A stretch of DNA of 64,000 bases, taken from positions 6,300,857 to 6,364,856 of the forward strand of contig NC_057718.1 in NCBI RefSeq assembly GCF_004010195.1. Direction: 5' to 3'. Origin of the DNA: Chiloscyllium plagiosum (lineage: Eukaryota). Of the stretch, positions 1 to 64,000 are shown in pieces (position 1 is the stretch's first letter; every line of letters begins with the position of its first letter). The translations under genes were made by a program, and so were the position numbers. The notes under the pieces are model-generated. The model did no database searches. It worked only from the letters and a program-made list of their open reading frames with translations, and had not been told where the DNA came from.

Positions 1-160
1 TTTTGCTATCTGGATGGGTACATGAATAGGAAAGGTTTAGTGGGATATGGATTAAATGCTGGCAAATGGGACTGCGTTAATTAAGGATATCTGGTTGGCA
101 TGGACGAGTTGAACCAAAGGGTCTGTTTCTGTGCTGTACATCTCTGTGACTCTATGACCT
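1..160 (+). mobile_element. CR1/HER1 LINE 3' end
   Basis: Typical CR1 3' UTR (ggacgagttgaaccaaagggtctgtttctgtgctgta) ending in a (ctatgact)-type tail. Confidence 0.85.
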
Positions 161-291
161 CACCCCTCCTGATCTCTGTAATCTTCTCTAGCCACACATC
201 TCTCCAAGATATCTGTGTTCCTCTAATTCTGGCCTTCTAGTTTGAACATCTCCACAATTGGCTATGCCGTTGGTTGCCTGGGTTCCACAGT

Positions 292-648
292 CATGGAATC
301 ACTGCATCCCCACAGTGTGGAAGCAGGCCATTCAGCCCATCGAGTCCACATTGACCCCCTGAAGATCATCCCACCAAGACCCAGCTCCCCTACCGTATCG
401 CTGTAAACCTGCATTTCCCATGGCTAATCCATCTAGCCTGCACACTATGAAACAATTTAGCATGGCCAACCCACCTTACCTGCACATTTTTGGACTGTGG
501 GAGGAAACTGGAGCACCCGGAGGAAACCCACACAGACATGGGGAGAACGTGCAAGCTCCACACAGACAGTCGCCCAAGGCAGGAATTGAATCCAGGTTTC
601 TGGCGCTGTGAGGCAGCAGTGCTAATCACTGAGCCACCATGCTGCCCC
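292..648 (-). mobile_element. HE1-type tRNA-derived V-SINE
   Basis: tRNA-like head (ggtggctcagtgattagcactgctgcctcacagcgcc), central gtgggtttcctccgggtgctcc core, CR1-like 3' tail. Confidence 0.9.
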
Positions 649-1302
649 CAATCATGTAGCCCCTCCCTGAAACTGACCATCTCTGCATCTTAACTTTCTC
701 TCTTCGCATATTCCTTAAAACGATTTGACTAAGCTAATATTCTTTCAAGTGACTGTGTGTCATATTTTATTTTTTAATTGCCTTTGGGACACCTTATTAC
801 ATTAGAGGTGCTATATGAATACAAGTTGTTGTTGTAGCATTTTAATGCAGGGATACTTTGTTAAGATACTTGACAGCAGCCAAGAGTTGACCAGAAATTG
901 GAGTAATGTATTATTCAGACTTGTGGACATTAGGTTTTATCCCCTAAATGTCATTGATTAGGATTTTACTGAGTGGCAATTGATTTTTCAAGTTATCAGT
1001 TGATGTAATGAAATTTGAATTCATATTTTTTTGAACTTTAAGTCTACTATTCTGGATTACTAATCATATATCATAGCAGCAACTCCACCATTACATTTGG
1101 CTTAAGTCTAAGTATCATTTCACTGGTGTATTGAAGAGATTGCAAAACACAAATTCTGGCTTTACAACAAAAAAGTCATAGTTATTTCAAGCTGGAGACG
1201 GCTGCCTTGGACTGGCATCCCATTTATTTCTCTTGTGTTTTAAGCCATATTGAACTCAGATGAAGCGGGTCATAGCTCTTGCTGTCGACTGGCAAACCTT
1301 AC

Positions 1303-1360
1303 CTCGGAAGCTCATAGCTGAATGCAAAAAGCCCTTGGAAAATTTGATGTAGTGCTGTTA
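1303..1360 (-). CDS. candidate 58-nt exon of an unidentified minus-strand transcript (xTALHQIFQGLFAFSYELP)
   Basis: Acceptor ttttttttattttag, donor GAG|gtaagg, only one frame free of stops (phase 1 to 2), non-repetitive sequence; no homology recognised. Confidence 0.3.
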
Positions 1361-1704
1361 CTAAAATAAAAAAAAACGTAAATGAATACATGGACATGAA
1401 GCAATCAAAAGGCTACACAACCCAATCACAGAGCCAATGCAAAAAACATGAAGCGCTGCTCCAGGGTCAACTTCCAACAGAACAATCCACAGAGAAGATG
1501 TGGATTGTTTCTTTTGTTCGTGGTATGCGGGTGTCATTGGCTGGGCCAGTGTTTGTTCCATGTCCCTATTAACTCTGAAGAAGATGGCGGCGGGAACCCA
1601 TTCAAATACTTAACAGCCGTCGAGGTGTGTTCATTACATTCACATTGGTGAATGACCCTTTGGTTTCACTTATAAATTCTATTTCCAATATATCATCCTT
1701 CACT

Positions 1705-1818
1705 AGTGCTGAAGAAGGAGCTGGGCTCCGAGAGCTTGTGTTTTCAAATAAACGTTTCGACTATAACCCGGTGTCATGTGATTTTTGACTTTGTTAACCC
1801 CAGTCCAACTCTTCCACG
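1705..1818 (+). mobile_element. Penelope-like terminal fragment, family B (decayed hammerhead)
   Basis: ctgaagaaggagctgggctccgagagc followed by the family-B terminus ...ctataacccggtgtcatgtg...cccagtccaac. Confidence 0.75.
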
Positions 1819-2144
1819 TGGCTCTGAAACTGCTGCAGTCCATGTGCTATAAATAGACCCACAATGGCTGTTGGGGAGGGAATTCTGAGATTTTTGACTC
1901 AGTGACAGTGAAGTAACAGTGATATATTTCCAAGTCATTATGGTGAGTGGCTTGGAGGGGAACTTGCAAGGGGTGGTGCTGCCATGTATCTGCTGCCCTT
2001 GTCCTACGAGATGTTAATGGAAAATTGTCAAACCCAATGTCAATGTAAGACCCAGCTCTCATTCGCCTCTTGAGCATCTGTATATATTAACATTTATGAT
2101 TAAAATCACACTGTAAATACTTTCTAATGTGCCTTTCTAAAAAA

Positions 2145-2468
2145 TCATTCATGGGGGTTGAGGGCATTGCTGGCCAGGTCAGCATTTATTGCCCATCCCA
2201 GAGGGTAGTTAAGAGTCAATCACACTACTGCGGATCTGGTGTCACATGTAGGCCAGACCAAGTAAGGATGGCAGTTTCCTTTCTTAAAGGACATCAGAGA
2301 CTCAGATGGGTTTTCCAATAATGGTCATCATGAGATCCTTAATTCCAGATTTTTATTGAATTCAAATTCCACCATCTGCCGTGGCAGGATTCAAACCTGG
2401 GTCCCCAACATTACCTGAGTTTCTGGATTTACAGTCCAGTGATAATAACTCTCGGTTATTGTCTCCCC
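2145..2468 (-). mobile_element. tRNA-headed SINE, second family (also about 21257-21570 -, 34845-35150 +, 37060-37410 -, 46800-47110 +, 56910-57260 +)
   Basis: Recurrent body ggaaggaaactgccatccttacctggtctggcctacatgtgactcc and tail gggcaataaatgctggcc seen in at least 6 copies in this window. Confidence 0.8.
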
Positions 2469-2937
2469 CTTCAGAAATGTTATTACTCTCCTCAGGAGCA
2501 GGTGGGACTTGAATGTTAGTTGAAAAACAAACAAAAGCAGAAATGGCTGGAGAAACTCTGCAGGTCTGACAGCATCTATGGAGAGAAAACAGAGTTGACA
2601 TTTTGAGTTGAGTGACCCTTCTTCTGTACATTGCTAGGGACACCAGCAGTGCTCCACAAGAGCTCTTAATTTAGCATGATATTCACTTGCCACTGGTAAT
2701 GCCTCTGAAATTGAAGGCCAAATTCCTTACATTGCAGTAATCTAATTTCTGAATGTAGATCAGTTGTAAAATCTCCTCCAAAGAAAAAAATCTATCAATA
2801 TTGCAGATGGCAGTGAGAAGCATGTTAGTTCTTCCTGGTCAGCTTCCCACACCAATCTGTACTTCCCAAACCAAGATGAAACTGGCAATCATTGCACTTT
2901 TTTCAATAGGAATGAAAGTCAATCCTAATAATTATGA

Positions 2938-3129
2938 TTTGGAGGAGCCGACATTAGACTGGGGTGGACAATGTTAAAAATCACACAACACCAGGTTATA
3001 GTCCAACAGATTTACTTGGAAACACTAGCTTTTGGAGTATCGCTCCTTCATCAGGTGGAGCAGCGTTTCAAAAGCCTTTACTTCCAAATAAACCTATTGG
3101 ACTATAACCTGGTGTTGTATGATTTTTAA
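2938..3129. mobile_element. Penelope-derived fold-back mini-element, family B
   Basis: Two inverted arms of the family-B terminus joined at the hammerhead; flanked by the direct repeat ctaataattatg (TSD). Confidence 0.85.
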
Positions 3130-3264
3130 CTAATAATTATGTTTAGCCATTCATCACAGTTAGTCATGGGGAAGTCAACTGGGTGAGTCAGCTTGTAATT
3201 GTAAAGAATCATTTATTATATAGAGTGTAGCACCTATATATTTTTTCTTTCTGTTTCTGTTTGT

Positions 3265-3350
3265 TTGTCTGTGTGTGTGTGTCTGTGTGTATGTGTGTGT
3301 GTGTATGTGTGTGTGTGTATGTGTGTGTGTGTCTGTGTGTGTGTGTGTGT
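3265..3350 (+). repeat. (TG)n microsatellite within an LTR-like segment
   Basis: Direct reading of the sequence. Confidence 0.95.
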
Positions 3351-4849
3351 AAAGTGGAGTTCATAAGAGGTTTAGCGTTTTAATTTGTAAGTTTGCTGAA
3401 TTTAAGTTAATTGTTTATCAGGATTTAATAACCTGCGATGAATAGTGATTCTTGTTAGATACAGACACCTGATCCGTGCTCACAATGAACCTGAGTCTGA
3501 AAATCAGCTACTTTGGGGATTTTGAGGATTTCCTTCTAAAAAAATCTTTGACTTTTGTGACTACTTCGGGACCAGCAGGGCTTGACTTCCAGGGCTGCCC
3601 AGTGAATTGTAACACTAACTGCTATCGGAATTGTTTGACAGTGGATCTTATGTGAGAATTGGTCCAAGTTTCTCTCGGATATTACTTGTGGCAGAAGAAA
3701 ATGGAACAAGTTGCTGTAAAGGAATAACGCAGAGAAGACCAGCACCTTTGTAAGATGTGAAAGCACAAGGAGAGGAGAGAGTGAATGACAACTGTCGGAC
3801 AAGAGAAAAAGCATGATACAGATCTGTATATAGACTGCCAAGTGTATCTGTCAAGTAAGTCATTAAACTGTGATGTCTATTTGTTCAATGATAGTTCGAG
3901 ATTCAATGTGCATTTATCAAAAAACAACAGCAACAGTGATAGAGAAAGGGGAGGAGTGTAGAGAAACCATCATAGTTACGCATTTCACCAGCTATTCGAT
4001 CTTCCAAAAGAAAATTGGATAAATACTTGAAGGAATAAAATGTGCTGTGGGGCAAGGAAGGGAGACTGAGCAACACTTCAAAAGCGCAGGCAGAAACATG
4101 ATTGACCAGAGAGAGTTTTTCTGTACCGCAAGGATTCAACATTCTGATAAAATAAAAAACTCCACTCAGTCAGTTATAAAGATGAAATATTTTATCGCTT
4201 GCGCTGGGGGAATTATTTCTGGGTTTCTTGGGCAACACAAAATGAATAATTTGTTAGCTCTCTTTGGCAATCATTACTTTTAAAAAAAAAATTGATTTGG
4301 GATTTCCAAAGTCTGAAACTTCATCATCCATTGTTCGGTCTAAAATCCACTGATACTTCTATACTTCTGTTGTATTTTGGATTCAATTGAAAGTGACAGT
4401 GGAAATGATTTCGATATGCCCATTAGTTCTGCACGCATCCATAAGCTGACCAATTAGCAGGGGCTTGCCCATCTGTTGTAGATAATACTTGCCACCCTGG
4501 ATGAATACAAACCTGATTGACGTATAAATACTTTCAATCTATTCTGTAAACAAAGAACCTGTTATTATAAATATTTGGATACATTTCTGGTTTTCTTTTG
4601 CTGTCCCTGTTCCCATAGCAATAATTGCAAAAAGAATCCCCATTGTTTTCTTAGTAATTAACGTTAAAGAGCATTTTTCAGTTGATTCATGGTTTGTTTT
4701 TGCTCCAAATGGCATTAAGAAGTAAAACTTTGACCAATTCTGGGACCTCTAGGCTCACATAGTTGATCTAATGGTCAAAAGGTCAATTTAGCCAATTGCC
4801 CGCTCCCAGTCGAGAGCTCTCATTGGTTGGAGTGACAATCAGTCACCTA

Positions 4850-5012
4850 GAACCATAGAGTCATAGAAATGTATAGCAAGGAAACAGACCCTTCGGTCCA
4901 ATTTGTCCATGCCGACCCGATATCTGAAATTAATCTAGTCCTATTTGTCAGTGTTTGGCTCATGTCACTCTAAACCCTTCTTATTCATCCAGATGACTTT
5001 TAAATGTCGTTA
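4850..5012 (-). mobile_element. CR1/HER1 LINE 3' end
   Basis: catagagtcataga tail plus gaaacagacccttcggtcca. Confidence 0.85.
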
Positions 5013-5439
5013 TTGTTGATCTTTTTCTACACAAAGTTCCAAAATAATGCAACAAATTATAAAACAGTAATTAGTGCTCCTGGAATTTGAGGAAATCGGT
5101 TATGAAAATATCTCAAAAAAAGGAGCAGCTCTTACACTCGCGATATTTGCCTGTACTCCATCTTGGATTGCCCAAAATCCACTCCACTCAGTCTCCACAG
5201 AGATTAGCAGAAAATTAGCAGAAGATGCAAACTCATAAAAGTTCATCCAGTTTGGGTGAAATTCTCAGTAATTATTCAACTTTTAATAAGCATTCTCTGC
5301 AAAGTTCATTCTCTGAATGTGGGCATCACTGATGAGGCAGGTTTTGAAAATCACTTCCTACTTGACCTTGAGAAGGTGTTGGTAATGATGGTGGTGATGA
5401 ACCACCTCCATGAACCAGAGTGCACACACCATAAAAGAC

Positions 5440-6090
5440 CATTAGGAAAAGGAACAGGAGTAGGCTGTTCAGGCCATCGAGCCTGCTCTAGCATTCATTG
5501 GGATCATGAGTGGTCCGACATTCCTCATGTCCATTTCCCTGCCCTTTCCCCATAACCATTGTTTCCCCGATAGTGCGGTACAGTGGCTCAGCGGTTGGCA
5601 TTTCCACCTCACAGCATTAAGGTCTTATGTTCGATTCCAACCTTGAGCGACTGTCTGTGTGGAGTTTGCACATTCTTCCCGTGTCTGCGTGGGTTTCCTC
5701 CGGGTGCTCCAGTTTCCTCCCACATCAAAAGGTATGCAGGTTAGGGTGGATTGGCCATGGAAAATGCAGGGCTCTGAGGATTGAGTGGGTCTAGGTGGGA
5801 TACTCTTCAGAGGTCAGTGTGGACTTGATGGGCCAAATGGCCTGCTTCCACACTGTAGGGATTCTATGATTGTATGACTGATCACGAATCTATCTTAAAT
5901 ATACACAAGAATTCTGCCCCATGGCTCCCTGTGGCCAAAGATTCCAAAGAATAACAACCCTTGTAAGAAGACATTCCTCCTCACCTCTGTCTGAAATTGG
6001 TGCCCCTTTATGCTGAGACTATACTGTCTGGTCCTGGATGCTCCCATGAGGGTAAACATCCTCTCAGTATTCACCTTTAGAAATCTTACA
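5440..6090 (-). mobile_element. CR1 3' fragment split by an HE1 SINE
   Basis: CR1 C-terminus (SRTRQYSLSIKGHQFQTEVRRNVF) continues on both sides of the SINE. Confidence 0.75.
5572..5877 (+). mobile_element. HE1-type V-SINE
   Basis: Head, V-domain core and CR1-like tail present. Confidence 0.9.
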
Positions 6091-7451
6091 TGCTCCCACA
6101 TCCGCTATTAAATAAGAAGCTTCAGGATTCTGACCCTGAAGTTAACTTATCAACAAGGGATTATCATCTTGGTATAGAGCCTGGCCTGGTGAGAATTCTG
6201 ATGAGAGAATGGGGCACATTTTAATGCAGTTGATTTTCTGGTGGATTACATTTGCCTGTTAGAGAATTGGCCCGGTGGTGGATTCAGCATATTCCCTCTG
6301 GTCCCAATGCCTGACTTTTCTTTAAGAGCAGTCCACATTGAGTGAGGGCCCAGGCCAGGGCATAGAGTCCCATGCTACTTCACATGAACTATTGAAGGCA
6401 AGAGAAATCAGTGCTGTAGCAATAGCAGCTCTGTAACTGTTCGGAAACAAAAAAGAGGAAAGAGATACAGACAACCTGTGAAATTGAGAGGGAGCCTCAG
6501 CAAATGTATTGACCAGATGTACAGGGATCGAGGGAGTAATTGTAGTCACGGGTCATCCCAAGATAATTCCTTGACATCATGAGTCTCTGGAGAGTCAACA
6601 TTCTCACATTATGATCTGATGCTTCCTGTGGACTACATTTAGTTTTTCCATGAAGGGGGTTTCTGGAATTCATTTCCTATGTGCTCACTAAAGTGAAAAT
6701 ACATCAGGAAGGGTCTGAGCTCAATGTAAGCGATATATTCTGGTAGCAACAAAGGAATAGAGCAGTTCCAAGTGTCACATTCACAGTTCAAAACCTGCTA
6801 ATTCAATTAAAAGCAAACTACTGCGGTTGCTGGAAATCAGAAACGAGATTGCTGGAGAAACTCAGCAGGTCTGGCAACATCTGCAGAGAGAGAGAGGAAG
6901 AGACTTAACGTCTCAAGTCCAATTGGAATTCTTCAGATTGGAAAAGTGTTGAAAACTGCCCTCAACAGAGAGGACACATTCTCTCCCTTTCACATTTCAC
7001 ACACTTTTTACATCTATTTCTTCTCTATCACCACCATTACCAATCCCTTTGTCTTTTACACTGGGCCTCAATTTCAGTTTGTTCCTTGTCTGCTTTGAAA
7101 TAATTCCATTCTGCAAACCCTTTCAGTTCTGAGGAAATGTCATACTGGACTCAACGCTTTATCTCTGTCTTTCTCTCCATAGATGCTGCCAAACTTGTTG
7201 AGTTTCTGCAGTGGTCTTTGTATTTCTTTCTGCTCATTCACTGTCTGGCTGTGGAGGATGTAATTTGTGAGTTCCATTTCACATATTCTGTTAAACCTTG
7301 GTTTTAAAATCACCAAAGTCTCTACATATTATTACTCCGAAGTCACATGAGCCAAGCCTAACCTTCATTTTTAGGCAAGTGTTGGATCAAAATGCCTCTC
7401 TCCTTCCTGGCCAATCCCACGTGCATGCTTATTGAATGTTTCTTTAAATAA

Positions 7452-8286
7452 CTTCTACGATGATACAATGACTTTAAGAAATATATTTAGTCTGTTTTTG
7501 TATGAAGAAAGGTAGCGATCAGAGGTGGAAAGCAGTTTCTTCAAAGCCTCTAAAGTGAACAGCTTGTGACGCCTTGTTTTTTGCCCCCCCTAAGGTTGGA
7601 ACAATAGAAGCAGCCTGAATGGGCGGGGTTACGCTCCCCTAGAGTGCATCTATCCCTGTTACTCTCTCTCTCTCTCTCTCTGAGTTTTCTTTCAATATTT
7701 TTTTTCTCTTGCATTGGAGAATTGCCTGTGAGACAACCTATTTTACTGAATTTTGCCAAGGATGTGTTTACGGGATGTTACTACATTGAAAGTTAAGCCA
7801 ATTATTTTATTGTATTTTTATGAGCGGCACGGTGCCACAGAGGTTAGCACTGCTGCCTCATAGCACCAGTGACCCGGGTTCAATTCCTGCCTCAGGCGAC
7901 GTGGAGTTTACACGTTCTCACTAAGTCAGCATGGGCTTCCTCTCACACTCCAAAAAAAATGTGCACATTAGGTGAATTGGCCATGCTAAATTGCCTGTGG
8001 TGTTAGGTAAAGGGGTAAATGTAGGGGAATGGGTCTGGGTGGGTTGCGGGTCGGTGTGGACTTGTTGGGCCGAAGGGCCTGTTTCCACTCTGTAAGTAAT
8101 CTAATCATAATGTCTGTATTTTAACTGCCATGTAAAAGTAAAGTATGTTTTGCTTAACACGGAGTAGTTTGACCAATCGAATTACATCTGAAATGTAACA
8201 CCTTAGACACCTTTAAAATAAGCAGACATTAAAGTCTGGACTATCTTCTGAATATATTTTAAGGGTGTTGAGTCTGGTCCATAACA
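7452..8286 (+). mobile_element. possible solo LTR interrupted by an HE1 SINE
   Basis: Starts tgataca, ends ...ccataaca, internal (TC)n and AT-rich segment like other LTR-like segments here; no internal retroviral ORF. Confidence 0.4.
7822..8107 (+). mobile_element. HE1-type V-SINE
   Basis: Head, core and tail (gggccgaagggcctgtttccac...taatctaatc). Confidence 0.9.
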
Positions 8287-8489
8287 CTTCGCACAGAATA
8301 AAAACAGTAGCATCTTACACAACAGCACCTCCAGCATTGCTGCCTTTCCTCAGGACTTTCTAGAACTATCAAATGAGATGTTCTTCAGTTCTCCAGCATA
8401 GTAGGCAGCAAGGCCCAGGAAAACATCCGGACTGCTGGCAATAATGACAAGCCATACATTTGCAACACAAATGCCAGGCATTATTCATC

Positions 8490-8800
8490 TAGCACTGCTG
8501 CCTCACAGCGCCAGAGACCTGGGTTCAATTCCCGCCTCGGGCAACTGTCTGTGTGGAGTTTGCACATTCTACCCCTGACTGTGTGGGTTTCCTCCGGGTG
8601 CTCCGGTTTCCTCCCACAGTCCAAAAATGTGCAGGTTAGGTGAATTGGCCATGCTGAAAAATTGCACATATAGTTAGGTGAAGGGGTAAGTGTAGGGGAA
8701 TGGGTCTGAGTGGGTTGCTGTTCGGAGGGTCGGTGTGGACTTGTTAGGCCGAAAGGCCTGTTTCCACACTGCAAGTAATCTAATCTAATCTAATCTAATC
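8490..8800 (+). mobile_element. HE1-type V-SINE, 5'-truncated, (AATCT)n tail
   Basis: Near-consensus core; tail aatctaatctaatctaatctaatc. Confidence 0.9.
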
Positions 8801-8904
8801 CTACAGCAGAGAACTGAACCTATGTCCCCTTGATATCCAAGGGTGTTATCACCACTGTAACCCCTGCGATTAACACCACAAGCATCATTGACCAGAGTAT
8901 CCTC

Positions 8905-9425
8905 CATCACATTATTGGAAAGATGTGATTGCACTGATGAGGGTGCAGAGGAGATTCATCAGGATGTCGTCTGGGGTGAAAAGCCTTGGTTATGAGGAGA
9001 GACTGGGTAAACTGGGTTTGTTTTCCCTGGAGTGGAGGAGACTGAGGGAGGCTCTGATCAAGGTGTACAAAATTATGAGAGGCACAGACAGGGTAGATCA
9101 GGAGAATCATTCCCCCCTGTGTCTCAGACCAAAGGACATAAGTTCAAGGTGAACATTAAATGGTTTAGAAGGGATGCAAGAAATTGTTTTCACCCAGAGG
9201 GTGGTAGGAATATGGAAGACACTGCCCAGTGGGTGGTGGCGGCAGATACTCTTGCAATGTTTAAGAAGTATCTGGGTGAGCACATCAAATGCCTGGACAT
9301 AGTAGGGCTATGGACCAAGTGCAAGTAAATGGGATTAACGTAGTTTGGTGTTTGTGGGTCAGCACTGACATGGTGGGCTGAAGGGCCTGTTCCTATGCTG
9401 TACATTTCTGTAACTATATGACTCT
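8905..9425 (+). mobile_element. CR1/HER1 LINE 3' fragment
   Basis: ORF 8925-9152 ALMRVQRRFIRM...YEERLGKLGLFSLEWRRLR matches the CR1 ORF2 C-terminus. Confidence 0.9.
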
Positions 9426-10215
9426 TTGAGAAACAGAACTGCACCAGTCCGATCAATACTATGGTTACACGTGCAGATCAGAGGCTCAGAATCCTACAGC
9501 AAGTAACTCAACTCCTGGCCCCTCTTTTTATCAAGGCACAAGTGTGATAGAATACTGACCACTTGCCTGGATGACTGCAACAGATGTTGACATCACTTAG
9601 GAATAAGTAACCAATTTGATTGGCATGCCGTCTCACATCTATACAGGTCACTCCCTCCCACCACCACTGCAGAGTCACAGCAGTGTGTCCCACTTACAAG
9701 ATAACAGCAGCTACTCATCAAGGCTCCTGAGACCACAGCTCCCAAAACGGTGACCTCTGGGATTCCAGCCTTCCGCAAGCGGAGGGCCCCGAGCAACCAG
9801 AAAGAAACCAGAAAGAAAACGTGACCGAATTTCCGAGCTGGAAAGACAACGATGAAGCCGTGTGGGTGTGACAGGACCCATCACATGAGCCCATGAGCAG
9901 CTGAGCTCCTTGCTCAGGAGCCAAAAGCTGCCATCTCCGTCACTGCCGCCATCTTGGAATCTTGGAATGCAACAAATTATTCTGAAAGTCACACATTGTA
10001 GCTGTGTAGGGGAACATTTTCTGAACATTGAAGTGCCACAAAGAGCATTGAGGGGGATCTGACCACGCGAGGTTAAGAGCCAAAATGCATTCGGGTTCCG
10101 AGGAAGTGTCAGACTGGACTCGAAATGTTAAACCCATTTCTCTCTCCACAGATGCTGCCAGACCTGCTGCGTCTCTCCAGCACTTTCTTATTTTAGTTTC
10201 CCACCATCTGCAGTG

Positions 10216-10432
10216 CAGGTCATTCTGCTATAATGTGTGTTTCATCAACGCAAATTCGCTGTAAAGCGATTGACGAATTGGGGGCACTGTTTCTAAAGCG
10301 CAAACTTTTTTAAAGCATGTATTGGTTATAATGCAATTCTGACCCCATTAGTTTAAATGGTGCTGCTATTAGGCGACTTTCTTATAACACGGGATTACAC
10401 AAGAACGGAACTACCATGTTATAGCAGAACCT
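10216..10432 (+). mobile_element. MITE / non-autonomous DNA transposon (Tc1-mariner/Tigger-like)
   Basis: Terminal inverted repeats caggtcattctgctataa ... gttatagcagaacc; a related copy lies in reverse at about 21985-22490. Confidence 0.65.
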
Positions 10433-10979
10433 TCTGAAAAGGAAAGGATTGATTTCCTCTTGAGCCGAATCTACTCATAGTGATGCCTGTTTATAAACAA
10501 TACCTAACTCCCTCTTGAAAATGTTCACTATCTGAGCCTCAACCAGTTTTAGTGGCAGAGAATTCCTGCTTCGATATCCTATGGCATTATGTTTATATAC
10601 AGTAGTTAACGCACACATTAACATGGCTTGGTTTAACATCTCATGCCATGGATGGTGCCTACAGTGATGAACTGCCTACTCCACCGCTACCATCTCACCA
10701 CACCTCCAGCCTCCCAGTCCCATCTCCTTTTCAGTCCCGCACTAGAGTATCCAATGATCAGCCTAGACTGTAGCGAAAAAGCAGACCATTCAGAGAGATT
10801 TATCTTTGAACTTAGGCACAGAGACATTACCTAGACTCTGCCTGCCCAACTCTTGACTTCGTCCAAGACAATAAACAGGTTTTCCAAATCCATCTCCAAC
10901 TAATTGAATACTGCATCTCTCAAACACTGTCATCTGCCATCAACTCTGGCCATTTACTCACGTAAGATTTTGATTACAT

Positions 10980-11760
10980 TGTGTGTTTATCATTTCCCTT
11001 TCCTACCATGGATTCTACACTGGGATGGGGCTATTGGCGTGGAAGTAAAAGATCCCAAGGAAAGAGTGACCATAACATGATAAAGTTTAGCATTCAGGTC
11101 AAGACTGAGAAACTTGGGTTGGAAACAGCATTGCTAAAGGTTAGTTACAGAGGAATTAGGCTGGAGTGGGCTGGAAAAAGAGTTTAACAAAGAGATAGTT
11201 GAGGAACGAGGGCAGACATTTGAAAAAAAGTTAGTGACTCACAATTAAAATGCTTCCAAGTGAGGAAGAAGGGCTCCAGAAAGGGAATAAAACAACTGTG
11301 GCTCACCAAGGAAGTGAAGTAGCAGAATAAATCGAAAGAAAAAGAATGTGGCAAAGATTAGTGGCAAACCAGAGTTGTGGGAACATTTTAAAAGACAGTT
11401 AAAGATGACTAAAAAAACAAAGAAAGAAAAAAAACCCACAAAGATAAACTAATCAGGCGTAAAAAAATGGATCTTAAAAATGTGTTGCTGGAAAAGCGCA
11501 GCAGGTCAGGCAGCATCAAAGGAGAAGGAGAATCGACGTTTCGGGCATAAGCCCTTCTTCAGGAAATAAAAGGATAGAAGGAGTTTCTGTAAACATATAT
11601 ATCAGAATAAGAGGCCAAAGTGAATATATTCCTCTGAGAGAAACGGACAAGTAAAATAATGATGGGGGAGCAATAACTAGAAGGAATGAATAAATAAATA
11701 CTTTGCGTCAGTCTTCATGAGAGAAGACATGAGTAGTATTCTAATAATACTAAACAATGA
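10980..11760 (+). mobile_element. decayed CR1 ORF2 fragment (endonuclease-RT linker) with a Penelope family-A insert at about 11470-11565
   Basis: agtgaccataacatgataaagttt (SDHNMIKF), tggctcaccaaggaagt (PWLT-like), tttgcgtcagtcttca (FASVF). Confidence 0.7.
11532..11565 (-). ncRNA. minimal hammerhead ribozyme motif, family A
   Basis: Minus strand CUGAAGA-A-GGGC-UUAU-GCCC-GAAA-CGUC. Confidence 0.65.
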
Positions 11761-11769
11761 ATGGTCTAA

Positions 11770-12035
11770 ATCATGGAATCCCCACATTGTGGACAAGGCC
11801 ATTCAGCCCATCAAATCCACACCAATGCGCATCTTACCCAGACCCATCCCATAACCTTGCACTTTCCATGGCTAATCCACCGAACCTGCACACTATCAGT
11901 AATTTTGAGTGACCAATCTATTCAACGTACCTATCTTTTGAATGTGGAAGGAAACCAGAGGAAACCCACACTGTTGCCTGAGGGTGAAATTGAACCCAGG
12001 TCCCTGACACATTGAGTAAGCAGTGCTTACCATCC
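11770..12035 (-). mobile_element. degenerate HE1-type SINE
   Basis: Recognisable tail and head with internal deletions. Confidence 0.75.
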
Positions 12036-12039
12036 TGGT

Positions 12040-12680
12040 GAGTGGGAGGGGGAGTTGAAATGTTGGGCCACGGGGCGGTTTGGTTGATTGGTGCGGGTGT
12101 CTCGGAGATCAGAGCGCTTCAGGGAACATCTCCGAGACACCCGCACCAATCAACCAAACCGCCCCGTGGTCCAACATTTCAACTCCCCCTCCCACTCTGC
12201 CGAGGATATGGAGGTGCTGGGCCTCCTCCACCGCCGCTCCCTCACCACCAGACGCATGGAGGAAGAATGCCTCATCTTCCGCCTCGGAACACTTCAACCC
12301 CAGGGCATCAATGTGGACTTCAACAGCTTCCTCATTTCCCCTTCCCCCACCTCATCCTAGTTTCTAACCTCCAGCTCAACACTGTCTCCTTGACTTGTCC
12401 AGACTTGTCCGACCTGCCTAGCTCCTTTTCCACCAATCCACTCCACCCTCTCCTCCCTGACCTATCACCTTCATCTCCTCCCCCACTCACCTATTGTACT
12501 CTATGCTACTCTCTCCCCACCCCCACCCTCCCCTAACTTATCTCTCCACGCTTCAGGCTCTCTGCCTTTATTCCTGATGAAGGGCTTTTGCCCGAAACGT
12601 CGATTTTGCCTGTCCTCGGATTTCGCCTGTCCTCGGATGCTGCCTGAACTGCTGTGCTCTTCCAGCACCACTAATCCAGA
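12040..12680 (+). mobile_element. 5'-truncated Penelope-like element (family A) with inverted 5' end
   Basis: ORF 12088-12360 RFREHLRDTRTNQPNRPVVQHFNSPSH...EECLIFRLGTLQPQGINVDF is a GIY-YIG C-terminus; pyrimidine-rich 3' UTR; hammerhead at 12574; 70-bp fold-back at the 5' end. Confidence 0.9.
12572..12603 (+). ncRNA. minimal hammerhead ribozyme motif, family A
   Basis: CUGAUGA(12574-80)-A-GGGC-UUUU-GCCC-GAAA-CGUC; palindromic ACGU; predicted cleavage after 12601. Confidence 0.7.
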
Positions 12681-12689
12681 AACGAGTGC

Positions 12690-13328
12690 AGATTGTCAAG
12701 CTCCTGGGAGTGGTCATCCACAACAAGCTTTCTTGGACTCTTCATGTGGACGCACTGGTTACAAAGGCCCAACAACATCTCTTCTTTCTCAGGTAGCTGA
12801 GGAAATTTAGCATGACGGTGAATATCCTAGCCAACTTTTATAGGTACGCCATTGAGTTCATTCTGTCTGGATGTATCACTACCTGGTATGGCAACTGTAC
12901 CATGCAAGATCGGAGACGGTTACAGAGAGTGGTGAACTCGGCCCGGACAATCACAAAGGCCAAACTCCCATCTACAGAATCCATCTACCAGGCCCACTGT
13001 CAAGGAAAGGCCGCCAGCATTCTCAAAGATCCATCCCATCCTGGCAATGTTTTTCTACACCTCTATCACGGGGGAGAAGGTACAGAAGCCTGAACACACG
13101 CACCAGCCGGTTTCATAACAGTTTCTACCCTACTGTTGTTAGAATACTGAATGGACTCACAAACTCTTAACATTTGCCTGTACCTGAGTTTTTGTTTTTG
13201 CCGCTGTTTATCTGTTATTTACTTATCTATGCTACTTAACTCTGTGATCTGCCTGTATTGCTCGCAAGACAAAGCTTTTCACTGTGCCTCAGTACACATG
13301 ACAATAAATTCAATTCAATTCAATTCAA
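12690..13328 (+). mobile_element. Rex1/Babar-type LINE 3' end
   Basis: ILANFYRYAIEFILSGCITTWYGNC...LQRVVNSA...ILKDPSHP...GRRYRSLNTRTSRFHNSFYP; ends aataaa(ttcaa)n. Confidence 0.85.
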
Positions 13329-13391
13329 TGATGTCAGAAATGTTTACTCCAAGTCAAAGATGACAGTTGAGAATGAATTTCTTCTGGAGCG

Positions 13392-13835
13392 TGCTTTTGA
13401 GGGTTTGAGTTATAGAGAGAGGTTGAATAGGCTGGGGTGTTTTTCCCTGGAGTTTTGGAGGCTGAGGGGTGACATTATAGAGGTTTATAAAATCATGAGG
13501 GGCATGGATAGGGTGAATAGCCAAGATCTTTTTCCGAGGGTAGGGAAGTCCAAGGCTGGAGGTCATAGGTTTAGGGAAAGGATTTAAAAAGGACTGGAGG
13601 AGTAACTTTTTCACACAGAGGGTGGTGCGTGTCTGGAATGGGCTGCCAGAGGTAGTGGTGGTGGCTGGTACAATTACAGCATTTAAAAGGCATCTGAGTG
13701 GGTAAATGAATAGAAAGGTTTTAGAGGGATATAGGCCATGTGCTGGCAAATGGGATGAGTCCATTTTCAGATGTCTGGTTGGTATGGTCGATTTGGACTG
13801 AAGGGTCTGTTTCTATGCTGCATGACTGTATGACT
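13392..13835 (+). mobile_element. CR1/HER1 LINE 3' fragment
   Basis: LSYRERLNRLGCFSLEFWRLRGDIIEVYKIMRG plus CR1 tail. Confidence 0.9.
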
Positions 13836-14384
13836 GTAGGTCTGAGCTTGTTTCCTGAAACAATTTCTCTTCTAATTCACCTCAACAAACTAGTCAGACC
13901 AGGGCATATAAGTACCAAGCAGAATAGAACAACAACGTGTCACAGAAGTCACACGGATGATAGTACATAGTACGGTGACAAAACATGTGCGTAACAACCC
14001 ACCAGCTCAGCAAGCTAACCTGCATCCTCAACATTAGGCAGGTCAATGATATTCAATTCCTGCTGCCTTGACACTTTTTCTGCTCTACTGATAGTCTTTT
14101 TTCTTGGTTGGTCAAGGAGTTTAATGATCTTATCAATGTGAAAGAATAAAAAAATACAATGTGGCAAAAATTATTGGTAAGCCAGAGAATTGACAACGTT
14201 CTAAAAACCAACACAAGATGACCAAAAGCAGGAGAAATTAAATTTTGAGGGTAAATGAGACTTTCCACGTGTAAATAAATGGAGACTTGGTGATGGGATT
14301 TATTTCACCTGCCAAGAATTGTTTCGGTGCTGTCCTGATTTGCCTTACCAAAACGCAGTACATCACATTTATTTAAATTAAACC

Positions 14385-14895
14385 CCAAATTAAACTCCTT
14401 GGCCCATTGGCCCATCTGATCAAGATCCCTTTATACTCTGAGATAATCTTTTTCACTGCCAACTAGAACACTTATTTTGGTGTCATCTGCAAACTTGATA
14501 ACTATGCCTCCTATATTCACATCCAAACCATTTATATAAATGAGGAAAAGCAGTGGACTCAGCATCGATCCTTGTGGCACACCGCTAGTCTCAGGCGTCC
14601 AGTCTGAAAAGCAAACCTCAACCACCACCACCCTTTGTCTCCTATTTTCAAGCCAATTATATTTAATTGGTTATCTCCCTCTGATTCCTGAAGAAGGGCT
14701 TATGCCTAAAACATCGACTCGCCTGCTCCTCAGCTGCTGCCTGACCTGTTGTGCTTTTCCAGCAGCACACTCTCAACCTCACTATCTCCCTCGGAAACCT
14801 ATATGATCCAACCTTACTAACCAGTCTAACATGCGGAACCTTATTGAATGCTTGGCTAGTCCACACAGATAATGTCCACCGCTCGGCTTTCATTA
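14385..14895 (-). mobile_element. CR1 RT fragment with Penelope family-A insert (about 14675-14780)
   Basis: SGVPQGSMLSPLLFLIYINGL...KFADDTK RT motifs. Confidence 0.85.
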
Positions 14896-15666
14896 TCTTG
14901 AGGGTTTCATGGGAATGGTGGATGTATAGGCATCTGAAAGAATGTCTTCAATATTTGATATGGAACCTTATGAGCTCATTACTCCTGTGTGAGGTAATGG
15001 GTCAGAAGGAATTGAAATGAATGCCCAGTTGAAATGGGTCAGAGGTGGGAGCAGGCTCAGGTGAATATATTAAGATGATTTTTGACAATGAGGGAAAAAC
15101 ACTGAAGTTTTTCTTTTACTTACATGTATGATCCTGGAGTAATGAGTAGTTTTGGCAAAGAACTCAATTTGTGCTTAACGTCATTCAAGCAGGTCTGATG
15201 ATGGATGGAAATGTTCCCTGCCAGACATATTCAAATCTGTAACCTTTGCGTTGGAGGGAGGAAACATGGAAGTCATACAAGGGAATGGCTGGGATTGGAT
15301 GGCGTCAATGTTCCACCGGGACTAATGTTCAGCCAAATGACAAGATTGATAGCTGCCAAAATATAATGGAGAGCGGACAGCCAAAAATTGAAAGTTTGGA
15401 ACTGAAGTCAATAAGTGACTTGTATTCTAGTTCAAAAAGCCAGGATGCAAAGGGTGGAACTGGAGCTAAAACCTTACTCAATTGTGTTTAACTTACAGAG
15501 ATGCATCTTAAACACATGAATCTCCTGACTAAATAAGCACAATTTCAGTCTGCCCATTAATATCACAACACAAGTGAATTTCCAGTTAATGTCCATTACC
15601 CTTACACATAACTGTTTGACAATTGATGACTTGGGAGCATGTTTAGGTAAACATTACATCAATTGT

Positions 15667-15904
15667 GAGCTGAAAAATGAGTTGCTGGAAAAGCGCAGCA
15701 GGTCAGGCAGCATCCAAGGAGCAGGAGAATCGATGTTTCGGGCATAAGCCCTTCTTCAGGAATGGAGATCCCTGAAGAAGGGCTTATGCCCGAAACATTG
15801 ATTCTCCTGCTCCTTGGATGCTGCCTGACCTGCTGCGCTTTTCCAGCAACACATTTTTCAGCTCTGATCTCTAGCATCTGCAGTCCTCACTGTCTCCCAT
15901 TAGG
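15667..15904. mobile_element. Penelope-derived palindromic mini-element, family A, with two back-to-back hammerhead cores
   Basis: About 95-bp near-perfect inverted arms around ggaatggagatc; cores at about 15735-15761 (-) and 15771-15797 (+); flanking direct repeat tcaattgt. Confidence 0.85.
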
Positions 15905-16810
15905 TCAATTGTATATGTTTAGAGTGAAACTGACTGAATAAATGCTGTTATGTTTCTTCGCTTAGCCAGGAAATGCCCAGCGTTGTCATATTACAATGGT
16001 ATCAACTAACAGTGACTAGGGGCTCCAACAAAGAGATGTTTTCAAGTTCAAAGGAATTGAAATGGATGCCCAGTTGGAACCTATTTATCAAAGCATGGCT
16101 AAGAAATTCAGTTGAAAACGGTATAATTTTCAGGCGATAAATAGATTTCTCGCTCACTCCCAGATGACAGAAAATGGAAAGCAATTGCTATTTGGAAAGG
16201 CAGCCTCTACCTTGTGACAATAAAAAGGCTTCAGTTTCCTATATCTAAACAAATGCTAAATCATTTTTGTATACAAAGGAAGTTTCTGATATCTTTTTGA
16301 GTTCCTGCTACAATATTATTTTACCGTGAGGCAACCAACACCAGTGAAGATTGTATTTGTGATACTGTCATCAAACAACTGATGTTTGCATGGCTGCTAG
16401 TGACAAGGTAAGGTTGTTAACTATACCTGCCTGCATGAGGAATCAGGAGCACTACAAGTTTTCTTTCTAGTTCTGAAATCACAGCTCCTCTCCCCATCCC
16501 TGTAGGTATCCTTTAATCATTGCCAGTGATGTCCTTTTCCCAGTGTCTTTAAAGGACTTACCTGAGAACTACTGCTAATCTCAGTGTCTCCTTTCTATGG
16601 CAAATGACCCAGGGAAGTCCTTTGGTGTTCGCAGCTCCCTCACTCACTAACGATGAAGCCTGGAGTCCAATGCAATATGAGCCTCAGAGCTGTCCATTCA
16701 GGAGTTCATCTATTTTCATCTGGCTTCAATTTGTAGGTTCCTTCCATTCATATTAGACTCTCAGATCCCATCACAAAAATCGTGCAAACAGGTAGCAAGA
16801 GGAATAACTT

Positions 16811-17700
16811 GGATTCTTGGATGTTGGTGTGGAAGCAGTGGATTTGAATCAGAGGGTACAAGTTCACATGGCTCACTTCGCTTGGAGCACGGGTGATGGA
16901 AGTCTAAGAGAACAGTGAGGACCTCAGGGGAAGAAGGAAAGAGCTATCCAGCTGGCTGACCCACATGACCTCAACCTGCACATTGGTTTCTTTCACGATG
17001 AATTGACTACTTTGATTTTTAATCTGCTATTGGCTGATGGAAGAAACACAGCCACACTGTAAGCAAACTCCTTCAATGAGTCAAAACTCTGATATTCATC
17101 TTTACACTGGCCCTAACGATGCAGCATATCTTTGAGGTGGGGAGCGAGCCATGGAAAGGCTTAAGTCTATTCAAAGGAAAAAGTCTGATTTCAATCTGTA
17201 TCTGTGGCTCTGCTTATTGTCTTGAACCAAATTGCAGTACTTCTGTTTTGATCTTTAAAGTGCTTGCAATTAGTTAATGGCATTAGTCACCCAGTGCCAG
17301 GGAACCAATGCTCTATTTTTGCCTCAGGGTCTCATGCAGATATTTTGGAATGATTCTGCTGAGGTTGCCGTGGGAATGGGGAATTAGAATGAATCAGATC
17401 GAGCAAACTGGGACTAGCCGTGATGCATGTGAAGTCATGATCGTTCCCAGCATTGGTCACTGGGTGTGTTTGAGGAATGGAATCTCAGGCGGATGCTTGG
17501 ATGTTGGTGTGGAAGCAGTGGATTAGAATCAGAGGGTACAAGTTCACATGGCTCACTTCGCTTGGAGCCAGGGTGATGGAAGTCCAAGAGAACAGTGAGG
17601 ACCTCAAGGGAAGAAGGAAAGAGCTATCCAGCTGGCTGACCCACATGACCTCAACCCGCACATTGGTTGCTTTCATGATGAATTGACTACTTTGATTTTT
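16811..17700 (+). repeat. 210-bp direct duplication (16811-17020 and 17491-17700)
   Basis: Ungapped alignment at offset 680 with about 9 substitutions counted by eye. Confidence 0.95.
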
Positions 17701-18967
17701 TTGGGCGAGGTGGAGGGTGGAGTTAAGGCATCAGAAGTCGAAGTTACCCCAGGGGATGGGGTGGAGTTGAACATTCAGATGTTCGTGGGTGAGGCTCACA
17801 AAAACCAATTAACAGCCATTTAAACGGCCATAGGCAAGATATTTGCGCCCCACCCCCACCAACCCCACTTTGCTGCTTTCTCATCGACTTGCATAGGAAG
17901 ATCTCATCAGTAGGGAAACCCGATATATAGAGTGATTTTAATCAACCTGATCGCAATGTTATGACACACCTCCAGGGCATTGGAATCCGGATCCTCTGGC
18001 CTGGAGGTAGGGACAAAAGCACTACAACACAACGGCCTTAAGGCAAAACTTTACCACCATCAATGTGACCCATTCTGAACAGGATAGAAGGTACATATAG
18101 GCCTCTACAAAATGGGCCAATCCCTTTGCTAAACTGTTATCAGGCTATTGATGCTAACCTTTCAGCCAGAATTAACCCAAACACATCTGTATCACCACTC
18201 AGTGTTGGATATACGTTGTTTCTCTTCTTCTCTTTCCTTCTTACAAACGCAGACACAGCTGTTTACCCCAGAAGGTAACAGAAACAGTGAAATAAAGGCA
18301 ATAATACTTGGAAATGAATAAACTGATGGTACCTAAGTTTCCCTTTGACCGTTCAGACCAGTAGGTCTCATTCACAGACCATTTATTAACTGGTTACACT
18401 TGCTGTACAATAGGTATTATGTTCACTTGTTACCTATTACAGTGATGTACAGTTTCCATATTAACTATTTTTCTTTCAAAGCCCACGATGAGGTGTATCA
18501 GGGGAAAAGTTAAGCCATTGCTTTGATCAGCTGTTTTTAGTTTGGCTTGCTGATGCAGGCCTTACACACGTTCATGTTCCAGCATAATATTCAGCCTGGG
18601 TGGCATGATTGACAACTGACTTCCCTGGGTCTGCTTTTATTTCACCCAAACGTGACTAGTATTCCATCCAAACATGGCAACGTAAGAGGGAGTCATGTGG
18701 AATCCCTGCTGTCTCTCTGCATTTTCTCAGTCCACAGAGCAGGGAGGATGTAGGGCCTAGCTACTGCTCCATCATCTGACATTAATTTGATTAGAGATCA
18801 CCCTAGTATTAAGAAGGGGAACAGACACGGAGACTGTTTCAGAAAATTAACAGCTCTGTTAGCATCTGTGCGGAGAGAAAAACAGAGTTAACATTTCAAG
18901 TTCTATTTTAATTCAAGGTCAGAAGTCACATGACACTGGGTCATAGGCCAACAAGTCTATTTGAAAT

Positions 18968-19003
18968 CACAAGCTTTCGGAGCACTGCCCCTTCATCAGG
19001 TAG
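18968..19003 (-). ncRNA. minimal hammerhead ribozyme motif, family B
   Basis: Minus strand CUGAUGA-A-GGGGC-AGU-GCUCC-GAAA-GCUU-GUG. Confidence 0.6.
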
Positions 19004-19249
19004 AGTGAAAGGAAGGACACAGACTCAGAATTTATAGCCTGAGAGATCTAAAGATGGTACTAATGGTGCGAGTGGAGTGTCAATAGGCTGAATAATAGAC
19101 CTCTGCAGGTGATCAAGAGTGTCAGACCGTGTGAGTAAAGTGTCAACAGCTGAATAGCAAGTGAAGGGATGATGTATAATCCGATTAATTGAAGCAGAGA
19201 GATAATTACACAAAATTAAAAATAAGGTGGTGCTGGAGACAAACCATCA

Positions 19250-20515
19250 GAGTTGATATGGTTTTATGAAGGACCAATCATGCTTGATGAATTTGCTAGA
19301 GTTCTTTGAAGATGTAACAAGCAAAATAGATAATGGGGATCAAATAGATATAATTTATCCAGACTACTTGAAGGTATTTGATAAGGTGCTGCACAAAAGA
19401 TTAATCCACAAGATTCGATCACATGAGATTATTAGCTTGGGCAAATGTCTGGCTGACAAACAAAAGACAGAGAGTTGGGATAATTTTTTTTCTGGATGGC
19501 AAGATGTAATTAGTGGGGTGCCACAGGGTTCAGTCCTTGGACCCCAACTATTTGCAATCCACATTAATGGCTTGGATACAGGAATAGAAGGCTCTATAGC
19601 AGATGCCACAAAACAAGGGAGAGTGGCAAATTGCAATGAGGAAATAAGAACCTTACAAATGGATATAGATAGGTGAGGAGAGTTTGTCAAAATGTGGCAG
19701 ATGGAGTTTAACGTGGATAAGTGTGAGGCATGCATTTGGGTTGGAAAAACGGGAAGGCAACCTATTGTCTAAATGGAGAGAGACTTCGGGGTCCTCTGGT
19801 GCAAAGGGATCTGGGTGTCCTCGTTCATGAGTCACAGAAAACTAGCACGAAGGTACAACAGATAATAAAGAAAGCAAATGGAATGTTGGCTTTTATAGCT
19901 AAAGGAATACAATATAAAAGTAAAGAAGTATTGCTGCAACTATACAAGTTATTGGTGAGAACATGCTGGAGTGTTGTGGACAGTTTTGGTCCCCTTATTT
20001 GAGGAAAGAACTGCATTGCAGGTAGTTCAGAGGAGATTCACTAGATTGACCCCAGAAATGAGGGTATTGTCATATGAAGAGAGATTGTACAGTTTAGGTC
20101 CGTATTCTTGGGAACTTTTTCGAATCAGGGGAGATCAAATTGAGGTATTCAAGATGATAAAACATGCGGACAAAATAGACATGGAATGGATGCTTCCTCT
20201 TGTCGGGCATTCTAGAATAAGAGACCATAGCCGTAGGATGAGGGGCAGCAAATTTCAAACAGAGTTGAGGGGAAACTACTTCTCCCAGAAGGATGTGAAT
20301 TTGTGGGAATTCCCTACTCCAAGGTGCGGTGGATGCTGGGACAGTGAGTACATTTAAGGAGGAGCTAGACAGATTTTTAATTGGTAATGGGTTGAAGGGA
20401 TATGAGAAGAAGGCAGGAAAATGGGAGTGAGGAGCACATCAGCCATGATTGAATGGTGGAGCAGACTTGATGGGCTGAATGGCCTAATTCTGTTCCTATA
20501 TCTTATGAATTTATA
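19250..20515 (+). mobile_element. CR1 LINE (RT to 3' end), frameshifted
   Basis: SCLMNLLEFFEDVT...FDKV...SGVPQGSVLGPQLF...VQRRFTRL; 3' tail. Confidence 0.92.
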
Positions 20516-22065
20516 AACTTAAAAATGGCTGGTAAAACATGATAGATATAAGAGTCACATGCTGAGGGTCTAACCAAAGTAACAATTAATCCAAAACTGT
20601 ACAAACAAATTAAGTTAGAGAGATCATAACAATTTATCAAGATGATGGTATCAAATCAGGACAGTGAGGAAGATTTTACAGATACAGAACAGTGTGCTGG
20701 GGTTACATGCAACGGGAAATGAACCCATGATCATAGTTGAGACCTTCGTGGGAACAGAACTTGGCTATCAGCTACTGCTCGGTGATTCAGCGTTGTTGTG
20801 TATCTCAAAGGCCGCCTTGGAGGATGCTTACCTGAAGATCGGAGGCTGAAGGTCCTTGAGTGCCAAAGTGTTCCCCCACTGGGAGGGAACATTCCTGACT
20901 GGAAATTGTTGGGCAGTGTCCATTCATTCGTAGTGTCTGCTTGGTCTCACCAATGTACCATACCTCGGGGCATTCTTGCCTGTAGTGTATGAAATAGACA
21001 ACATTGACCAAGTCCAATTAGCACCTGCCATGCACATGGTGGGTGGTATCCTCACGTGTGATGGTGTATGTTCTTTTGATCTCTCTACCTATAAATTCAG
21101 TGCATGTGCCCTTCCCTTCACTACACCTGACAAAGGGGTAGTGCTCCGAAAGCTTGTGATTTCAAATAAACCTGTTGGACTATAACCTGGTGTCATGTGA
21201 CTCATGACCTTGTCCACCCCAGTCAAACACAGGCACCTCCACATCTATTTTAATTCATTCACAGGATGAGGGTGTCGCTGGCTTGGTCAGCATTTATTAC
21301 CCTTCCTAGAGGGTAGTTAAGAGTCAACCCCACTGTTGTGGGTATGAGTCACATGTAGGCCAGACCAGATAAGGATGGCAGTCTCCTTACCTAAAGGGCA
21401 TGAGTGAACCCGATGGGTTTTTCCGATAATGGATTCACGGTCATCATTAGACTCTTATTTCCAGGTTTTTATTGAATTCAGATTCCCATCTGCTATGGCA
21501 GGATTTGAACCCAGGCCCCAGAACATCGCCTGTGTCTCTGGATTAACAGTCCATCGATAATCCATCACGTCCACCTGCTCAGTTTGACTCTTCTTCAGGA
21601 TTCAATCAATTTTCTCTTTTCAAGCTCTAATAAGCTGACACTTGTCTTCAATGGTCATTGTTTTATTTAACTTACTTTCAAGAGGTACTGTGATGTCATC
21701 CCTTTATCAAGATGGAGGGCAGGCTTGGCACATGTGACTACAGAACCATGTCATGAATAGGCTTTGGTGATGTTAAAATCAAGGTTTTACAGCATATATG
21801 AAACAAAACTCACAATCCATACCCTCCACAGCCAGGCACTGAATGAGTAGAAGGAAACACAAAGATTACGGGAAAAATTCAGTAAGTCTGGCAGCGTCTG
21901 TGGAGAGGGAAACAAAGTTAACATTTTGAATCCAGTTATTTTCCTCCTCAGAACTGAACGGGATTAGAATGTTTTTTTAACATGGATAGTTCTTCTACAA
22001 TGCAATGGTTGTGTTCTTTGTGTAACCCCGCATTGTAGAAAAATCGCATTTTAGAAACAGTGCTT

Positions 22066-22365
22066 GATGTTAGCGAGTTTTGAGAAGATTTGTAGCTCAG
22101 GTTGAGGTTCTGGAACTCTATCAATAAACAGATTGACTTGGACCCCGTTTACCACCCCCTGAGAAAAAGAACAGGAAAAGACATCACCATAGGAAATGAC
22201 ATCACCACAGGAAATGACATCACCAACCCAAAGAAACCCAAAAATATAAATAGAAAGCAGGAATCATCAGCAGTGCTTTGTCCGGAGGCTCACTGATGAT
22301 GTTACCTAGTATGGTGATGAAACGTCTGAAAATGAACCTTCCAGCTCAGGGAGCAAACCTACATC
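22066..22365 (+). mobile_element. Penelope-like 3' fragment, family C
   Basis: NSINKQIDLDPVYHPL ORF end; hammerhead at 22290-22329; inverted terminal piece at the 5' side; TSD cagtgctt (22058-65 / 22366-73). Confidence 0.85.
22290..22329 (+). ncRNA. minimal hammerhead ribozyme motif, family C
   Basis: UCA-CUGAUGA-U-GUUACC-UAGUAU-GGUGAU-GAAA-CGUC-UGA, with stem I UCA/UGA. Confidence 0.65.
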
Positions 22366-22840
22366 CAGTGCTTAATGTATTGACGATGTAATTGCGTTGC
22401 AGCCAACACAAGCTTTAAAAGTTTGCACTTTAGAAACAGTGTGTTCAATTCATCAATCGCGTTACAGCATTATAGCAGAATGACCCGTACCTTTGACAGG
22501 GACACTCGAATTGTTAGTTTTGGAGAAACAGAAAAATAGATGTAAAATTAGTGTTAATGAGGCTCCAAGAGGGAGGGAATGAGTCTATTAAATAAGAGGA
22601 AAGTAAACAAGATACAAACAAGTGACAAAGAATTTGAAATGTTGACTCTGTTTCTTTTCCACAGATGCTGTCAGAGCTGCTGAATTTGTCCAACATTGTC
22701 TGTGTTTTGTGACAAACAAGAGAAGGTTGTGGTGCCAGGGCAAGAATGGGAGCAAAATGCAGAACAGGTAAACATGGTCTGTTTCTGAAGACAGTGAACC
22801 GAATATCTAATTTCCAATTATTGATCTTGCTGTGGCCTAC

Positions 22841-22956
22841 CTGTAATATAGTGCTGACAGTCCCTCCAGGCCTCCGTTTGCTCTATCTGTAGCTTAAATG
22901 CTTCAACATATCCCTATTTGACCTTTCCTTCAAAGGAAACTAGTTGCAGACTTCCT
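22841..22956 (-). other. exon-like segment with an in-frame UAG (GSLQLVSFEGKVK*GYVEAFKLQIEQTEAWRDCQHYIT)
   Basis: Donor CAG|gtaggc at 22841/22840; possible exon starts at 22956, 22927 or 22913; 5' half lies inside the 68-bp inverted repeat. Confidence 0.25.
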
Positions 22957-23227
22957 CTGTAAATTTGATGTAAATTCACACCTCAACCTGTCACCATGAG
23001 CTCAGTTTCACTGAAACCAGGGGTTCTGTCCGATGGCTGTTTCAGAAAGAGGTCAAAAGCTCCACACAAGGACTGGGTGGGATAGATGGCAGGGGTTTTA
23101 GGAACAGGTCCCCCTGGGAGCAGGCATGCAGAGAATCAAGGGTGAACACCAACACCCCATGGACAAACTCAGGAAACATCCCCATACCGCTGACCCAGTG
23201 TACAGTGTAGTGTCGCAGTGAAGAATG

Positions 23228-23398
23228 ATGTGGAGGTGCCAGTGTTGGGATGGAGTAAAGTTAGAAGTCACACAACACCAGGTTATAGTCCAACAGGTTC
23301 ATTTGAAATCACGCAAGCTTTCGGAGTGCTGTCCCTTCGTCAGGTGTGCTTTCAAATAAACCTGGTGGACTATAACCTGATGTCATGTGATTTTGGAG
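23228..23398. mobile_element. Penelope-derived fold-back mini-element, family B
   Basis: Minus arm carries CUGACGA...GAAAGCUU; plus arm restarts at about the predicted cleavage site. Confidence 0.8.
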
Positions 23399-23482
23399 GT
23401 GAAGAATGGAACAGGGAGGAAAAGTAGAACATGTTAAAGTAATGCAACAAATTTGCCAGTCTGGATGCATCATCAGAATTTT

Positions 23483-23622
23483 ATAAGCCCTTCCTGATGA
23501 AGGGCTTTTGCTCGAAACGTCGATTCTCCTGCTCCTCAGATGCTGCCTGACCGGCTGTATTTTTCCAGCACCACTCTAATCTTGACTCTGATCTCCAGCA
23601 TCTGCAGTACTCATTTTCACCT
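23483..23622 (+). mobile_element. Penelope family-A mini-element with intact hammerhead core (23494-23521)
   Basis: ctgatgaagggcttttgctcgaaacgtcga followed by the family-A terminus ...ctccagcatctgcagt. Confidence 0.8.
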
Positions 23623-24804
23623 GGAATTTTATAACTATCTCTCAATGAATTTATTTTTGAAATGCACCCACTGATGTTTTGTAGGTCGAATCTGAACGAC
23701 ACTGAAATCAGCCTTAGTTCAGTTCGTTAAGTTTTGTTTCTATTTTATAAAATTGTGTGTTAACTCTTCAGTCCAAGAATTATGAAATAAAATCCAGTCT
23801 ATCGATGTTGCTAATACAGTATAATATCTTAGATCAGGGTTTAAACTAAGGCCATACCCAGTTGTTCAGGTGAATATAAAAGTCTCCCTTATATTAATCG
23901 ATAAAGATTAAGGTACTTTTCTCTGATCTGCTAGCATTTATTCATCAATTTATGCCTCTGAAAAAAGTAGAATTAACTCTTGGCTGTTCTGTGAGATCTT
24001 GCTTTGTGACAATTTGTCCATGTTATGTCAATGTCTAGACTTGAAAATTGGTCATGAAGTGCTTTGGGGTGTCTAAGGATCTGAAAGGTAATATAGAAAT
24101 ATAAAATATAAACTTTGTAGATAAATACTCTTGGAGCTTCTCCCAATCCACACCATAAATTTGGCAGACATTTGGCAGAGACCCTGGTGAGATGGATTGT
24201 GTCAGCCATTTCTCGAGCTTGACCCCAACTCAATTAACCATACATCTGTTACTGTAAATACCGCATTCAGCTGTAAGCTCAAGTATCACAAGAAGATTAA
24301 GAATGTTCTGGAACCTGCCCAAAAAAGAGAAAAACCACGATAAGCTGCTGGGCTCAAATTCAAGAGCTAGTGGATAGACAGAGGAAGTCTGCAACTAGTT
24401 TCCTTTGAAGGAAAGGTCAAATAGGGATATGTTCAAGCATTTAAGTTTGAGTCAGCAATAAGCAAGAAGGAAATTTAGAAGCTCTTTCAGTATGATAGAG
24501 GGCGTGAAGCTAGATATGCAAAGAAATGTTTTGTTTTTTTGTCAAAAAGCATCTGATTTGCAGCCAAAACCTTTGCCAACAATTCATCAAACATGAGGTT
24601 GACTTTGTTAGGACATGAATTTCTCTTAATGCTAAAATTGAGGGTTTTATTAAGGCAATGTAAATAGTTAGGGATATAAAATTCTTATAGGCCATCCACA
24701 GAAGCATAGTTGGCAGCAGAGTACACTTTAACAGAGTGCCCCTCAGCTTGGCAGATAATAATGCTCAGGCTTCAATGGAACAGGGAAACCAGGCTGCAGG
24801 CATG

Positions 24805-25350
24805 GAAACACAGAAAATAGGAACAGGATTAGGCCATTCAGCCCTTTGAGCCTTCTCTGCCATTCAGTATGACCATGACTGATCATCCAACTCAGTCCCC
24901 TATTCCCACTTTCTCCCCATAGCCTTTCATCCCTTTCATCTTAAGAACTAATTCAAACTCCTTCTTGAAAACATTCAATGTTTTGGCCTCAACTGCTTTC
25001 TGTGGCAGAGAATTCCACAGGATCCCGACTCTCTGGATGAAGAAATTTCTCCTCATCTCAGTCCCTAAATCACTTACCTTGCATCCTTAAGTCATGATCC
25101 CAGGTTCTGCACTCACTGGTCCTTCCTGTCTAGTACTGTTAGAACTTTACAGGTTTCGATGACCTATCGCCTTTTTTTTTTCTATACCACAGTGAATATA
25201 ATCCCAACTGATCCAATTTCTCTTCATACGTCGGCCCTGCCATCCCAGGAATCAGTCTCTGCTTGCATTCCCTCCATTGCCAGAACAGGCCTCCTCAGAT
25301 AAGGAGAGCAAAGTTACACACCTTACTCCAGGTGTGGCCTCACCAAGGAC
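24805..25350 (-). mobile_element. CR1 3' fragment
   Basis: CR1 tail (aggccattcagccctttgag) and ORF2 C-terminus. Confidence 0.8.
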
Positions 25351-25504
25351 CTGTCCAAACTCCCATTGCAGCTTGCCCATGTGGCTGGACTGCCAATGGG
25401 ACACTTGTAGACCTCAGAAGTATCTTGGAGGATAAGAAAACAGGAGCGCCTCAGTTCAACATAGAGGCAAATTGAAATTCATCATATAATCCCCAAAGTT
25501 TAGA

Positions 25505-25813
25505 AGCAGGCCACTCAGCCCAACAAGGCCACACTGACTTTCCAAAGAGCATCCCACCCATACCCACACCCCTACCCAATCCCTGTAACCCTGCATTTCC
25601 CATGGTTAATCTACCTAGCCTGCCCATCCTTGGGATACTATGGGCAACTTAACATGGCCAACCCATTCAACCTGTACATCTTGGGAGGAAACCGGAGAAC
25701 CCAGAGGAAACCCATGCAGACACGGGACGAATGTGCAAACTCCACACAGTCACCAGAGGAATTGAACCCAGGTCCCTGGCGCTGTGAGGCAGCAGTGCTA
25801 ACCACTGAGCCAC
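25505..25813 (-). mobile_element. HE1-type V-SINE
   Basis: Head, core and tail. Confidence 0.9.
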
Positions 25814-26454
25814 GAATCTTTTGCCTCTGTCAAAAGTATAACATAAAATTATAACAAAGAATGTACTTTCCAACAGTTTTGAAGAAGAGTGATACCAGAC
25901 TGAAAACCTTAAATCTGTTTCTCTCTCCACAGGTGTTCCCGGACATGATGAGATTCTCCAGCATTCACTGTGTTTATCTCTTTCAAAGAGTTGGTATTAT
26001 TGGTCAGATGATTGATAACGTTCTTTGTGTGCTGTTGGATTCTGTGATTTTGTAACATGCATTGTGCAACTGCGCATAATCATTTCAGTCGAAAACTCCC
26101 AGCGGTTTTTTCCTTGGTAATCACGTCAGATCGATTCTACAAGTTAATGGAAAACAGGCAATTTGAAATGCCAATAGAATAGGCAATATTTGTAAAATGT
26201 TGGCTCATCCAGCAATTGTTATCAACTTCAGCGCAATGTGTCAATCCACAGAATGATTGATTAGCAATGTCTCGTTTGATAAACTCTTGAGGAAACACAG
26301 CTGCTGTTGCTGGCCTCAATAGCATGTAAATAAAAGCGCCTGGTGGAGATGATCAACTTCAAGCCAAATTCGCCAATTACAGCATAAAGGGATACATGAC
26401 CAGCCAATCAATTCCCCACTGTGTCATACAGGAAGTATTGCTCTCTGGGTGAAG

Positions 26455-26775
26455 ACATTTCTCCTCATCCCTAAGTGGACTACGCGTTATCTTAAACCCT
26501 GGTTGAGGACTCCCCAGTCATCAGGAACATTCTTCCTACATTTAACCTGTCTAATCCTGTTGGAATTTTATAGGTTTCTATGAGATTTCCCCCAATGAAC
26601 TCCAATGACTATAATCCTAACTGATCCAGTCTCTCTTCATGTTCAGTCCTGATATCCCAGGAATTAGTCTGGTAAATCTTAGTTGCTCTCCCTCCATTGC
26701 AAGAACAGGCCTCCTCAGATAAGGAGAGCAAAACTGCACACCTTACTCCAAGTGTGGCCTCACCAAGGCCCTGTG
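26455..26775 (-). mobile_element. CR1 fragment duplicated with 25050-25350
   Basis: EERLDQLGL motif; same truncation junction as the 25.3-kb copy. Confidence 0.75.
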
Positions 26776-28334
26776 TGAACACTGACAGTGCCTCTAACTG
26801 CACCTTGCCCATATGGCTGGACTGCTAATGAGACACTTGTCTTTTGTGTAATAGGCCTCAGAAATGTCGTGCGGTGGGAACAAAACAGGAGGGACCCAGT
26901 TCTGGGCAATCATCATCCATGATCATCACATGACCCAGATCCTCAGGCTAATACCAGGAACACCACAATGTTGTCAGACATATCTCAAGTGTTTGCTTCA
27001 TTAACACCAGCAGAACATTAGAGATGAATGCCTTCTTAATGGGACTCTCTGCCCGCAATCATTACTTCCAAATTTGAACCTTGTGGGCATCAATTTAAGG
27101 GAATTAATTTCAAGAAGCTACAATCCCAGCATTGGGTCCAACGAGCAACATGACATGGTAATGGGGTCAAAGGGGTCTTCATCTCACCTGGCATTGCCAT
27201 TCTCAAATGGGGTAACATCAATGACTGCAGGGTTTTAAGACACAAACGATCTGGCTGTCGTAATGCATTAATTGGAAACTGCTCGTATGCAGGCATGGCT
27301 ACCACCTAGGAAAGCTCATAGAATGTGGGCAGATACAGATTTTTATATCCAGGTTGGATAGGGACCTGAGGAGGTATGAAATTTATCAGAAAGGGGGGAG
27401 GATTTGGATCTTTGGGACCATAGCGACATATGAGGGTAGTCCCCAGAAATTACTGTGCAAGGACTGCTCTCTTTCATCCTCCGTTGTCCTGGAAATTGCA
27501 ACATTGCAACATGCAAGAGAATGGCCAGCCCCACAACGGGAGTGGGAGGGGTAAGTGTCTTCACCTGTGAGGAGGGAGGGGCCTGCAAAACCCAGCAATG
27601 TGAGGGCTTTCAAGGGACAACAACATGACACATAGACTCATTCACTTCATTGGATACACACCCGCAGACTCCCAATTCCTGGTGTCTCTCAGATATTTTC
27701 GAATCAACCCTGTTCAGATATTTTATGACATACCCCGGGAGCAGGTAAGACTTGAACGCAAGGCCTTCTGACCCAGAGGTAGTGACACTCCAACTGTGCC
27801 ACGACAGCCCTACCCTGGCATCACTGTGTGTTATACACCTCTCAGGCCATTGCTGATCATTCCATGCAAGAGTAACACCATGAACCACTGAGGCCAGTGA
27901 TGCCAGGTAATTGGCCGTGTACCTGAAGCAATGATGTGTTCTTTCCCTTTCTAACGGTGGTGACCATTGCCCACACAGGATGCAGCAGCTGCATCAGTCA
28001 GGCACAGCTCCGTGGAACATGCAAACTGAAGTCTGATTCCATTGTGGGAAGTTTATAGTGGGCACTACGCAGAACAACCAGATTTTGCAACACTGTGAAC
28101 ATGTATTGACAAACATCAGACTGTAACTGCAGTGCAATGTCACCTGAGCCACCAATGTGCTCTCAAGAAGATTCCTTTTGCCTTTCCCTCCAACCATACA
28201 GTCCCAGGTTCCAAAGTTAGAGCAGAGGAAGTCTGGTCTACACTGGAGCCCATTGGCCTTGGAGGTTTGGTAGGGCATCTCCAGAAGCATTTGTATCTAG
28301 GCCCTGACACCCTGAGTGTGTCCAACTTCCAGGT

Positions 28335-29060
28335 ATTATGAAGGGGTACTGTACCTTTAAGAGAGTTGAAAACTATCAAGACTGGAGAAGCACAGAGAGC
28401 CCAGAATAAAGTAATAATGTAACATTTGGCCAAAACAGTTAGAATAGCTGCATTGCCATGAGACAAAAACAAATTCAAATTTGGCCAATCAGTTTAAGTT
28501 ATGCCTGAAGGTACCAAACTCCAATCAAGTTTGAATTTAGCAGTTTGATAATGTTAAAACCAATGAAATGATCTGATGTTTTGAGATATAAAACTGAACA
28601 TTTTTGAACAGCTGAAGGAGAACTGCCAAAAGACCAACAGATGTAGGCTGCTACTTTCAGAGCTCTCTGAGAGGTACTTGTCTGGAGAAGGAGTTTGCCA
28701 CAGCACAACATCAAAACCAACCTGGCGAGAGAATCTCCAGAGGAAAATCTACAGAGGAACCTCAGCAAAGCTGACTGGTTTTGAAATATGATTATTTTTT
28801 TCCTCAATCTTCACTGGGATTTTTTTAACAGACTAGAATAGTAGAGTGACAGGTAAAAGTTAGATTTAAGACAAAGAAATTATAAATAGTTGTTAGTCAA
28901 TATTCTCTGTTAGACTTAAAGAATAAAGTTGTTAATTTTTGCTTTAAATAGTGACTTTTGGAATAATTTTTTGCCTCTCAAATGTTAACAGATTACTGCA
29001 TGGGTGAATCTTTTCTGTGTTGTTGGCTTAAATTAGCAGAGGGGTTTACCCAGTGTGACC
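28335..29060 (+). mobile_element. possible solo LTR
   Basis: About 720 bp with CCAAT boxes, tataaaa at about 28587 and aataaa at about 28922; ends ...agtgtgacca; no internal ORFs. Confidence 0.45.
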
Positions 29061-30287
29061 ACGAGGCGAGTGGCCCCTCATCAATGTGAATGCCCACAGG
29101 CGTGAGGGTGGTAGGTGGAGTGGAAACCAAAGGTCTCGCTGACTATGGAGTATCCCTGGAGGGCCAGGTTCTTGCCTGTCATGCCCTAGGAAAGATTGAG
29201 GATCATGCAGGGCAGCCTCAGGGAATGCCAGTCCTCATCTGGGTGTAGAACAGCCCCGTCAAGGTAGCATGGGCACTAGGGATGCCAGGATATTCCCAGT
29301 GGGCGGCAAGTTCTTCTGGCTCCATGGCGATGGTAGGATCGAGCTATCATGGACAGAAGGGGCCCCATAGGTGTGCGGTAAGGGGTGAATGTTGTGAATT
29401 TGGGGCTGTACAGTGAGAAATTACACCAATCTCCGCAGAGAGAAATTCTCTGTGAAGCTCAATGAAATTGGCAGTTCACCAAGATCCAGCCTTTATGGTT
29501 TCCCAGTGCAATGAGCTGTAAATGTCAAAGTGTTACAGACAGGCACATTCCAAGCTCCAGGGCGACTCACTGAGGGATGCCCTATATCTTTGTACAGTTG
29601 CTACAAAGATTGAATGAGGTGAGCACAGAACTTCAAGAACTGCAGCCACAGTATATTGCTGTATTGAAACACAAATAAAATCCCTTGGGCTTTGTGCAGG
29701 AGAGAGTGTCTGACATAAATTATAAATGTCGGTTGTAAATATAATCTGTAATAGCATGTGTAGTAAGGCACCTCATGTACTGAATTGAAAACAACTGATC
29801 TGATTTACACTTTATGTAATGGCAGGTTTATGTACATTATGAACATTTATGTACCTTTATGTAATAAAGAACATAACAGTACCCATTATGTAGAGTAACT
29901 CTATAAATTCTTGTTGAATATTTTGTTGGAAGAAATCTAAAACTGCTCACAAGAAATAAATGTGTTGGGGAAACAAAACATCCCTTTCACCACATAGACC
30001 GGTAATCCTTCAGGAATGTTGTAGCTGTTTTCAATAGAAGGAAGGATGATGCTGACATAAATGCAACTATAAATGCACAGTGACAATTTCTCACATGTGC
30101 TTGTATTTTACTTTGTTGTCCAGTTTATCTGGCATTGAATTATTAGCAGACCTCAAGACCAAAAGAGCAAACATACTTTGAAATCCCAGATTATTATTCT
30201 GGGGCACTAATGTAACAAAATGGTTCACAGAATCAGAGCATTGATGCAGCACAAAAGGAGGCCATTCTGTCCATTGTACCTGTTCTG

Positions 30288-31360
30288 AACATAGAACATA
30301 GATCATTACAGTGCAGTACAGGCCCTTCAGCCCTCGATGATCCGAGGAAAAAGACTCTCACTGTCCACCCTATCTAACCTTCTGATTATCTTATACGTCT
30401 CGATTAAATTACCTCTCGACCTTCTTCTCTCTACTGAAAACAGCCTCAGTTCCCTCAGCCTTTCCTCATAAGACCTTCCTTCCACACCAAGCAACATCCT
30501 AATAAATCTCCTCTGAACCCTTTCCAAAGCTTCCATATCCTTCCTATAATGCGGTGACCAGAACTGTATGCAATACTCCAGGTACGACTTTACCAGTGTC
30601 TTGTACAGCTGAAGCATGAATTTGTGGCTCCAAAACTCAGTTCCCCAACCAATAAACACCAACACACCATATGCCTTCTTTACAAACCTATCAACCTGGG
30701 TGGCAACTTTCAGGGATTTATGCACCTGGACACCGAGATCTCTCTGTTCATCCACACTGCCAAGAATTTTACCATTAACCCTGCATTCCTGTAACTTTTT
30801 CCAAAGTGAACTATCGCACACTTTTCCTCATTAAACTCCATTTGCCACATCTCAGCCCAGCTCTGCATCTTATCTATACCCCTCTGTAACCCATAACATC
30901 CTTCAGCACTATCCTCAACTCTGCCCACCTTAATGTCATCTGCAAGTTTACTAACCCATCCTTCTACGCCCACCCCCAGATCATTTATAAAAATGACAAA
31001 CAGCAGTGGCCCCAAAACAGATCCTTGTAGCACACCACTGCTAACTGAGCTTCAGGATGAATGTTTCCCAACAGCCACCACCCTCTGTCTTCTTTCAGCT
31101 AGCCAATTTCTGATCCAAGTTGCTAAATCACTTTCAATTCCGAAACTCCATATTTTGTGTAATAGTCTACCATGTGGAACCTTATCAAACATCTTACTGA
31201 AGTCCATATACACCACATCAACTGCTTTACCTTCATCCACCTGTTTTATCACCTTCCCAAAGAACTCAGTAAGTTTAGTGAGGCATGATTTACCCTTCAC
31301 AAAACCGTATTGACTATCCCTAATCAAATTATTCCTTTCCAGATTATTATAAATCCTATT
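30288..31360 (-). mobile_element. CR1/HER1 LINE (RT to 3' end)
   Basis: ORFs 31052-31384, 30710-31033 and 30327-30821: QYGFVKGKSCLTKL, QGSVLGPLLF, LADD, ALERVQRRF. Confidence 0.93.
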
Positions 31361-31399
31361 TCTGGTTCTACTACCAAGCACCAATCTCCTGCCCTTTGC

Positions 31400-31800
31400 C
31401 CAAATCCATTTCTATTCAATTAACAATCCAATACCCTCTTGAATGCCTGATTTGAACATCCTTCTGCCATGTTCCCAGACAGTGATTTCCATACTTTAAC
31501 TAGTCACTGTATGAAAGGATTTTTCCACATCACTCTTATCTTCTTGTTTCTTATATGAGTAGACACAGCTTCACCTTATCTACTCTGTCCAGCCTGCTCA
31601 TGATTTTGAACCTCTCTAACCAATCTCCTCTCAACCTTCTCCTCCCGAGGGAAAACAGTCCCAACTTCTTCAGTCTATCCTCAGAACTGAAGTTCTGGAA
31701 CCATTCTTGCAAATCTCTCCACATTCTGTCCAATGCATTCACATCCTTCCTGTAGCATGGTGCCCAGAACTGTACAAATATGCCTGCTGAGGTCTAACAA
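31400..31800 (-). mobile_element. older CR1 3' fragment
   Basis: EDRLKKLGLFSLGRRRLRGD. Confidence 0.8.
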
Positions 31801-32807
31801 GTCTTCAGATGCATTAGTGAAAACAACAAATGCTGGAGGTCACAGCGGGTCAGGCAGCATCCATGGAGTGAGAGCGAGTTAACGTTTCAAGTCTCAATGA
31901 CTCTTCAATGGAGCTTGTTTTTTTCGGTACAGATTCCAGCATCTGTGGTATTTTGCTCCTATACCAGCTACATTATTATCGCTTTAGATTCTGAAAATTA
32001 ACCTGAGTTTAGCAATCATTTTCTTTGACTTTAATAAATCACAACTTGTTATCTTATCCTGCTACTTATTTCCTCTTAAGCTCACTTCTTTTTGCACTTT
32101 TTTTCCTGTCCCTCTTTTTGCCCGTTAAAAGAGTACAGGAGCAGTAGGAGTTCATCACCATTCAATGAGATGAAGGGCAGAAAGTTTGCTTCAATATGGG
32201 GCAAGATCTGAGGTGGGTGCATGGGTAGTTTTGTCTTGGAGGATGGAATTCTCCTGATCTTGTTTAAATAATTCAAAGACCAATTAAGGCAAAATATCAG
32301 AGGATTCCTGAGATGTTCCCATCAGCTTGTGTTACCCACACCTGTACTGGCAACATGGTGTCTACCTGGAGGTGACTTTCTGGTTGTAGATCAGGGACCA
32401 ACAGCCTGGAAAGCATCTACAGACCATGCTGTTCCTTATCTGGGCATAACTCTGGTCAAACATCACCCTGTACATGACTGTTCCTCCACAATGGTGGTCC
32501 AACAGGTTGGATAATCTTTTCTTTTCAAATTTGTTAAAGTTGCTGAGCGGGCCACTAAGTTCGTGCCCTTCTCTCTCCGCCTTCACAGCAACAGTAGGTT
32601 ACAGCTAATTCTTTGCTTCTCTACTGATGGTCCAGTGTTCACATCTTGCCCACTAGACGGAAGCCTCTCGCCACTAATTGGCCAATTAAGGGAAGATCAG
32701 TGCTCAGCGCTACTGTCAAGTCAAGACCCCCATTTGACCTTGACGTTGGAGTCCTGACCTAAAAACTGAAACCGTCCCTGATGGTTCCGCTCTATTAATG
32801 AACTTGC

Positions 32808-33002
32808 CTTTGCCCCAGAGCCACCAATCGGTCTGAAAAGCTCCAATAACCAGCATTCGGATGACATGTTTAAGCAGAAAACTAATATGAGGAGATCTTA
32901 GGTATAGGGACCAAAGTTTTAGCCAAAGGAGTAATACCGAAAGAATTTGAAATATGTCGGATACAAGTTTAATTTCCTGCTCCATGGACAGACGGCCATT
33001 AT
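32808..33002 (-). CDS. candidate 195-nt exon with a GC donor, hydrophobic peptide (DNGRLSMEQEIKLVSDIFQILSVLLLWLKLWSLYLRSPHISFLLKHVIRMLVIGAFQTDWWLWGK)
   Basis: Acceptor ctttttgtttattcag; donor AAG|gcaagt; symmetric phase 1-1; only one open frame; locally CpG-enriched; no homology recognised. Confidence 0.35.
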
Positions 33003-34049
33003 CTGAATAAACAAAAAGTTATTTTGGAATATTCTTTCTGCACCTACTAGAAGATTCAATCCTGAATTTGGACATGTAGCTCAGAGATAGCTGTGGAAAG
33101 AATGTATATATATATAAAACACAGTAGTCTTGGTCATAAGTTAACTGATAATGGATTCCACTGAGTTCTTTGATGTTACAATACCAGACTGCAGAAAGTA
33201 GATCAAAGAAGCTCATTTGGTGAGCAGATTGTTGAGATAGCAATGAAAAATGCGGCACAACATAAATTACAAACAGTGCTGACATTAAAAAAAAATTAGG
33301 AAGCAATAATATTTTGCTAATATCTGAATCAAAATGACAATGATTAAGTCATGGGGGATGGAAGGATTTTTCATTGCTGTCATCACACAGCATCTGCCCA
33401 TTAGGTGGTGAATCACGAAGTAAAGTTCTTTCGATGCACGTTGACAAATGTGGCTGAGAATCACATTTACAAAAGCTACCCTCACTACATCTGTGCGATA
33501 TCTTCATTTCCTCAATATACTGTTCAAATAGCGTTTCCAAATGAGATTGGCAATTAGTGGTAAGGAATTGGTTTGAGTCTGGCCAAACTCAGTTCATGCA
33601 AACCCTAACTCTTGCAGTCAGCAGAAAGAGAATTATTTCATCTCATTGGTTTGGACTGAATTCAAGTGACGTAGTAAGAGTTTGTATCAACTACACCATC
33701 TAGCGCTCAAGCATTATCTATATATCTCCTCCTGTCTAACCTCATTCAAATTGGAGCACCCCATCTTGCCTGTCAAGCAGTGGACTGATGGAGCTCCAAA
33801 GATGATAGTTTTTTGATTTTGGGACTAGATCGATTGGATCAGTAGGAATTGTGAGCCAGATTTTGGAAATATCTTCCAATTGGAACATTTCACTTTTACA
33901 CATCATTCTACCTCAGCCAATGAGACAAGAGTAAGAAGATAAGAATCTGAATCTCCTGGTCTCCAAAACTGATCCACCATTTAAAATAGATATGGAATAG
34001 TTTTCTGGATGATGCAGTTCCAACAACACTCCTCCGTACATGCTACTTG

Positions 34050-34705
34050 GTTTGAGTTATAAGGAGAGGTCGGATAGGTTGGAACATGTTTACCTGGAGT
34101 GTAGGAGACTAAGGGGTGACTTTATAGAAGGATCAAAAAATCATGAGAGGCATGTTCGTGGTATAGGAATCGAAAACTAGAGGGCACAGGTTTAAGGTGA
34201 AAGGGGAGACATACAAAAGGGTACAGCGGGCAATTTGTTTTCACAGACGGCAGTGAATGTCTGGAACAGGCCACCTGCGAGTACAAGGAGAAAACCAGGA
34301 TGGCAGATGTTGGAGATCAGAGTCGAAGAGTGTGGTACTGAAAAGCACAGCCGGTCAGGCAGCATCCGAGGAGCAGGAGAATCGACGTTTCAGGCATAAG
34401 CTCTTCATCAGGAAGCTTATCATCAGGCTCTTGATCAGGAAGAGCTTACGTTTGAAACGTTGACTCTCCTCTCCACCGATACCACCTGACCAATTGTGCT
34501 TTTCCAGCACCACACTTTTGAACTGCCTGCGAGTACAATTTTGTTATTTAAGAAACATTTAGACAGGTACATGATGGGATAAGTATGGAGGGATATAGAC
34601 CAAATGCAGGTAAATGGGACTGGTTCAATTGTAAAAATTGGGTGGCATGGACAAGTTGGGCTGAAAGGCCTGTTTCCATGCTGTAGACCTCTATGACTCT
34701 ATGAC
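34050..34705 (+). mobile_element. CR1 3' fragment interrupted by a Penelope family-A fold-back element (34287-34525)
   Basis: CR1 C-terminus and tail; insert flanked by TSD cctgcgagtacaa (34274-86 / 34526-38). Confidence 0.85.
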
Positions 34706-35945
34706 AAATACTCAAGAAATCTAACAGCACCTAGGACAAAGCTCCATTTCCTTAGCACAGTCCACCAATTTAAGCATTCAGTTATTCTAATGCTGATACA
34801 CATTGACTGCACTGTGTGCTACACATAAGGTGCATTGCAGTGACTGGGAGTGGTGGTGTAGCGATAATGTAACCAGAATTCCAAGTTAATATTCTGAGGA
34901 CATTGGTTTAAAACCAAGCATGGCAGATGGTGAAACTTGAATTCAATATGAATAAGTCTGGGATTTTAAAGAAAAAGCTAGTAACCATGTAACACTGCTG
35001 GCTGTTATACCTGCCATTTAAGGAAGAAAATCTGCCATCTTTACTTTGTCTGGCCCACATGTGACTCCAGACCTACAATGATGTGGTTGGTCCTTACAAA
35101 TAGGTGACAAATGCTCAGAAAGGCCAGTGAGACCCACATACCATGAATGAGTAACACTCTTCAACCTTCTTCACCAATACCTTCCAAACCCAGATCCATT
35201 CACGCTAAGGACGGGAGCAGAATAAGGCCAATTGAGTCGACTCCGCTATTCAATTATGGATGATACGGCAGTAGTTACATGGGAATATGACCTTCAAATT
35301 CCATTCCAAGCCACTCACCATCCTGGCTTAGAAAGATATCACCACTGGTTCAAATTCCAGTAACGTACTCCCTAACATCGCTATGGGTCTACTTACACAA
35401 CAAGGACTGCAGTGGGTCGTGAAGGTAGTTCACCAATACCTTCCCAAGCACAAGAGCGGACGAGTAACAAAGGCTCATCTTCCCAGGAATTCCTACCTTT
35501 CATAGAAAAGCGAAATCAACTCCACAAATTCGTCAGTTTGAAATGTGCCACACTTCAACTTAGTTGCTACTTCGATGAAAATATTTTCTAACGCCTTCTA
35601 ACTTTGCCAAATAACCATGAAGCAATCCAAGGAGTCATTAAAAAAATTGCAATCTATTTTAAGTAGTGCAAAAATCCAAAGGAATCCTTGAAAGAATTGT
35701 CAAAAAGCCAAGAGAAGTATAAATTAAACGTTTTGCAGTATGCAGCCTGTTCCTCTCGTCTTTAAACAGTACGGTCTGACCAGCAGGTTGTATTGAAGAT
35801 ACAATCAGTTGGGAGGTTAGCACAGGAGATGTCAAACTGTGACAACAGCTGCAGCAATTCATTTTAATAAGTTGTTGTCTGTATTACAACCAGAAAGTCT
35901 CAGCTGGAGAAGTTTTCAATGTATAAGCAGGTAATTGAGCAAGAT

Positions 35946-36445
35946 NNNNNNNNNNNNNNNNNNNNNNNNNNNNNNNNNNNNNNNNNNNNNNNNNNNNNNN
36001 NNNNNNNNNNNNNNNNNNNNNNNNNNNNNNNNNNNNNNNNNNNNNNNNNNNNNNNNNNNNNNNNNNNNNNNNNNNNNNNNNNNNNNNNNNNNNNNNNNNN
36101 NNNNNNNNNNNNNNNNNNNNNNNNNNNNNNNNNNNNNNNNNNNNNNNNNNNNNNNNNNNNNNNNNNNNNNNNNNNNNNNNNNNNNNNNNNNNNNNNNNNN
36201 NNNNNNNNNNNNNNNNNNNNNNNNNNNNNNNNNNNNNNNNNNNNNNNNNNNNNNNNNNNNNNNNNNNNNNNNNNNNNNNNNNNNNNNNNNNNNNNNNNNN
36301 NNNNNNNNNNNNNNNNNNNNNNNNNNNNNNNNNNNNNNNNNNNNNNNNNNNNNNNNNNNNNNNNNNNNNNNNNNNNNNNNNNNNNNNNNNNNNNNNNNNN
36401 NNNNNNNNNNNNNNNNNNNNNNNNNNNNNNNNNNNNNNNNNNNNN
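35946..36445. other. assembly gap (500 N)
   Basis: N run. Confidence 1.
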
Positions 36446-36652
36446 CCCAAGACTGACTTCATTTGGCAACCCCAACTGAGCCCATTCCAGTCCCTGGACT
36501 GATGTCCCTGCAGCTCCGCATCTGACTTACATATGATCCCTGAATGGATTGAACTTGACCTGCAAGACTGACCATGTCCTCATCTCTGGACTGCAAGGAC
36601 ATGGATCCCCAGGTCCTGTTCATGTTGAGCACCTGACTGACCATAGACAACT

Positions 36653-36756
36653 GGGAGGAGAAAGTGAGGTCTGCAGATGCTGGAGATCAAAGTTGAAACT
36701 TTATTGCTGGAACAGCACAGCAGGTCAGGCAGCATCTGGGCATGTGCCCGAAACGC
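36653..36756 (-). mobile_element. 104-bp Penelope family-A mini-element
   Basis: Family-A terminus plus an inverted gggcatgtgcccgaaacg remnant; perfect 16-bp TSD ctgaccatagacaact (36637-52 / 36757-72). Confidence 0.85.
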
Positions 36757-37719
36757 CTGACCATAGACAACTCCCTGGACTGGGATTGGATGGTGTCCCT
36801 GACTGAGACTTGCAGCAGCACCTGCCTGACTGCAGTTCCCCTTCCCTCTACAAGGGTCTATTCACTTTCAGACACAGTTAAAGCACAGACCTTGGGTTGC
36901 GGAATCTGCTGAGACAGGCTAGAGTTCAGAGATTGAGGAAATGCATCAACCCCTTGACTGTCCAGAGTTGGAAACAAGAACAAGCTGCTTCCCTTTCTGT
37001 CTGTGTGAAGAGCAGGTAAACCAGAAAGACTCTGAATCTATAAGTTTTCTTTTTCTTTATATTCATGCATGGGATGAGTGTTTCTTGTTTTGTCCTTCGT
37101 TTACCAATCCCTATGTGCCCCGAGGGCAATGAAAAGTCAACCACATTGCTCTGAGTCTCGAGTCAAATGTAGGCAAGATCAAGTAAGGGTAGCTGTGTTC
37201 TTCCCTGAAGGACAAGAGGAAACAAGGTGGGTTTTTTTTCCCAACAATCTGCAATGGTTTCAAGGTCCTGATCAGACTCTTAATGCCAGATTTTATTTTT
37301 TAAAATTGAATTCAAATTTCACCTTCTTCGACAGCAGAATTTAAACCCAGGGCCCCAGAAAATGAGCTAGGTCTCTCGAGTATTAGTTTTGCAGTGCTAA
37401 GACCATGAGGTCATCACATTCAAGTGAGCACCCTGTCAGTGAGTGCTAACTAAACACACACTGTACAGGTTCATAAGATAGATGTGTGTGTCCCTCTGCA
37501 CAAAATGACAGGGCAGAAGCATTACATTTTCCATAAACTCCAAAGGCCAATTGTGAAATGCTGAAGTACATTATAAATTAGTCTCAGATCGGGTATGATG
37601 ATGTGAGAGGCTGGTGATTTCCCAAGGCTGAATAAAAGTGGAGGCTGCCCATAGACTGTGCCAAAAGATATTGGCAGATGGAACCTTACATCCACTTGGG
37701 AGTATCTCACCTGAAATGC

Positions 37720-38430
37720 ATTGAGACTATCGCATTTAGGAACACCACCACCTGCACCTTCCCACCGAGCCACACATCCTCCTCAAGCTACATCTATCGT
37801 TGGGTCAAAATCCAGGAACTCCCTTCCAAGCAGCATGTGGATGTTTCTAAACTCCAGGGATTATACAGCTCAGGAAGTCACGTAACCACCACCTCCCCAA
37901 GGGGAACTAGCAATAGGCAATAGATGCTGTCCAGCCAGCGATGCCGATATCCCATGAATGACTGAAATTATTCCAAAAGGCACACTTTTTTTCTTCATTT
38001 TGGGATATGGGCATCACTGGCTGGGTCAGCATTTATTGCCCGACCCTAATTGCCCCTTGAGAAGGTGGGGGTGTACTGCCTTCTTGAATTACTGCAGGTT
38101 GACCCACATTGTCCTTCGCGAGGGAATTTCAGGATTTTGACCCAGCGACAGTGAATATATTACTAAGTCAGAATAGTGAGTGAATAGGAGGGGAACTTGC
38201 AGGGATGGCATTCCCATGTATCTGTCGTCTTTGTCATTCTGGATGGAAGTGGTCGTGGGTTTGGAAGGTCTGTCCCATGATCTTTGGTGAATTTCTGCAA
38301 TTCATCTTGTAGATAATACATACTGCTGCTACTGAGCGTCGGTGATGGAGAGAATGGATGTTTGTGGAGGTGAGAATGCCGGCTGTTTTGTGAACACACA
38401 AATGGCACAAAGAATATTGCAGTGGAGTAT
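37720..38430. mobile_element. two opposed 3' fragments of an older LINE family (CR1/L2 group)
   Basis: Tail gccagcgatgccgatatcccatgaatga (+) facing gggcatcactggctgggtcagcatttattgcc (-); NIHSLHHRRSVAAVCIIYKM motif. Confidence 0.7.
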
Positions 38431-38557
38431 GCACTCCATATACACTGAGGTAATTCTCCCTTTCGAATAGAATCACAGAGTTCCTATGGCACAACTGGAG
38501 ACCATTTGTTTCCCCAGCTCTTCAAATGAGCATTGTTACCCAGTATCAATCTCCTAC

Positions 38558-38629
38558 CTTGTACACTGTTTCTATCCAAATAATAGACAGAAAGGAGTCT
38601 GCCGCCTTTATGCAGCTGGCAAGTCTCTC
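38558..38629 (-). CDS. candidate 72-nt exon
   Basis: Acceptor ctcattccatgttag, donor AAG|gtagga; open in two frames (ETCQLHKGGRLLSVYYLDRNSVQ or ERLASCIKAADSFLSIIWIETVYK). Confidence 0.25.
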
Positions 38630-39040
38630 CTAACATGGAATGAGATTACAGCCAGGCAGAATGGAAATGTATTTCAGGTGCACTGAGTCCCATACCAGGT
38701 GTATTCGACATAAACATTTCCTGCCATGTTGCTTTCCACTTTCTTACACAATGGAATTCTGCTTAGGTGATTGCCTGCTCTTCTTCACATACAAAGAGTT
38801 AATGCCCACCTCAACATGCCATAGTGGGACTAGTTTAGTTGGGAAACTTGGTCAGTATGGATGAGTTGGACCGAAGTGTCTGTTTCCATGTTGTATGATG
38901 CTATGACTCTGTAATGTCTTACCCACAGAATGGTACCTGGAATGATTCAGCCCCCACTCTATAATGATCCACTCCCCACCTTCCCGTCACACATCAGAGT
39001 ACCCGAGAATCATCTGAGATTCTAGTTATAATCTGAACGA

Positions 39041-39530
39041 CAGTTAGGATTAGGGATAGAGTTAGGGTTATGATTAGAGTTAAGTATAGGGCAAGAGTTA
39101 GGATCATGATTAAGTTTAGGGTTAGGGCTAGGGTTAGGTTTAGGGTGAGGGTTACAGTGAGAGCCAAAGTTAGGGCTACGGTTAGGATTAGTATTATGGG
39201 TTAGTGTTTGATTTAGGGTTAGGGTTGGGGTATGGTTACAGTTATGGACAGAAGTCACACGACACCAGGTTATAGTCCAACACAATTACTTGGAATCACA
39301 AACTTTCAGAGCATTGCTCCTTGAAAGTTTGTTATTTCTAATAAACCTATTGGACTATGACCTGGTGTCATCTGACCTCTGACCTTGTCTACTCCAGTCC
39401 AACACTGGCATCTCCACATCATGGTTACGGTTCACATTATGGCTCCACATTATGGCTTCGGTTAAGGTTAGGGTTATGGTGAAAGTTAGATTTAGGGTTA
39501 GGGTAGGATAAGGTTAGGATTATAGTCAGG
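39041..39530 (+). repeat. degenerate interstitial (TTAGGG)n tract, interrupted by a Penelope family-B fold-back element (about 39248-39420)
   Basis: Hexamer periodicity with several perfect ttaggg/gttagg units on both sides of the insert. Confidence 0.8.
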
Positions 39531-39595
39531 GGATGCTTGTAGATGTGGTGTCAGTCAAGTGGGCTGCTTTGCCTTGGATGGTGTCAAGCTTCTTA

Positions 39596-40380
39596 CATAG
39601 AGTCATAGAGTCATAGAGATGTACAGCATGGAAGCAGACCCTTCGGTCCAACCTGTCCATGCCGACCAGATATCCCAACCCAATCTAGTCCCACTTGCCA
39701 GCACCCGGCCCATATCCCTCCAAACCCTTCCTATTCATATACCCATCCAGATGCCTTTTAAATGTTGCAATTGTACCAGCCTCCACCACTTCCTCTGGCA
39801 GCTCATTCCAGACACGTACCACATTCTGCATGAAAAAGTTGCCCCTTAGGTCTCTTTCATATCTTTCCCCTCTCAAACTAAACCAATGCCCTCCAGTTCT
39901 GGACTCTCCAACCCCCAGGGAAAAGACTTTGTCCATTTATCCTATCCATACACCTCATGATAATATAAACCGCGATAAGGTCACCCCTCAGCCTCTGACG
40001 CTCCAGGGAAGACAGCCCCAGCCTATTCAACCTCTCCCTACAGCTCAAATCCTTCAACCCTGGCATAATCCTTGCAAATCTTTTCTGAACCCTTTCAAGT
40101 TTCACAACATCTTTCCGATAGGAAGGAGACCAGAATTGCACACAATATTCCAACAGTGGCCTAACCAATGTCCTGTACAGCTGCGACATGACCTCCCAAC
40201 TCCTGTACTTAATACTCTGACCAATAAAGGAAAGCATACCAAACACCTTCTTCACTATCCTATCTACCTGCGACTCCACTTTCAAGGAGCTATGAACCTG
40301 CACTCCAAGGTCTCTTTGTTCAGCAACACTCCCTAGGACCTTACCATTAAGTTTATAAGTCCTGCTAATATTTTCTTTCC
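39596..40380 (-). mobile_element. young CR1/HER1 LINE 3' fragment
   Basis: ORF 39878-40402 QRDLGVQVH...LEYCVQFWSPSYRKDVVKLERVQKRF; (catagagt)n tail. Confidence 0.93.
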
Positions 40381-41121
40381 TTGTTCTTGGAGCTGCTCCC
40401 ATCCACGCAAGTGAAGAATATTACCTCACTCTCTTGACTTGTGCCTTGTCGCCTTGGGACAGGTTCTGGGGAGTCAGGAGGTGAGTTGCTAGGTAGGTGA
40501 CAATGTTTAGCAACGGGAGAGGTTTCCTAGCAGCCTATCCTCCTTCAGTCTACACAGATCCTAACCACCCACTCAACTCAGGCTAAGTCTCACAATGATG
40601 ATAACAAAGCTAATGTTGTTAATGGCATGTCAGCCATGACTCAATAGGTTATATTGTTCTCTCTGAATTCCACTTTTCAAATTTAAAAATTAAAACCTAT
40701 TGGGCCGAAGGGCCTGCTTCCACACTGTAGGGAATCTAATCTAATCTAATTTAATTTGAAACAGTCCCTGAACACAAAAATTAATGTGAACAGCCCAGTG
40801 TGGTGTTGAGTGTGAACTGCACTGTTCAAGGTGCTATTTTTTAATTTGGATATGATGTTAAATTTCCATCTACCTGCTCAGTTGGAATCAATTAGTCCCA
40901 CGGCCCTACTTTGAAGGTTGCAGAAGGTGCCTTCAGAGTCCTGGCCAATGTTCTGAGGAAGGGTTGCTGGACCTGAAACATTATCTCTGATTTCTGCTCA
41001 CAGACGCTGCCAGATCTGACCTGCTGAGCTCTTCCAGCAACTTCTGTTTTTGAAGGTACTAAGGAATATAGGCCAAAGGCAGGTATATAGAGTCAGGCCA
41101 CAAATCAGCCATGATCTCATC

Positions 41122-41880
41122 GAAGAGGGAGTCGAAGGGTGGGTCAGTAAATTTGCAGATAACACGAAGATTGGTGGAGTTGTGGATAGTGAGGAGGGGT
41201 GTTGTCGGCTGCAAAGGGACTTAGATATGATGCAGAGCTGGGCTGAGGAGTGGCAGATGGAGTTCAACTCTGTCAAGTGTGAGGTTGTCCATCTTGGAAG
41301 GACAAATAAGAATGCGGAATACAGGGTTAACGGTAGGGTTCTTAGTAAGGTGGAGGAGCAGAGGGATCTTGGGGTCTTTGTTCATAGATCTTTGAAAGTT
41401 GCCACTCAGGTGGATAGAGCTTGTAAGAAAGCCTATGCTGTATTAGCATTCATTAGCAGAGGAATTGAATTCAAGAGTCATGAAGTGATGTTGCAGCTGT
41501 ACAGGACCTCGGTTAGGCCACATTTGGAGTACTGTGTGCAGTTCTGGTCGCCTCACTTTAGGAAAGATGTGGAAGCTTTGAAGAGCAGATTTACCAGGAT
41601 GTTGCCTGGAATGGAGAATAGGTCGTACGAGGATAGGTTGAGAGTGCTAGGCCTTTTCTCATTGGAACGGCGAAGGGTGAGTGGTGACTTGATAGAGGTT
41701 TATAAGATGATCAGAGGAATAGATAGAGTAGACAGTCAGAAACTTTTTCCCCGGGTACAACAGAGTGTTACAAGGAGACATAAATTTAAAGTGAAGGGTG
41801 GAAGGTATAGGGGGATGTCAGGGGTGACAACATCGTGGGCCGAAGGGCCTGTTCTGTGCTGTATTTTGCTATGTTCTATG
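41122..41880 (+). mobile_element. young CR1 LINE fragment with a long open frame
   Basis: ORF 41050-41907 WVSKFADNTKIGG...LEYCVQFWSP...RLRVLGLFSLERRR; inserted in the tail of another CR1. Confidence 0.93.
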
Positions 41881-43427
41881 AATGGTGGTTCAGGCCTGAG
41901 GGGCTGAATGGTCTGTGATGTCCTGATGTTCATTGAACAGTGTTAAAGGATGTAGCCACACCCCAGTGTCAAGTGGAAGATGGGGGGAACAGTCACCAAC
42001 TGCTCACTTGCCAAGTCCAAAGAGCAACTGACAAAAAAAAAAGCTTTTCTCAAAAGTGAGGGGTGAATTTTGAAACAGGGCAGGAGGAACAGCTGGATCC
42101 GTGCACAAAGGTAATAGATTTGCTGCAGTCAAGGAAATTTTAAAACATCAATGTATTTTTCATATGTGGAAAACTTGGAAGAACCAGTCTAATAAATCAA
42201 TGACATGGGGAAGAACCTGGTCATGCACCGACAGAGAAGTCACTCGTGAGCAATGATCGCCTCAAGTTTCTAAGATCCCTGCACGAAACCATCCAGTCGG
42301 ACTTTAAATCAACAAAAGTCTAGGCCCGTCAAGTGCTGTGGAACATGGCAGGTGGTGAACGCATCACATGAGACAACCACCCATGTTCTTTCAAAATAAA
42401 CCACATTTTTCCAACCACAAGGCAAGCCTGAATGCCAGATTCCCCCTTCACCGATGGGAAATCCTGCTGCCTTTAATCCAGCCATCACTCATGTGCAGAC
42501 AGAGAGACATTTGAGGCTTTATTTCAAGAACAGACTGGCCAAAGAAGGAAGAAGACGAAAGAGAAAAAAAATCAAACACAAGGGGCAAGTTTTCACACCG
42601 TTCCTTTGCAGTTCTTCCAGACCATTAAAGCTCAATTTATGGCGTCTTTCTCTCAATCCCCTTTCTCGTATACTTTCTTCTGTTCATTTGTCTGAAAGTT
42701 AAGAACTCCCCCAGTCAATCCCTGCTGCAATGTCCGATCCCAGATATTGTACAGTAGCCAAACCCTGAGCAATGGGCTGCACACGCATGTTACCTCCATT
42801 CGCCAGAGCGATTAGTTTATCAGCAAACTCGGCGATGAGAAAGGATCGAGGGATTTACTGTTGCACAATTGTCTTGCATATTTCCGACCCTAATGGGTTT
42901 TCCAGGGAGCTGTTGAAATTCCTGGAAACGAAACCGACAATTTATCCTCCCTGCAAGATAGATGAACAGACGTATGCTTTTCTTTCAAAATAAGTTGGTT
43001 TGAAGAAAGTTGCTGAGTGTAGATTTGCAGTCCCATTCCCTAAGGTCACATTTGGAGCAAATTTCATCAACAGACTGGACTGAGTATAGGGAGCAACATT
43101 TTCAACTTTGCATATGATATGGAATCGTGTGTAATGGTAGATCATGAAGAGAGTGTCTATGGGATTTTCACGTATTCACTCATGAAATGTGGGCATGGCA
43201 GGCTGGGCCCAGCATTTATTGCCCGTCCCTAGTTGCCCTTGAGAAGGTGGGGGTGAGCTGCCTTCTCGAATCGCTGCAGTCCATGTGCTGTGGGGAGAAG
43301 CTGAAATTAAAATGGAACAGTGGTCATATCACTACTTCATTATAATGCTCTGGGAATGTGGGTTCAAATTCTAAAATTTGACCTCAATCAATAAATTTTC
43401 AATTCAGAAAATCAAATAAGAAACTGT

Positions 43428-43617
43428 AAGTAGACAAACAGGAGGCTGGAAGAATACAGCATCAGGAGGTGGAGAAGTCAACATTTCGGGTATAACCCTT
43501 CGTCTGAATCTTTGACTTCTCCACCTCCTGATGTTGCCTGGCTTGCTGTGTTCTTCCAGCCCTCTGTTTGTCTCATTTGGATTTCAGCACCTGCAGTTTT
43601 ATTTTAAGTCTCTGAAC
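43428..43617. mobile_element. Penelope-derived fold-back mini-element (family A variant)
   Basis: Inverted arms joined at acatttcgggtataacccttcgtc; TSD aagaaactgt. Confidence 0.75.
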
Positions 43618-44189
43618 AAGAAACTGTGGCTGCTGGAAATTGGAAACAAAATTAGAAATTACTGGAGTTAATTTAGCAGGTCTGGCAGCATCTGTGGAGC
43701 GAACATAGAGTTAAAACTTTGGTCCAGTGACCTGTCATCAGAACATGTGAGACCGGAAACATTGACTCTGCTTTCTTCAGTAATCTCTGTTTTCATAACG
43801 TCTTTGTGGGGATTGGTTGGAGGTGATTGGGAGCGTGTGAGGTGCATGTGTGGGTAGGAGAAATCTGCCATTGCCTTCCGGTTAGGCCTATGTGTGGCTG
43901 CAGACACACAATAAAGTTCTTATCTTGTAACTGCCTTTGGAAAATAAATTAATTAATGGGCAATAAATAACGGTCTTGTTGGAGTCACCCACATCCTGTG
44001 AAAAAATACAGGAGAAATAATTGACATAATTAAGACAGGAAATTGAACAATGAACAGTAGATGTAATGGGAAGAACAATAAAGCAATGCAAACTGAGTGG
44101 TCATAGAAACACGCCTTGTTGCAAAATGGTCTGATTTTGAAATATGTCAATGAATAGAGGGACATTGGTAGAATATTTCCATGATAAAT

Positions 44190-44495
44190 GGGCGGCATGG
44201 TGGCACAGTGGTTAGCACTGTTGCCTCACAGCGCCTGAGTCGCGGGTTCAATTCCCGCCTCAGGCGACTGTCTGTGTGGAGTTTGCATGTTCTCCCCATG
44301 TCTGCGTGGGTTTCCTCCGGGTGCTCCGGTTTCCTCCCACAGTCCAAAGATGTGCAGTTCAGGTGAATTGGCCATGCTAAATTGCCCGTAGTGTTAGGTT
44401 AAAGGGGTAAATGTAGGGGTATGGGTGGGTTGCGCTTCGGCGGGTGTGGACTTGTTGGGCCGAAGGGCCTGTTTCCACATTGTAATGTAATGTAA
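44190..44495 (+). mobile_element. HE1-type V-SINE, (TGTAA)n tail
   Basis: Full head, core and tail. Confidence 0.92.
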
Positions 44496-44734
44496 TAAAA
44501 TTTGGAGACAGGTCTAAAAGGGAGAAGAATCCCACTTGAGGGAGACTCATGTTTTGTCGTGCTCTCAGCTCATTGGATATTTGTAAGTGAGCAAAGTAAC
44601 AAATGGAATGAGGAGGAATTTCTAAATTCTGCTGGAGCCTTCCCCGCTCCAATTTCTGAGTCCGACAGCTCTTCACTCTCTGCCCTCAGAGGCATCACTC
44701 AATCTCCACTCAGCATCCCCTAACCATCCCGGCC

Positions 44735-44965
44735 ATGTCTGAGACCAGGCAAGAGTCAACACCACCTTTCAGCGGTGTTTCTGCAGAGGCTCTCCTGAAA
44801 GCTGATCCACAGAGAAGGGAAAGTCTTCTTCCCAGAGAATGCAACAAAAAGACATCACCATTGACAAAGGCAGCCTGGACGGAAGAGGCTGGAATTCATG
44901 GGTGACCCAGCAGAACCTGCCTCCTGGGTCACAAAGCAGGAAAGACTGGCTTCACTTTGCCAGGG
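44735..44965 (+). pseudogene. decayed PIF/Harbinger Myb/SANT-like DNA-binding ORF
   Basis: MSETRQESTPPFSGVSAEALLKADPQRRESLLPRECNKKTSPLTKAAWTEEA resembles the FS..EALL..RRE.LFP..K.AW.E.A pattern of Harbinger Myb proteins; premature stop. Confidence 0.55.
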
Positions 44966-45534
44966 TATGTCCCACTGTCTACTCAGTGCTCCAAGCCCGT
45001 ATGACTGTAAGTTAGCATTGCATGTTTGCCACTGTCACACATGAGATTGGGTGCCAGCAACTTCGATCAGGTACCTCAAGTGCAATCATTGTCTGTCACT
45101 TTGTGACACCTACGCACATAACACATTGAGTCCAGTGGTTGTACTGGCTCCCACACATCTCACAGGGTACACACTTAAAATATAAAAGGAGCTTCTATAA
45201 AAGTCAGCAGCTCATGCACCAGAGGCCCCTCACCTTTGATCACAATTAGAAGCACATTTAATAGTTTTCCACTGAAAACTTGTTATGGGGCAAGAGCACA
45301 ACACAATAGATGGCTTCGTGAGTGAAGCCCCTTTCGGTTGAAGCCCCAGCGGCTTCACATGTGCTGGTATCGGTCAGTGTGGCTGCCTCACTTGGTTAGG
45401 CTTGTTGGCCCAGGCAGGCTTTACACCTTACACAGGAAGTGTTTGTGTAAAACACCCTGGTTGTGAAAGATCCAATAAGTGAAGAAACATCGACGGTCAA
45501 ACATTACTGCGCTGTAATGTTCTATGTAAACCAT

Positions 45535-45975
45535 TAGAACACAAGAAATAGGAACAGAAATAGATTGTTCGGCCTGCTCTGCCATTCAATAGGATCAGGG
45601 TTGATCCAACATTCCTAATGTCCACTTTCCTTCCCTTTCCCTGTAACCCTCGATTCCCTGAGTAATCAGGAATCTATCTCAGCCTTAAATATACACAAGG
45701 ACTCTGTCCCCATAGCTCTCTGCAGCAAGGAGTTCCAAAGACTCACAACCTTCTGAGAGAAGAAATTCCTCCTCATCTCAGTCTTAAATTGGTGCTCCTT
45801 TATTCTGAGACACTATACCCTCTGGTCCTAGAGTCTCCCATGAGGGGGAAACATCCTCTCAGCATTGTTTAGAATCCGAGATGTTTCAATGAGATCACCT
45901 TTCATTCTTCCAAACTCCAGTGAGTAGAGTCCCAACCTATTTAGACTTTGTTTGGAAAACATTCCCTTCATATCC
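45535..45975 (-). mobile_element. CR1 3' fragment
   Basis: Same subfamily as 5440-6090 (atctatctcagccttaaatatacacaagga). Confidence 0.8.
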
Positions 45976-47319
45976 TCACAGTACTCACTGAAGCTTGGAG
46001 GATGAAGTCTACCTGACCAGAAATAGGCTCATTTACAGAATTTGATTGCAAACACAGTTACTCCCATTTTGCCAAACAGGATTATAACCTTTATTTTAAT
46101 TCCAGTGGGCTGGGGTATTATGAACATCCATGACCTTTGTTATCATTGGAAGGATCATGCCCTTTTGCATCCAGCTGAAAACACAGGCAAAGTCGAGATT
46201 TATTTAATTATCTGCCACCTTGCAGCACCCCGTCAGTGCTGCCCTGGAGTGGTCTACAGCTGAGGGGGCAGGATCTTGGCATCTCTTACTCACATCCTCA
46301 CCCAATGAGATGTCTCCGAGTCCCATCAAAGAGTCAAGTTGGTTTCTCATCAACGCATACCCAGCTGGAGCTGTCACAGAGGGGCCAGTTATCAGGAGCT
46401 TGGAATCGACTGACACACAGAGAAGCTCTCACACATTGACAGGTTGAATAAAACAAAAACTGAGTGGTTCAGTTTCCAGCAGATGGAACAAAGGAAACAT
46501 ATCGACTGGATTCTGCCCATTCCTGCCTGATCTAAACAGGAAACTGGTTTCAAATAGTCAGCACTTTGAATGGCTGGGAGTTTTTGCTTCATGTTACATT
46601 TCGACCTGGTTTACCTGCACATACACAGACATGAGCTGATCAGCCTCATTAAGTCATTACCCCCCAGAGCCTGTCCACCACCTACAAGGCACAAGTCAGG
46701 AGTGTGATGGAATACTCCCCACCTGCCTGAGTGGGTGCAGCTCCAACAACACTCAAAAAGCTCGACACCATCCAGGACAGAGCGGAGCACTTGGGGCAGC
46801 AGTGGCCCAGTGGACTATCACAATTCAGACAGCCAGGCTGCAGTGTACTGGGGGGCACATAGCAGATTGTCAAATCTGAATTTAATACAAATCCACAATT
46901 AAAAAGCTGCTGACCATGCTGACGATCATTAAAAAAAAACCCGTCTAGGTCACTAATGCCCTTTGAGGAATGAAATCTGCCATCTGTACCTAGTCTGGCT
47001 GACATGTGACTCCAGTCCTGCAGCAATATGGTTGGCCATTAACTGTCCTCTGGGCATTTTGGATTGGGCAATAAATATTGGGCTGATTAGAAACACTCAT
47101 ATTCTATGTATAAATAAAATAAATCCACTCCCCCACCACCAACACTCAATAGCAGCAGTGTATGCTATCTACAAGAAGCACTGCAGAAAATCACTAAAGA
47201 CCCTTAGGCTTTCCTTCCAAACCCACAGCCACTTCCATCTCAAAGGACAAGGGTAGCAGATACAGAGGAATGCCACCCCCTGCAAGTTCCCCTCCAAGCT
47301 ACTCATCTTCCTGACCTGG

Positions 47320-48375
47320 ACAACGGATGAATGGGCACCGCACAACAATCAACAGAGAGGAGGGTTCCCTCCCAGTTGGGGAACACTTCAGTGGTCCAGG
47401 ACATTCGACCTCGAATCTTCAGGTGACCATCCTCCAAGGCGGACTTCAGGACAGGCAGCAGAGGAAAGTGGCCGAGCAAAGGCTGATAGCTAAGTTCGGT
47501 ACCCATTGGGAGGGCCTCAACCGGGACCTTGGGTTCATGTCACATTACAGGTGACCACCATTGCACTATACACACACACACAGGCACTCCTATACACACG
47601 GACACACACCCTTGCAGACACACACACTCCCACACTCTCTCAGAGACTTATACCATTCTACAATCATGCACACACATATACACTCTCTCTCACAGACGCT
47701 CACAACCCCCCACCCCAGACACACACACTCCCACACTCACACATGCACCCTCTCACAGACTTAAGACACTCTACACTCACCACACACACACACATATACA
47801 CTCTCTCTCACACTAACAACCCTCAATCAAGACAGACAAACACACAGACAGACAAAGACCCACATGCACACATATATTTTGTGGGGTGAATTTGTACTTG
47901 CAGAGTTACATTGTACGTTGCTCAAAAACTGCACAAATTTATGTAAAACTCTGTTATCTCACTTTTTAGATTAGGATCAATCTAAACATCATGGCATAGA
48001 CAGAGAACGCAGGGGGCTAATACCTTCAACATATTGTCTAGCTATCACCATTGTTAACAGCTAACCTGAGAATGCAACCTTTTAAAAAAAAAATTGTGAT
48101 TTACACATGAAAGAAGTGAAACTATCATGGTATTCAAACAGATGAAAGACTCAACAGACAATCAAGGTATTTTTCAATGTATAATTTCAGTTACATCACA
48201 CTGTAAACTTTTGCTATAAATTCTGTGCCTTACAATTGTGTCCTCCACAACCACCTGATGAAGGAGCGGCGCTCCGAAAGCTAGTGTGCTTCCAATTAAA
48301 CCTATTTGACTATAACCTGGTGTTGTGTGATTTTTAACTTTGTACACCCCAGTTTAACACCGTCATCTCCAAATC
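47320..48375 (+). mobile_element. 5'-truncated Penelope-like element, family B (about 1.05 kb)
   Basis: ORF 47327-47554 MNGHR...LPVGEHFSGPGHS...EQRLIAKFGTHWEGLNRD is a GIY-YIG C-terminus; CA-rich 3' UTR; hammerhead; terminus ...catctccaaatc. Confidence 0.9.
48252..48286 (+). ncRNA. intact minimal hammerhead ribozyme motif, family B
   Basis: CAC-CUGAUGA-A-GGAGC-GGC-GCUCC-GAAA-GCUA-GUG: stem I CAC/GUG, palindromic AGCU, predicted cleavage after 48283. Confidence 0.75.
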
Positions 48376-48823
48376 GGAAATATATCAGCGTTCCTTCAGT
48401 GTCATTCAGTCAAATTCCTGAAACTTTCACGCTAACAACATTGTGGATATACCTACAGCACATGGACTGCTGTGGTGTAAGAAGGCAGCTCACCACCACC
48501 TTCTCAAGGGCAACTGGGGATGTCCTTTCAGAGAGCCCAGCCAGTGATGTCTATAGCCCATGAATGAATGAATAAAAACAATTAATAAAGGCCATTGGTA
48601 AGTGCCTTCCTGGAATTTTCTAGTTGACCTCCAGTCTCCTGGAGATGCTGCAAGGGTTTGGGAAGCAACACTTTATATCCCAGACCATGGGTTTCACCAT
48701 GATAGCCCCTCACCCACCCACCCAATCTACCTCAACCCAAATTCTCCCCAGACTGGTGGCTCAGCTGCTGTTAAGGAATGTGAGAGGGTGGCTCTGGCTT
48801 GAAGCACCCTCTGTTTTACTTAC

Positions 48824-48864
48824 CTTCCATCGAAACTTGATGTCCCATTCAAACTGGAAGGCTT
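48824..48864 (-). CDS. candidate 41-nt exon
   Basis: Acceptor ctttatgttcattcag, consensus donor AAG|gtaagt; open as KPSSLNGTSSFDG or AFQFEWDIKFRWK. Confidence 0.25.
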
Positions 48865-49744
48865 CTGAATGAACATAAAGTTTCGGGACATATTAAGACC
48901 AAATGGAAGAGAAAATTCTGAAAATATTCCTGCCCAATATGCTTGGGAGACTTAGTGGTTAACAAATGATTTGAAATTGGATGACCTTGAAAACCTCTGA
49001 ACCAGAGATGAACACTTACGAAGCAACAATCCCAGTAGATAGTCTCGTTATATAATGATGCACGGTGGTGGCCAATGGACCAATGACAAAAGTAGAGCTA
49101 GCAAATAGCTCGGAAGGTTTTGAAACCAAAGGTTGTAAAAACAGACGTACTTTTAATAAGAAGTCTAGAGGTAGCACATTCCATGTCCCAGTTCATTTAT
49201 CTTGGCTCCAGCTAGACATTTAATTTATAACAAAACTACCTGAAAACCAGCTGAATACTGGTTCAAAATAAATATTATGTGAAATACCTCTGCACCAAAA
49301 AAGAAATCAAGTGTAGAGAAGGAATTGTCAGGAAGGAGCAGTCAGCTGAGAAGCAAAACGACACGGCTCACTGAACTCAAAGTCCGTATGTCCCCTCAAA
49401 AAATAAAGTAAACTACTGTTTCTGTAGTAAAAGGACGGCTAAAGGAACTGCTGGGATATATTTCTTTGGCACGTCTGTCAGAAGGAAAGAGAGCAAGAGA
49501 GAGAGAGAGAGAGAGAAGCCTGGCTCTGGTTTATGTGTGTTAGTGAAACTGCAGACTCAAGATTTTGTGTCAGGACATAAATTTGTTTTTTTGATGATGG
49601 ATTTTGCAGTTTTGGTCCTGATACATGATGTATCACCAAGCCAGTGGCACCTTGAAACAGCCTGTACACTTCAATACTTCCTTTTAAACACTCAACATTA
49701 GCATCAGGCAGAGGTGTGCGATCTTTGATAGGACGTTAAAAAAC

Positions 49745-50800
49745 AGAACAAAGAACAATATAGCACAGGAACAGGCCCTTCGACCTGCACCGACACATTT
49801 TACCCTTCCATACTAAAACTGTCTTCACTTTTAGGATCCGTATCCCTCTATTCCCTTCCCATTCATGCATTTGTCCAGGTCTTCCTTCAATGCTGCTATT
49901 GTGTCTGCTTCCACCCCCTCCTCTGGCAGCGCATTCCAGGCACTCACCACCCCTTGAGTGAATAACTTGCCTTGCACGTCTCTTTTAAACTCGCTAGGCG
50001 AAAGTGAGGACTGCAGATGTTGGAGATTAGAGTCAATGGTATGGTGCTGGCAAAACCCAGCCGGTCAGGCAGCATCCGCGGAGCAGGAGAGTCGACGTTT
50101 CGGACAAAAGCCCTTAAAGTTTCCCCCACACCGCATCTTGAACTCCTGCCCCCTAGTAATTGACTCCTCCACCCTGGGAAAAAAGCCTCAAAGGTTTCAC
50201 TCTATCCATGCCTTTCACAGTCTTATAAATCCTATCTCATCCACAGACTCCATCAATAAACACATAGACTTAAACCCAATATACCGCCCACTACAATGAA
50301 CTACCGGAACCAGTAACCGGATACAGCAGGAACGGAACAAAATAAACACCAGAAGACACAGTACAGCAGCACATCACAGGAGGCTCCAAAGCCCAGATGA
50401 TGTCACCTAGACAGGGGACGAAATGTCTGCAAATCACCTTCCCATACGAACATACCCGCAACCATAGCAACCGGCACCCGAGCTACAAATCTTTACACAA
50501 ACCTTGTACAATCTTATAAACTTCTATCAGGTCACGGCTCAACCTCTTGCATTCCAGTGAAAAAAAAAACCCAATCTGTCCAACCTTTCTTCATAGCTAA
50601 ACTCCCCAGACCAGGCAACATCCTGGTAAACCTTTCTTGTATCCTGTCCAAAGCATCCACATCCTCCTGGTAGTGTGGTGACCAGAACTGTACATGATAT
50701 TCCAAGTGTGGCCTAACTAAAGTTCCATAAAGCTGCACCGTAACTTGCATATCTTTATACTCAATGCACCTTCCAATGGAGGCAAACACGTCGTAGGCAT
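49745..50800 (-). mobile_element. CR1 3' fragment with two Penelope inserts (family A about 49990-50113; family C 50230-50507)
   Basis: LVRPHLEYHVQFWSPHY; the family-C insert SINKHIDLNPIYRPL has TSD aca(g/a)tcttataaa. Confidence 0.85.
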
Positions 50801-51109
50801 GTTGTGCGGTTTTTGCCACCACTTCCTGTGTGAAATTTCATGTGTGCTTGGAATGAAGGTGATATTGGCAAGGCCAACATTTGTTGCCCATTTCCTGTGA
50901 GCTCAATGTCACCTCTTCGGGGACCTCTTCCTCAGTGACAATTTTAAGTAAACAAAGGCCTTGCTAAATCCTCTCTGCTGATGCTAAAGATTGGCTGAGC
51001 CAACATTAATAGAACATTCCTAGCAGTGACGCATACGCCAGACCAATCAGTTGACTTACATCCCAGAGGCTCATTGATGAATCTCATAGCTGCTTGTGAT
51101 CACAGTGCA

Positions 51110-51930
51110 TAATAGTCTCACCTCTGAGTCCCACGTGAGAGACTTCACCACAAAATCTAGGCTGACACTGATGGAGTACTGCACTATCGGTGATTTTGAA
51201 TTTCTAATTAAACTTTAAACTGTGGCCCTAACTACCCTGGAAACAGTGAGGTCTGTAGATGCTGGAGATCAAAGTTGAGAGTGTGTTGCTGGAAAAGCAC
51301 AGCAGGTCAGGCAGCATCCAAAGAGCAGGAAAATCAATGTTTTGGGCAGAAGCATATTCTCCTGATGAAGGGCTCCGGCCCAAAACGCTGATTTTCCTGC
51401 TCCTCGGATGCTGTCTGACCTGCTGTGCTTTTCCCTAGCTACACTGCCAGATGGAAACAATATATCCCAAGGGAGTGCTTTCGAGAAGGGGCTTGGTTAG
51501 CTCACCTGGCTAGATAGCTGGTTTACAATTGAGACTGATGCCAGCTGCATGGGTTCAATTCTAGTAATGGCTGATTTTACCCCAAGTTCCTTCCCAAACT
51601 CCTCTGTGTGCCTGAGGTGTGATGACATTCAGATTAAATCACACTTAGTTATCTCTCTCTAATGGGAGAGCAGCCCTATGATCCAAAGGGCTCTGGTAAC
51701 TTTCCCTTCACTTTAAAGAAGTCCGGGGATCGATTTCCTGAGGTAATAATTACCCCAACATCATTGAGACAAAAAAATTCGAGGTCACATTTGCCATTTG
51801 GGGGACCTGTGGACAAGGTGTGTTTTAAATTTCAACAGTGTGTACATTCAAAGTAGGTCATTGACTCCAAAGTGATTTTGGACAGCCCTGAGACAACTTG
51901 AGAGGTGCTATAGAAATGCAAGATTGTGCT
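51110..51930 (+). mobile_element. old Deu-domain-type SINE (SacSINE1/AmnSINE1-like) with nested inserts (Penelope fold-back about 51240-51445; a small tRNA SINE about 51490-51712)
   Basis: ctcacctctgagtc...tctaggctgacact...gcactatcgg head and gtgctatagaaatgcaag tail; related decayed copies at about 23820-24100 and 40630-40950. Confidence 0.55.
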
Positions 51931-52479
51931 TCTTAAGTCACAATCAGCTGCTTATAACATTCAGTATTTGTCGTGATCCATTTTCTGCTGGTTACCCAAA
52001 ATTTGTTTAATTTGATAAAATAAATTAGTGAAACCGTTTACATTGACAGAAAACACATAGCTCAGGGAAAGAGAAGCAAATTATGATTAGAAAGCCAGAA
52101 TTTGAATAGCTCAATGACAATACTCAAGTCTCTGAAGTGGGAGTGAACACTCAATATTTTGATTAAAACATAACTGTGATACCAGTGGGGTCACACCTAA
52201 CATAGGTTTGGAATGCATTGCCTGAAAAGGTGAATGAAGCATTTTAGAAATAAATTTGGGATAAGTACTTGAAGCAGAGAAAATTGCAGGTAAATGGATA
52301 AAGAACAGAGATATGGGACCAATTGGAGTTTTCCTCAAGGCACATGAGGCAATCCATTTCTTCCATTGTGGTCTGTCAAGCCAAGTATGTTTGACTTTGA
52401 TCAGAGTGATATATTGTCTTAACATTTAGCAGATGTGTAACATTGCACAGTTGATCATAATTATCAGTCTGTAACTACA

Positions 52480-53000
52480 CAAGGCACCGGTGAGACCACA
52501 TCTGCAGCACCATGTACAGTTTTGGGCTCCTTATTTGAAAAAGGATAGAATCGTGTTTGATGAGTTCAGAATATGCTGACCAGATTCATTCCTGGAATGA
52601 AGGGCTTATCTTCTGAAGAAAGGATTGGACACGTACCCACTGAAGCCTGGAAGGATGAGAGGCCATCTTACTTAAACATGTAAGATGCTGAAAGGAATGT
52701 ACTAGGGAGTTAGAAGTGGGATTTTTTCCATTGGGAGCGAGACTAGAATTGGGGAAGCAGGTTAGGAAAATCTGACCTCCTCTCTGAGAAGAGAAATTAG
52801 CATTCAGGGGATCATTAGTCTGTGGAATTTTCTTCTTCAGAAAACAATGGAGAGGGGATATTTAAATTTATTCATGGAGGAGTTAGATAGATTTTCAATA
52901 AATGGGGGTTCAATTTGGAACAGGCTAGGAAATGGATTTGAGATCACATGGTCAGTCATGGCAGAGCAAACTTGAAGATTGCAATGTCCTGCTCCGGTGT
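52480..53000 (+). mobile_element. old CR1 3' fragment
   Basis: gtgagaccacatctgcag...cagttttgggctccttattt pattern. Confidence 0.7.
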
Positions 53001-53984
53001 TCTGAGGTGAGTTTCCTTGTCTCTGGGTTGCTTCAGTAATGAATAGGTGCAAAGGTTATTAACCTGACTTACAACCCCCTCACTATTAGACCTGCAGCTT
53101 TGGCTCCTAATGTTTGACCACTCTGGTTTAGCTGCCTAACTGGTTCAGGGTTTGACTTACTCTGTGAGGCTCTGGAGGAATATTGGAGTATTCAAGAACT
53201 CCTTACAACATCATGATACAGGCCAATAAAGTAGATTCATCAAGGCATGGGATCCACAGGCTTCCCTGAAGTCAGACCAAAACTTAGCTCCTACTTAGAC
53301 TGAAACAAATAGCAGGAGAAAGCACATCATATATCTGGAAGCTCCATCATTCACAACCAAATCGTTATTCCATCAAGAAATCACTTGTGGCAATTTTCAC
53401 TGATTAACTGATTATCAGTAAACCCACATTTCCAATTCGGTCTCTTCCATTTTTTTGTATATCCAGGAGTATGCTTCCACTCCATGGTATGTCCCTTTCT
53501 CCACCACCAAATCAGTCAGGCTAATTTTTCATTGATTACACACCTCCAGTAAATCGCCTGTACTTCTCAGTTGATTAATTTACATGCAAATCCATTAAAA
53601 GGGCAATGCAAACATCAAAGTTGAGGGAGAGGTGGGTAGGCAAGGAAGGGACAAAACAGATACAGTCAAATGGAAAACAAGAACCACAGGTCCAGCAGGA
53701 AGAATATTGAAAAAGAGTTATTGAAAAGTTAGAAGTTTCCTGCAACACTCTCTTGTTCATACATTTTAGTTCAGTTCCTTTGTCACTGGTCATTTCAAGG
53801 ACACAGTTTTAATCAGTCAATAATAACGCAAACTAAATTGCCCACAGTTTTTAGAAGATATCTTGAGTTTTCAGAAGCTTTCACTGGGCCACCCAAGTCA
53901 AAAGTGCACATTTTCGGGGAGTTAGGGGAGTTTTAATCACTCGCAGGACACGGGGCTTCTTGGCTGAGTTGAAGAGGGTTGTGG

Positions 53985-54262
53985 GGCTGGAAAAGCACAG
54001 CTGGTCAGGCAGTATCCGAGGAGCAAGAGAATTGACGTTTTGAGCACAAGCTCTTCATCAGGAATGAGGGGGTGGCCCAAGGGGGCTGCGAGGTAAATAG
54101 GAGGAGGGGGGGTGGAGCGGGGGTAAGGTAGCTAAGAATGCGATAGATAGGTGAAGTTGGGGGTGAAGGTGACAAGTCGGAGAGGAGAGTAGAGCAGATA
54201 GGTGGGAAGGAAGGTGGATAGGTAGGACAGGTTAAGAGGGTGGTGCTGAATTGGAAGGTTTC
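53985..54262 (-). mobile_element. Penelope family-A 3' fragment
   Basis: Terminus, decayed hammerhead (about 54035-54062) and purine-rich strand of the 3' UTR homologous to 12360-12680. Confidence 0.8.
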
Positions 54263-54721
54263 CTGACCTTAGTTGTCCTTGAGAAGGTGGTGTTGAACTG
54301 CCTTCTTGATCCACTGTAGTCCACATACTATAGGCAGACCCACATGTTGTTAGTGAGGGAGTTCCAGGATTCTGGCCCAGTGACACTGAGCGAATGGAGA
54401 TGTCTTGAACCATTGTTGTTTGACTATTCATCCAGAAACTCAGCTAAGATATGAGGACCCTGGGTCTGTGTCCTGCTATGGCAGAAGGAGGACTTTGAAT
54501 TCAACAAATATCCGGAATTACAAATGTGGAAAGTAAGCATCCTCAGCTCTGGTTTTCATTAAGAGAGGTCAAGTTCTGTCAATTCATTCAATGCAAATTA
54601 AAGCAAAATTCTGAGGAAGAGTCATACTGAACTTGAAGCATTAACTCTGTTCTTCTCTCTCTACAGATGCTGCAGGATCTGTTGAGTTTCTCCAGTGTTC
54701 TTTGCATTTTTTTCTTAAAAG

Positions 54722-54975
54722 ATTATTTACAGTGTGGAAACAGGCCCTATGGCCCAACAAGTCTACACAGACCCAGACCCATTCTCCTAACACTACGGGC
54801 AATTTAGCACGGTCAATTCACCTAACCTGCACATCTTTGGACTGTGGGCAGAAACCGGAGCAAACCCACGCACACACGGGGAGAAAGTGCAAACTTCACA
54901 CAGACAGTAACCTAAGGCAGGAATTGAACCCAGGTCTCTAGCACTGTGAGGTAGTAGTGCTAACCACTGTGCCAC
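54722..54975 (-). mobile_element. HE1-type V-SINE
   Basis: Head, core and tail. Confidence 0.88.
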
Positions 54976-55421
54976 TTGTTTCATGTAATGCAGCTTTAAG
55001 GGGGAGAAAGAGGAATTATTGTATGTTTCACATGAAGAGAGCATGTACTATTGACAAACCAACTGTTGCTTTTTATGTGCTGACTGCCCTTTTTCTTCAC
55101 AGTGTGAATCGGCTCAGAAATACCATCTACTCTTAAAATACCCCTGGCCTTATCCAGTGTTTATAAATGTCAATGGATCTTCATGTTAATGGTTAGTGCT
55201 GAGCACTTCAAAGGCCTTTCAATAATGTTCTTCCACAAATTTACTGCAGACACATGTTAAATTTATCAAAACCATTTAAAGGCTGGTTGCTTTCAGCTCA
55301 GAAGTATTGGCAGAGAGGAGGAAATTTACCGAGAAACCGGGGGACTTCTCTTCGAATTATGCATGGGTCCCAAACACGTACCAGGAAAAGCCAATAACAT
55401 ATTGGTTCCAATCAGAATGAC

Positions 55422-55545
55422 TGCGCCTGATGGAGAAGCAGCGCTCCAAAAGCTTGTGATTTCAAATAAACCTGTTGGACTATAACCTGTTGTCATGTGA
55501 CTCCTGATCTTGTTCACCCCTGTCCAACACCAGCACCCCCACATC
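55422..55545 (+). mobile_element. Penelope family-B terminal fragment
   Basis: cctgatggagaagcagcgctccaaaagc...ctataacctg...tccaacaccagcacc. Confidence 0.75.
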
Positions 55546-56059
55546 TGGGCTCAAAATGCAATTTCGTGTTCAGTGCATCATGTGTAGAACTCTGTCAGTA
55601 CTGCATGCATTTATACTCTGAGAGCATGTCGAGAGAAACACTTACAACTTCTGTTGCTGACACCTTGCAACATCTGCTTGGGGATTTCCATCTCTCGTTT
55701 TCTTATTTTAGGTGTTGAGAGATATACTGTGCACTTCCTCTATCTTCTGTTTTCATTTTAGGTTTCCAATTGACATTTCGTACGGCCAAACTCTAATTGC
55801 AACAAACTTTGTTTCTTTAAATCACTCAGCGGAGCAAAAAACTTAAGTTATTTCAGCTGAAACTCCACTATACCCTTTGGAAAATCTCAATGCATGCATT
55901 CCTGATAAAAGGAATTCCCTTTCTGATCCTGAGGGATTTCTACTGCTCCATGTTCATCTGTTCCATGATGTTTTTCTATACATGTAGGGAGCTGCATGCT
56001 TGTCTGTGAGCACTCTGCATTGATATCTTTTGTTAACTCATATGTAAAAGCAAAAGTGA

Positions 56060-56357
56060 CTAGATCACCTACAGTATGGAAACAGGCCCTTCGGCCTAAC
56101 AAGTCCACACTGACCCTCCAAAGAGTAACCCACCCAGACCCTACATTTATCCCTGACTAATGCACCTAACACTATGGGCAATTTAGCATGGCCAATTCAC
56201 TTAACCTGCACATCTTTAGATTGTGGGAGGAAACCAGAGCACACCCATGCAGAGAATGTGGAAACTCCACACAGACAGTCGCCCAAAGCCACAATCAAAC
56301 CCAGGTCCCTGGCACTGTGAGGCAGCAGTGCTAACCACTGAGCCACTGTGCCACCCA
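56060..56357 (-). mobile_element. HE1-type V-SINE
   Basis: Head, core and tail. Confidence 0.9.
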
Positions 56358-58061
56358 AATGTTGGAGATTCTTAGCAAAACATGGAGCTGAAAGGTTGTG
56401 ACCATCTTACATCATGTGAATAATCCCACAATCTTCTCCTAAGATCTTTCTCAGCACAGACACTTGCCTTGAGCCATATTGGTTCAGACCAAGTCAAGAA
56501 GTGATTGAAGATACTGGATGGAGTAGAGCCATCAGTGTTCCAGAGCTAACTGTGTCCCGAACCTAGCTGTTCTAATGCAGCTACAACATTGATATCTACC
56601 CAGATATGTCCGATTTGCAAAAAGGCAGGACAAACCAATTTGGCTACAACAATTTGGCATCCTGTCAGTCTAATGAATAAAGTGGTATTAGCTGAAATTA
56701 ACAATACAACAAACTGGTTTCTCTAGCAACAGATAATTCACCAAAGCTCCAGATCTCATTCCAGCTTTGGTCCAAACATTCACAAAAGACTTGAAGTAAC
56801 TGTCCTTCACATTGAAGAAACATTTGACATCGAGGAGCCCTCGAAAAATTGAAGTCCATTGTGATGAGGAAAATAACTTTGCTCTGGTTGGAGACATGCC
56901 CAGCATATGGAGGAGATAGTGGTGTTGTGGTAATGCCCCAGGTAAGTCAAAGGCCCAGGCTAGTGCTTTTGGGACATGGGTTCAAGGCAGTTAATGGAAT
57001 GTAAGGTTATTTCTTAAGTTTGGAATTAGCATTGGTGGCCACAAAGCAATCATTGGTTATCAAATGAAACCCACCTAGTTCACTACGATTCTCTAGGGAA
57101 GAAAATCTGCCGTCCTTACTTGGTCTGCCCAACATGGGGCTCCAGACCCACAGCAATGTGGCTGACTCCAAACTGCCCTATGAAATGGCCCAGCAAAGCA
57201 CTCAGTTCAAGGGTATTGAAGATGGACACCAAATGCTGGTCATGCCCACATCCTGTGACCAATAGAACATAGAACATAGAACTGTTCAGCACAAGAACAG
57301 GCCCTTCAGCCCACGATGTTGTGCTGAACATGATGCCAAATTAAACTAATCCCAGACTCCTACCACTCTCTGTGTAAACACTTTGCCCCTCAAATCTCCC
57401 TTGAACCTCCCCCCTTACCTTAAATGCATGGCTCCTAATATAAAGCATTTCAACATTGGAAAAAATATTCTGACCGTCAACCCGAGCTATGCAACTCATA
57501 AATTTCCACATTTATATCAAGTTTCCCCTCAGCCTCTGCCGCTCCAGAGAAAACAACCCAGATTTAGAAAATAGGACATGGAGCATGGAACAGTACAGCA
57601 CAGAACAGGCCCTTCAGCCCACGATGTTGTGCCGACCATTGATCCTCATCTAAGGTAAACCTAATGTATGAACCCTCAAATTTCTGTGACCATATGCATG
57701 TCCAGCAGTCTCTTAAATATCCCCAATGACCTCACTTCCACAATTGCTGCTGGCAATGCATTCCATGCTCTCTCAAATCTCTGCGTAGAGAACCCGCCTT
57801 TGACATCCCCTCTATACTTTCCACCAAACAGCTTAAAACTATGACCCCTCGTGTTAACAATTTCTGCCCTGGGAAAAAGTCTCTGGCTATCAACTCTATC
57901 TATTCCTCTCATTATCTTGTATACCTCAATTAGGTCCCCTCTCTTCCTTCTTTTTTTCCAATGGAAAAAGTCCGAGTTCAGTCAACCTCTCTTAATAAGA
58001 TAAGTCCTCCATTCCAGGCAGCATCCTGGTAAACCTCCTCTGAACCCTCTCCAAAGCATCC

Positions 58062-58429
58062 NNNNNNNNNNNNNNNNNNNNNNNNNNNNNNNNNNNNNNN
58101 NNNNNNNNNNNNNNNNNNNNNNNNNNNNNNNNNNNNNNNNNNNNNNNNNNNNNNNNNNNNNNNNNNNNNNNNNNNNNNNNNNNNNNNNNNNNNNNNNNNN
58201 NNNNNNNNNNNNNNNNNNNNNNNNNNNNNNNNNNNNNNNNNNNNNNNNNNNNNNNNNNNNNNNNNNNNNNNNNNNNNNNNNNNNNNNNNNNNNNNNNNNN
58301 NNNNNNNNNNNNNNNNNNNNNNNNNNNNNNNNNNNNNNNNNNNNNNNNNNNNNNNNNNNNNNNNNNNNNNNNNNNNNNNNNNNNNNNNNNNNNNNNNNNN
58401 NNNNNNNNNNNNNNNNNNNNNNNNNNNNN
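58062..58429. other. assembly gap (368 N) inside a CR1 copy
   Basis: N run. Confidence 1.
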
Positions 58430-60609
58430 ATCCCATTCCTACTGACCTTCTGAATGAGCATACCATGGGGAACCTTATCAAATGCCATGCTGAAGTCCAT
58501 ATACACAACATCCACCGCTCGACCCTCATCAACCTGTCTAGTAACATCCTCAAAGAACTCAATAAGATTTGTGAGGCATGACCTGCCCCTCACAAAGCCG
58601 TGCTGACTGCATTTAATCAAGCCATACTCTTCTAGGTGGTCATAAATTCTATCCCTCAGAATCCTTTCTAACACCTTTCAGACAACAGACGTGAGACTGA
58701 CTGGTCTTTAATTGCCGGGCATTTCCCTATTTCCTTTCTTGAGGAGAGGAATTACATTTGCCTCTCTCCAGTCCTCAGGTATGAATCCGGTGGAGAGCGA
58801 GGATGCAATGATCTTCGCAAGTGGTGAAGCAATCACATTTCTCACTTCCCAAAGCGGCCGTGGACACATCTGGTCTGGCCCTGGCGACTTGTCAATCTTA
58901 ATGTTTGCCATAATTTTCAGCACATCAGCTTCCTCAATCTCTATCCGTTCCAGCCTGCTTACCTGCTCCTCAACGGTTTCATTCACTACAAGATCCTTTT
59001 CTTTATTAAAGACAGAAGCAAAAAACTCATTTAGGGCTTCCCCTGCCTCCTCAGACTCTATACACAAGTTCCCTATGTTATCCCTGATCGGCCCTACTCT
59101 TTCTTTGCCCAGCCTTTCCTTATACCTCCTAATCCAGGCAGCATCTTGGTTTACCCCTTGTGCACCCTTTCCAAAGCCTCCACATCCTTGCTGTAATGTG
59201 GCAACCAGAACTGAACACAATACTCTAAGTGCAGCTGAGACAAAGTCTTATAAAGCTGCGACATGACACAGCGTCTCAGAGACATAGAGTCATACAGCAC
59301 AGGGATAGACCCTTTGGTCCAATCAGTCCATGTCAATCATAATCCCAAACTAAACTAGGCCCACCTGCCTGCTCCTGAACCATATCCCTCCAAACCTTTC
59401 CCATTCTTGTATCGATCCAAATGTCTTTTGAAAATTGTAATTGTACCCATATCCACCATTTCCTCAGGAAGTTCATCTCACATGTGAACCACACCCTGTA
59501 TAAAAAAATTGCCTCTCATGTCTTTTTTATATCTCCCTCCTCTTACCTTAAATATGTGCCTCCTCATCTTGAAATCCCCAATCCTAGGGAAAAGACAACT
59601 ACCAATAACACTATCTATACCTCATTATTTTATAAACTTCTATAATGTAGCCTCTCAACCTCCTATACTCCAGTAAAATAAAAAAGTCCCAGCCTATCCA
59701 GCCTTCCTTTACAACTCAAACCCTCCATACCTGGCAACATCCTGGTAAATCCCTTCTGAACAGTGTTTAATAATACGTTTCCCATAGCTGGGAGAACAGA
59801 ACTAGACATGGTATTCCAGAAGAAGCCTTGCCAATATCCTGCACAACCTCACCACAACTTCCCAACTCTTATATTCAAAGGACTGAGCAATGAAGGTAAG
59901 TGTGCCAACAGCCTTTTTAACCACCCTGTCAAGATGTGATGCAAACTTCAATGAATTATGTAACTGTACCCTTTGGTCCCTCTGTTCTACAACACTACCC
60001 AAGGCCCTATCATTTATTGTATAAGCCCTACCCTTATTTGTTGGATCAAAATGCAATGCGGTGCATTTATCCAGATTGAATTGCATCTGCCATTTTTCTG
60101 CCCATTGACTCATTGATCAAGAACCCTTTGTAATCTGAGAAAACATTCTACACCATCTACAAGTACTGCTAATATTGGTGTCGTCTGCAAACTTACTAAC
60201 CATGCCTTCTATATTCTCATCCAAATCATTCATATAATTGACAAATAAAAGAGGACCGGACTCTAATCAGAGTGTTGCTGGAAAAGCACAGCAGTTCAAG
60301 CAGCATCCGAGGAGCAGGAAAATCGACGTTTCGGGCAAAAGCCCTTCAGGACCCAGAGTCAATCCCAGTGGAAAACGACGAGTCACAGGCCTCCACTTCA
60401 AAAAGCAACCCTCCACCATTACTCTCTGTCTCCTGCCATTGAGGCAGTTTTGTATCCAATTGGCAAGCTCATCCTAAATCCCATGCGACCCAACTTTACT
60501 AATTAGTCTACAATGCAGAATCTTGTCAAAGGCTTTATTAAAACCCAAATAAACAACATCTACTGCTCTGCCATCATCAATGTTTTCGTAACTTCCTCAA
60601 AAAACTCAG

Positions 60610-60822
60610 TTAAACATCACACAACACCAGGTTATAGTCCAACAGGTTTAATTGGAAGCACACTAGCTTTCGGAGCGACGCTCCTTCATCACGTGATAGT
60701 CAGGTGAAGGAGCATCGCTCCGAAAGTTAGTGTGCTTCCAATTAAACCTGTTGGACTATAACCTGGTGTTGTGTGATTTTTTAACTTTGTACACCCCAGT
60801 CCAACACCGGCATCTCCAAATC
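60610..60822. mobile_element. Penelope-derived fold-back mini-element, family B
   Basis: Near-perfect inverted arms meeting at two hammerhead remnants (60666-60727); TSD-like caaaaa(a)ctca. Confidence 0.85.
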
Positions 60823-61419
60823 AAAAAACTCAATCATGTTTGTGAGACACGATTTTCCACACACAAAACCATGCTGACTATCCTGAATCAATTTTTGCCT
60901 CTCTAATTGTCCATAAATCACAACATCCTAACCCTGGTACTCAATACTCCAATAAATAAAGGCAAGCATGTCATATGCCTTCTTTACCACCCTATCTACT
61001 TGTGTGACCACTTTCAGTGAGCAATGGACTTGAACCCCAAGATCCCTTTTATACATCAATCCTGTTCAGGGTCCTGCAACAAGAGTAAAGCAAATCAAAG
61101 GAAGATTGTGTGGTTGTTGGCGAAGAACAATTTCAGTCCAATATATCACTGTCGAGTTTATTTGAGCAAAAAACATCTTCAGCTGTGTCATGCATGACCT
61201 TCCATCCATCTTAAGATTAGAAATGGAGATATTCATTGATGGTTTCACAATGTTCATGACGCATAGATATGAAACAGTCCATGTCCAAAAACACAAGATC
61301 TGAATCACATTGGAACATGGCAACCAGCAAGGCTGTGACCATCTCCAACAAATGGGAATTTGACCATCTCCCATGACAATGACATTACTGAACCTCGCAA
61401 CATCAACACTGAGGGAAAA

Positions 61420-62735
61420 CTCATGCTGAAAGTGGGAAATGGTTTTCTTTCTGTAGATGGAAAATTACAGGCTGATTAGCCTGACCTCAGTCATGGGCAA
61501 GATTTTGGCATCCATTGTGAAGGATGAGACTTCTGAATCTTGGAAGTATGTGATAAAATAGGGCAAAGTCAGCATGGTTTTCATCAAGGGGAGGTTATGC
61601 CTGACAAATCTGCTAGAATTCTTTGAGGAAGTAATGAGCAGGTTAGACCAAGGAGAGCCAATGGATTTTATCTATCTGGACTCCAAAAGTCCTTTGATAA
61701 GGTGCTGCACAGGAGGCTGCTGAGTAAGATAAGATCCCATGGTGTTAGAGGCAAGGTGCTGGCATGGATAGAAGCTTGGTCATCTGGCAGAAAGCAGAGA
61801 GTGGGGATGAAAGGGTCCTTCCCAGGATGGCAGCCGGTGACATGTGGTGTTCCGCAAGGCTCAGTGATGGGGCCACAACTTTTCACTTTCTACATTAATG
61901 ATCCAGATGAAGAAACTGAGGGCATTCTGGCTAAATCCGCAGATTATACAAAGATAGGTAGGGGGCAGGTAGCATTGAGGAGGTGGGGAGGCTGCAGAAG
62001 GATTTGGACAAGTGAGGAGAGTGGGCAAAGTAGTGGCAGATGGAGTACAATGTGGGAAAGTGTGAGGTCATGCACTTTGGTAGGAAGGATAGAGGCATGA
62101 ACTATTGTCTAAATGGGGAGAAAATTCAGAAGTCTGAAGTGCAAACAGACTTGACAGTTCCAGTCTAGAATTCTCTCAGGTTAACTTGCAGGTTGAGTCA
62201 ATAGTTAGCAAGGGAAATTCATCTCGAGAGGACTTGAATATAAAAACAGGGATGTACTTCCGAGGCTCTGGTCAGACCACATTTGGAGTTTTGTGCGTAG
62301 TTCTGTGCTCCATATCTCAGGAAGGATATACTGGTCCTGAAGTGTGTTCAGAGGAGATTCACAAGAATGGTCCCAGGAGTGAAACACTTAACACATGAGG
62401 AATGTTTGAGGACTCTGGGTCTATACTCAGTGCAGTTTGGAAGATTGAGGATCTAATTGAAACTTACAGAATGCTGAATGGCCTGATAGTGGATGTTGGG
62501 AAGATGTTTCTATTGGTAGAAGAGACTAGGACCCGATGGCACAGCCTTAGAGTAAAGGGAAGACCTTTTAGAACGGAGGTAAGGAGAAGCTTCTTCAGCC
62601 AGAGAGTGGGGAATCTGTGGAATTCACTGCCACAGAAGGCTGTGGAGGACAGGTCATTGAGTATATTTAAGATTGAGATAGATAGGTTCTTGATTCTTGA
62701 GGGGATCAGGGCATACGGGGAGAAAGTGGGGGAGT
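61420..62735 (+). mobile_element. CR1 LINE (RT to 3' end), frameshifted
   Basis: [21 protein letters not shown]...[13 protein letters not shown]...RTRWHSLRVKG. Confidence 0.92.
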
Positions 62736-62787
62736 GGGGTTCAAATGTGGTCTTTGCAGTTCTCATACATCTTTAACATTATGTTAC

Positions 62788-63030
62788 ATTCCCACCCAGA
62801 CCCAACCCTATCCCTGTAACCCTGCATTTCCCAATAGCTAATCCACCTAGCCTGCACATTCCTGGACACTATGGGCAATTTAGCATGGCCAATCCTCCCT
62901 AACCTGCACATCTTTCAATTGTGGGAGGAAACCGGAGCACTAGGAGGAAGTCCATGCAGACATGAGGAGAACGTGCAAATTTCACATGTTCAAACCTGGG
63001 TCCCTGACGCTCTGAGCCACTGTGCCGCAC
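62788..63030 (-). mobile_element. HE1-type V-SINE (partial)
   Basis: Core and head remnants. Confidence 0.8.
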
Positions 63031-63503
63031 CTTTCACTGAAATGAAAGCCTAATCCCAAAACTAACAGCCTTACAAAATCAGAGTTGACTGCACAGTGAA
63101 AAAAATTAGAGAAAGCCATCAGGCATTGGAAATGAGCGACAGAGATAATGCAGTAGGTGAACTCCCACAATGTGTGTTATTTGACCTGTTGCTAACCATA
63201 ATAATAACTTGATTGAGGTGAACAGTAAAGAAATCTAGTCAGATTGGTTAGTTTGGATTCTTCGTTATTGTCTAATGAACACAGTTTTACAGAAGAATGT
63301 AATAACAAATATAGGCCATTTAACCTGGTGAGCCGTTCTACCAGACAAATAGGTCTTGGATAATTCATTTATCACCCTTGAATCCTTAAACATTGCTGAA
63401 TCAAAATCTACCAACCTCAGTTTTGAAGTTTTCAATTGACTTAATAGATTCTCACAAGAGAGAATTGTACTGATTGCAGCCATGACCAATGGATCTCATT
63501 GAC

Positions 63504-63841
63504 TGTGACATTCTTGATTGGGGTTGTTAACCTTGGTCAGTCAGGGAGCCCTGGCTGACAAATGTAAGCAGGGGATTCTGTTTTTCCTGGTGGTGGAATG
63601 TTAATGAAGTTATTTACACCTAGTATTTTTATGGTGTCTAGCATCTACACACACACAACATGAATGCTGGGGAAAATAAGCACTACTGCTGTAAGGAGAT
63701 GAAAAAATTCAACAGGAGATTCAGAATGTCTCCTTAGTCCAGGGACTCACTCTGAGCTGGCTAGTCAGAGCCAGCGTACTGTGCACAGGTAAATAAAAAG
63801 TGACTTGGTGATGGGAAACCAGCCTCTATGCAGTTATTTCA
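63504..63841 (+). mobile_element. possible small solo LTR
   Basis: TG...CA ends (tgtgac...ttatttca) with aataaa near the 3' end; the 3' end is echoed at about 14270-14308. Confidence 0.45.
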
Positions 63842-63887
63842 AAGCTGAGATGGACACATTTTTAATCAGGAAAGGAATCAAGGCTTT

Positions 63888-64000
63888 TGGGCGGCATGAT
63901 GGCTCAGTGGTTAACATTGTCGCCTCACAGCGCTAAGGACCCAGGTTCGATTTCTCGGGTGACTGTCTGTGTGGAGTTTGCACATTCTCCCCGTGTCTGC
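63888..64000 (+). mobile_element. HE1-type V-SINE (runs off the window)
   Basis: tRNA-like head and start of core. Confidence 0.88.

What the first reader, a model, noticed from the sequence alone, without database searches (positions are those of the whole stretch)
1705..60822. Dense population of hammerhead-ribozyme-bearing Penelope-derived mini-elements from about four families
Seen: more than 20 loci carry CUGANGA-stem II-GAAA followed by a palindromic ACGU or AGCU and an NUH triplet. Family A (GGGC/GCCC stem): 11532, 12574, 15735/15771, 23494, 34385, 51361, 60325. Family B (GGAGC/GCUCC): 3030, 18970, 23317, 48255, 60666. Family C (GUUACC/GGUGAU): 22293, 50395. Decayed family D (ctgaggaagggt...gacctgaaac): 7128, 10095, 40953, 43715, 54611. 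Families A-C are physically linked to GIY-YIG ORF ends at 12088, 20805/47327 and 22102. Established: Penelope-like elements carry minimal type I hammerheads that cleave poorly as monomers and better as dimers through a palindromic stem III. Inference: most copies are 100-250 bp, ORF-less and TSD-flanked, so they look like an amplified non-autonomous ribozyme retroelement system at roughly one motif per 3 kb.
Basis: partly seen in the sequence, partly recalled or inferred. Interest (0 to 1): 0.7.

Follow-up and report, generated by a model that had tools for sequence, protein, structure and literature searches.

The report
Penelope retroelement ends carrying hammerheads, shark
This stretch of shark DNA is littered with short, mostly decayed end-pieces of Penelope-type jumping genes, each carrying a minimal hammerhead ribozyme motif; the kind is already known, but the pieces start and stop at fixed points that hint at how these elements are copied.

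Summary
The repeats are real and denser than reported: 44 arms in 36 insertions in 63 kb. Only 6 keep an intact minimal hammerhead, against 0 in 200 shuffles. Families A (with D, its old relative) and B are 3' ends of two Neptune-type Penelope-like elements. C's ORF link was not confirmed.

They show the published PLE anatomy: head-to-head inverted pairs, an optional 35-45 bp tail, and target-site duplications in 13 of 24 units. There are no tandem arrays, so nothing here is a retrozyme, and no separate non-autonomous lineage is shown. Copies decay without a clear excess of core conservation.

Two features go beyond the papers I read. 5' ends pile up at the ribozyme's 5' edge (22 of 32 arms). 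Family-B RNA is polyadenylated 57-60 nt after the core start, upstream of both genomic 3' ends. This fits internally primed reverse transcription on the 5' repeat, an inference not yet tested.

The scan reported the same kind on other shark DNA. Verdict: new member of a known kind; interest 0.3.

The parts
47315..48375 (+). Family B long copy: end of a Neptune-type GIY-YIG ORF (47315-47551), CA-rich 3' UTR, intact minimal hammerhead (C3 48255, predicted cut after 48283), inner 3' end at about 48340, tail to 48375
48295..48315 (+). Poly(A) signal (ATTAAA in this copy, AATAAA in the reads' consensus) and poly(A) addition sites at 48312 and 48315, followed by a GU-rich stretch
   Evidence: table 7: 309 and 415 RNA reads with A-run loose ends, of 3,692 laid; hexamer at +38 to +44 in 9 of 13 B arms
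12040..12672 (+). Family A long copy: inverted 5' piece (12040-12149), end of a Neptune-type GIY-YIG ORF (12112-12357), 3' UTR, intact hammerhead (C3 12574), 17-bp internal duplication, no tail
20640..21245 (+). Family B (subtype B2) copy: broken ORF end in inverted orientation (DNA match 20701-20934; left edge 20640 estimated by eye), joined to a forward arm with a G8A hammerhead (C3 21127) and tail
22096..22366 (+). Family C copy: putative ORF end whose stop codons lie in the CUGAUGA box, intact hammerhead (C3 22293); ORF identity not confirmed by any tool
50230..50511 (+). Family C copy inside a LINE remnant, U4A hammerhead (C3 50394), 9-bp TSD
13945..14029 (+). Family C short decayed arm
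11482..11567 (-). Family A short arm, intact hammerhead (C3 11562), no tail, no TSD found
14682..14782 (+). Family A short arm, G12A, 10-bp TSD
15680..15899 (.). Family A head-to-head inverted pair, palindrome broken in both arms, tail on the + arm, 8-bp TSD
23487..23623 (+). Family A short arm with tail, intact hammerhead (C3 23494), small fold-back palindrome at its 5' end, 11-bp TSD
34286..34525 (.). Family A inverted pair with partly duplicated junction, tail on the - arm, 13-bp TSD
36653..36756 (-). Family A arm starting at +43 with a short inverted stem II piece, tail, 16-bp TSD
43428..43617 (.). A-related inverted pair (different stem II), 10-bp TSD
49996..50115 (-). Family A arm starting at +6 (first core box absent), with tail
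51246..51451 (.). Family A inverted pair, tail on the - arm, 8-bp TSD, G12A and U16.1C in the + arm
53980..54233 (-). Family A arm with 171 nt of upstream UTR, G12A, 8-bp TSD
60266..60351 (-). Family A short arm, first core box incomplete
1709..1812 (+). Family B short arm, A14G, stem I 5' arm absent
2936..3131 (.). Family B inverted pair, tail on the - arm only, G12A, 12-bp TSD
18914..19054 (-). Family B2 arm with 55 nt upstream, intact hammerhead (C3 18999), no tail
23227..23398 (.). Family B2 inverted pair; the second arm begins at about the predicted cleavage site; tail on the - arm; 10-bp TSD
39240..39420 (.). Family B2 inverted pair, both arms lacking the first core box, tail on the + arm, 8-bp TSD
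55424..55545 (+). Family B2 short arm with tail, A9G and G12A
60608..60822 (.). Family B1 inverted pair, tail on the + arm only, 12-bp TSD
2543..2633 (-). Old A-lineage (D) relic
6819..6937 (-). Old A-lineage (D) relic with tail
7123..7214 (+). Old A-lineage (D) relic
10092..10184 (+). Old A-lineage (D) relic
18836..18906 (-). Old A-lineage (D) relic, 3' half
21867..21958 (-). Old A-lineage (D) relic
22620..22696 (+). Old A-lineage (D) relic, 3' half
25874..25965 (+). Old A-lineage (D) relic
31829..31907 (-). Old A-lineage (D) relic
40946..41041 (+). Old A-lineage (D) relic; core boxes intact, palindrome broken
43623..43746 (-). Old A-lineage (D) relic with tail
54604..54698 (+). Old A-lineage (D) relic

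Best explanation
The loci are dead-on-arrival insertion products of autonomous Penelope-like retrotransposons: two Neptune-type lineages (A with its old subfamily D, and B) and a probable Poseidon-type one (C). Positions below count from C3 of the CUGA box.

Shown: each arm is the pseudo-LTR end of the element. It runs from the hammerhead to one of two fixed 3' ends (about +80 to +87, or about +120 to +128 with the tail), often as a head-to-head inverted pair with a TSD.

Inferred, from published work on the Anolis element: the element's GIY-YIG endonuclease nicks the target, and its RT starts inside the RNA at one of two sites about 35-45 nt apart.

Inferred here: most cDNAs stop at or fold back near the ribozyme's 5' edge, giving 80-130 bp arms; a minority run on into the 3' UTR and ORF. 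The ribozyme is selected only in the master elements, where it probably works as a dimer or with protein help. Inserted copies decay, mostly at CpGs.

Why the 5' ends are fixed is the least certain step. My split: RT runs off the transcript's 5' end after priming on the upstream repeat (about 0.45); pause and fold-back at a hairpin flanking the ribozyme (about 0.3); a separate short transcript or something else (about 0.25).
For: - B ORF end: relative P0004 carries an RT (Pfam RVT_1, E 5e-9), a Cys-rich linker and a VVYLI...WYIG segment read as GIY-YIG by eye. A's relative P0016 has the same layout and is 32% identical to P0004. The linker marks Neptune or Nematis (passage).
- Two fixed 3' ends in the window and genome-wide: DNA contig loose ends with unlike flanks at 48340-48343 and 48375 in all 3 DNA runs laid.
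- Tail on one arm of inverted pairs and TSDs of 8-16 bp, as described for PLEs.
- Compensatory changes between families: stem II pair 4 is C-G in A, G-C in B, A-U in C and U-A in D; the palindrome middle is CG in A and C, GC in B; stem I pair 2 is U-A, A-U and C-G.
- No excess protection of the core within families: private non-CpG substitutions are 5 of 170 core against 55 of 1,017 other positions, p = 0.25. G12, in a CpG, is mutated in 5 of 17 A/B arms.
- Long and short arms intermix in the trees.
- The poly(A) site of B (+57 to +60) lies upstream of both genomic 3' ends, so those ends cannot be templated by a polyadenylated unit-length 3' end. This agrees with internal initiation.
Against: - No full-length element lies in the window and no genome is held, so the masters were not seen.
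- The fixed 5' ends (22 of 32 arms at -8 to +15, 0 at -54 to -9) are not what random 5' truncation gives, and are also what a discrete short element would give.
- One A subgroup of 5 short arms (support 88/95) has no long member in the window.
- Counting all substitutions, non-CpG core positions looked more conserved than the rest (5 of 170 against 90 of 1,018, p = 0.006). That run had mis-set anchors, counts subfamily differences and selects arms with a recognisable core.
- C's ORF was not confirmed.
- The read lay covered family B only.
Confidence: 0.8

Rival explanations
1. A self-propagating non-autonomous element: the 85-130 nt unit is transcribed on its own, from solo copies or from tandem retrozyme arrays elsewhere in the genome, and is mobilised in trans by the PLE protein.
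For: Both ends are fixed and TSDs are common. A 2026 preprint reports tandem PLE-derived retrozymes in one chondrichthyan and, in Xenopus, dispersed monomers. One short-only A subgroup exists in the window.
Against: No tandem ribozyme units in the window, and no head-to-tail joint of unit size among the 15 joints shown of 156. Junctions are individually different. Both B subtypes have long, UTR- or ORF-linked members. A B transcript ending at its poly(A) site (+57 to +60) would lack both 3' ends and could not template the copies.
Confidence: 0.13
2. Circular RNA template: the ribozyme cuts multimeric transcripts, the monomer circularises, and rolling reverse transcription gives permuted copies (the 2014 proposal).
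For: Proposed in PMC4209133. One inverted arm in the window (23343) begins at about the predicted cut site. Opposite-strand joints 48246-48247 to 48286 occur in 8, 7 and 5 contigs of the three DNA runs.
Against: Most 5' ends lie about 30 nt upstream of the cut site, and only 3 of 32 fall at +16 to +45. The 48286 signal coincides with a 2-nt subfamily indel at 48284. No pile-up of molecule ends was listed (table 6), though a poly(A)-selected library could not show cut products well. For the Anolis element, cleavage was not needed for insertion in vitro.
Confidence: 0.05
3. The copies are kept by the host as functional ribozymes or regulatory elements.
For: Family B supplies a working poly(A) site in element-sense RNA. 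Gene models of related sharks include the B ORF end (P0001, P0007-P0009, P0011).
Against: Only 6 of 44 arms are intact, with CpG-type decay and no significant core protection. Stem I is weak in folding models (probability 0.03-0.56 at most, and 0 in several contexts).
Confidence: 0.02

Closest known systems
Minimal hammerheads (min-HHR) in pLTRs of metazoan Penelope-like elements (Cervera and De la Pena 2014, PMC4209133)
   Same: Type I minimal core, an extra base after A9, G-C at pair 10.1-11.1, palindromic 15.2-16.2, several families per genome, mostly single motifs tied to truncated PLEs, some close pairs on opposite strands.
   Different: No shark is named in the parts read or in the searchable supplement. 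Stem I here is only 2-3 bp. Density is 6 intact motifs in 63 kb, far above the 4,000-9,000 per genome given for coelacanth and Xenopus if the window is typical (inference).
Neptune-clade endonuclease-bearing PLEs and their insertion anatomy (Arkhipova et al. 2013, PMC3846280; Craig et al. 2021, PMC8557442)
   Same: RT, Cys-rich linker, C-terminal GIY-YIG; 5' truncation; head-to-head inverted pLTRs with a junction palindrome; an optional 30-40 bp tail on one arm; TSDs of 8-10 bp or none; solo pLTRs.
   Different: Here solo and inverted pLTR ends far outnumber ORF-bearing copies and start at a fixed point. No passage read reports such clustering or a poly(A) site inside the pLTR.
Poseidon of Anolis carolinensis, PAc (Frangieh et al. 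2024, PMC11167929)
   Same: Hammerhead about 100 nt upstream of two RT start sites whose spacing makes the tail.
   Different: In PAc the ORF starts at stem II of the ribozyme; in family B that ATG meets a stop after 8 codons (read from the sequence). PAc is Poseidon; A and B are Neptune-type.
Non-LTR retrozymes (Cervera and De la Pena 2020, PMC7229834; Li et al. 2026 preprint 10.64898/2026.07.22.740005)
   Same: ORF-less, PLE-related, type I hammerhead, TSDs longer than 4 bp.
   Different: Retrozymes are tandem arrays with two or more ribozyme-bearing units, mostly canonical motifs, and give circular RNAs. None of the units here is tandem.

Membership tests
Minimal type I hammerhead of PLEs | CUGANGA and GAAA boxes around stem II, palindromic stem III stub, UH triplet, short stem I | tested here: met
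   6 strict hits, 0 in 200 shuffles; the same 6 intact among 22 scored
Minimal type I hammerhead of PLEs | Compensatory changes between families | tested here: met
   Stem II pair 4, stem I pair 2 and the palindrome change on both sides between A, B, C and D; 3-4 lineages only, so few independent events
Minimal type I hammerhead of PLEs | Self-cleavage as a dimer or with protein help | not testable with these tools
   Energy models put the double-hammerhead fold above the dimer minimum in all 6 intact copies; no cleavage data
Endonuclease-bearing PLE, Neptune clade (A/D, B) | ORF with RT, Cys-rich linker and C-terminal GIY-YIG domain upstream of the pLTR | tested here: met
   ORF ends 76-91% identical to P0001, P0002, P0004 and P0016; RVT_1 in P0004; linker and GIY-YIG read by eye. 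No Pfam GIY-YIG hit; no RT tree was built, and Nematis shares the linker
Endonuclease-bearing PLE, Poseidon clade (C) | GIY-YIG ORF end upstream of the ribozyme | tested here: inconclusive
   Two C copies share a 46-bp upstream match whose translation resembles a Poseidon C-terminus (recalled, from no call); Pfam, two protein searches and the Atlas gave nothing usable
PLE insertion anatomy | Head-to-head inverted pLTRs with an optional tail on one arm | tested here: met
   11 of 24 A-C units carry an inversion; two fixed 3' ends also in 3 DNA runs
PLE insertion anatomy | Target-site duplication, variable and sometimes absent | tested here: met
   13 of 24 A-C units with 8 bp or more, null 2.1%
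PLE insertion anatomy | Full-length pLTR-ORF-pLTR master | not testable with these tools
   None in the window; no genome held
Non-LTR retrozyme | Two or more head-to-tail units, each with a hammerhead | tested here: not met
   None of the 10 TRF rows is a ribozyme unit; window only
Non-LTR retrozyme | Abundant circular RNA | not testable with these tools
   Only a poly(A)-selected single-cell run was laid
Separate non-autonomous PLE family | Short copies form their own lineage with a shared 5' junction | tested here: inconclusive
   Short and long arms intermix and junctions differ, but the trees have no starred branch and one short-only A subgroup

The most novel reading that the evidence does not exclude
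Shark Neptune elements replicate with retrovirus-like logic. The transcript starts a few bases before the hammerhead of the upstream repeat and is polyadenylated about 60 nt after the hammerhead of the downstream one, making a terminally redundant R-like segment that contains the ribozyme. RT primes internally at +86 or +120 on the upstream copy, runs off the RNA's 5' end, and must jump to the downstream copy to continue. The short arms would be integrated strong-stop cDNAs whose jump failed or folded back. This would give a mechanism for pseudo-LTR regeneration, which PMC2377424 calls unexplained, and would leave the genome seeded with very many portable poly(A) signals.
Probability: 0.3. Interest if true: 0.65.

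Novelty: new member of a known kind. Interest (0 to 1): 0.3.

Why it matters
As a class this is known: PLE minimal hammerheads were described in 2014, and the scan has noted them on other shark DNA. What this window adds is a natural record of the replication cycle. Fixed 5' ends, two fixed 3' ends and a poly(A) site between them make a testable model for how PLE terminal repeats arise and whether the ribozyme acts in transposition, both still open in the papers read. If the density is typical, shark genomes hold unusually many such motifs, and family B is a large source of cryptic poly(A) sites. Both points are extrapolations from one window and one RNA run.

Tried and rejected
- Rfam at gathering threshold: 0 hits. 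This says nothing against minimal motifs.
- No whole genome is held, so copy number, masters and arrays could not be surveyed.
- Pfam on the four ORF-end fragments: 0 families.
- Family C ORF: 0 of 16 candidates scored; the single hit is a repetitive protein and was rejected; no Atlas hit.
- The MAFFT alignment of 22 motifs misregistered GAAA between families, so pairs were counted from anchored coordinates instead. One search had four mis-set anchors and was redone.
- Apparent core conservation was rejected after restricting to private substitutions.
- RNA depth doubles near 48248, but first-mate reads anchored at the poly(A) site end about there, so it was not used as evidence for a start site.
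- Summed contig depth is higher over 48248-48352 than upstream (X1 2.9-13.1 million against 0.26-1.48; X5 3.4-8.7 against 0.17-2.77; X13 2.3-7.2 against 0.08-2.0). The tool states this is no copy number, and it is noisy, so it counts as weak support only.
- No indexed RNA holder was listed for window 20500-23700.
- A splice acceptor at stem I, as in D. virilis, was considered. TSD-bounded short arms show no shared upstream exon, and no GT..AG joint is among the 15 shown.
- Host gene: 118 of 150 long frames were scanned and gave only 6 RVT_1 hits; no host exon was identified.
- Earlier findings by place: nothing; by words for polyadenylation and 5' clustering: nothing.

Full report
SOURCE. No genome is held for this window. 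The ORF end at 47315-47551 is 90-95% identical to proteins named for Chiloscyllium punctatum and 71-76% to Heptranchias and Scyliorhinus, so the DNA is from a carpet shark close to Chiloscyllium (inference). The rest of the window gave only LINE-type RT remnants: 6 RVT_1 hits in 118 of 150 long frames scanned. Positions below count from C3 of the CUGA box (C3 = 0).

1. THE OBSERVATION. Profiles built from window copies give 44 arms (16 A, 12 D, 13 B, 3 C), which I group by hand into 36 insertions in 63,132 non-N bases. A strict minimal-hammerhead descriptor finds only 6, with none in 200 dinucleotide shuffles; the loose two-box pattern gives 17 against 5.4 by chance. Base-by-base scoring of 22 arms returns the same 6; the other 16 have a core change, a broken stem or a broken palindrome. 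The remaining 22 arms were not scored this way and none passes the descriptor. Rfam gave nothing at gathering threshold. D shares its 3' half with A and is an older branch of it.

2. WHAT THE FAMILIES ARE. The B ORF end matches P0004, a 643-aa protein with an RT domain (RVT_1, E 5e-9), a Cys-rich linker and a GIY-YIG-like segment read by eye. The A ORF end is 77% identical to P0016, which has the same layout. P0016 and P0004 are only 32% identical, so A and B are old, separate lineages. The linker marks Neptune or Nematis (PMC8557442, passage); I call them Neptune-type without a tree. Pfam did not name the endonuclease. C's upstream frame resembles a Poseidon C-terminus from memory only, and four searches failed to confirm it.

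3. ANATOMY. 3' ends fall at two fixed points, about +80 to +87 and about +120 to +128. For B this holds genome-wide: contigs leave the reference into unlike flanks at 48340-48343 and 48375 in all three DNA runs laid (for example 399 contigs at 48341 and 695 at 48375 in X1). Eleven of 24 A-C units carry an inversion, mostly head-to-head pairs with the tail on one arm. Exact flanking repeats of 8 bp or more occur in 13 of 24 A-C units and 0 of 10 D units tested (2 of 12 D relics were left out), against 2.1% of 1,122 mismatched pairs; a tighter first pass gave 8 of 24 against 0.9%. This is the published PLE pattern: inverted pLTRs, optional tail, junction palindromes, 8-10 bp TSDs and solo pLTRs (PMC3846280; PMC8557442). 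No ribozyme unit is in a tandem array.

4. FUNCTION OF THE RIBOZYME. Between families the stems change on both sides while the core stays, which points to selection in the master elements; only three or four lineages contribute. Within families there is no clear protection: private non-CpG substitutions are 5 of 170 in the core against 55 of 1,017 elsewhere (p = 0.25), and G12, which sits in a CpG, is hit in 5 of 17 arms. Against this, an earlier count of all substitutions gave p = 0.006 for core conservation; it mixes in subfamily differences and favours arms with a visible core. Folding models give a firm stem II in 4 of 6 short contexts, a weak stem I, and a double-hammerhead fold less stable than the dimer minimum. 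That fits published low activity as dimers (PMC4209133) and protein-assisted cleavage (PMC11167929). Activity is not shown here.

5. TWO FEATURES BEYOND THE PAPERS READ. (a) 5' ends cluster. Of 32 A-C arms, with ends set by hand start at -8 to 0, 22 at -8 to +15, 3 at +16 to +45, none at -54 to -9, and 7 further up. A constant stop rate predicts 4.6 in that interval (p about 4e-12). The interval was chosen after seeing the data, arms of one pair are not independent, D was left out, and arms starting after +45 were not counted. TSDs confirm true ends at -6 and -7 for two single arms. (b) Family B has a working poly(A) site. In about 2% of one raw single-cell poly(A) run, 3,692 reads were laid on 47870-48470; 309 and 415 run into A-tails behind 48312 and 48315, 12-15 nt after the hexamer at 48295-48300, on the element's sense strand. 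A further 296 reads with a loose end at 48286 show the same tail in their consensus. The window copy has no A-run there, none of the 13 B arms ends in one, and 9 of 13 keep the hexamer; only 1 of 14 A arms and 0 of 3 C arms have one inside the element. Whether these RNAs are element transcripts or host transcripts ending early is unknown, and genomic A-tailed copies elsewhere are not excluded (1,993 loose-end rows were not shown). No pile-up of molecule ends at the cut site was listed, but this library could not show it well.

6. MECHANISM. Shown: anatomy, lineage for A and B, decay, and the B poly(A) site upstream of both genomic 3' ends. From the literature: RT of a PLE starts at two internal sites that define the tail, and cleavage is not needed for insertion in vitro (PMC11167929). 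Inferred: the +86 and +120 ends must be copied from the upstream repeat or from read-through RNA; most cDNAs stop or fold back at the ribozyme's 5' edge; the products integrate and decay. I give 0.8 to the by-product reading. Short and long arms intermix in trees with no starred branch, and one group of five short A arms has no long member here, so a non-autonomous subfamily is not excluded (0.13). The boldest reading, a strong-stop cDNA and a strand transfer as in retroviruses, gets 0.3. One point against it: in D. virilis the start site lies 46 nt before a 75-nt intron whose end meets helix I, so there the RNA does not start at the ribozyme.

7. WHAT IS IN PRINT. Read: PMC4209133, parts 1-2 of 4, plus a term search of one of its two supplement files; preprint 10.64898/2026.07.22.740005, parts 1-3 of 5 and passages (supplements closed, and they may list shark families); PMC11167929, parts 1-2 of 4 and passages; PMC2377424, part 1 of 4 and passages; passages of PMC8557442, PMC3846280 and PMC7229834; PMC6765202, passages and half of one section. 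Lunse et al. 2017 was not held and is known only through that review. Searches for shark PLE hammerheads gave 1, 2 and 0 papers, seen as listings only, none on this subject by title. Searches for PLE polyadenylation, solo pLTRs or strong-stop transfer showed no such report among the listings seen (20 of 145 listed). The library lacks most subscription papers and Repbase, so absence is weak. The scan's own notes hold five similar shark findings, seen after I had registered my reading.

8. VERDICT. Real, dense, mostly decayed PLE ends with minimal hammerheads: a new member of a known kind, not a retrozyme, and not shown to be a separate non-autonomous system. Interest 0.3, carried by the fixed 5' ends and the poly(A) site.

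Noticed in passing
window 48295-48315: Family B carries a used poly(A) site followed by a GU-rich stretch; element-sense reads outnumber antisense about 8 to 1 at 48248-48268. Each B copy may be a portable poly(A) signal.
   Followed up: partly
window 48376 onward (reads): Loose-end consensus behind the tail begins with the same five letters, ATGAC, in all three DNA runs despite unlike flanks; the element may continue a few bases into a start codon.
   Followed up: no
window 22293-22299: The putative family C ORF ends with two stop codons inside the CUGAUGA box of the ribozyme; an 18-bp tandem repeat lies in the same frame at 22171-22225.
   Followed up: no
window 23325-23370 and 43490-43535: In two inverted pairs the second arm begins within about 2 nt of the predicted cleavage site; similar joints appear in a few contigs but are confounded by a 2-nt indel.
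   Followed up: partly
window 18999-19020 and 21105-21140: [quoted passage not shown]
   Followed up: partly
proteins P0001, P0007-P0009, P0011: Named host gene models of related sharks (a phosphatase regulatory subunit isoform, an XRCC5 isoform, receptor-domain proteins) include the family B ORF end, suggesting exonisation or annotation artefacts.
   Followed up: no
window 39042-39523: Degenerate telomere-like hexamer repeats surround the B2 inverted pair at 39240-39420.
   Followed up: no
window 14434-14670, 19257-19673, 30713-31411, 58432-58677, 61627-62097: LINE-type RT remnants (RVT_1); several PLE arms (49996, 50230, 60266) sit inside such remnants by my reading of the flanking frames.
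   Followed up: no
window 35946-36445 and 58062-58429: Two assembly gaps (868 N in all).
   Followed up: no
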